Source: Fibrobacterota bacterium (GTDB lineage: Bacteria > Fibrobacterota > Fibrobacteria > UBA11236). From it: a stretch of DNA of 34,843 nucleotides. The stretch spans positions 1-34,843 of the forward strand of contig JAYUVP010000170.1 of the NCBI GenBank assembly GCA_043753995.1, read 5' to 3'. Position 1 is the first letter of the stretch. Every line of letters starts with the position of its first letter. The notes beneath the pieces were generated by a model. The model saw nothing but the letters and a program-made list of their open reading frames with translations. It was not told the origin of the DNA and searched no databases. Of this stretch, positions 1-34,843 are shown in pieces. Made by a program: the position numbers and the translations under genes.

Positions 1-234
1 GGGTGCGTATTTCACGGTGCGGGCATGGCCATTTCCCCAGTGAGCCGAACTCCATTCGCGTATGCCGGGTGCGCTTGGATAGAGGCGCGATAAGCCGAAA
101 GTATCCGGCTGGGCTTGTGCAAAAGCCCCCGTAAATACCATGAGCGGAACAGCAAAGTCAAGAGGAATCGAGGTTCGTTGCTTTCGGAAGGAAATAAGAA
201 CTGAGATCATTTTGTCACAGACACTTCTTTTCAT
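1..234 (-). CDS. Probable divergent gene, N-terminal part only (runs off the window edge); possibly a secreted protein
   Basis: Manual translation: the minus frame is open from 285 to 1 with ATGs at 234, 210 and 141. It reads ...FAVPLMVFTGAFAQAQPDTFGLSRLYPSAPGIREWSSAHWGNGHARTVKYAP, with a hydrophobic stretch ending in AFA-Q like a signal peptide. It is absent from the ORF track because no stop lies in the window. Start uncertain. Confidence 0.45.
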   Translation of the reverse strand, partial: MKRSVCDKMISVLISFRKQRTSIPLDFAVPLMVFTGAFAQAQPDTFGLSRLYPSAPGIREWSSAHWGNGHARTVKYAP

Positions 235-328
235 GCGTTCCGTTCTGAATCGATCAGAAGATTCGAAATTGCTGATACCCAGATGTTACCACTTCGGTAA
301 AATTTCTTTCTAATTCCTCCACCGTCCC

Positions 329-335
329 AAGGAGG
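329..335 (+). promoter_or_regulatory. Shine-Dalgarno site of the sheath gene
   Basis: AAGGAGG lies 6 nt upstream of ATG 342. Confidence 0.75.
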
Positions 336-341
336 ATGCAT

Positions 342-1850
342 ATGCCAACCTATAGCTTTCCGGGCGTCTATATCGAAGAGATTCCCAGCGGCGTCAGGAC
401 TATTACGGGAGTCGCCACCTCGATCACGGCCTTTGTGGGCCGTACCTTGCGTGGGCCCGTCAACCTTCCCACCCCCGTTTTCAGCTTCGGCGAATTCGAA
501 CGTCGCTTCGGCGGTTTGTGGACGGAAAGTCCGTTAAGCCAAGCGGTGTATCAATACTTCGCCAATGGTGGGGGCCAAGCTCTGATTGTGCGCGTGCACA
601 ATACGGCCTTGACTGCGGGGGTGTCGCTGGACAGCGGCAATTTGCAGCTCTCGGCAGCGAATCCCGGCGCTTGGGGCACCAATCTTCGCGTCAGTGTCGA
701 CCTTGGCTCGCCGGCCTTGGCTGCTCCTTTATTCAATCTCACCGTGACCGATGTCGTCACCGGCGCGCGTGAAGTGCATCTCAACTTGAGCACCAGCCCG
801 GCGAGTTCGCGCTTTGTCACCCAGGTCCTAGCGCAAGACAGCCAATTGATCGTTGTTACGGCTGGCTCAACCGTGGCCGCCACGCGGCCTACGGTTACCG
901 CATCGCCTGTCGCTCTTACCGCAGCAGCCGCTGCCGATGGCGCAGCCGTCACAGCTGGCGAAGTTGTTAGCGGTGGTTCGCTAGAGGCTAATAAGGAAGG
1001 CCTATTCGCTCTGGAAAAGGCTGACCTCTTCAACTTGCTGGTGATACCGCCTTATTCGCCGAGCGACGATGTCGATGCGGCTGATTTGACCGCGGCCTAT
1101 ACCTATGTGAAAAAGCGCCGCGCGATTTTGCTCATCGACCCGCCTGCGGCCACCGATACCGTCAGCGAGGCGCAAACCTTCGTGGGCACCTTGACCCGCG
1201 ATGAGAACGCCGCGTTTTTCTTTCCGCGCATCTTAGCGCCCAATCCCCTGAAGGAAAACAAAATTGAAGCCTTCGCGCCTTCGGGCGCGGTGGCAGGCAT
1301 ACTCGCTCGCACCGACGCCACGCGCGGCGTGTGGAAGTCCGCAGCCGGAATCGACGCCGTCATCGTAGGCGCGGCCGGACTCGCCGCCAAACTCACCGAC
1401 GGTGAGAATGGCTTGCTCAATCCGCTCGGCATCAATGTGCTGCGCGACTTTCCCGTTTATGGCCGCGTGGTCTGGGGTTCGCGCACCTTGAAAGGCGCGG
1501 ATCAACTGGCTTCGGAGTGGAAATACCTGGCCGTGCGCCGCACCGCCCTCTTTCTCGAAGAAAGCCTTTATCGTGGTACGCAATGGGCCGTTTTCGAACC
1601 CAATGATGAACCGCTTTGGGCCCAGATTCGCCTCAATCTCGGCGCCTTCATGCAAACCCTTTTCCGCCAGGGAGCCTTTCAGGGCCGCTCGCCCAAGGAG
1701 GCCTATTTCGTGAAATGCGACGCGGAAACGACGACACAAAATGATATCAATCTCGGTATTGTGAACATTTTGGTTGGCTTCGCCCCGCTCAAGCCCGCCG
1801 AATTCGTGGTCATTAAACTGCAGCAAATCGCCGGACAGGTGCAGGCTTAA
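342..1850 (+). CDS. Contractile tail sheath protein (Afp2/3/4-like)
   Basis: N-terminal PGVYIEE...ITAFVG motif; C-terminal GIN-LR-FP--G-VVWG-RTL, WKYL-VRR, WAVFEPN and VG-APLKPAEFV motifs typical of sheath proteins. Start moved from 336 to 342 on RBS spacing. Confidence 0.97.
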   Translation: MPTYSFPGVYIEEIPSGVRTITGVATSITAFVGRTLRGPVNLPTPVFSFGEFERRFGGLWTESPLSQAVYQYFANGGGQALIVRVHNTALTAGVSLDSGNLQLSAANPGAWGTNLRVSVDLGSPALAAPLFNLTVTDVVTGAREVHLNLSTSPASSRFVTQVLAQDSQLIVVTAGSTVAATRPTVTASPVALTAAAAADGAAVTAGEVVSGGSLEANKEGLFALEKADLFNLLVIPPYSPSDDVDAADLTAAYTYVKKRRAILLIDPPAATDTVSEAQTFVGTLTRDENAAFFFPRILAPNPLKENKIEAFAPSGAVAGILARTDATRGVWKSAAGIDAVIVGAAGLAAKLTDGENGLLNPLGINVLRDFPVYGRVVWGSRTLKGADQLASEWKYLAVRRTALFLEESLYRGTQWAVFEPNDEPLWAQIRLNLGAFMQTLFRQGAFQGRSPKEAYFVKCDAETTTQNDINLGIVNILVGFAPLKPAEFVVIKLQQIAGQVQA

Positions 1851-1871
1851 TCGCCTGGAGGGACACAAATC

Positions 1872-2396
1872 ATGGCACAGTTTACCGTCAACGCCAATCG
1901 TTTCGACCCCTATAAGAATTTCAAGTTCCGCGTCAAGTGGGACGGCCGTTATGTCGCGGGAGTGAGTAAGGTCAGCGCGCTCAAGCGCACGACCGAGGTG
2001 GTGAAACACCGCGAGGGCGGCGATCCCAGCAGCTCACGCAAGTCACCGGGGCGCAGCGAATTCGAATCGATCACCTTGGAGCGCGGCGTCACCCATGACA
2101 CCGAATTCGAAAAATGGGCCAATAAGATCTGGAATTTCGGATCGGGCCTGGGACTCGAAACCTCACTCAAGGACTTCCGCAAAGACCTCATCATTGAGGT
2201 CTATAATGAAGCCGGCCAATTGGTCATCGCCTACAAGGTATTTCGCTGCTGGGTTTCGGAATTCCAAAGTCTGCCCGATCTCGACGCCAATGCCAATGCC
2301 ATCGCCATTCAGCATATCAAGCTGGAAAACGAAGGCTGGGAACGCGATTACGAAGTCACCGAGCCCGCTGAGCCTAGCTTCAGCGAGCCCGCTTGA
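1872..2396 (+). CDS. Tail tube protein (T4 gp19 / Afp1/5-like)
   Basis: DPYKNFKFRVKWDG, HREGG, K-PG----ITLERG, F--W and L-A----IAI--I-L-NEG motifs; directly follows the sheath; GGAGGG RBS upstream. Confidence 0.96.
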   Translation: MAQFTVNANRFDPYKNFKFRVKWDGRYVAGVSKVSALKRTTEVVKHREGGDPSSSRKSPGRSEFESITLERGVTHDTEFEKWANKIWNFGSGLGLETSLKDFRKDLIIEVYNEAGQLVIAYKVFRCWVSEFQSLPDLDANANAIAIQHIKLENEGWERDYEVTEPAEPSFSEPA

Positions 2397-2437
2397 GGCA
2401 AGTCCGGACCGACCACCGTGGGCTAGGTGAATCCGAC

Positions 2438-3181
2438 ATGCTTCCGCGCGCGCTTTCGGCTGGCGATTTGCTCGTGGCCTACGAGCAGCTGTCTTTGCAA
2501 CCCGCCTGGCGCTGGCCGGCGGTATTGCTCACTCTAGGCTATGCCCGGCTCTCCTTCGAGGACGCCGTCACCTTGCCGTTACCCTGGCGCGAAGGCCTCT
2601 TGCTGCGCTTGCGCCTCGCCAATTTCGGCGGGGAAATGCGCGGTCATAGCCGATGCAAGTCTTGCGGCAGCGACAATGAAATTAGCCTAGCCTGCGAGGA
2701 TTTATTGACGGCCTTTCCTGAGGCCGATGCCTTGCCCGCCAAGGATGGCGTGGTCGCAGCCTTGCCTTCGGGTGTCGAGGCGCGTATGCAGGGGCTTTCT
2801 TCGATCGATTTGGCAGAAGCCGCTCGTCTGCCCGCCGAAGCCGCCGCCTTGCTTTTGCAAGAGCGCAGCATGAAATCGCTGGCCAAGGATGGCGAACCGC
2901 GAAGCTGGCAAGAACTCGACGCCGCCGATCAAGCAGCGCTTTCCCAAGCTCTGGAAAACTTGAGCGGTGGCCTGCGCCTCGAAGTCATTTGCCCCGCTTG
3001 TAGCGGCAAAGAAAATCGCGAAATCGATTTGGGGATGTGGCTGGCCCAAGAAGTGAGCCGCGCCGCCCAAGGTCTTATAGGCGAAGTCGATACGCTGGCG
3101 CGCGCTTATGGCTGGAGCGAAAACGATATTTTGAATCTCTCGCCCGCGCGTCGACGGCTTTACTTGGAGAGGGTGGCATGA
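2438..3181 (+). CDS. T4 baseplate-hub-assembly / tail-chaperone-like protein
   Basis: Two CxxC pairs (CKSC, CPAC) and a C-terminal EV--LA-AYGWSE--IL-L---RR--YL motif; follows the tube gene. ATG 2438 (AGGTG upstream) preferred over TTG 2393. Confidence 0.75.
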   Translation: MLPRALSAGDLLVAYEQLSLQPAWRWPAVLLTLGYARLSFEDAVTLPLPWREGLLLRLRLANFGGEMRGHSRCKSCGSDNEISLACEDLLTAFPEADALPAKDGVVAALPSGVEARMQGLSSIDLAEAARLPAEAAALLLQERSMKSLAKDGEPRSWQELDAADQAALSQALENLSGGLRLEVICPACSGKENREIDLGMWLAQEVSRAAQGLIGEVDTLARAYGWSENDILNLSPARRRLYLERVA

Positions 3182-4287
3182 GCGACGCGGCAATGATAGC
3201 GGGCGGCGCGTCCGAGCCCTCCCAAGCATCGGAAACGGTTTCGCCGATGGCTCCTACCTTGGGGCTGTTCCGGCAATTCGCCGACCGAGCCCGTGGGGTA
3301 ACTCCCCTGTTAACCCCGGTTTTGCCTTCGCGCTTCGAATCGGCCTTACCTTCGGCACGCAATGAAAATGAACTGGGCTTCGGTGAGGCGATGGCGAATT
3401 CGCCCGAGGCTCGGGAAGGAATGCTTCGGGGCGAGGACGCGGAAACGCGTCTGCGGCCACAGCCACGGCCACCGCAACAATTCCAACAAGATCTTACGAC
3501 TCGGTTTGTACGGCCTAGCCTAAAACCAGAGGAAATCGCTGGCGAAGCGCACGGCGAAGGCTCCAACGAGAAGCCGTATGCTTTCCATTCAACGCCAGGC
3601 TTGTCGGCGCGCTTTGCTGCCCAAAGCTCCGAAGCCATGCTGCCGAAGTGGAATATCAGGCAGTCCAGCGAGACGGCGAGCGAAACGGATGCGAAGGTGA
3701 TTTCGCCGAGCGAAGGATCGTCAACTTGGTCGGGAGAAAGACTTGCAGGCCCAAGTTTGGGCAAGACAGCCGCTCCTGCCCTGGCGAAACCCGAGGCGAC
3801 TCCTTGGGGGCTAAGGCCACTGGCGAGTGACCGTAACTCACAAGGGACTCCTACCTCCGCTGATACGCCGGAGCAAAAGCAAATTGAAAATCATGTGAGC
3901 CAAGCGCTGAAGCCTGCATCCTTTTCCGCGCACCCCGCTGCCGCGCCTTGGGCGCAAACCCGGATGTCGCCGGAAACGGCACCGAAACCCGGAAACAACA
4001 ACAAGTCAACCGCATTGGCAGGGACAAGCCCGGACACCACCATGGCGCAGCGCCTAGGCTTGACACCTCCGGCGAGGCAAGGTGGCGATGGCCCCTCGTC
4101 CGGAAGCCAGGGTAACATACAAGTGACGCCAGCCGCAACTGCACCACAAGTGCATATACGCATAGGCCGCGTGGATTTTCGCGGCGTGCCAAGCGCCGCG
4201 CCCGCGCGCCCGGCACCCGCCAAGCCGGCAGGACCGGCCATGGATCTCGAAGGCTATTTGCGCAGCCTCGACAGGAGGACGCGATGA
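3178..4287 (+). CDS. eCIS-associated low-complexity (Pro/Ala/Ser-rich) protein
   Basis: ATGA overlaps with both neighbours. Mostly disordered-looking, with a C-terminal VHIRIGRVDFR...LEGYLR motif that I recognise from genes upstream of Pvc16 in such loci. Confidence 0.7.
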   Translation: MSDAAMIAGGASEPSQASETVSPMAPTLGLFRQFADRARGVTPLLTPVLPSRFESALPSARNENELGFGEAMANSPEAREGMLRGEDAETRLRPQPRPPQQFQQDLTTRFVRPSLKPEEIAGEAHGEGSNEKPYAFHSTPGLSARFAAQSSEAMLPKWNIRQSSETASETDAKVISPSEGSSTWSGERLAGPSLGKTAAPALAKPEATPWGLRPLASDRNSQGTPTSADTPEQKQIENHVSQALKPASFSAHPAAAPWAQTRMSPETAPKPGNNNKSTALAGTSPDTTMAQRLGLTPPARQGGDGPSSGSQGNIQVTPAATAPQVHIRIGRVDFRGVPSAAPARPAPAKPAGPAMDLEGYLRSLDRRTR

Positions 4288-5483
4288 GCAATCAATTGGC
4301 CGTGGCCACCGTAACCGCGGCGTTATCCCAGCATTTGGGCGAGGCCCTCTCGGGAGTGCCCGGCGCCAGCGTGACCTTCGGGAGACCCGACAAGACGCAG
4401 CCGGATAAGGGCATTAACCTTTATCTCTATGAAATCGATCATCGCGGCTCGCTTCGCTTCACGGATTTGCCCACCCGTAATTCACGGGGCGATCTCGTCG
4501 AAAAGCCGCGCGCGCCCTTAGAGCTGCGCTATTTGCTCACTTTTTATGGCGAAGAAATTTCCTTGGAGCCGCAGCGGCTTTTGGGCGCCGCCGTGCGGGT
4601 GATGAATGGCAAGCCCGTGCTCACGCGGGCCGAGATTCGCGCCACCATTGCCAATCCCAGCTTCAGTCCCTTTCTCGGCGAAAGCGATTTGGCCGAGCAA
4701 ATCGACTTGGTCAAATTCACGCCGCTCAGCATGTCCATGGAAGAGACGAGCAAGTTATGGTCGACCTTGCTCAAGGCGGATCACGTTTTGTCCTTGGCCT
4801 ATGCGGCCGGTGTCGTCTTCATTGACGGCGAAGGATCGCCGAGCACGGCCTTACCCGTGCGCTTGCCGCAAATCCAAGTCCTGCCCTGGCAGCCTCCGCG
4901 CCTGGAAACCGTGACGCCGCAGATTTTTTCCTTCTCCGTGGGAATGTCTTTGGCGCTTGAAGGTCATGGCCTTTTATTGCCCGGCACAACCGTGAAGGCA
5001 GGTAGCGTAGACGTGACTCCCGACTTGGGATCCACGCCCGCGCGCCTGAACTTGACGGTAACACCGCTGTGGCGGGCCGGTGTGCAAACCGCGCAGGTCA
5101 TACAACCCATCGAGTTTCCCGCCTTGCCCGGACCACCTGTGGCGCATAAGGGTTTCGAGTCGAATACCGTTCCCTTCATTTTGCAGCCCACCGTGACCGG
5201 ACTCAGCTTCGATGTCGGGGATCCCCTGGGGGCCAGCGTGGTCGTCGCCTGCGATCCTGCCGTGGACGCCGGACAAAGGGCTGAGCTTTTACTCAATGAA
5301 AAAATCGTGGGACCCAATCCGCGCGCTTTCCGCCTCGCAGCGCGAACGCGACCGGGCACAACAAGCACTATTCGTTTCGACGCGACCGGCTTACCACCCG
5401 GATTGTTTCTGGGGCGGCTGCGCATTGACGGCGCCGAAAGCCGCCTCACCGGATCGCTCGCCGAAGAAGTGACCTTGCCCTAA
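4284..5483 (+). CDS. Pvc16/Afp16 (DUF4255) tail terminator with C-terminal Ig/IPT-like extension
   Basis: MSN-LAVA-VT-AL, INLYLY, L-LRYLLT-YG, QRLLG-A and LSMEE-SKLWS motifs; beta-rich C-terminal half. Confidence 0.9.
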   Translation: MSNQLAVATVTAALSQHLGEALSGVPGASVTFGRPDKTQPDKGINLYLYEIDHRGSLRFTDLPTRNSRGDLVEKPRAPLELRYLLTFYGEEISLEPQRLLGAAVRVMNGKPVLTRAEIRATIANPSFSPFLGESDLAEQIDLVKFTPLSMSMEETSKLWSTLLKADHVLSLAYAAGVVFIDGEGSPSTALPVRLPQIQVLPWQPPRLETVTPQIFSFSVGMSLALEGHGLLLPGTTVKAGSVDVTPDLGSTPARLNLTVTPLWRAGVQTAQVIQPIEFPALPGPPVAHKGFESNTVPFILQPTVTGLSFDVGDPLGASVVVACDPAVDAGQRAELLLNEKIVGPNPRAFRLAARTRPGTTSTIRFDATGLPPGLFLGRLRIDGAESRLTGSLAEEVTLP

Positions 5484-5499
5484 GGAAAATCCAGCCCAC

Positions 5500-7506
5500 A
5501 TGAGACATTTAGGATCACCCGATTATATCACGTCCAATCAAGCTTGCCTCATGGCAGGCTTTCAGCGTTTGCTTGCCGAAGCGCGCGTGAAAGTCGGAGC
5601 CGCGCCCGCCGAAGAAGCCGAGGAAGCGCGCGGCGTGGAAAAAGGCTGCGAAGCCATGCTCGGCAGCCCAACGACCTTGGAACAAATCGCGCAGCGTTTC
5701 GCTCTCACCGGTTTCGAACGCGATATATTGCTGCTCCTTGCGGGACTCGAACTGGACACGCCTTTCGCCACGTCCCTGCATCAATTGATGACCGACCGCA
5801 CCCAAGGTCAAGTGAATGCCTTCACTTTCGCCTCGGCCCTGGCGCTTTTGCTCGAACCCCATTGGAGCGCACTGGGACCAGAGTCACCGCTGCGTTACTG
5901 GCGCTTGATCGACATGTCGGCGGGATATTCCCTGGTGAATGCCCCCCTGCGCCTGGAAGAGTCGGTCTTGCATGCCTTATGCGGCGCACCGCATCTCGAC
6001 GATCGCTTGCTTGACTTGGTGACGCCCTTGGCCACCACGGTGCCCCAATCGGTTTCGCTGGCCAATGCCGCCGAGCAATTGTCTGAGGCCTTGAGTTCTC
6101 CCGTGCATCCAGGGAATCCTCCCACCGTGCTTTTGCTCGGTCCACCCAGCGAGGACAAGCGGGCTGTGGCGGGAGCCGCTGCCACGCGTTGTGGCTTGGC
6201 CCGCACCGTGGCGTTGCCGCTCGAATTGCTGCCCGCCGCCGCGGGAGATTTGGAGTCCCTGGTACGTTTATGGGGCCGCGAAGCCGCCCTGCATGATTTA
6301 TTGCTCTATATCGAAACCTCGGAAGACGGTCTGGAAGCCGCGCGCCTCGTCACCTTGCAGCGCTTCGCAGCACGCAACCGTGCCCCGCTTGCCATTGGGG
6401 TGACTGACAAGATACGTCTCCCGGGAGTGACACCCCGTAACGTGACCGTTTCCTCCCCGAGCCCGGAAGAGCAGCGCGCCCTCTGGGAGCGTACCTTGGG
6501 GCCGGCGGCTTATTTGCTCAATGGTCACCTCGATCAATTGGTTTTGCAATTCCCCCTGCCAGCGGCGGCCATCACCGCCACGGCTGCCGAGGTAAGTGAA
6601 AGTCTCGCCAGCCTGGATCCGAATGTCACGCCCATAGACGGGGATGTGGCCTTTCATTTCGCCTGGCAAGCTTGTCGCGGACGGGGTCGCCAGCGCATTG
6701 CCGAATTAGCCCGACCCATCGTGCCACGCGTGACCTGGGACGATTTGGTTTTGCCCGAATTGCCCCTCCTCACCTTGCGACAAATCGCCGCCGAAGTGCG
6801 CCAACGCCATCGTGTGTATGGCGAATGGGGCTTTGGTGGAAGCGGCGCGCGCGGCCTTGGCGTGTCGGCTCTTTTCGCTGGCCCCAGTGGCACCGGCAAA
6901 ACCCTGGCCGCCGAAGTGCTTGCCTCGGATTTGGGTCTCGATCTCTATCAAATTGATCTCTCCACCGTGGTCAGCAAATATATCGGCGAAACCGAAAAGA
7001 ACTTGCGCAGGCTCTTCGACGCGGCTGAGGAAAGCGGTGCCATTCTGCTTTTCGACGAGGCGGACGCCTTATTCGGCAAGCGTAGCGAAGTCAAGGACAG
7101 CCACGATCGCTATGCGAATATCGAAGTCGGCTATTTGCTACAGCGCATGGAGGCCTATCGCGGTCTCGCCATCCTGACCACCAATTTGAAGAACAATCTC
7201 GACGCGGCCTTTTTGCGGCGCTTACGGCATATCGTGCATTTCCCCTTCCCAGACGAAAAACAGCGCGCCGAAATTTGGAAGCGCGTTTTCCCCGAAGCCA
7301 CGCCGCGCGAAAATGTGATGCCCGCCAAGCTGGCCAAGCTCATGGTGCCCGGCGGCCACATACGCAATATCGCTTTGACCGCCTCCTTCTTGGCCGCGGA
7401 TGAAAGCGGCACGGTGGGCATGGAGCATTTATTGCGCGCCGCGCGCGCCGAATTCGCCAAGTTGGAAAAACCCATGAACGAAACCGAGGTGGCGGGATGG
7501 GTATGA
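5500..7506 (+). CDS. AAA+ ATPase (Afp15/Pvc15-like)
   Basis: Walker A GPSGTGKT, SKYIGETEKNL, Walker B LLFDEAD, DSHDRYAN-EV-YLLQRME and AF-RR arginine finger; degenerate first AAA module. Confidence 0.96.
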   Translation: MRHLGSPDYITSNQACLMAGFQRLLAEARVKVGAAPAEEAEEARGVEKGCEAMLGSPTTLEQIAQRFALTGFERDILLLLAGLELDTPFATSLHQLMTDRTQGQVNAFTFASALALLLEPHWSALGPESPLRYWRLIDMSAGYSLVNAPLRLEESVLHALCGAPHLDDRLLDLVTPLATTVPQSVSLANAAEQLSEALSSPVHPGNPPTVLLLGPPSEDKRAVAGAAATRCGLARTVALPLELLPAAAGDLESLVRLWGREAALHDLLLYIETSEDGLEAARLVTLQRFAARNRAPLAIGVTDKIRLPGVTPRNVTVSSPSPEEQRALWERTLGPAAYLLNGHLDQLVLQFPLPAAAITATAAEVSESLASLDPNVTPIDGDVAFHFAWQACRGRGRQRIAELARPIVPRVTWDDLVLPELPLLTLRQIAAEVRQRHRVYGEWGFGGSGARGLGVSALFAGPSGTGKTLAAEVLASDLGLDLYQIDLSTVVSKYIGETEKNLRRLFDAAEESGAILLFDEADALFGKRSEVKDSHDRYANIEVGYLLQRMEAYRGLAILTTNLKNNLDAAFLRRLRHIVHFPFPDEKQRAEIWKRVFPEATPRENVMPAKLAKLMVPGGHIRNIALTASFLAADESGTVGMEHLLRAARAEFAKLEKPMNETEVAGWV

Positions 7507-8147
7507 GGGAGCGTGGACCGACTTGCGGCGGCGCAGCGGCGCCCTGTTTCGCGGGCGCTACGGTGACACGCAAGTCACGTCCTCTGGGGGTGACTGGGCC
7601 GCAGGCAAGCCTAGGCCCCCGTTCAGGAAAACCCCCGGGGTATGATCTGCGCGGTATTTCGGTGTTGCATACCGAAAAGCGACTGGGCGAATACAAATGC
7701 GACTTGAATCAAGGTGGCAAATCGTCCATGACTATCAGCGACACCTCCTGCCTTAAATCCTGCACTGAGCGGCATGAGCAAAAGCACCAGGCGGACGTTT
7801 CGCCATGTTGCCAAGCCGCAGGAGCGGCCTACAAGGCGGCGGAAGGCGACGGCCCCAAGCAAGAACAAATCATCACCGATTTTACAAACTGGTCGACTAA
7901 AAATAAGCCTTACTTCGAATGCCGGGCTTATCAGGAATCGGTGACTTGCGCCGAAGAAAAGATCGCGGAACTGAAAGCGAAAGATCTTAAGAAGTTCACC
8001 CAATCCGACAGCGATTGCCTGAGACTCGCGGTGGAGACCAGCGGGAAATGGACCAAGTCGCGCAACAACTTTTGTGGTGGCACGGCCGACGAGCCTAGCA
8101 AGGTGACCGTCCAATTCACACCCTGCCCCTGGACACCCGCGCCATGA
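7503..8147 (+). CDS. Cys-rich HExxH protein, candidate eCIS cargo (putative zincin-like domain)
   Basis: ATGA overlaps with the ATPase stop and with the next gene; 12 Cys; HEQKH followed by ECRAY. The product call is inference. Confidence 0.65.
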   Translation: MRERGPTCGGAAAPCFAGATVTRKSRPLGVTGPQASLGPRSGKPPGYDLRGISVLHTEKRLGEYKCDLNQGGKSSMTISDTSCLKSCTERHEQKHQADVSPCCQAAGAAYKAAEGDGPKQEQIITDFTNWSTKNKPYFECRAYQESVTCAEEKIAELKAKDLKKFTQSDSDCLRLAVETSGKWTKSRNNFCGGTADEPSKVTVQFTPCPWTPAP

Positions 8148-8653
8148 ATATCCCGGGCCTGCATATCGATTTCGAGGAGCTGGTTTTTCACGGCTTCTCG
8201 CCGGAGCAGGCCCATGCCGTCGCCGCGCATTTGCAACGGGAAATGGAGCAATTGGCGCAGCATCACTTCGAAGCGAATCCGGGATGGGCTCAAGGGGAAT
8301 TGCCTCTGACTCTGGATTTGCCTGCCTTGACTATGCCGCCCATGGCCTTGAATACCCAAGCGCCCGCTTTGGAAACAGCACGACATTTGGCCAAGGCATT
8401 GTGGACCGCTATTTCTCCCAGCTTGGCGCCCGCCGCTCCTGCCGCTCCGGTTGCGCGCAGTCAGGAAGCCTTGGCGACGCGTTTAGGATACCGTAACCTT
8501 CATGTTACAAATGCCAAGCCCACTAACGAAGCGGTGGGCGCTCCGAGCCTTGCCCCTAGGCCAGCCTTTTTCGGAGCCAAGGTCGGAGCCCAAGCCACGG
8601 GCTCCGAGGCGAAGTCGGCTCCGTCCTCCATTGCGAACGGGGGGCTGGCATGA
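8144..8653 (+). CDS. Small conserved eCIS-associated hypothetical protein
   Basis: N-terminal LHIDFEELVFHGF...L-REMEQL motif that I recognise from small genes between the ATPase and DUF4157 genes; coupled on both sides. Confidence 0.7.
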   Translation: MNIPGLHIDFEELVFHGFSPEQAHAVAAHLQREMEQLAQHHFEANPGWAQGELPLTLDLPALTMPPMALNTQAPALETARHLAKALWTAISPSLAPAAPAAPVARSQEALATRLGYRNLHVTNAKPTNEAVGAPSLAPRPAFFGAKVGAQATGSEAKSAPSSIANGGLA

Positions 8654-10896
8654 CCTCGCAAGTCCGTGCCCCTAACCAAGCCCACATGGCAAGGCAGACT
8701 ACGCCGACCAAGGTCGGGGATAGCCGCAGCATCACGGCTTTGCCTGAAAGCAAACGCGCTCCCTTCACGGGCTCGGCGCCCTTTGTTCAGCTCAAATGCG
8801 CTTGCGGCAGCGGATCGGGCGCAGGGGAATGCGATTCGTGCAATGAGAAAAAACGCCTACAGCGCAAAGGTGTCGGATCGGCCGGCCCAGCGGGAGTAGC
8901 TCCGGCGCTACCTACGGGCGGGCAGGGGCTGGATGCGCCGCTTCGCGGCCAAATGGAAGGGGCCTTCGGGCATAGCTTTGCGGGCGTGCGCGTGCATCAT
9001 GATGCCGCTGCGCATCATGCCGCGCAGTCTTTGCATGCCCATGCCTTCACCGTGGGGCAAGACGTGTATTTCGCGCGCGGGCAATTCGCCCCCGAATCGC
9101 GCCAGGGTTTAAGGCTCTTGGCCCATGAATTGAGCCATACCGTGCAACAGCGCGGCCTGTCATCCTCCGCATCGCCAACAGCTTTGCAAGCCGACGATGG
9201 AGGCTTCGCCATAGACCCCGTCGATGCGCCTTTGGAGCGCGAGGCCGATGCCGCTGCCGATCGTGTGCTTTCCGGTGGACGGCCACAAGTATCGATGGGC
9301 GCCGCCATCGGAGTGGCGCGCGCGGCGAAGATGCAGGCCTTTGTGCAGCGTGAACCCCAAACCGACACAGTTTCTACGCCAAAGGTCGATGGGAAATACA
9401 CCACCATCACGCGCACCTTGGAGGTACAAGCCTGCAAGAAGGTGGGAGAAAATCGGAAGACACCCGACAGTCAGATTTTTTACTGGGATAAAAATGCGCA
9501 GTCCATAGGTTTTCGCTATTCCATTTGCAATGGCAAAACCAAATTCGGCACCACGGGTGATTTGCAATATTCGCAAGTAGTGGATGCAGCCAGAAACTTG
9601 CTGACCACCGTGCAAAACAATCCGGCTGGCGGCGGAGCGGCACTTCAAAATGCCATTGACACCACCCAAATCACAGCCAATGGCTCGGCAGTATTGACCG
9701 TCGATGGCGTCTTAGAAGCCAGTGTGAGCAGCGACAGTGCCGTGGGTACGCAGGCTCAAGCATTCAATGTGAAAGGCAAGCTCATCATCGCTCCTTCCGG
9801 CGACATTCGATTTCAAATCGACGGAGGCGTCGGCCTCAATAACGACGCCTTGGGAAGTCAAAAAACCTATACCTTGAGCGGGTCATTAGGTAATGACAAT
9901 TTCAAAATCAGCCTCCAATACCAGCAAATCGATTTTTCCCCGGCGGGCGGCGGCGGGGGCACGAGTAGCAATAAAGTTACGGGCACCGGCGACGTGAAAA
10001 TCGCCCCTGGCGTGGGCCTCACGGGTAGCGTCAGCAAATCGAACGATAGTGGTTTCACAGCGACCGGTGGGTTCAAGTTTGATATAGATCCCATTGCCAA
10101 ACCGGCAGCCGTCAATTGCACGCGCCTCGAATGTCCGCCTCCGGTGGCGACTTATAAGTGCCGAACCGTGATTGAGCCACATGACAAAAAAGAAGTCACG
10201 CGAAAGGCCGACACCAAAATATTTCGCATGCTCCAGGTCTATGACAATGTCCAGCCGCTGGAACCGCAAATTTATGCGGGCCAAGTCAATGAAATAGTCA
10301 CCTTGCTCAATAACGAGAGTGATGTGAAAAGCATCACGGGTCATGCTTCTCCCGAAGCTTCGGTGGATTACAATGAAAAATTATCGCGCAAGCGCGCGAC
10401 CGCCACCAAGGCGGCGATACAAAGCGAGATGACCAAGCAAAATGTCAGCGCCACCTTGCCGGATGTCATTGCGGGCGGCGAATTGCATGGCGGATCTTCA
10501 GCCCATGCAGGAGAAGCGAAAAACAGTGAATTGACGACGGAATTGAAGGCTGAATTAGCCGCTCTTCCGGACGACGAGGCGCGCCTCAACTTTTTACAAA
10601 TCCAGGGAGAAAGGCGCACGAATCCCGAGAAAAGAGCCGAGACCCTCGCCGACATCCAGGCTTTCATCAACGATAAGCCGGGAAAAAAATCGGCCTCGGG
10701 TCATGAGGATCTTTGGGAGAAAATTTTCCCTTACATGCGCCGTACCGATGTTGCGTTGAGCGTGAAAGAACAATCCAAAATGGTTCCCGTACCGGGAGAC
10801 CCCGGCAAGATGGGTAATTGCGACGCCGAAGCGCTGAAATACGCCGTCGAGCAGATGCCGAAAATCGATCCAAGCAAGTTGTTGCCCCAAGAGTGA
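8650..10896 (+). CDS. DUF4157 (eCIS-core) protein with beta-rich middle region and OmpA-like C-terminal domain
   Basis: KCACG...CDSC...LQRK; GQGLD--LR-QME-AFGHSF--VRVH, A-AFTVG-DVYF--G-F-P, LLAHELSHTVQQ, EREAD-AAD; C-terminal ITGHASPEA---YN-KLS-KRA...RR-DV. Confidence 0.88.
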   Translation: MTSQVRAPNQAHMARQTTPTKVGDSRSITALPESKRAPFTGSAPFVQLKCACGSGSGAGECDSCNEKKRLQRKGVGSAGPAGVAPALPTGGQGLDAPLRGQMEGAFGHSFAGVRVHHDAAAHHAAQSLHAHAFTVGQDVYFARGQFAPESRQGLRLLAHELSHTVQQRGLSSSASPTALQADDGGFAIDPVDAPLEREADAAADRVLSGGRPQVSMGAAIGVARAAKMQAFVQREPQTDTVSTPKVDGKYTTITRTLEVQACKKVGENRKTPDSQIFYWDKNAQSIGFRYSICNGKTKFGTTGDLQYSQVVDAARNLLTTVQNNPAGGGAALQNAIDTTQITANGSAVLTVDGVLEASVSSDSAVGTQAQAFNVKGKLIIAPSGDIRFQIDGGVGLNNDALGSQKTYTLSGSLGNDNFKISLQYQQIDFSPAGGGGGTSSNKVTGTGDVKIAPGVGLTGSVSKSNDSGFTATGGFKFDIDPIAKPAAVNCTRLECPPPVATYKCRTVIEPHDKKEVTRKADTKIFRMLQVYDNVQPLEPQIYAGQVNEIVTLLNNESDVKSITGHASPEASVDYNEKLSRKRATATKAAIQSEMTKQNVSATLPDVIAGGELHGGSSAHAGEAKNSELTTELKAELAALPDDEARLNFLQIQGERRTNPEKRAETLADIQAFINDKPGKKSASGHEDLWEKIFPYMRRTDVALSVKEQSKMVPVPGDPGKMGNCDAEALKYAVEQMPKIDPSKLLPQE

Positions 10897-10903
10897 TGAC
10901 AAG

Positions 10904-12190
10904 ATGCGATCGATGAACCCTTTACCCATGGGACAGGCCACGAAACCGGCTTCAGTGCTCCGGTCCTCGTCCGCTGGATCCGCCCCTCGATCCTTGCGGA
11001 TGTCCCGGCCCGGAGACGCCTGGGAAAGCCAAGCCGATCAAGTCGCCGGAGGTCATTCACAAGCTACTGAAACCCATGGGTTACCTAGCCTCTCCTCCGC
11101 CATGCCTGCCTCCCCGGCGATGCGCGATACCTTGTCTTCGCCAGGTTCGCCCTTGCCCGCCGCCTCGCGCGCCGCGCTGGAGCCTCGCTTGGGCCATGAC
11201 TTTTCCCAAGTGCGCATTCATGCCGATGCCCGCGCAGGCCAATCGGCGCGCGACGCTTCAGCCCGTGCTTATACCGTAGGCGAACATATTGTCTTTGCGC
11301 CCGGAGCTTATCAGCCTGGATCGGCTTCGGGGCAAGGCTTACTCGCTCATGAATTGACCCATGTGGCCCAGCATCGCAGCTTGCCCGGTGAAGCCGTGAT
11401 GAGCCGAGTTCCCGGTCCCGGAGGGGCGGTGGCGCGGCCATTGGTGCAAGTCGTGAACGACAATCAACCCACCGTGATTGACAACAGCAAAACGCTGGAG
11501 CAAATCACGAACATGTTTTATGATGTGCCCCCCGAATCGATAGGGCCCGGCGAAATCTATCCCGCAGGCCACATGATTATCCTGTGCGACGATTACAAAT
11601 ACGGTCTCACCCAATCGAGCTTCACCATCACCTATACCCTGAGCGATGCCGATCGTCGTCATACCGAAAGGTCGACCACCTTATTGGGTTCTCCCACCCA
11701 ATTCGCCGAGTGCTGGTATTCCCATGTGCGCGTCAACATGCGCCAAAGTCAAACCATTTTTCTACCGAATGATTTGGCCACTGCCACTAGTTTGAGTGGA
11801 GCGACGCATTGCCTTCCCGCTTCCTATACTCCGACTCAATACAATGCCGAGACTTTGGTGCATGAGCGCCAGCATGAAGCCGACAATGTGCAGGCCGCGC
11901 GCGAAGTCGGCACCGAAGCCTTATCGCGCATTGGGTCGACTTTGGGTGTTGGCAATCTCATGGCCGAGGCCCAATACACTTCCGATCCTGCGGCTCGCCT
12001 GCAAGCTTGCGCGCGCAATGTCCGTCGCCGCCTGAATGCCGTGCGCGATGAACTCGAAATCAGCTATTACCGCCGCAGCCTGCAATATGCCGTGAATCTC
12101 GATCCCCATGATGCCGGGGATCACAGCGACAGCTTTCGCAGAGTGCAACAATCGATAGCCCGTCGCGCCGAAGAAAGGGATGCCTCATGA
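10904..12190 (+). CDS. DUF4157 (eCIS-core) protein with C-terminal HExxH domain
   Basis: D-WE-QAD-VA; G-PL----R--LE-RLGHDFSQVRIH, ARAYTVG-HIVF-PG-Y-P, LLAHELTHVAQ; second motif HERQH in the unique C-terminus. Confidence 0.88.
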   Translation: MRSMNPLPMGQATKPASVLRSSSAGSAPRSLRMSRPGDAWESQADQVAGGHSQATETHGLPSLSSAMPASPAMRDTLSSPGSPLPAASRAALEPRLGHDFSQVRIHADARAGQSARDASARAYTVGEHIVFAPGAYQPGSASGQGLLAHELTHVAQHRSLPGEAVMSRVPGPGGAVARPLVQVVNDNQPTVIDNSKTLEQITNMFYDVPPESIGPGEIYPAGHMIILCDDYKYGLTQSSFTITYTLSDADRRHTERSTTLLGSPTQFAECWYSHVRVNMRQSQTIFLPNDLATATSLSGATHCLPASYTPTQYNAETLVHERQHEADNVQAAREVGTEALSRIGSTLGVGNLMAEAQYTSDPAARLQACARNVRRRLNAVRDELEISYYRRSLQYAVNLDPHDAGDHSDSFRRVQQSIARRAEERDAS

Positions 12191-12299
12191 GATTGGCGCA
12201 TCCCAAATCTTTTTCCGCCCCAGCTAAGACCGCCGGTTACCCATTCCGCCGGAATGGGATCGAATACAAACTATCGCAGGGAATCCCCTAGAGGCCCCC

Positions 12300-12959
12300 A
12301 TGTCTGGATTTCCAGGTTCTCCCCGTTTGTTCAAGGGCGCCATGATCGCCCTCGATCCCGCCAACCCGCTGGCCAGCCTGGTGGTGTTCCAATACAATCC
12401 GGACACGGTAACGCGCACGATAACTCCGCGCTATGCCGGCGAAAGCGGTGAAGTCGCGCAAACCCCGCATTTCAAAGGACCGCCCGAAGAGAAAATCAGC
12501 TTGGAGCTGGAAATCGACGCCACCGATCAACTCGAAAAAGGTATGCCGCCCGGCGTGCCTTTCGGCGTGGCTCCCACTCTTGCCTCGCTGGAAATGATGC
12601 TTTATCCCAAAACGCTTTCCGTCATCGCCAATGCCGCGCTCTCGACGGCAGGCATGCTGGAAGTGATACAGCCGGAAGTTCCGCTCACCCTCTTCATTTG
12701 GAATCTCACGCGCATCGTTCCGATACGCCTGAATTCGCTGACCATCACCGAAGAGGCTTTCGACACGGGGTTGCAGCCCATGCGCGCTAAGGCCCGCATC
12801 GATATGACCATGTTGACCTATCAAGAGCTCGGAATCACCTCGCCCGGCGGCGTGCTTTTCATGGTGCATCAAGTCGCCAAGGAAGTCATGGCCACGGTGG
12901 GCGGCACTTTCAATTCGGTTTCCAATCTCGCCTCGGGCAGCTTCGGCGTATCCATTTAA
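12300..12959 (+). CDS. CIS tube-initiator-like protein (Afp7 N-terminal type)
   Basis: FQYNP--V-R, ISLEL--DA, LFIW----P----LTITEE-FD--L-P-RA motifs; GAGG RBS; first gene of the baseplate block. Confidence 0.8.
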   Translation: MSGFPGSPRLFKGAMIALDPANPLASLVVFQYNPDTVTRTITPRYAGESGEVAQTPHFKGPPEEKISLELEIDATDQLEKGMPPGVPFGVAPTLASLEMMLYPKTLSVIANAALSTAGMLEVIQPEVPLTLFIWNLTRIVPIRLNSLTITEEAFDTGLQPMRAKARIDMTMLTYQELGITSPGGVLFMVHQVAKEVMATVGGTFNSVSNLASGSFGVSI

Positions 12960-12970
12960 GGGGACTAGAG

Positions 12971-13288
12971 ATGTTCGATCCGCAAAGCCGCTATGCCAAG
13001 GTGCCTACTGCCTCGCTCGCCGTGACCTGCGCCGACGGTAAGACGCGCACCATCACCTATGTACGTCGGCGTCCCATGCCCATACCGCATCAGGGTATCG
13101 TGGCCGCTACCCACTTCATCGTATCCGGTGACCGGCCCGATCGCTTGGCGGGGCGCTACCTCGCCGATCCCCAGCAATATTGGCGGCTATGCGATGCCGA
13201 AGGCGTGATTCAAGCCGATGAAATCGCGCAGCCGCTGGGACATCGCCTCGACATTCGCCTGCCCGATCCCACCGGAGGCTTGGCGTGA
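12971..13288 (+). CDS. LysM / tail-X-like baseplate protein
   Basis: MF-P-SRY start; H----GDR-D-LA-RYL-DP-QYWRLCDA motif. Confidence 0.85.
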   Translation: MFDPQSRYAKVPTASLAVTCADGKTRTITYVRRRPMPIPHQGIVAATHFIVSGDRPDRLAGRYLADPQQYWRLCDAEGVIQADEIAQPLGHRLDIRLPDPTGGLA

Positions 13289-14400
13289 GCATCGGCGCTT
13301 TGGGCATACGCTTGCAATTGCTGGTGGGCACCGTGCCTTTGCCGGTGTCTCCGGACGTGATGCAGGCTTTGACCTCGCTCAGCGTCACGGTATCCGACGG
13401 CGCGCGCGGCGGTTTGCAGGCCAGTTTCGCCCTGGGTAAAGCACCCGGCACGGACTACACCTTACTGGCCTCGGGGGTTTTAGCTCCCATGACGCGCATC
13501 ATCGTAGTGCTCTTCATCGGCGCCATTCCGGAAACCCTGTTCGACGGCCTCATCACCCATCATCAGGTCAGTTCGGGTTCTTCGCCGGGTCAGGCCACGC
13601 TTTCGGTCAGCGGCTCGGATTTATCCATCGCCATGGATTTGGAACAAAAAAACCAGAGCTATGACAATCAGCCCGACTTCGTCATTTTCACCCAGCTCAT
13701 CGGGGGCTATGGCCAATACGGCATGATACCCACGCCGACGCCGACCGCCATCGTGCCCATCATGACGCAACGCACGCCGCAGCAGCGCGCCACCGACTAT
13801 GCCTATATCAATCAATTGGCGCAGCGCAATGGCTATGTCTTTTATGTCGAGCCCTTATTGCCTGGTTCCAGCATCGCCTATTTCGGACCGCCCATACGCT
13901 CGCCCATACCGCAAAAGGCCATCACCCTCAATATGGGTGAAGCCACCAATTGCAAATCGCTGAACTTCAGCTTCAATGCCCTGGCTCCCGAAAGCGTGCA
14001 AGGGGCTTTGCTTGAGCCGATGACAGGAATGTCCTTGCCCATAGCCGCGCCACCTTCCTTGCGCATGCCGCCTATTTCCGCGATACCGGCGGCGGCCTTG
14101 CGTACGCGTCTCCTCGATGACACCTCTTCGCTTGATCCCGCCCAAGGCGCCATGACCGCCACCGCTTCGCTCACCAATGCCGAAGAGGCCGTGACTGGGC
14201 AAGGCGAACTCGATACCGTGCGGTATCAGGCCACGCTCAAACCCCGGCGAACGGTTGGCGTGCGCGGCATGGGCTTCTCGTATGACGGCATCTACTATGT
14301 TAAAAGCGTCACGCATACCATACAGCCCGGATCTTGTCGCCAGAGCTTTCAACTTTCGCGCGAAGGGCATATGCCCTTAACGCCGGTTTTGCCCACATGA
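13285..14400 (+). CDS. Baseplate hub protein (phage late control D / gp27-like)
   Basis: LFDG-IT, Q---TDY-YI--LA-RNGY-FY, G-G-SYDG-YYV-SVTH-I motifs; GTGA overlap at the start. Confidence 0.85.
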   Translation: MSIGALGIRLQLLVGTVPLPVSPDVMQALTSLSVTVSDGARGGLQASFALGKAPGTDYTLLASGVLAPMTRIIVVLFIGAIPETLFDGLITHHQVSSGSSPGQATLSVSGSDLSIAMDLEQKNQSYDNQPDFVIFTQLIGGYGQYGMIPTPTPTAIVPIMTQRTPQQRATDYAYINQLAQRNGYVFYVEPLLPGSSIAYFGPPIRSPIPQKAITLNMGEATNCKSLNFSFNALAPESVQGALLEPMTGMSLPIAAPPSLRMPPISAIPAAALRTRLLDDTSSLDPAQGAMTATASLTNAEEAVTGQGELDTVRYQATLKPRRTVGVRGMGFSYDGIYYVKSVTHTIQPGSCRQSFQLSREGHMPLTPVLPT

Positions 14401-14903
14401 GCCAGTTCTTCGGGAAGTATCGCGGTACGGTCGACGACAATATGGACATCGAGAAGCGAGGTCGTCTCAAGGTCAAAGTGCCCGCCGTACTCGGCGACAT
14501 CACTTCGGGCTGGGCCTTGCCCTGCTTTCCCTTCGCGGGATCGGGCACGGGCTTTTTCGGTGTGCCTCCCGTGGGAGCCTTGGTGTGGGTTGAATTCGAG
14601 GGCGGCAATCTCGAATACCCTATTTGGAGCGGCTGTTTTTATGGAACGGCGGCGGATGTACCTACCGATACCTTGTTGGCGGCCGATCCTTCGCAAGTCG
14701 CCGTCATCGCCACCAGCGGCGGAAACAAAATTGTGATTAATGACACGCCTGGCCCGACCGGCGGCATTATCCTGGAAATTTCCAGCGGCGCCAAAATCCT
14801 CATCAATGACGTGAGCATCACCATCGACAATGGCAAGGGCGGCAAAATCGAAATGACGGGTCCCCAAGTCAGCGTCAATAGCGGCGCCTTGGAGGTAACC
14901 TGA
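14397..14903 (+). CDS. Baseplate assembly protein V / gp5 OB-fold spike
   Basis: FFGKYRG-V-DN-D----GR--V-VP, WA-PC-P, PPVG--VWVEFEGG---PIW-G motifs, then short beta repeats; ATGA overlap start at 14397. Confidence 0.92.
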   Translation: MSQFFGKYRGTVDDNMDIEKRGRLKVKVPAVLGDITSGWALPCFPFAGSGTGFFGVPPVGALVWVEFEGGNLEYPIWSGCFYGTAADVPTDTLLAADPSQVAVIATSGGNKIVINDTPGPTGGIILEISSGAKILINDVSITIDNGKGGKIEMTGPQVSVNSGALEVT

Positions 14904-15226
14904 TGGGTGCTCCAATCGTGCATCAAGGCGCTGTTGTCTTATGCGCCCATGCCGGACAGGCCCAGCCTACGGCGCCTTTTCCGCGTGTCAAAGTGTCGGG
15001 CCAGCCCATCGTGACCCAAACCTGCGCTTATACCATTGCCGGCTGCCCCTTCACGCCCGCCAATGGCGGCAATGGTCCTTGCGCCACGGGCACCTGGATC
15101 ATGGGAGCCACGCGGGTGCGCGCCGGCGGTGCGCCGGTGATAGTGCAATCGAGCACCTCGACTTGCGTGCCCACGGGCACACCCATGCAAGTCGTCACCA
15201 CTCAACCTCGGGTTACGGCCCAGTAA
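14903..15226 (+). CDS. PAAR-like spike-tip protein
   Basis: GA---C-H-G, GC, PC----W, V--GG-PV---S-S-C pattern; 107 aa, between spike and gp25. Confidence 0.82.
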   Translation: MGAPIVHQGAVVLCAHAGQAQPTAPFPRVKVSGQPIVTQTCAYTIAGCPFTPANGGNGPCATGTWIMGATRVRAGGAPVIVQSSTSTCVPTGTPMQVVTTQPRVTAQ

Positions 15227-15242
15227 CTCGCACGGTATACCT

Positions 15243-15599
15243 ATGCCCATGACCTTTCCTTTTTCCATCGACTCGCGCGGGCGCACCGAGCAGGCCTCGG
15301 AAAGCCGCCACTTGCGCGACATGATTGAAATGGTGCTCTTCACCGTGCCGGGTGAACGCGTTATGCGTCCCGACTTTGGCTGCGGCCTCAAGCAATTGCT
15401 GTTCGCGGGCAATGGCTCCGAATTGGCGGGAGCCACCCAGGCATTGGTGCAGGCCTCCCTGCAAAAGTGGCTGGGCGATCGCCTGCGCGTCGAAGCCGTG
15501 CAGGTCACCGCCGAGGACAGTACCCTGCAAGTGACGGTGCAATACACGGTGCTGCAAACCGGCCAACGCGATACGGCCCTGTTCCGGAGGACGGCATGA
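15243..15599 (+). CDS. GPW/gp25 baseplate protein (Afp9-like)
   Basis: FPF-ID--G, I--VLFT-PGERVMRPDFGCGL--LLF motifs. Confidence 0.95.
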   Translation: MPMTFPFSIDSRGRTEQASESRHLRDMIEMVLFTVPGERVMRPDFGCGLKQLLFAGNGSELAGATQALVQASLQKWLGDRLRVEAVQVTAEDSTLQVTVQYTVLQTGQRDTALFRRTA

Positions 15600-18058
15600 G
15601 CGAGACTTGCTTTTCCTGCGGCGAAGCCGGCCGTCGTCGCGAAGCGCTACGCCTGCGTGTGGTCAATGGCATGGACTTCGTCGAAGTTTTGCCGGGGCAA
15701 ACCTCCCTGACCGTCACTTTTCTGTTTCCCCTCCCAGGCGAGGCCGATGGCTTGCCGCTTTCGCCTCCCGCGACCGAGCTGACTGCCGACAATTTCACCG
15801 TCGACGGAGGGGAGCGCCTCAAGGGAATCAAAATCTTGGGTGTCGCGGTAAACGGGAATGTCGCTACCCTCATGCTTGACGGCTATGGCGATTTCAGCGC
15901 CTATACCCTCCGCTTGCGTGTGTCGTCGACCGAAGACGCCGTTCCTGAGGGCTTCGACACCCGTCTCTCGCAAGTGACCTTCTCTTTCAAGGTCGCCTGC
16001 CCCAATCCTTTCGATTGCCTGCCCGCTACCGATTGTCCTCCGGAAAAGGCGACGGCACCGAGCATCGATTATTTGGCCCGCGACTTCGCCAGTTTTCGCC
16101 GCCTCATGCTCGATCGCATGCGCGTGCTCATGCCTGATTTCACCGAGCAAAATCCAGCCGATCCCCAAGTGGCCTTGGTGGAATTGCTCGCCTATGAAGG
16201 CGACAAGCTGGCCTATGCCCAGGATGCCGTTGCTGCTGAAGCCTATTTGGGCAATGCTCGCCGCCGTATTTCGGTGCGACGCCATGCTCGGTTGCTCGAC
16301 TATCGCCTGCATGAGGGCTGTGCGGCTAGAGCCTTCGTGCATTTCTCCATCGACGAAAGCGTGAGCTTGTCCGGGGGCTTTTTGGCCATACCGATGGGGA
16401 CGGCCGTGCTCACCCGTCCCCGCTTGGATTCGCCCTTGGCCGTTCCCGATACGGAAGCGATGCGTGAAATCGCGGCCGGGCAAATCGCCTTCGAAACCAG
16501 GCACGGTCTGGCGGCACGGCGGCAGCACAATCGCATCTCGATTTACACCTGGGACGATGCCGACTGTTGCCTGCCCGCAGGCGCTACCACTCTGACCTTG
16601 CGCGATAGCTTGGCCCTGCCTTTGCATTTGCAGGTGGGTGATTACTTGCTACTTGAAGAAGTTTTGTCGTCTACCACCGGTGCGGCTGCGGATGTCGATA
16701 CCTCGCATCGCCAAACCATACGTCTCACGCGCGTGACTCCCTTGATGGACAAGCTCCACGATATTCCCCTGCTCGAAATCGCCTGGGCCGAGGCGGATGC
16801 CCTGAACTTTCCGCTATGCGTGTCCGCGCATTTCCGCGATTCCGAAGGCGTGGAAAGCCTGCTCGAAATTGCCGTAGCACGAGCTAATATGGCCTTAGTC
16901 GAACAAGGCTATACGCGCATCGGCGGCGCAGAATTGCTTTTACCTGCCATCGTGCCCGAGGCCGACAGCGACGGCCTGGTGCACTATCGTCCCGAATTGG
17001 CGCAACCGCCCTTGGTCTTCGCGGCCCCTTATTATTCGAGTGACCCTGCCACGCTTTGCCTCAATCCCCAGGCGAGCGAGGCGGTCCCCGCCATGCGCTT
17101 GCAACTCAGCGACGGCATTCAAAACCCGGAAACCTTTATCCCGCTTTATGACCTGCTTAATAGCGGGCCTTTCGATCGCGACTTCTGCGTCGAGGCGGAG
17201 GACGATGGCAGGCTTTTCCTGCGCTTCGGCGACGGCCTGAATGGCTCCATGCCACTCTCGGGTTCCCAGGTAACGACAACGTATCGTCTCGGCGGAGGTA
17301 CGGTGGGGAATGTGGGAGCGGAATCCATCACCCGTGTGATCACGACCCTTTCGCAGCCCTTGACCGGCTTGGCGGCGGTGCGCAATCCCCTGCCGGCCAT
17401 GGGCGGCGTCGATCGCGAGAGCACCCAGCGCGTCAAATTGCTTGCGCCCGCGGCTTTCAAGACCCAGCGTCGCTGCGTCACGGAGGCCGACTACGCGGAT
17501 CGCGCCACGGCCCACCCGCAAGTGCAAAAGGCGGTCGCGACCTCGCGCTGGACGGGTTCGTGGTACACGATATTCCTGTCGGTCGATCGCAAAGGCGGCA
17601 AGGCCGTCGATACCGCCTTCAAAAACAATTTGCTCGATTTCATCGAACCTTGGCGCATGGCCGGTGTGGACATCGAAGTCACCGACCCGGTGTCGGTGGC
17701 TCTCGATTTGGCCCTCAGCATATGTGTTAGCCCCGATCGTTTCCGCGTCGATGTGCAAGCGGCCTTGCTGCAAGCCCTAGGCTCGCAGCGATTGCCCACG
17801 GGCCCGGCTTTTTTCCATCCCGATCGCTTCACCTTCGGCCAGTCGCTTTACCTAAGTCAGCTTATCGCCGCCGCCCTTGCGGTGCCCGGCGTGGATGGCG
17901 TCGAGGTCACGCGCTTTCAGCGCTTGGGATCGGTGGCCGCAGGCGAATTGGCCCAAGGCGTTTTGCGCGCGGGAACCAGCGAGATTCTGCGTTGCGACAG
18001 CCATCCCAGTTTTCCAGAGCGCGGCCAATTGGCCTTGGACATGAAAGGGGGCCGATAA
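15596..18058 (+). CDS. Baseplate J-like wedge protein 1 (Afp11/12-like)
   Basis: IDYLARDF-SFR--ML, D----LVELLAY-GD, YL--AR-R-SV-RH-RL-DY, FGDG--G--P, YR-GGG--GNV and R-VT--DY motifs; ATGA overlap start. Confidence 0.93.
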   Translation: MSETCFSCGEAGRRREALRLRVVNGMDFVEVLPGQTSLTVTFLFPLPGEADGLPLSPPATELTADNFTVDGGERLKGIKILGVAVNGNVATLMLDGYGDFSAYTLRLRVSSTEDAVPEGFDTRLSQVTFSFKVACPNPFDCLPATDCPPEKATAPSIDYLARDFASFRRLMLDRMRVLMPDFTEQNPADPQVALVELLAYEGDKLAYAQDAVAAEAYLGNARRRISVRRHARLLDYRLHEGCAARAFVHFSIDESVSLSGGFLAIPMGTAVLTRPRLDSPLAVPDTEAMREIAAGQIAFETRHGLAARRQHNRISIYTWDDADCCLPAGATTLTLRDSLALPLHLQVGDYLLLEEVLSSTTGAAADVDTSHRQTIRLTRVTPLMDKLHDIPLLEIAWAEADALNFPLCVSAHFRDSEGVESLLEIAVARANMALVEQGYTRIGGAELLLPAIVPEADSDGLVHYRPELAQPPLVFAAPYYSSDPATLCLNPQASEAVPAMRLQLSDGIQNPETFIPLYDLLNSGPFDRDFCVEAEDDGRLFLRFGDGLNGSMPLSGSQVTTTYRLGGGTVGNVGAESITRVITTLSQPLTGLAAVRNPLPAMGGVDRESTQRVKLLAPAAFKTQRRCVTEADYADRATAHPQVQKAVATSRWTGSWYTIFLSVDRKGGKAVDTAFKNNLLDFIEPWRMAGVDIEVTDPVSVALDLALSICVSPDRFRVDVQAALLQALGSQRLPTGPAFFHPDRFTFGQSLYLSQLIAAALAVPGVDGVEVTRFQRLGSVAAGELAQGVLRAGTSEILRCDSHPSFPERGQLALDMKGGR

Positions 18059-20868
18059 TGTCATGCGGCGCCACACCTTGCTCCTGCGGTTGCTGCGCGG
18101 GCGTTGAAAACGCCACGCCCGCCTCGGTGATCAATGCCCCCGGCCAACCTGCGCTGCGAAGGCGCGTGGGCGAATGGGCTTCCTTCCGCGAAAGTCTTTT
18201 CGCCTCCCTGGCGCAAGACCCCGTCTTGCGCGAGCTACGTACCAGGGACGTGACCGATCCCGCTGTGGCCTTATGCGATGCCGAAGCGGTGATGCTGGAC
18301 GTGCTCACCTTTTATACCGAGCGCATCGCCAATGAAGGCTATTTGGCGACCGCCACGGAAAGATCGTCGCTGGCCGAAATGGCGCGCGAAATTGGCTATA
18401 CGCCCGCACCCGGCGTGGCGGCTGCCTGCGACCTGCGCTTCTTTCTCGAAGAAGCCGTAGGCGCTCCGCTGACCACCACGGTGCCTATCGGAACCAAGGT
18501 CCAAAGCCTGCCTGGTCCTGGAGAAACACCGCAAACCTTCGAAACCGTGGCCGAACTCAGCGCCCATGTTGCGTGGAATGCCATGAAGCCCAAGGCGACG
18601 GTTTCTCGGGATCCGCAATTCGGCGATGTCGAAGCCGTTTTTGCGGGAACCGGGCTCAACCTCGCGATCGGTGATTTGCTGCTCTTCGTGGGCGGCGAAA
18701 ACCGACGGGACATTCGGGCTGAAAACTGGGATGTCCGCAAAATCACCACCGTCACCCTCGACTCCAAGGCCAGTACCACACGTGTGACCTGGACCAAAGG
18801 ATTGGGCCACTTGCAATCGGGGAGGCGCACCAGCCAGGCGGCCTCGGACCCGCAAATCTTCATCCTACGGCAAAAAGCCAATGTATTCGGTTTCAATGCC
18901 CAGCCCTTCGGAACCCTGCCCGACGCCACCAAGCAAGATGCCTATGAAGCCGCCGGCTATGCCCGCGCCGGTTCCAATCGCAAGGAATGGCCCCATTTCA
19001 CTGTATTCCGCGATCGTAGTCTTACTCTCGATCTCGATCAATTCTTCCCGAAAATTCTTAAGGACAGCTTTTTGGTGCTTTGGGCCGCGCCCGAATCGGG
19101 AAGCCAGGAAGGCCAACGCGAATTGTTCCAGGTCGCTTCGGTAAGCGAAGGCGCACGCGCTGAATTCGGTCTTTCCTCCAAGACCACCTTGCTCAATCTG
19201 GTAGGCGAAAATCGCGCTCATTTCCATAACAAGGTGCGCGAGACCACGGTTTATGCTGCTCCGGAATTGCTGACTCTGGCGCCCTCTCCTTGGACCGGTG
19301 GCGAAACCAGTAACCCTGCCGCTACCCCCTGGCGACTGGCGAAGGACATGCCCTGTCCGGTGGCGGGCACTCGCCTCAATATCGCCTTGCCGGCTCCCGT
19401 GCTTGCCGAGGGAAGAAAACTTTTGCTGGTGGGCAAGTCCGTCCGCTTGCGAATAGACGTGACGGGATTAAAACTCGATCCTGGCGGCGGACTTTCGCCG
19501 CGTAATTTGGCCGTGAACGACATGCTCATCACCGAGACCTTGCCGGTCTCCGAAGGTAGCGGACAATGGCGCCTCAAGGCTCGGGCCTTGGACGGCTTTG
19601 CGGGTAGCCTGCGCCTGCGCGCCAATCAAGCCACGCTTTTCCCCGCCGACGCGGACGATGCCGAAGTCGCTGAGGCCTTGGTCTTAGACGGCCCCATACC
19701 CGACGGCGTCAAAACCATTTCGCAATTCCGATTCACCACCGCCACGACCCGTTTTTACGATCGCCTCACGGTCGCGATGTCGGCCAATGTGGCTCCGGCC
19801 ACTCACGGCGAAAGCGTCAGGGAAGTGCTGGGTAGCGGCGATGCTGCGGCAGGCTTTCAACGCATGAAGCTCAAACAAATTCCGCTCACCTACGTGCCCG
19901 TGCCCACGGGATCGGGGGCGGCGAGCACCTTGCAAATACGCGTAGGCGGCGTGTTGTGGCAGGAAGCTACGACCTTGTTCGGCCAAGACGGACAGGCGGA
20001 AGTATTCGTGACCCAGCAAGCCGATGCCGTCGACGGAGGCAAGGTGACCGTGGCTTTCGGCGATGCCGTCACCGGTGCGCGACTCCCCACCGGCTCGGCC
20101 AATATCGAAGCCCAATACCGCAAAGGCATAGGACTATTGGGCGAAGTGGCGGAAAAAAAATTGACGCAATTGATGACGCGTCCGCTAGGCGTGAAGTCGG
20201 TGGTCAATCCCATTGCGGCCCTGGGAGCCGCCGATCCTGAAAGCTCCGACTCCCTGCGCGCCAATGGGCCCATGTCGGTGCGGACTTTGGGGCGCGTGGT
20301 CAGCCTCAGCGATTATCAGGATTTCGCCGCGACTTTCGCGGGCATAGGCAAGGCCAAGGCCGATTGGCTTTGGGACGGAGAGCAGCGTCTCGTGCATGTT
20401 ACGGTGGCTTCGGCCTCAGGGCAAAGCCCCGCCGCCGGTTCGGATTTGCTGATGAATCTGTCGGGGGCCATGAATGGATCGCGTGACATTCGCCAGCCTC
20501 TCCGAATTTCCGGCTTCAGCGCTCTGACCTTTAAAGTCTCGGCGCGGTTACTGATCGATGCCCGTTACTTGCCCGCTACGGTATTCGCAACGGCCCTAGC
20601 GGCGTTGGAAGCCTCCTATGGCTTTGCCGCCCGGACTCTGGGACAAAGCCTGCGCGCCTCCGACATCATTGCGACCCTGCAAGGCGTTGCAGGCGTCGTG
20701 GCCGTCGATCTCGACGCGCTTTATTTGGCCGGCAGCGCTTCCGGGCTTGCAGATGAAATTGTAGCGCATGCCTCCCGCTGGAGTTCCGGCGAAGGCGGCG
20801 CCCTTTTGCCCGCAGAATTGCTCACCTTGGCTCCACGGGGCGTCACCTTGCAGGAGATGGCACCATGA
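18058..20868 (+). CDS. Baseplate J-like wedge protein 2 (Afp11/12-like)
   Basis: DP-VAL-DA-A---DVLTFY-ERIANEGYL-TATE--S----A--IGY, FET, N-A-ATHGE, FGD---GAR-P-G and R-VS--DY motifs; TAATG overlap start. Confidence 0.93.
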   Translation: MSCGATPCSCGCCAGVENATPASVINAPGQPALRRRVGEWASFRESLFASLAQDPVLRELRTRDVTDPAVALCDAEAVMLDVLTFYTERIANEGYLATATERSSLAEMAREIGYTPAPGVAAACDLRFFLEEAVGAPLTTTVPIGTKVQSLPGPGETPQTFETVAELSAHVAWNAMKPKATVSRDPQFGDVEAVFAGTGLNLAIGDLLLFVGGENRRDIRAENWDVRKITTVTLDSKASTTRVTWTKGLGHLQSGRRTSQAASDPQIFILRQKANVFGFNAQPFGTLPDATKQDAYEAAGYARAGSNRKEWPHFTVFRDRSLTLDLDQFFPKILKDSFLVLWAAPESGSQEGQRELFQVASVSEGARAEFGLSSKTTLLNLVGENRAHFHNKVRETTVYAAPELLTLAPSPWTGGETSNPAATPWRLAKDMPCPVAGTRLNIALPAPVLAEGRKLLLVGKSVRLRIDVTGLKLDPGGGLSPRNLAVNDMLITETLPVSEGSGQWRLKARALDGFAGSLRLRANQATLFPADADDAEVAEALVLDGPIPDGVKTISQFRFTTATTRFYDRLTVAMSANVAPATHGESVREVLGSGDAAAGFQRMKLKQIPLTYVPVPTGSGAASTLQIRVGGVLWQEATTLFGQDGQAEVFVTQQADAVDGGKVTVAFGDAVTGARLPTGSANIEAQYRKGIGLLGEVAEKKLTQLMTRPLGVKSVVNPIAALGAADPESSDSLRANGPMSVRTLGRVVSLSDYQDFAATFAGIGKAKADWLWDGEQRLVHVTVASASGQSPAAGSDLLMNLSGAMNGSRDIRQPLRISGFSALTFKVSARLLIDARYLPATVFATALAALEASYGFAARTLGQSLRASDIIATLQGVAGVVAVDLDALYLAGSASGLADEIVAHASRWSSGEGGALLPAELLTLAPRGVTLQEMAP

Positions 20869-23213
20869 TCACGGATTATAAAATCGACGCGGACTCATTG
20901 GCCGCGGCTCTACCCGCCGTGATGCGCGAACGTGATCTCACGGTCGCCAATCCCAAGGGAGCCTTGCAAGCCTTGCTCGGAGCCTTGGCTCGCGAGCTCG
21001 ACGTGGTGCGCACCGACATCGACGCTTTGTATGATGGCGCCTTCATCGAGACTTGCGCGCCTTGGCTCGTGCCCTATATCGGCGAATTACTCGGCGTGAA
21101 AGGCCTGCATTCCGTGAGCGCGGCGACATTGAGCCCGCGCGCCGTGGTGGCCAATACCTTGGCTTATCGTAGGCGTAAAGGTACTGCGACCGTCATCGAG
21201 CAGCTCGCCCGCGATCTCACCGGCTGGGACACCCGCGTGGTGGAGTTTTTCCAGCTCCTGGCCACCACCCAGCATATCAACCACGTACGCCCAGGCAAAG
21301 GCGGCACGGTTAACCTGCGTGATACGGCGGCCTTGGAAAGTATTCAAGGCCCTTTCGATACGGCGGCGCATACTCTTGAAGTGCGATCCTCTTCTGTGGG
21401 TGGACGCTATCATCCCCAAACTCTGGGGATTTTTCTCCATCGCCTGCAAGCCTATACCGTGAATGGTGGCGACGCGGCGGCCATCCCTGCCGCTGGACCC
21501 GGGCGCTTCACCTTTTCGCCGCTGGGCTGCGATTTGCCGCTTTTCTTCGAGTCCCTTCCAGAAACCTCCATCGAGCATTTGGCCGAGCCCGTCAATGTCA
21601 GCGCACCACTGAGTCGCCGACCCCTGTGGGACGAACTCGAAGGCTTGCGCGCCGCTCTCGCCTTGGGACAAAATCCCAAGCCCCTGTTGTGGTTCGACGT
21701 GGCCCGTCCGGCCTTTATTGTGATTGCCGATGACGCGGTGATTTCTCCCGTCGCCATTTTGATATGCGATCTCACGGATTGGCATTTGCCCGCCGATACC
21801 AAGGTCTATCCCGGCTTTTCCGGCCCGGTGAATATGCCGATTCGCTGTGCCGTCGACCCTGTGCTGGGCCGCATCACCTTTCCTGCCGGGGTTTTTCCCA
21901 GTAGCGTACAAGTGACCTATGCCTATGGCTTTCCCGGCGATATAGGCGGTGGCCCTTATTTACGCCGCCGCCGCTCGGGCGAATTGGGCGCAGCGGCCCG
22001 CCTTATCGCCAATGCCCTGCCCTCGGCGGCAGCCACGGCGGCTTGCGCAGGGGAAAGCGGTTTATCCGGTTGCGACGAAGCAGGCGCTTGCGCCGGCGAT
22101 CCGTTTTTGATGTGGCCCGACACCTTGGCTTTTCCGAGGGCCGAAGGCGAACTCTATCGCGTTTTCGCCGACCAAGTCAGCGGCCCGCATCCCGACGCCG
22201 AAACCCTTACCGATGCCATAGCCCTCTGGCTTGCCGACGGCAGGCCTCGCGCGGTGATACAGATCGAGGACAGCCGCTCCTATGTCGAGGACGTGGTGCT
22301 CGACCTGGGCGATGCCGAACTCATACTGCAGGCGCAAGAAGGTGACAAGCCCATCCTCTTGGGTAACTTAGAGGTTACGGGTGGAAGCGGTGCAGGCAAA
22401 TTGCTGATCGACGGTTTACTGCTCGCCGGGGCGCTTAACGCCACGGGCGACACGGATACCTTGGCCTTGCGCCATTGCACCCTAGTGCCCGGCCTCACTC
22501 TGGACGCCGACGGCCTCTCCCTGCAAGCCGACCAGCCCAGCTTGGACGTGCTTCACGACACGGTGCGGCATAATAACGAGCATTTGACCTTGCACATGCA
22601 TGCCTGCATTTCGGGTCCGTTGCGTTTGCCATCGGCCATGGTCTCGGCCCGCATTTCCGATACCGTGATTCAAGCGCCCGATAATGTTTTACCGGCTTAT
22701 GCTGCCGATGCGGCAGGCGGCGCTGGTGCCCGGGCCTGTTTGATTCGCTGCACGGTGCTGGGGCATTTGCATGCCATCGCCGTGGACTTGGTGTCGGATA
22801 CGATTTTCACTGAGGCCGCCGTCGCCGATCGATTGCAAGAAGGCTGCACGCGCTTCAGCTATTTGCCCGAGGACTCGCAATTGCCGCGGCGTCATCGCTG
22901 CCAGCCCGATACGGCCATAGCCAAAGCCTGGGAAGATTTGGGCGAAAGCGCCACCCAGGCAGCTAAGGATGCCGCAGCCGATTTGGCCCGCAGCCGCATG
23001 CCTCCGCAATTCACGGCTTTGCGGCTCAATGCTCCCGCCTTCGCCCAATTGGCCGAGGGTGCGGCGATGGAATTGAAGACTCAAGCTTCCAATGAAAGCG
23101 AGATTGGGGCTTGGAATGCCCTGATGCAGCCGCAGCGCGAAGCGAATTTGCGTTCGGCCCTCGATGAATACCTACGCCTGGGACTCACCGCCACGGTGAT
23201 CCACGCCACCTGA
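20865..23213 (+). CDS. Phage tail / baseplate wedge protein (P2 gpI-like N-terminus)
   Basis: LPA--R-RD, I--LYD--FIETC--W-VPYIG-L-G, VANT-AYRRRKGT and VDP-LGR motifs; beta-helix-like C-terminal region. Confidence 0.85.
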   Translation: MITDYKIDADSLAAALPAVMRERDLTVANPKGALQALLGALARELDVVRTDIDALYDGAFIETCAPWLVPYIGELLGVKGLHSVSAATLSPRAVVANTLAYRRRKGTATVIEQLARDLTGWDTRVVEFFQLLATTQHINHVRPGKGGTVNLRDTAALESIQGPFDTAAHTLEVRSSSVGGRYHPQTLGIFLHRLQAYTVNGGDAAAIPAAGPGRFTFSPLGCDLPLFFESLPETSIEHLAEPVNVSAPLSRRPLWDELEGLRAALALGQNPKPLLWFDVARPAFIVIADDAVISPVAILICDLTDWHLPADTKVYPGFSGPVNMPIRCAVDPVLGRITFPAGVFPSSVQVTYAYGFPGDIGGGPYLRRRRSGELGAAARLIANALPSAAATAACAGESGLSGCDEAGACAGDPFLMWPDTLAFPRAEGELYRVFADQVSGPHPDAETLTDAIALWLADGRPRAVIQIEDSRSYVEDVVLDLGDAELILQAQEGDKPILLGNLEVTGGSGAGKLLIDGLLLAGALNATGDTDTLALRHCTLVPGLTLDADGLSLQADQPSLDVLHDTVRHNNEHLTLHMHACISGPLRLPSAMVSARISDTVIQAPDNVLPAYAADAAGGAGARACLIRCTVLGHLHAIAVDLVSDTIFTEAAVADRLQEGCTRFSYLPEDSQLPRRHRCQPDTAIAKAWEDLGESATQAAKDAAADLARSRMPPQFTALRLNAPAFAQLAEGAAMELKTQASNESEIGAWNALMQPQREANLRSALDEYLRLGLTATVIHAT

Positions 23214-23230
23214 TTGTCCAAGGAGATGCC

Positions 23231-26200
23231 ATGAGAGGCGATTTCACCCGCAGCACATTCGACGCCAACAAGCGTTATACCCAAGTCCGCCAACAGCAAG
23301 GACGGGTGCAAGTCGACGCCGACTTCAATGAGCAAAGCGATTTGCAATTGAGTCGCGAGCGAACCCTGGCGACCGACATCATCGGCAAGAGCGGAGCGCC
23401 CAAGGCCGAAGCCGGTTTCGGCCTCGCCCTGCTAGGATCGGGCGAAGACCTTGCCTTGAGCCCCGGCCGCTACTATGTCAAGGGCCGGCAATGCTCCATT
23501 GAGGCGAGCAATGTGGCTGCGCAGGCCGTGGGTGTTTCCCTGATTCAAGTCGAAAGCCTTAAGCCCGACGGGCGGCCTCTCGCCGCCGGCCAATGGATAG
23601 GGCTTTCGGGTGCGGGTGGGGTCACTCATGTGGGACGTATCGTATCAGTGACTGCGGCCACGCGCCGCGTGACCATTGCTCCGGCCCTCGCCGACGCCGC
23701 GCCATTCGCGCAGGCTACCCTGCGCAGGCTTACCACCTATGCCACCCAGCCGGGCCTGCCCAAGGCTCCCTTCGTCGACACCGAGTTGGAAAGCCTGATC
23801 TTGGCCGATGGACGCTATGCCGCCTATCTCGAAGTGTGGGAAAGAGCGGTCAGCCCTCTGGGTGATCTCGCCTTGCGCGAAGTGGCCCTGAACGGAGCCG
23901 ACACGGCGGTGCGCACGCAATTGATATGGCAAGTGCGCTTGCGCCCCGTAGCCGCCGACGCCCCGCCTCCCGCGGCGGTCACCGGCGATTGCTGCGCCAT
24001 CGACGGCGCATGCCCCGCGCTGGATTTTCCAGCACCGACGGGACGCTTACTTGCGCGGGCCCAGCCCGATGCGATCAGCGACGACCCCTGTATCTTAGGT
24101 GCTACGGGGGGCTACCGCCGCCTGGAGAATCAGTTGTATCGCGTCGAAATTCATCGTGGCAATGAAGGCGGCGGCAATGCCACCTTCAAGTGGTCGCGCG
24201 AGAATGCTTCGGTAGAAACGCGTTGGCTCGGCCAAAGCGGCAATGATATGCAAGTGTCTTCCACCGGTCGCGATGCCAATCTCGGCTTTCATGCTGGCGA
24301 CTGGGTGGAGCTCTTCGACGAAAGTACCGAACTCTTGAATTTACCGGGGACTCTGGTGCGCGTCGATTCCGTGAAGGAAGGTGTGATCACGATTTTGCCC
24401 GCTACCGCCGATGGCAATGTGAATCGCATCAATTTCCCCGTGAATCCACGCATTCGCCGCTGGGACATGGTGGGCACCGGCCTCGCGGGATTGGGCGAAC
24501 GCCTCATCGAAGTGCCGGCCAGCGACGACGGCTTCCTGACCTTGGAAAGCGGCGTGCAAATTCAATTCGAGACAGGCCGAACTTATCGCACCGGCGACTA
24601 TTGGATTCTCCCCGCCCGTACGGCCACGCGCGACATCGAATGGCCACGCGACGCCAGCAATCTTCCCCTGTGGCAAAACGCGCAGGGTATAGTGCGCGAG
24701 CAAGCCTTGCTCGGCACGGTGACCAAGCTCGGTGAAACCGTGACCTTACATGATTGCCGCGAGCTTTTCCCTGCACTCACGCAAATCTGCGCTTCGGATG
24801 TCTGCTATGACAGTGGCTGCGATTTGATCGCCACCAATGTTCAAGACGCCCTCGACGAACTTTGCCGCGCTCGCGACTTGCGTTGGCATAACAAGCACTT
24901 GCATGGGCATGGCGTGGTTTGCGGGCTGCAAGTGTTTTGCCCCGAGACCACGGACGAACGTCGGCGCAGCGTGCGTATCCTTTCCGGATATGCCCTCGAC
25001 TGCGAAGGCAATGATATCGTGCTCGAGCAAGAGGCGGTCTTTCCCCTGATCGAAAACGTGCTGGCGCGTGATGCCCAGGCGGCCGAAAACGATCGCTGGC
25101 TCGATGCCGAGGGACGCGGCGATGTTTGCCTCATCGTAAGGCGCGGTACCGAAGGCCAGCCAGCCTTTGAATTGCGGAATTATGATAAGAGCTCGCATAG
25201 CCTGAAATCGCGGCTCGACGACACCTTGCTATTGAAGTTTTACAAGGACTGCATTCAAGACGTCCTGCAGCAAATCAAGGATGAGTTGACCCCCGGTGCC
25301 GACGAAACCAATCATCCCGCCGGTCCGAAAACCCAGCTCACCTCCGCCTTGATCAATATCGCCGTGCAGGCCATCGATCCGGCCACGGGGCAATATGTTT
25401 TCGTCTCCCAGCGCGAGCACGATTTGCTATTGCGCTTTTACAATCGCCTCCGGGCCATTTTGCGGGACGAAACCTTTTGCGGCCTCTATGACGATGCCGC
25501 GCCTTTCCCCGCCTATCCCTTTCCCAACCTGGCCATCGACACGATCTTCGCCAAGAACCATCACCTGCGACTGCGCGCCAGGCCCGGCACGCGCGAGGTC
25601 TATTCCTTCGGACCCGGATTGCATCCCACTTCGCCTTCGTCCCTCGTCAATCGTTATGATGCTGAGCGCATGCGCCTCATCGAGCGCATCGACGTGAATT
25701 CCGGCGCGGTATTACCCTTCGACGCTCCTGAACCCAAGGCCTCGACCGGCCCCGTTCTCGATGTCGCCTTTTCTCCCGACGGCCGCCGCATTTATGTGGC
25801 GCTGACCACCCGTAACGGAGACGATACCCTGTTCCGCATGGGTACTTTCGGCCGCAATGGCGTCATCGCTTGGGGCGCCATCACCAACCTTTGCGGCGTA
25901 CGCATGGTGACCTTGGCCACCACGGCCGCCGACGCCGCCAATGTTTATGCCGTGGGCCAGAAAACCGTCACTACCAATAGCGTTTCAAAGCTGACGGGCA
26001 CCGGCCTCTATCGCATTCGTCCCGAGCAGCCCGATGCCGATCCCAAGGTCGCCGTAGCCTTCAACAGCGCCGGTCATTTGGTCATCGCCGCCGACGGCAC
26101 CGCCTTCATGACGGCCCAGACTTCGCCGACTACCGAGCCCAAGCGCTACAATCGCATTCGCGTTTTGACCTTGCCCTTGTCCGACAATTCCAATCCTCAA

Positions 26201-27862
26201 GACATCGATTTGGTCGATCCCGGTGAAGACGATATCGCCATCCTTCCCCAAGTCACGGGCGCGGGCCACAAGGTCTTTCATGTCGGCATCAGCGCCAATG
26301 GCAAGGAATTGGAGGCCTATGATTTTCCTCCACGTCGCGCCAATGTCGCCAGGCTCGCACCCTTGCCGAATACGCGCATTCGTCTCGCCACCTTGAATGC
26401 CCGGGGAACGGGCGTGCCGGGTCGCGTTTTCGTCAGCCTCGAAGACAGCTATACCGTGCACATGGCCACATTCACGCGTTCGGGCGTTGATTGGCAAAGC
26501 GAATATGCCTTGCCCACCCAAATCGCTCCGGTCGCCATGGCCAGCCATGACGGCGATGTCGAAACCTTATTCGTCCTGAATCAAGGCAGCAATACCCTGA
26601 CGGTCGCCAGCGGTAATACCTTACAGTCACGTTTCCGCTTCGACTTCGATGCCTTGCGCACCTATCGCGAGCAAGTCGTCAAGGCTTATATCGACTTGCT
26701 GGCCGGCTTCCTGCAATATTTAAAGGACTGCCTCTGCGAGCATTTTCTGGTCAATTGCCCCACTTGCGGCGAAGATGAAGTGATTGAGTTGGCATGCATT
26801 TCCATACGTAACTCGCGTGTTCACAAGATTTGCAATTTCTCCGGGCGAAAATACGTGAAGAGCTTTCCCGCCGTGGATTGGTGGATGTCCCTCGTGCCTA
26901 TATTGCCGGTGGCCCGTCACTACCTCGGAGAATTTTGCTGCATGCTTTTGCCCAATCTCTTCGGCAAGATCAAGACCACCGCCCCTGCCCGCGAGCCCAA
27001 TGCCTTCGGCAAGGCCAAGTATTCGGTGGCCGGGGCGCGCACGGCGACGAACGCGGGGCAAGCCCTCAATTTCAGTTCCATCGGCAATATATTGTCGAGC
27101 AAATTGAAGCTCTTCAATGGTGCGATCAAATCAAGCGGCGCATCGCAAACGGTGGACAATCTCAATCGCAGCGCCGAGATCGATGCCGCCGTCATCGATC
27201 AACCCGCCACCCGCGCCGTGACTTCGCTGGAAAAGCGCGGCCTCAAGGTGCGCGTCGCGTCCTTCAATTCGGCGCAAGCCTCCACTTCGCCCAATTTCTC
27301 CGCCATATTGCGTCAACCCAAGGCCAATGAAGAAGTGGTGCTGCATGAAAAGGACGGGCGCGTCGCCTATTATACCGTCGAAACCGTGGCTGCTCCCGCG
27401 AGCCCGGCGGCTGGAAGTAGCACCGGTGCTACTTCTGGAATATCCACTTTACCTGTCGTATCACAAGCCGACTTTCAATCCCTGAAAGACTCCTTGGCCG
27501 CGCGTGAAACGGAGATCGCCACCTTGCGAGTCAGTCTGCAGGCTCAGACCACGCAATTGCAAAGCCTCACCGCGCTTTCGGCCCGCATGCAAACCCTGGA
27601 AGGCGCTCTATTGCAAATACAGCCCCAAGGCGGCCTTTCGCTCAATCTCAATCGAGATACCGGAGGTGCAGTGACAGGGATAACAACCAATCCGCAAGGG
27701 ACGTTGAATTTGCTTCGCGACGCCGCCCCTGCCCCTGCCGCGCCTAACCCCGCGCCCGCGAAGGCACCCGCTGCCAAATCCACGACAGCAAAAACCACCA
27801 AGACGACGGCAGCGAAGGCGACCAAAACCACCTCAACCAAATCCAAGGGAGGCAAGGGATAG
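23231..27862 (+). CDS. DUF6519-domain modular tail-fibre/appendage-like protein
   Basis: MRGDF-R-TF, QQGRVQ-DAD-NE, GRYYV-G, YLEVWER, GY--LENQLYRVEIH, FKWSREN-S, RRWD, LE-GVQI-F----YRTGDYW--PART motifs; AGGAG RBS. Confidence 0.9.
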   Translation: MRGDFTRSTFDANKRYTQVRQQQGRVQVDADFNEQSDLQLSRERTLATDIIGKSGAPKAEAGFGLALLGSGEDLALSPGRYYVKGRQCSIEASNVAAQAVGVSLIQVESLKPDGRPLAAGQWIGLSGAGGVTHVGRIVSVTAATRRVTIAPALADAAPFAQATLRRLTTYATQPGLPKAPFVDTELESLILADGRYAAYLEVWERAVSPLGDLALREVALNGADTAVRTQLIWQVRLRPVAADAPPPAAVTGDCCAIDGACPALDFPAPTGRLLARAQPDAISDDPCILGATGGYRRLENQLYRVEIHRGNEGGGNATFKWSRENASVETRWLGQSGNDMQVSSTGRDANLGFHAGDWVELFDESTELLNLPGTLVRVDSVKEGVITILPATADGNVNRINFPVNPRIRRWDMVGTGLAGLGERLIEVPASDDGFLTLESGVQIQFETGRTYRTGDYWILPARTATRDIEWPRDASNLPLWQNAQGIVREQALLGTVTKLGETVTLHDCRELFPALTQICASDVCYDSGCDLIATNVQDALDELCRARDLRWHNKHLHGHGVVCGLQVFCPETTDERRRSVRILSGYALDCEGNDIVLEQEAVFPLIENVLARDAQAAENDRWLDAEGRGDVCLIVRRGTEGQPAFELRNYDKSSHSLKSRLDDTLLLKFYKDCIQDVLQQIKDELTPGADETNHPAGPKTQLTSALINIAVQAIDPATGQYVFVSQREHDLLLRFYNRLRAILRDETFCGLYDDAAPFPAYPFPNLAIDTIFAKNHHLRLRARPGTREVYSFGPGLHPTSPSSLVNRYDAERMRLIERIDVNSGAVLPFDAPEPKASTGPVLDVAFSPDGRRIYVALTTRNGDDTLFRMGTFGRNGVIAWGAITNLCGVRMVTLATTAADAANVYAVGQKTVTTNSVSKLTGTGLYRIRPEQPDADPKVAVAFNSAGHLVIAADGTAFMTAQTSPTTEPKRYNRIRVLTLPLSDNSNPQDIDLVDPGEDDIAILPQVTGAGHKVFHVGISANGKELEAYDFPPRRANVARLAPLPNTRIRLATLNARGTGVPGRVFVSLEDSYTVHMATFTRSGVDWQSEYALPTQIAPVAMASHDGDVETLFVLNQGSNTLTVASGNTLQSRFRFDFDALRTYREQVVKAYIDLLAGFLQYLKDCLCEHFLVNCPTCGEDEVIELACISIRNSRVHKICNFSGRKYVKSFPAVDWWMSLVPILPVARHYLGEFCCMLLPNLFGKIKTTAPAREPNAFGKAKYSVAGARTATNAGQALNFSSIGNILSSKLKLFNGAIKSSGASQTVDNLNRSAEIDAAVIDQPATRAVTSLEKRGLKVRVASFNSAQASTSPNFSAILRQPKANEEVVLHEKDGRVAYYTVETVAAPASPAAGSSTGATSGISTLPVVSQADFQSLKDSLAARETEIATLRVSLQAQTTQLQSLTALSARMQTLEGALLQIQPQGGLSLNLNRDTGGAVTGITTNPQGTLNLLRDAAPAPAAPNPAPAKAPAAKSTTAKTTKTTAAKATKTTSTKSKGGKG

Positions 27863-27899
27863 TCCGGTTTTCTAAAGCCAGGTTCGCAAGGGCGGTACC

Positions 27900-30551
27900 A
27901 TGAAAGACAACGAAACCGTCCTATTACCTCCGCCCCAATCGCCTCAGGGCCTATTGCCGCCGCCACCAAGCCGGCGGCAAAACCTGACCCGCATGATGAA
28001 GGCTTCGGTGCGCGTGGAGAGCCACGAAGTCGCCACGGTTTGGGCTATCGTCTTCGATTTATTTCGAATCACGGTATTCTTGCTTCCGGTTTTGCTTCCC
28101 GGCATTTGGGCTTTTATCTATCGCGATGCCGTGCTGGCCTGGGTGGATCGCGTGCCCATGTGGGGCGGTCTAGGTTTACTGGGTTCTTTCGCTGTGCTTT
28201 TTGTGCAATTCCGCTTGGTGCCGCGCATACCGGGCATCAAGGTCGGCGAGGCCTGGGACCATTTACGGGCTCAGGGCGCCGAGTGCCTCGACTATTTGCT
28301 TGTCAATCGCTTTGGCACCACCCTTTTTGTTTTGCAGGCCGCCACCTTTCTCGCCGTACCCCAAGGTACCGAAACCTTGCGCACCCTCTTTGAGCAACAC
28401 CGCTCCGGGGGCTGGTCCATTCTTCGCCTGGGATTTTTTTGGCTTTCCCTGCTTTTGCTTTCGGTGTCTCAGTGGTATGGAGCACGCCATTTATTAGACA
28501 AGTATCGCAAGTCGAAACATCCGCATAGTGCCATTCTACTCGGACTACCCCGCCTGCTTGGCATTGGCGTCCCCCTGATTATGGGGCTAGCCATGCATCA
28601 AGCGTCCCTCGCTTATTTGACTGAACCCGCAGACTGGCGATTTTGGCTCGGTCCCGTGCCCATGCTTCTCGTCGTCATCGCCGGACCCCGTCTCATGCCA
28701 GTTACCCTGTTTGCCTTACTTCTCCTTTATAGCTCCTACTATTTGCTATTCGGTTTCGTGCTTTCTGGCCATCCACCCTTGAAATCGCCATGGCATACCC
28801 TTAACTATTCCGCCTTGATCTGCACCTTCATGGCATGGCTGCTTTCCATGGCATTTTCCATGCGCCGACGCTGGCTCGAAGAAACCGAAGGCCTTATCCC
28901 TACCGATGGTTTGGGCCCCCCCTGGACTATACGCTTTTTCCGGAATTGCTTTTCCCCGCGCCATTATCTGTTTTCCGTATTGCTATTCGCGGCTCTGGTT
29001 GCCTTAATGTCTTGGTATCACGATTTGCCTGTTTTTTTGGGCTCGGCAGCACTATTCCTATTCGCAGCGGGAACCTTCACTCGTATTGGCGCGGCTTTGG
29101 CACATTTCTCCGAAGAGCGGCATTTCCCGGTATATACGGTCATGGTCGCGGCCTTGGTGGGATTCGGACTCATCAATGACAATCATCCCGTGCGGCAAAT
29201 CCGCAGGCTAGAGCCCATTGCCCCTCTCAATTCCAATATTCGAAATTTCGTCGCCTCCTGGCTCGACGGCGCACTCGATCGTTGTCCCGAAGCACAGGAA
29301 ACTGGCGTGTTACCTGTCTTCCTCTTTGCGGCCGAGGGCGGTGGTGTACGCGCGGCCTATTGGACAGCCTCGGTGCTTTCCGGGTTGCAAGATCGCAACT
29401 CTTGCCTCGCGGGTCTCACCTTGGCGCTTTCCGGCGTTTCTGGCGGAGCCCTCGGCAGTTCCGTATTTGCCGCCCAAGTGGCCCAGCGCCATGCTCTTCC
29501 AGTTACGGGCGAAACCATGTCGCCACCGCCGGATCCAAATCCCGAATGCCGCGATTTCGATTGGAAGTATCGCCGCGGTTACCTCCCTTGTTCGCGTGCC
29601 GTGCTAGGAGCCGACTTCCTTTCGCCGGCCTTGGGCACCATGCTCTATCCGGATTTGCTACAGCGCTTCCTGCCCTTTCCAGTGGCCTTTTTCGATCGCG
29701 CCACGGCCTTGGAAAAAAGCTTTGAAACCAGTTGGAAGCGCACCATGGGCACTCGTCTTTTCGAAGCCCCCTTTGACAGTCTCTGGCGTGTTACGGCATC
29801 GCCCTATGATGTACCCGCGCTATTTCTGAATGGTACATGGGTGGAAAATGGCTGGCGCATTGTCGCTTCGCCTATTGCCACCGATACCGGCGATTGCTCC
29901 GCCTCCGAGGACTTGCGACGCTTCGTCGATCACCCCGTGCGCCTTTCCACCGCAGCCCACTTGAGCGCGCGCTTCACCTATGTTTCCCCCGCAGGAACTT
30001 TGCACCGCTACGATTCCTTGACCCAACGCAATCGCATTTCCGGACATGTCGTCGATGGTGGCTATTTCGAAAACAGTGGCACCGCCACCTTGATTGAAAT
30101 ACTCGACGGATTGCGCGACACTCTGGAGCACTTGGACTACCGCTGGATGGATTCGCGCGGACGCGTTTTCAGGGTGGCCCCCCATATCGGCATCATTCGT
30201 TTTCAAAGCAAGCCTCTCCGTGGTGAAAGGCATTTTCCCGACCTCAGGACTCCGGCACCGCAAGCTTTTCTGGTGGAATCTTCGGCACCCTTCAATGCCT
30301 TGCTAAAGTCGCGCAATGCCCGCGGCGAACAATCGGTACGAGCGGTAAAAAACCGAATCGACCGCATGCGCCTCCTCCAAAACCCAGTCGCCCGATCCCA
30401 ATTCTTCGAATTCACCTTGCGCGACGAAGGCGGCCCTTTGCCACTTGGCTGGTCCCTCTCCTCAGCGGCTCAAGAGGAAATCAATGGCCAACTTCTACGC
30501 TTGCTCGATTCCTCAGATGTAGGAGAACAAGTGACGAGTATAATACCTTAA
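27900..30551 (+). CDS. Multi-pass membrane protein with C-terminal patatin-like phospholipase domain
   Basis: Many hydrophobic segments in the N-terminal ~430 aa; GGGVRA oxyanion motif, GVSGG nucleophile (GxSxG) and DGGYFENSG catalytic Asp. Start uncertain. Confidence 0.85.
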   Translation: MKDNETVLLPPPQSPQGLLPPPPSRRQNLTRMMKASVRVESHEVATVWAIVFDLFRITVFLLPVLLPGIWAFIYRDAVLAWVDRVPMWGGLGLLGSFAVLFVQFRLVPRIPGIKVGEAWDHLRAQGAECLDYLLVNRFGTTLFVLQAATFLAVPQGTETLRTLFEQHRSGGWSILRLGFFWLSLLLLSVSQWYGARHLLDKYRKSKHPHSAILLGLPRLLGIGVPLIMGLAMHQASLAYLTEPADWRFWLGPVPMLLVVIAGPRLMPVTLFALLLLYSSYYLLFGFVLSGHPPLKSPWHTLNYSALICTFMAWLLSMAFSMRRRWLEETEGLIPTDGLGPPWTIRFFRNCFSPRHYLFSVLLFAALVALMSWYHDLPVFLGSAALFLFAAGTFTRIGAALAHFSEERHFPVYTVMVAALVGFGLINDNHPVRQIRRLEPIAPLNSNIRNFVASWLDGALDRCPEAQETGVLPVFLFAAEGGGVRAAYWTASVLSGLQDRNSCLAGLTLALSGVSGGALGSSVFAAQVAQRHALPVTGETMSPPPDPNPECRDFDWKYRRGYLPCSRAVLGADFLSPALGTMLYPDLLQRFLPFPVAFFDRATALEKSFETSWKRTMGTRLFEAPFDSLWRVTASPYDVPALFLNGTWVENGWRIVASPIATDTGDCSASEDLRRFVDHPVRLSTAAHLSARFTYVSPAGTLHRYDSLTQRNRISGHVVDGGYFENSGTATLIEILDGLRDTLEHLDYRWMDSRGRVFRVAPHIGIIRFQSKPLRGERHFPDLRTPAPQAFLVESSAPFNALLKSRNARGEQSVRAVKNRIDRMRLLQNPVARSQFFEFTLRDEGGPLPLGWSLSSAAQEEINGQLLRLLDSSDVGEQVTSIIP

Positions 30552-30628
30552 ACATTTTTTGAGGGTGAAGAGGAAGGGACGGTCTAATTCGTTGCTGCCT
30601 AACTCCAACGGACAGAAAAAGGGATGCA

Positions 30629-31027
30629 ATGCCATACGATCTTAGGTTTTCAAAGGCATTTAAGACAGAAGACAAGGGTCAGTACTTAAATGAATGCTGC
30701 GTAGGAGGTGACATTGTATTGGCCGAAATTCAAAAGGCTCCTTTTGTTTCCCTCCAAGCCAATGAAAAGGTTTCGCATGGGCAGGAAGATTGGGGATGGT
30801 ATTTGTGGTTCTGGCGAGGAAATGCAAAGTTTGAAATTAGCATTTGTCTTGATGAAGATGACAATCAAGAATTCCGAATCCATATAATCCGGCAAATAAA
30901 AGCCGGTTTGTTTTCCAAGAAAATGGAAGATAATGAAGAATTAAAAACGATTCAAAATGAAGTGAAAGTTCAAATAGAGTCTTGGACCGGGAAAACTTGC
31001 ATATCCCAAAAGATAGAGTTGGAGTAA
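30629..31027 (+). CDS. Hypothetical protein (low GC)
   Basis: 132-aa ORF in AT-rich DNA with AAGGGA upstream; contains QEDWGW. Confidence 0.7.
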   Translation: MPYDLRFSKAFKTEDKGQYLNECCVGGDIVLAEIQKAPFVSLQANEKVSHGQEDWGWYLWFWRGNAKFEISICLDEDDNQEFRIHIIRQIKAGLFSKKMEDNEELKTIQNEVKVQIESWTGKTCISQKIELE

Positions 31028-31132
31028 AGCGGATTCGTATGGAATGTCCCTAGATTCAGATTAAAATAGTAGGCTCACTATTTAATGATTGATACGCTCG
31101 AAGAGTCAGCCCGAGAATGAGAATAAGAAACA

Positions 31133-31666
31133 CTATGTTACCTTGGAAACAATTTTACGAATCATGGCCCGAACAATAAGCTTATGCAGTGGTTTCACGG
31201 GCAAAAAATAAAGTCTACCAAATAATCCATGAAACTTAACCGTTGTCGAAAAAATCAAATTGTACTGGAATGGATTTTCTCCTGAATTACGTTCAAGAAA
31301 AAATGAGGCTCTAAAATTCAAGTGCCAATCGTCTTCGCCGCAGAGGATTTCCCTTTGATTTTTATCCAAGATTTTAAAGAGACCTAAAGTTTTTCCCTTT
31401 TCAAAATCGGAATCTTGTAATTCAGTGGGTGGCTTGCCATGGGGCGTTTTTAAACCCAGGACGCGAACGAGTTCGTTCCTCAATCGGAAGAGTAAGCTTA
31501 TCCACTTTGGAGAAGCACTAAAAAAAGCTCTCGCCACATCTTCTATGGATAAGGCTTTTTTTGCACTGAAAGCGCTGGCATAAGCATCAGCATAGTCAAC
31601 GCGGTCCAGGGCTGTACTAATGTGTGAATTTGTCGGAAGAGGGCATTTGGAGATCTGCACTGACAT
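31133..31666 (-). CDS. DUF2867-like protein
   Basis: DY-DAY, P-W---L--LRN-LV--LGL, G-F, EI--G-DD-HL-FR-S, T-V-FH---GR-YF--VKP-H--IV motifs. Confidence 0.85.
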   Translation of the reverse strand: MSVQISKCPLPTNSHISTALDRVDYADAYASAFSAKKALSIEDVARAFFSASPKWISLLFRLRNELVRVLGLKTPHGKPPTELQDSDFEKGKTLGLFKILDKNQREILCGEDDWHLNFRASFFLERNSGENPFQYNLIFSTTVKFHGLFGRLYFLPVKPLHKLIVRAMIRKIVSKVT

Positions 31667-31715
31667 TCATCCTATTTTTTCCTCAGGATAGGTAAAGTAA
31701 AGCATATTTCCAACA

Positions 31716-32114
31716 ATGAACTATTTCTGGATACTCTCGGCTATTATTTGTTTTGCAACTGCGTTACTTCATACAATAGGAGGTCAATTTGAAATAGTAA
31801 GGCCCTTAATCAAATCGGAATTGAAACCTGTTCCTAAGGGTGTGATGCACGCTTGCTGGCATATGGTTACAATTGTATTGTTCGGCTCATCCTTTGCCCT
31901 AGCATGGATTGGAATGGCAACATATAAAGAAGGATTTCAAATTCTTGCAGCCGTCATTGGCGTGCAATTCATTGGGTTCTCCATCGTATTTCTTTTCCTC
32001 ACCTTGAGGGAAAGCGGGAAAAAGAAGCTTCTTATTTTGCCGCAGTGGATATTGCTTTTGCCTATTGGAATTTTATCGATACTGGGATTGGCTCAATACT
32101 CATCCACGCATTAG
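31716..32114 (+). CDS. Small integral membrane protein (about 4 TM)
   Basis: Hydrophobic segments; H--GG, CWH--T and LPQW motifs. Confidence 0.75.
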   Translation: MNYFWILSAIICFATALLHTIGGQFEIVRPLIKSELKPVPKGVMHACWHMVTIVLFGSSFALAWIGMATYKEGFQILAAVIGVQFIGFSIVFLFLTLRESGKKKLLILPQWILLLPIGILSILGLAQYSSTH

Positions 32115-32132
32115 GCGTGGAGACCACTTTCA

Positions 32133-32735
32133 CTATCGGTGATGCAGCGTGATCTCGGCTGCGTCCCGCAGTAGATCGATTCGGTGCACCTGCACCTTGA
32201 TCACGACATGTCCTGTGCGCTCTAGGATGTCCTTGGTCAGGGCCTCCTCGCAGCCGGGCTTTAGCAGGTCCAACCTGTCATAAAGCATGGGAACGGCGGT
32301 CACCGCTCCCCTGGCGCTTTTACGCTCCAGCCAGGCCGCCACGCCCACGATGACGGTATTCACCAGCAGGATTTCCGCGAGGCTCACGCCTTTGTTCGCA
32401 ACCGAATTCAAAATCGCGATTCCGATCACGATGAAGAGGTAGGTCAGATCGCGGTTGCGTATCTGCTCCGTCCGGTACCGCAAAATGCCGAAGACCCCGA
32501 AGATGGCCAAGGCAAAGCCCAGTTCCGCGGGAACCTTGCTGAGCAGGAGGCAAAGGAAGAAGGTGATGAGGTTGAACAGATAGAAGGTGAATACGAATTC
32601 ACGATTGCCGTGGATACGGTGGTAGATGCCCTTGATGACCAGGGACGCGAAGAAAAAATCGAGGCTGAAACGAGAGAGGAGCTCTCTCATGTCTCGCCAT
32701 TCGATCAGGGTTAAGAATCCGAAAGGTTCGTTCAT
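32133..32735 (-). CDS. DUF4956 membrane protein
   Basis: G----IFG-F-ILRYRT------DLTYLF--I-I motif; ATGA-coupled to the VTC gene. Confidence 0.9.
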   Translation of the reverse strand: MNEPFGFLTLIEWRDMRELLSRFSLDFFFASLVIKGIYHRIHGNREFVFTFYLFNLITFFLCLLLSKVPAELGFALAIFGVFGILRYRTEQIRNRDLTYLFIVIGIAILNSVANKGVSLAEILLVNTVIVGVAAWLERKSARGAVTAVPMLYDRLDLLKPGCEEALTKDILERTGHVVIKVQVHRIDLLRDAAEITLHHR

Positions 32736-33487
32736 CTCAGGTAGCCCTCCAAGGCGCGCATGCCAGCCAGGAGCCGGTTATGGCGCAGTTCGTTATGTGT
32801 GGATAGTATTCCGATGCAATATTTACTGGCCCAACTGGCCCGGATCCCCAGGGTGCGTAAAGCGAGCATCACGGGGGAATGACGCGAGAACGGCCATTGC
32901 TTAACCTCCACGATCACCGCCCCCGCCAGGGTACGGACCGGGTCCCGCAAGCCCTGCGGATTTTCCGTCGCGAATAAGAGGTCCTGGTCGATGGTCACCC
33001 TTTCATTGGCCTGCAGTCCGATCAAGGTCAGACGGCGATACTCGCTGCGGATCTGCGGGATCACATTGCGGCTCAGCCCGGTCCGGGCGCGAATGAATTC
33101 CTGATCGGCTTCCGAAAGCATTGGCTCCGACGACGCGCGGTATAAACGCAACTTCAATGTCTGCATTTCGCTCCGGCGAGTCTTGATCTCGAGGTAGCAT
33201 GTGGCGCGCTCGGGATGGGCCCGCAGGCGCACCTTATGCCGCACGCCCCGGCCTCGGCGATGGTCCTGGAACAAGCGCAGATCCGGCGTGTCGTAATACA
33301 GCGTTCGGTAGGCATCCGGGGCCGCGAGGGAGGCGTAGTCGCCAGCAAGCGCAGCTACCAGTGCGGGCAGCAGAGAGTGTGGCACCACGAACTTGGAATC
33401 AGCGCGGCGTTGCAAGGCGCGCCGGTCAATGAGATCCTCCGCCGCGCGAGTGAAGACTTCGTAGAACTGCCCTAGATCCGGACCCAT
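32732..33487 (-). CDS. VTC / polyphosphate-polymerase-domain (CYTH-like) protein
   Basis: R-DSKF, Y-TLYYDT-D, R-KVR-R, YLEIK, Y-R-TL, ERVTID, IVEVK and SKY motifs. Start moved to ATG 33487 (GAGG upstream, after the porin stop). Confidence 0.9.
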   Translation of the reverse strand: MGPDLGQFYEVFTRAAEDLIDRRALQRRADSKFVVPHSLLPALVAALAGDYASLAAPDAYRTLYYDTPDLRLFQDHRRGRGVRHKVRLRAHPERATCYLEIKTRRSEMQTLKLRLYRASSEPMLSEADQEFIRARTGLSRNVIPQIRSEYRRLTLIGLQANERVTIDQDLLFATENPQGLRDPVRTLAGAVIVEVKQWPFSRHSPVMLALRTLGIRASWASKYCIGILSTHNELRHNRLLAGMRALEGYLR

Positions 33488-33497
33488 TCTCACCGCC

Positions 33498-34535
33498 TCA
33501 GAATTTGACTTGGAGCCAGGCATAGGCTTTGTCATCCGCGCGAACGCCATCCCGCAATTGGCGCAATTCATAGTTAAGGAGCACCCGCACGGGTTCGTCG
33601 GGCAGACCCCAGAAGGCGCCGAAGGTCCAGCGGGTGAAATCCTCTCCCAGGCCATCGTAGCGGAGGAGGGGCCCAAGGCGCCAAGGCGTCTTTGCAACCA
33701 AGGTGACGTAGTACCCAAAAGGCTCATCGGTTTCACGGGTCGCCTTCACTTCATCCCATCCCAACACGTATTCGGCGGCCAGGAAGAAGTACCGATGATC
33801 GGCTTCCAAATCCGCTCCCAAGCGCCGGAAGATCAAAGTGGTGTCATCGAGGGGTAGCGCAGGGTCGCCGCGATCGATGTAATCGCCGGCGCCGCCGGAA
33901 ACACCCAGCCGCGCATGCAAATTGGAGGCATCCGGCTTATAGCGAAGTCCTAGACGCCCCCAGACATTCTTCGCCGGGGTATCATCGGCCTGCACATTCA
34001 TGCCGGCGCCATTGCTGACCGTCATCGCATCCTCGATGCGCCAGCCGTCGCCCAGCTTGAGGTTTCCGATGAGGCCGAGGCCGATATCCCGCAGATTGAC
34101 GCCCCGCGACAAGGCATCCGAGACCTCGGCTCGATTCACGGTGAACAGACGGGTGGAGGATTCCGGATTCTCGTATCCGAATTGCTGTTTCTGCTGGCCG
34201 ATGCGGAGCTTGTGCCGCGGAATGAGCTTGAGAGTCACATAGGCGTCACGTAGCAGGCCAGTCACCTCCGGGGCACGGGGGTCCATCTCCAGATCGTAGG
34301 ACAGCCAGCGAGATACATCGCCCTCGATCCCGATCCGCACCCGTTGCACGCGGAAGTCGTCATTGTCGACCACCGGATCGGCACCGGTCGCATAGGCTTG
34401 CCGGTAATGGACCTGGATATACCCGCCCACGGTGGGGCCCCGCAGGGAATCGATGGCATCCTTGCCCCCTTTGGCGCGGGTCAGGGTGGATGTGGAGAGA
34501 ATGACGGACGCGATGATGACGATGGCTTTTCCCAT
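33498..34535 (-). CDS. Phosphate-selective porin OprO/OprP-like outer-membrane protein
   Basis: Signal peptide; GYIQ, F-V-R-R----G, L-DAY, GQ-K--FG-E, RD-G and NG-G-N motifs; C-terminal Phe (QVKF). Confidence 0.85.
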   Translation of the reverse strand: MGKAIVIIASVILSTSTLTRAKGGKDAIDSLRGPTVGGYIQVHYRQAYATGADPVVDNDDFRVQRVRIGIEGDVSRWLSYDLEMDPRAPEVTGLLRDAYVTLKLIPRHKLRIGQQKQQFGYENPESSTRLFTVNRAEVSDALSRGVNLRDIGLGLIGNLKLGDGWRIEDAMTVSNGAGMNVQADDTPAKNVWGRLGLRYKPDASNLHARLGVSGGAGDYIDRGDPALPLDDTTLIFRRLGADLEADHRYFFLAAEYVLGWDEVKATRETDEPFGYYVTLVAKTPWRLGPLLRYDGLGEDFTRWTFGAFWGLPDEPVRVLLNYELRQLRDGVRADDKAYAWLQVKF

Positions 34536-34574
34536 GCCGAGAACCTAACCAACGATTCTGGAGCAATTTTGTAG

Positions 34575-34843
34575 TTAGGGCCGGGGTAGAAAGGAAACCG
34601 TGAGAATGTGAAAACCTTCCTGGTAACGGTAGCCCAGGTGGTACCCACTCAATGCGCAGATTTTCCGGGCAATGGACAGACCCAGCCCCAGCGACCCCGA
34701 GGATTGGTTCGCCTTGCGGAAGCGTTCAAAGAGTTTTTCCGGATCGGTCGGCAGGGCGGGACCCGTATTGCGGAGGGTGAGTGAATGCGCTTCCGCGCAA
34801 ACCTCGATGCGGCCGCCGGCCACATTGTGCTGAATCGCATTGC
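34575..34843 (-). CDS. Sensor histidine kinase, C-terminal HATPase fragment (truncated by window edge)
   Basis: The frame stays open to the edge: N-box NAIQHN, G1 NTG, F-box LFERF, G2 GLGLSI. Confidence 0.9.
   Translation of the reverse strand, partial: NAIQHNVAGGRIEVCAEAHSLTLRNTGPALPTDPEKLFERFRKANQSSGSLGLGLSIARKICALSGYHLGYRYQEGFHILTVSFLPRP

Follow-up and report, generated by a model that had tools for sequence, protein, structure and literature searches.

The operon at positions 342 to 27862 of the window, the whole 34,843-nucleotide stretch of Fibrobacterota DNA that was analysed, very probably encodes a complete phage-tail-like contractile injection system (CIS) of eCIS lineage II. Predicted from MAG sequence, it would be of the type with a DUF6519 (eBAP5) fibre and a Tail_P2_I adaptor, with the gene order of the S. 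davawensis CIS group.

A single unbroken operon

The locus is a single, tightly coupled operon of 20 genes on the forward strand, listed here with the evidence for each.

342-1850, +, sheath (Cis2/Afp2-4 equivalent); PF04984 and PF17482
1872-2396, +, single inner-tube protein (gp19/Afp1-type); PF06841 E 1e-45, TIGR02241
2393-3181, +, zinc-ribbon protein, T4_baseplate (PF12322, gp51-like) family; PF12322 E 3e-4, two CxxC pairs
3178-4287, +, Pro/Ala/Ser-rich protein; conserved C-terminal motif IxIGRV[DE][FV]R ... L[ED]xYL
4284-5483, +, cap/tail terminator (Pvc16_N, Afp16/Cis16); PF14065 E 3e-34
5500-7506, +, AAA+ ATPase with N-terminal winged-helix domain (Afp15/Cis15); PF00004 E 6e-26, PF22977 E 5e-11
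7728-8147, +, small Cys-rich ORF, variable cargo slot; open frame, likely start ATG 7728
8144-8653, +, small ORF, variable cargo slot; 4-base overlaps with both neighbours
8650-10896, +, cargo candidate 1: low-complexity N-terminus, DUF4157/eCIS_core (HExxH), long tail; PF13699 E 4e-28
10904-12190, +, cargo candidate 2: low-complexity N-terminus, DUF4157, small-family tail; PF13699 E 5e-31
12300-12959, +, tube initiator (CIS_tube; N-terminal part of Afp7/Cis7); PF19266 E 8e-7
12971-13288, +, small LysM-like/P2 gpX-like protein (C-terminal part of Afp7/Cis7 as a separate gene); weak
13285-14400, +, baseplate hub (gp27-like/P2 gpD-like; N-terminal half of Afp8/VgrG); VgrG 9rce_F 61-344, E 1e-5
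14397-14903, +, spike (gp5 OB-fold/P2 gpV; C-terminal half of Afp8/VgrG); PF04717 E 7e-22, NF033848 positions 370-538
14903-15226, +, PAAR-like spike tip (DUF4280-like; Afp10/Cis10); PF14107 E 4e-3, below cut-off
15243-15599, +, gp25-like sheath initiator (Afp9/Cis9); PF04965 E 2e-19
15596-18058, +, baseplate-J paralogue 1, J1 (Cis11a/Afp11), 820 aa; TIGR02243 E 5e-78, PF04865
18058-20868, +, baseplate-J paralogue 2, J2 (Cis11b), 936 aa; TIGR02243 E 2e-57, PF04865
20865-23213, +, Tail_P2_I-type wedge/adaptor at the Afp12 position, 782 aa; PF09684 22.8 bits (cut-off 20.6), PF10076 weak
23231-27862, +, tail fibre/receptor-binding protein, DUF6519 (eBAP5), 1543 aa; PF20129 E 1e-53

All 20 frames are open. 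Most adjacent genes share 1 or 4 bases or are separated by 7 to 21; the two wider gaps, at 12191-12299 and 7507-7727, measure 109 and about 220 bases. Gene lengths agree with those of homologues in the three loci used for comparison, from a Chloroflexia MAG, a Steroidobacteraceae MAG and a plasmid of Mycobacterium sp. JS623, which bears out the first-pass annotation in its reading of no evident frameshifts. The window is a whole contig; on the upstream side, where regulators or further parts could lie, it covers 335 bases ahead of the sheath gene.

In Pfam and NCBIfam searches, the structural content comprised sheath, tube, cap, AAA+, CIS_tube, Phage_base_V, gp25, two TIGR02243, Tail_P2_I and DUF6519 matches, and the cargo-type content two eCIS_core matches. 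By homology and synteny, the predicted set of CIS structural parts is complete and intact. Every gene named in the first-pass annotation is present, the LysM gene with weak sequence support. The same annotation did not list the PF12322 zinc-ribbon protein, the Pro/Ala/Ser-rich protein, the Pvc16_N cap, the AAA+ ATPase, the two small variable ORFs and the two DUF4157 proteins in the first half, or the PAAR-like tip, gp25 and the Tail_P2_I protein in the second. Its end point of 27862 is correct, because the next gene (27900-30551), which encodes a membrane-anchored patatin-like lipase, is not linked to CIS in relatives: of 40 relatives, 3 have a homologue, at 40 to 44% identity; two of these have no baseplate-J homologue, and the third carries the lipase gene on another contig.

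Sheath, tube and the genes up to the ATPase

As first proposed, there is one sheath gene and one canonical tube gene. The sheath matches S. coelicolor Cis2 (8bky) over its full length at E 4e-74 and Halogeometricum Cis2 at E 7e-72, and gives the one PF04984 match in the genome, making it the only sheath of its type there. An in-frame ATG is also found at 336; a GGAGG at 331-335 favours the start at 342.

The order of tube, zinc-ribbon, Pro-rich and cap genes is kept in all four loci. The zinc-ribbon protein, which has homologues in each of the three compared loci, is probably an assembly factor, sited where a phage tail chaperone would be. PF12322 scores 36.3 bits in the Chloroflexia homologue, above the cut-off of 24.5, and 24.0, just below it, in that of Steroidobacteraceae. 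The Pro/Ala/Ser-rich protein found no match in Pfam, PHROG or solved structures; its C-terminal motif comes from an alignment of homologues plus the JS623 equivalent, and it is a candidate tape-measure or tube-lumen protein. The AAA+ ATPase, 49% identical to its Chloroflexia homologue, is probably the cargo loader.

Hub, spike and tip

Hub and spike are separate genes, as the first-pass annotation had it. Among solved structures, the hub best matches the gp27-like region of VgrG 9rce_F; it also matches NF033848 positions 281-340 and the phrog_52 tail protein. We considered whether the hub/spike split could be a gene break and rejected this, because the junction is a native ATGA overlap (14397-14400) and the split is conserved in other loci. 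Separate tube-initiator and LysM genes had likewise been proposed. The former holds (PF19266; 52% identity with the Chloroflexia homologue). The latter has weak sequence support, and its place directly behind the tube initiator is kept, as is its sequence, in all three compared loci. A Pfam search found no LysM in its product. Against solved structures, a profile of three homologues came closest to the LysM end of Anabaena tCIS Cis7 (7b5h_AK 177-220), a match that is not significant (E 0.21), and the Chloroflexia homologue weakly matches Phage_tail_X (E 0.032). The PAAR-like tip is 58% identical to its Chloroflexia homologue and occupies the position of the S. davawensis 'Tip', BN159_7582.

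Baseplate wedge and fibre

The two large baseplate-J genes of the first reading were recovered, and they account for all PF04865 matches in the genome. J1 finds its best solved match in S. coelicolor Cis11 (9gtp_1K, E 8e-11); J2 starts at ATG 18058, overlapping the TAA of the preceding gene. The Tail_P2_I protein is 36% identical to its Chloroflexia homologue over the full length, and a sequence search of solved structures returned no match for it.

The giant DUF6519 gene, also correctly named, is the fibre gene, since DUF6519 is the published 'eBAP5', described in PMC12923769 as the baseplate anchor domain of eCIS tail fibres (658 genes). The first-pass annotation had implied that an Afp13-type fibre is absent, and here it was mistaken. 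According to the same source, eBAP3/5 systems have Tail_P2_I adaptors instead of Afp12. The protein is laid out as an anchor, a helical region, a seven-bladed beta-propeller, a Cys-rich module, a coiled coil and a Lys/Thr/Ala-rich tail, and residues 600-1300 are common to at least 110 other proteins from many phyla. A model of residues 560-1543 has a pLDDT of 75.7, with the propeller mostly above 90. It matches at least 500 beta-propellers with E no higher than 1e-3, and the top ones are WD40-type, at a target-normalised TM of about 0.6.

Cargo candidates

Loading of DUF4157 cargo is the subject of bioRxiv 10.64898/2026.05.27.728243. The genome holds six DUF4157 genes, two in the locus and four elsewhere, and all six products have 75 to 125 low-complexity residues ahead of the HExxH core; two of the six have OmpA-like peptidoglycan-binding stretches. 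That of cargo candidate 1 is weak (OmpA E 1e-3, under cut-off), and its tail has just two homologues, at 67% and 59%. The tail of cargo candidate 2 has 19 homologues among 1.84 billion representatives; 18 rows of their alignment were scanned for domains, and 13 of these carry eCIS_core. A second HExxH (H148/E149/H152) is invariant in this alignment; a fold search with the tail model (pLDDT 86.6) found no convincing match. The ATG at 7728 follows the gap of approximately 220 bases and is preceded by an AGGTGG-like site. Neither small ORF has a homologue in the three compared loci or a family that could be found. Matches of the in-locus DUF4157 genes to the compared loci are confined to the N-terminal domain, and the proposal that the system has its own cargo set is supported; the cargo genes are particular to this locus.

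A published architecture

The first-pass annotation saw a distinct, probably uncharacterised eCIS. The locus is indeed intact and differs from Afp and PVC as listed there, but its architecture is already in print, as PMC6899500, PMC12923769 and PMC11126660 show. According to Chen et al. 2019 (PMC6899500), lineage II subtypes IIa and IIc have two afp11 copies, afp8 is split into gp27 and gp5 ORFs in IIa, IIb and IIc, and afp14 is generally missing from lineage II. The S. davawensis CIS has been studied experimentally (Nagakubo et al. 2024, PMC11126660); in that paper its tube gene is single, Afp11 has two homologues, further ORFs follow Afp7 and Afp8, and a DUF6519 protein is called a 'probable tail fibre'. 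Gene content is the same in our locus. In contrast, the giant tme-like DUF4157 gene (membrane helices plus nuclease), which is the published hallmark of the group, is absent from our locus by Pfam and a hydrophobicity check. Membership in this group is based on the JS623 plasmid locus, which is colinear with ours gene for gene and appears to be the 'Mycobacterium sp.' plasmid cluster of Supplementary Fig. 2 in PMC11126660.

Colinear matches or positional equivalents were found for 18 of the 20 genes, the exceptions being the two small cargo-slot ORFs. Identities reach 81% (tube), 58% (sheath) and 44% (J1) for the Chloroflexia locus and 71%, 41% and 37% for JS623; the Steroidobacteraceae locus is colinear but looser, and its slot lacks DUF4157 genes. 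In the Chloroflexia and Steroidobacteraceae loci, the genes next to the sheath gene include BTAD- and LuxR-type regulators. In a sheath tree of 12 rows, our sheath groups with JS623, Rhizobium, Ensifer, Novosphingobium and a Streptomyces plasmid, while Halogeometricum (IIa), S. clavuligerus and Deinococcus grandis (IId) separate together with 100/100 support; inner forks are weak, and the two rows from Steroidobacteraceae have long branches. Compared with plasmid-borne homologues, our sheath is 45 to 57% identical within its own group and 31 to 36% identical to those of typical Streptomyces and Deinococcus.

Alternative readings

Phage P2 has the gene orders V-W-J-I-fibre and sheath-tube-chaperone-tape-measure. 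Our locus has a module order like that of P2 and R-pyocin, with chaperone-like and tape-measure-like genes after sheath and tube, and, like P2, keeps gpD-like hub, gpV-like spike and gpX-like protein as separate genes. It could thus be taken for what remains of a prophage tail, or for an R-type tailocin, a bacteriocin that kills by depolarisation without protein cargo. We consider this highly unlikely: the Pvc16_N cap, Afp15-type AAA+ ATPase and DUF4157 proteins are eCIS marks not found in tailocins or phages, and there are no capsid, terminase, holin or lysin genes in the contig or flanking the Chloroflexia and JS623 loci. A type VI secretion system of divergent sequence is less credible still. 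The two kinds of machine share sheath, tube, gp25, VgrG-like and PAAR-like parts, and a canonical TssC/VipB sheath is indeed encoded in the genome; its gene, however, sits on another contig (C278) and marks a separate system. Our locus also has baseplate-J, cap and Afp15-type ATPase genes, which canonical T6SS lack according to PMC6899500. The linkage to capsid/terminase or TssJLM genes that the first-pass annotation named as telling against an eCIS was not found: TssJLM-like genes are absent from the contig and the syntenic loci, and the flanks of the Chloroflexia and JS623 loci are free of genes for phage heads, terminase or a T6SS membrane complex.

Where the CIS acts is a closer matter. 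We lean slightly towards a particle released to hit other cells. The same machine could instead work inside its producer, cytoplasmic or envelope-attached, firing into its own envelope or that of a touching neighbour, as modelled by the S. coelicolor CIS (stress-induced cell death), the haloarchaeal T6SS-like CIS and, in PMC11126660, the S. davawensis CIS (effector to the cell envelope, eDNA release). We regard this as possible, if tentative. By sheath sequence, the closest solved or imaged relatives are not free particles: the best solved matches are S. coelicolor Cis2, from a cytoplasmic CIS, and Halogeometricum Cis2, from a membrane-bound one. For S. davawensis, PMC11126660 places the effector at the envelope and has a peptidoglycan-binding partner of the DUF6519 protein bind the producer's own mycelium; the OmpA-like stretches point the same way, and crown/eBAP-bearing systems are not necessarily extracellular, as stated in PMC12923769. 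On the other side, a 1543-aa beta-propeller fibre from so widespread a family fits target recognition. The two in-locus DUF4157 proteins have no hydrophobic segment, and the core proteins show few, weak, single ones that are not anchor-like. The polytopic membrane protein adjoining the operon (27900-30551) is unlinked to CIS in relatives, and none of the genes conserved across the four loci compared is a CisA-like or Hbor_38620-like anchor.

Proposed mechanism

Judging from solved relatives, hub, spike and PAAR-like tip would form the central needle, which the tube initiator and LysM-like protein would fit to the single tube protein. The baseplate may consist of gp25 and wedges, each of one J1, one J2 and one Tail_P2_I protein; this would mirror the wedge of two Cis11 and one Cis12 of the S. 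coelicolor CIS and pyocin R2 (PMC12237407). Sheath and tube would polymerise as far as the Pvc16-type cap, again as in solved relatives, their length perhaps set by the Pro-rich protein (3178-4287). By analogy with AlgoCIS, where this has been shown, the AAA+ ATPase may load DUF4157 proteins, two from the locus and four encoded elsewhere, into the tube via their low-complexity N-termini. The fibre would hang on the Tail_P2_I protein, its beta-propeller binding a surface, and contraction would then push needle and cargo into that surface. The locus is a sound, fairly ordinary addition to an already catalogued type of machine rather than a new kind of machine.

An uninterrupted injection-system operon

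The host genome comprises 5.2 Mb in 356 contigs and is 97% complete. On the window contig, 20 ORFs lie on the + strand between 336/342 and 27862. Neighbors mostly share 1 or 4 bases or have spacers of 7-21 bases between them; two gaps are longer, 109 bases at 12191-12299 and about 220 bases at 7507-7727. We assigned the ORFs to families by Pfam and NCBIfam searches, with the following result.

Genes of the CIS operon, in order
start 336/342, +, sheath (PF04984/PF17482)
after the sheath, +, single gp19-type tube (PF06841)
after the tube, +, zinc-ribbon protein, T4 gp51-like (PF12322)
3178-4287, +, Pro/Ala/Ser-rich protein (compositional)
after the Pro-rich protein, +, cap (Pvc16_N, PF14065)
after the cap, +, AAA+ ATPase with a winged-helix N-terminus (PF00004)
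after the ATPase, +, two small ORFs without a family
8650-10896 and 10904-12190, +, two DUF4157 proteins (Pfam 'eCIS_core')
after the DUF4157 genes, +, tube initiator, CIS_tube (PF19266)
after the tube initiator, +, 105-aa ORF, weakly LysM-like
after the 105-aa ORF, +, hub (gp27-like VgrG part, 9rce_F 61-344, E 1e-5)
after the hub, +, spike, Phage_base_V (PF04717)
after the spike, +, DUF4280/PAAR-like ORF
after the PAAR-like ORF, +, gp25 (PF04965)
after gp25, +, two TIGR02243/Baseplate_J proteins, J1 of 820 aa and J2 of 936 aa (PF04865/TIGR02243)
after J2, +, Tail_P2_I protein, 782 aa, in the Afp12 position (PF09684, 22.8 bits, cut-off 20.6)
last in the operon, +, DUF6519 protein, 1543 aa (PF20129, E 1e-53)

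None of the 20 frames is interrupted, and protein lengths agree with those of homologues in the loci used for comparison, from a Chloroflexia MAG, a Steroidobacteraceae MAG and plasmid pMYCSM01 of Mycobacterium sp. JS623. The first-pass annotation had listed one sheath, one tube, two baseplate-J genes, a separate hub and spike, separate tube-initiator and LysM genes, a giant DUF6519 gene and no evident frameshifts, and all of this is confirmed, the LysM gene only weakly. For the 105-aa ORF the best match among solved structures is the LysM end of Anabaena tCIS Cis7 (E 0.21), and its Chloroflexia homologue matches Phage_tail_X at E 0.032.

The largest gap within the operon, 7507-7727, is G+C rich and runs from the ATPase stop to where a Cys-rich ORF probably begins. 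It could contain an internal promoter or regulatory element, or the Cys-rich ORF could begin earlier, at 7497. In both halves of the window, shuffled sequence gave more promoter-like sites than the real one; for terminator-like sites this held in the first half, and in the second the numbers were about equal, so the operon boundary is unreadable from either scan.

End of the system and flanking genes

The gene at 27900-30551 (+) encodes an 883-aa protein in which a patatin-like lipase domain (GGGxR, GxSxG as GVSGG, and DGG) comes after at least eight hydrophobic segments. Three of 40 related genomes have homologues with 40-44% identity; a baseplate-J homologue is missing from two of the three, and the other carries its patatin and CIS genes on different contigs. 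Since these homologues are unlinked to CIS genes, we rejected the gene as cargo, lysis factor or membrane anchor and consider it a resident gene. The CIS-independent neighbor upholds 27862 as the end of the system, where the first-pass annotation had put it. In the JS623 plasmid locus, too, a lipase-type gene, phospholipase D-like, comes after the fiber region, perhaps by coincidence.

Farther downstream lie DUF2867, DUF4956, VTC and phosphate-porin-like genes and the end of a PorY-like histidine kinase. The G+C content of 30552-32130 is 0.40-0.48, versus about 0.59 elsewhere; this stretch, which holds two 132-aa ORFs without a family and an opposite-strand DUF2867 gene, may be a separate small insertion. 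At 32133-34535 (-) there is a row of DUF4956, VTC domain and phosphate-selective porin O/P genes, in which the frames of 334 and 345 aa have about 240 bases in common, so that one of the two probably starts later than given. The window contains no tRNA, and the ends of its contig have no k-mers in common with other contigs of the genome. Neither the 28 window ORFs nor the ORFs that flank the syntenic loci matched a head, terminase or lysis family, the DNA before base 1 being outside the window. The Chloroflexia locus is bordered by a P-type ATPase, an MFS transporter and a BTAD regulator, the Steroidobacteraceae locus has a LuxR-type regulator in its upstream part, and neither locus is flanked by head, terminase or T6SS membrane genes.

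Relatives of the locus

When one genome per species was scanned with a J1 pattern, only two loci were returned, in the Chloroflexia MAG (44% identity) and the Steroidobacteraceae MAG (31%). In tblastn comparisons, both extended loci follow the window's gene order all the way from sheath to DUF6519. Neither has an equivalent of the two small ORFs or of the patatin gene; DUF4157 genes number three in the Chloroflexia slot and none in the Steroidobacteraceae slot, with one more after the Steroidobacteraceae fiber. Within the host lineage, 7 of 40 relatives have a J1 homologue, the best (41%) in another family, and 5 of 200 other genomes sampled across the phylum have one at E 1e-20 or better. Such patchy occurrence, and the fact that closer relatives belong to other phyla, suggest horizontal transfer.

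We also searched the plasmids of PLSDB by tblastn, obtaining 43 records with J1 and 135 with the sheath. The J1 match on the Halogeometricum IIa plasmid (pHBOR03) is 29% identical over only 32% of J1, and the one on JS623 pMYCSM01 covers 99% of the query. The JS623 locus runs sheath, tube, two hypotheticals, DUF4255, ATPase, small ORF, DUF4157, a 1819-aa DUF4157 protein, four ORFs, protein V, ORF, gp25, J, two large ORFs and a 1394-aa 'kelch repeat' protein, and the window proteins are colinear with it, gene for gene. From the organism label and architecture, we infer that this locus (NC_019957.1) is the 'Mycobacterium sp.' plasmid cluster of PMC11126660.

Identity of window proteins to plasmid homologues
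JS623, sheath (full length), 41%
JS623, tube, 71%
JS623, ATPase, 45%
JS623, hub, 41%
JS623, spike, 49%
JS623, J1, 37%
Plasmid sheaths of Rhizobium, Novosphingobium, Ensifer, Ciceribacter, S. europaeiscabiei, Cupriavidus and JS623, 45-57%
Plasmid sheaths, typical Streptomyces homologues, 33-36%
Plasmid sheaths, Deinococcus, 31-32%

In a maximum-likelihood tree of 12 sheaths, a split with 100/100 support sets Halogeometricum (IIa), S. clavuligerus and D. grandis apart as one group; the last two are described as IId (PMC12998442). The window sits on the other side of this split with JS623, the proxy for S. davawensis in the tree, and others. The inner forks are weak, and the two Steroidobacteraceae rows are on long branches. 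We rejected the cytoplasmic CIS of Roseiflexus and Deinococcota as the closest relative, as these are described as lineage IId (PMC12998442) and the Deinococcus sheaths are only 31-32% identical. Sheath length in the group ranges from 504 aa in the window, the shortest form seen, to 768 aa, owing to extra sequence inserted between the N-terminal part and the conserved C-terminal one (Chloroflexia MAG L017:8953-11259; L043, L044). The Steroidobacteraceae MAG has a second CIS-type sheath gene on another contig (G042:C40:36980-38473), 40% identical to that of the window, so there may be two such systems there, or one that is split.

Class of the system

The eCIS core set is given as Afp1/5, Afp2/3/4, Afp7, Afp8, Afp9, Afp11, Afp15 and Afp16 (PMC6899500), and homologues of all eight are present in the locus. 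These eight components also link it to Serratia Afp and Photorhabdus PVC (Ia), but Afp/PVC have three sheath genes rather than one and fused Afp7 and Afp8 proteins, whereas each of these is split in two in the window. The window further differs in having two Afp11 paralogues, a Tail_P2_I protein for Afp12, a DUF6519 fiber for the adenovirus-like Afp13 and no Afp14-type tape measure, and its sheath matches Afp/Pvc sheaths only in the C-terminus (about 180-235 residues, E 1e-18 to 6e-39). One sheath gene, split Afp7/Afp8 and the lack of an Afp14-like match exclude the Afp/PVC type. Baseplate-J and the Pvc16 cap speak against a canonical T6SS, and the sole VipB/TssC match in the genome is on contig C278. 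That gene, outside the window at C278:12615-14102 (-), encodes a canonical T6SS sheath (PF05943, E 1e-131). An R-type tailocin or prophage tail was rejected on the presence of the AAA+ ATPase, Pvc16_N and eCIS_core together with the lack of a head, terminase or lysis family from base 1 of the window onward and beside the syntenic loci.

By sequence, the closest solved structure is the S. coelicolor CIS (8bky, 9gtp; sheath E 4e-74 over the full length, Cis11 E 8e-11). It is likewise described with a single sheath and no Afp14-type gene but, unlike the window, with two tube homologues and neither a fiber gene nor fiber density (PMC10066040, PMC12237407); it belongs to IId, whose loci are described as having one afp11 and a contiguous afp8 (PMC6899500). 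The T6SS-like CIS of Halogeometricum borinquense (IIa) resembles the window in carrying two cis11 genes, LysM, hub and spike as genes of their own, PAAR, gp25 and DUF4157 toxins, and its sheath scores similarly (E 7e-72), but its description has two sub-clusters, two tube genes, a conserved six-helix membrane anchor and no DUF6519 fiber (PMC11566945).

In the lineage II survey, IIa and IIc have two afp11 copies, afp8 is split into gp27 and gp5 ORFs in IIa, IIb and IIc, afp14 is generally absent, and afp10 is missing from IIb only (PMC6899500). The window has the corresponding traits of IIa/IIc: two TIGR02243 genes, hub and spike as distinct genes, a PAAR-like ORF, and no match to a tape-measure family.

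Closer still in layout is the S. davawensis CIS. Its cluster is reported to hold one Afp1/5 homologue, two Afp11, hypothetical ORFs behind the homologues of Afp7 and Afp8, and probable tail-fiber proteins, one with a DUF6519 domain; related clusters are listed from Proteobacteria, Acidobacteriota, Chloroflexota, Myxococcota, Thermodesulfobacteriota and a Mycobacterium plasmid, a clade of both diderm and monoderm phyla (PMC11126660). The window is like it in the one tube gene, two Afp11, the extra ORFs after Afp7/Afp8, the spike tip, the DUF6519 'probable tail fiber', and DUF4157 effector genes just upstream of the baseplate genes (PMC11126660). We found this synteny, with DUF6519 last, through colinearity with JS623, the proxy for the group. 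The window differs in that its fiber is a single 1543-aa protein containing a beta-propeller, that no gene for a separate peptidoglycan-binding partner comes after it, and that the host is a diderm MAG.

The S. davawensis effector Tme is described as a giant DUF4157 protein that co-purifies with the spike and tube initiator; encoded by the largest ORF of its cluster, which directly precedes the baseplate genes, it has an N-terminal DUF4157, membrane helices, a tape-measure-like region and an EndA-like nuclease (PMC11126660). No tme-like gene was found in the window: the DUF4157 proteins, 748 and 428 aa long, lack hydrophobic segments and match neither a nuclease nor a tape measure, and the largest ORF of the cluster is the fiber rather than a DUF4157 gene. 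Nor do the Chloroflexia and Steroidobacteraceae loci contain a giant DUF4157 gene. On gene content we therefore describe the locus as a Tme-less relative of the S. davawensis group and file it under the wider eBAP5/lineage II kind. An intact eCIS unlike Afp/PVC with its own cargo genes, as first proposed, is what we find. The proposal of a probably uncharacterized architecture does not hold, because two afp11, a split afp8 and no afp14 were already published for lineage II (PMC6899500), and CIS particles have been isolated from S. davawensis, with reported effects on sporulation and eDNA release (PMC11126660).

Baseplate and fiber

There are two diverged Cis11 paralogues and one Tail_P2_I protein in the locus, and the S. 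coelicolor wedge is reported to contain two Cis11 and one Cis12, as in pyocin R2 (PMC12237407). A heterotrimeric wedge is thus the natural reading, in which J1, J2 and the Tail_P2_I protein would assemble together.

DUF6519 is described as eBAP5, one of five baseplate-anchor domains of eCIS tail fibers, with 658 genes (PMC12923769). In the window, PF20129 matches in three stretches within about residues 1-545 of a gene whose start lies 17 bases past that for Tail_P2_I, and there is no further wedge gene for the Afp12 role. This is the layout reported for eBAP5-type eCIS, an N-terminal DUF6519 anchor downstream of Tail_P2_I and baseplate-J genes and no separate Afp12 (PMC12923769).

Parts of the fiber protein (23231-27862, +)
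about residues 1-545, eBAP5 anchor
after the anchor, helical region
about residues 760-1130, seven-bladed beta-propeller (model pLDDT mostly above 90)
after the propeller, conserved Cys-rich module, small beta domain, long coiled coil, and disordered Lys/Thr/Ala-rich tail

The eBAP5 catalogue describes macroglobulin-like shafts, beta-helix or lectin ends, and a correlation with Actinomycetota (PMC12923769). The window fiber differs in its beta-propeller, Cys-rich module, coiled coil and basic tail, and its bacterium, against the Actinomycetota correlation, has an outer-membrane porin gene nearby. Residues 600-1300 recur in 110 other proteins, nearly all with PF20129 and 1000-1800 aa long, the closest 78% identical; they come from MAGs labeled Chloroflexia, Actinomycetota, Clostridia, Verrucomicrobiae, Acidobacteriota, Myxococcales and others. 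The fiber type is thus common, not unique. The NCBIfam CIS13 model gave a 52-residue match inside the fiber (E 1e-5), far below the cut-off. Sequence searches of solved structures returned no match for the fiber, the Tail_P2_I protein or the Pro-rich protein. Complex prediction for the Tail_P2_I protein with fiber residues 1-200, run without controls, scored 0.00 against a mark of 0.32.

Candidate cargo

DUF4157 has been linked to eCIS toxins (PMC8213781). Cgo1 and Cgo2, which AlgoCIS carries as cargo, are described as having a disordered N-terminal loading signal, DUF4157 and a variable C-terminal domain, and an AAA+ protein as loading the tube with cargo (bioRxiv 10.64898/2026.05.27.728243). 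Both DUF4157 proteins of the locus have a low-complexity N-terminus ahead of an HExxH core, and all six DUF4157 proteins of the genome share the AlgoCIS layout and may, by analogy, be loaded in that way; their C-terminal domains are unrelated to those of the AlgoCIS cargo and nearly orphan. Four of the six genes are on other contigs.

Distal DUF4157/eCIS_core proteins
C53:3721-5409, -, 562 aa
C355:6882-8351, +, 489 aa
C98:75425-77134, +, 569 aa
C249:43011-45035, +, 674 aa

These four have low-complexity N-termini and tails that all differ, one OmpA-like and one with a second HExxH; they are probably orphan cargo genes of the single CIS. Since the genome has six DUF4157 genes, one CIS-type sheath and only two baseplate-J genes, the payload set probably reaches beyond the locus.

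For the tail of the 428-aa protein (10904-12190), a full HMMER search found 19 homologues, where a word-indexed search gave 1 partial match. DUF4157 is present in 13 of the 18 alignment rows scanned, and a second HExxH is invariant. The tail model has a pLDDT of 86.6. With Foldseek, no PDB entry reached E 1e-3 (best TM about 0.2, CorA), and the best hit of VIA-align over 48,161 chains (Z 6.9) was to generic long helices; the predicted fold is without a convincing match and not thereby a new fold. We rejected an Atlas assignment to DUF922 (score 0.89-0.91), for which Pfam showed nothing at E values as high as 5. For the tail of the 748-aa protein (8650-10896) there are two homologues only and an Atlas score of 0.86, and this tail contains a weak OmpA-like stretch. 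OmpA-like domains also occur in one Chloroflexia DUF4157 protein and one distal DUF4157 protein of this genome, a hint that the cargo may have a cell-wall target.

Tube length and mode of action

In myophages such as P2, the tape measure follows the tube and the chaperone-position gene. The Pro-rich protein has this place, which makes it a candidate tape measure. It lies between the zinc-ribbon protein and the cap in 4 of 4 loci and has a C-terminal motif conserved in the window, Chloroflexia, Steroidobacteraceae and JS623. Lineage II systems are said to lack a tape measure (PMC6899500, PMC10066040, PMC12237407). A gene set without Tme, an effector proposed as tape-measure-related, reopens the question of what sets the length.

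The particle, predicted here from its genes, would by a slight preference be a released one, given its large conserved fiber and the lack of a conserved membrane anchor. A cell-bound mode, cytoplasmic or at the envelope, is a less probable but substantial alternative. The nearest imaged relatives are cytoplasmic or membrane bound, and the S. davawensis effector is reported to go to the producer's own envelope (PMC11126660); the large fiber speaks against a cell-bound mode, as does the absence of a membrane anchor conserved across the loci. Coupled with release, a broader reading would make the window, Chloroflexia and Steroidobacteraceae loci a Tme-less branch of DUF6519-fiber CIS. The Pro-rich protein at 3178-4287 (C-terminus IxIGRV[DE][FV]R) would set tube length, and six dispersed DUF4157 proteins would be aimed at the bacterial cell wall, their tails including peptidoglycan binders of OmpA-like type and an HExxH enzyme family not described before, whose fold has no match; the producer would be a diderm that also keeps a T6SS. 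Taken in full, we think this combination unlikely.

The locus does not overturn current understanding. It adds an intact, diderm-hosted example to a CIS group with one functional study and no solved structure found. Its cargo tails, almost orphan families, are worth specialist attention, and with its two baseplate-J paralogues the 2:1 wedge of S. coelicolor could be put to a natural test. Homologous loci in the culturable soil bacteria Ensifer adhaerens, Rhizobium leguminosarum and Novosphingobium resinovorum (sheaths 51-57% identical) are possible experimental stand-ins. If the broader reading is true, the Pro-rich protein would be the 'missing' tape measure of lineage II systems.
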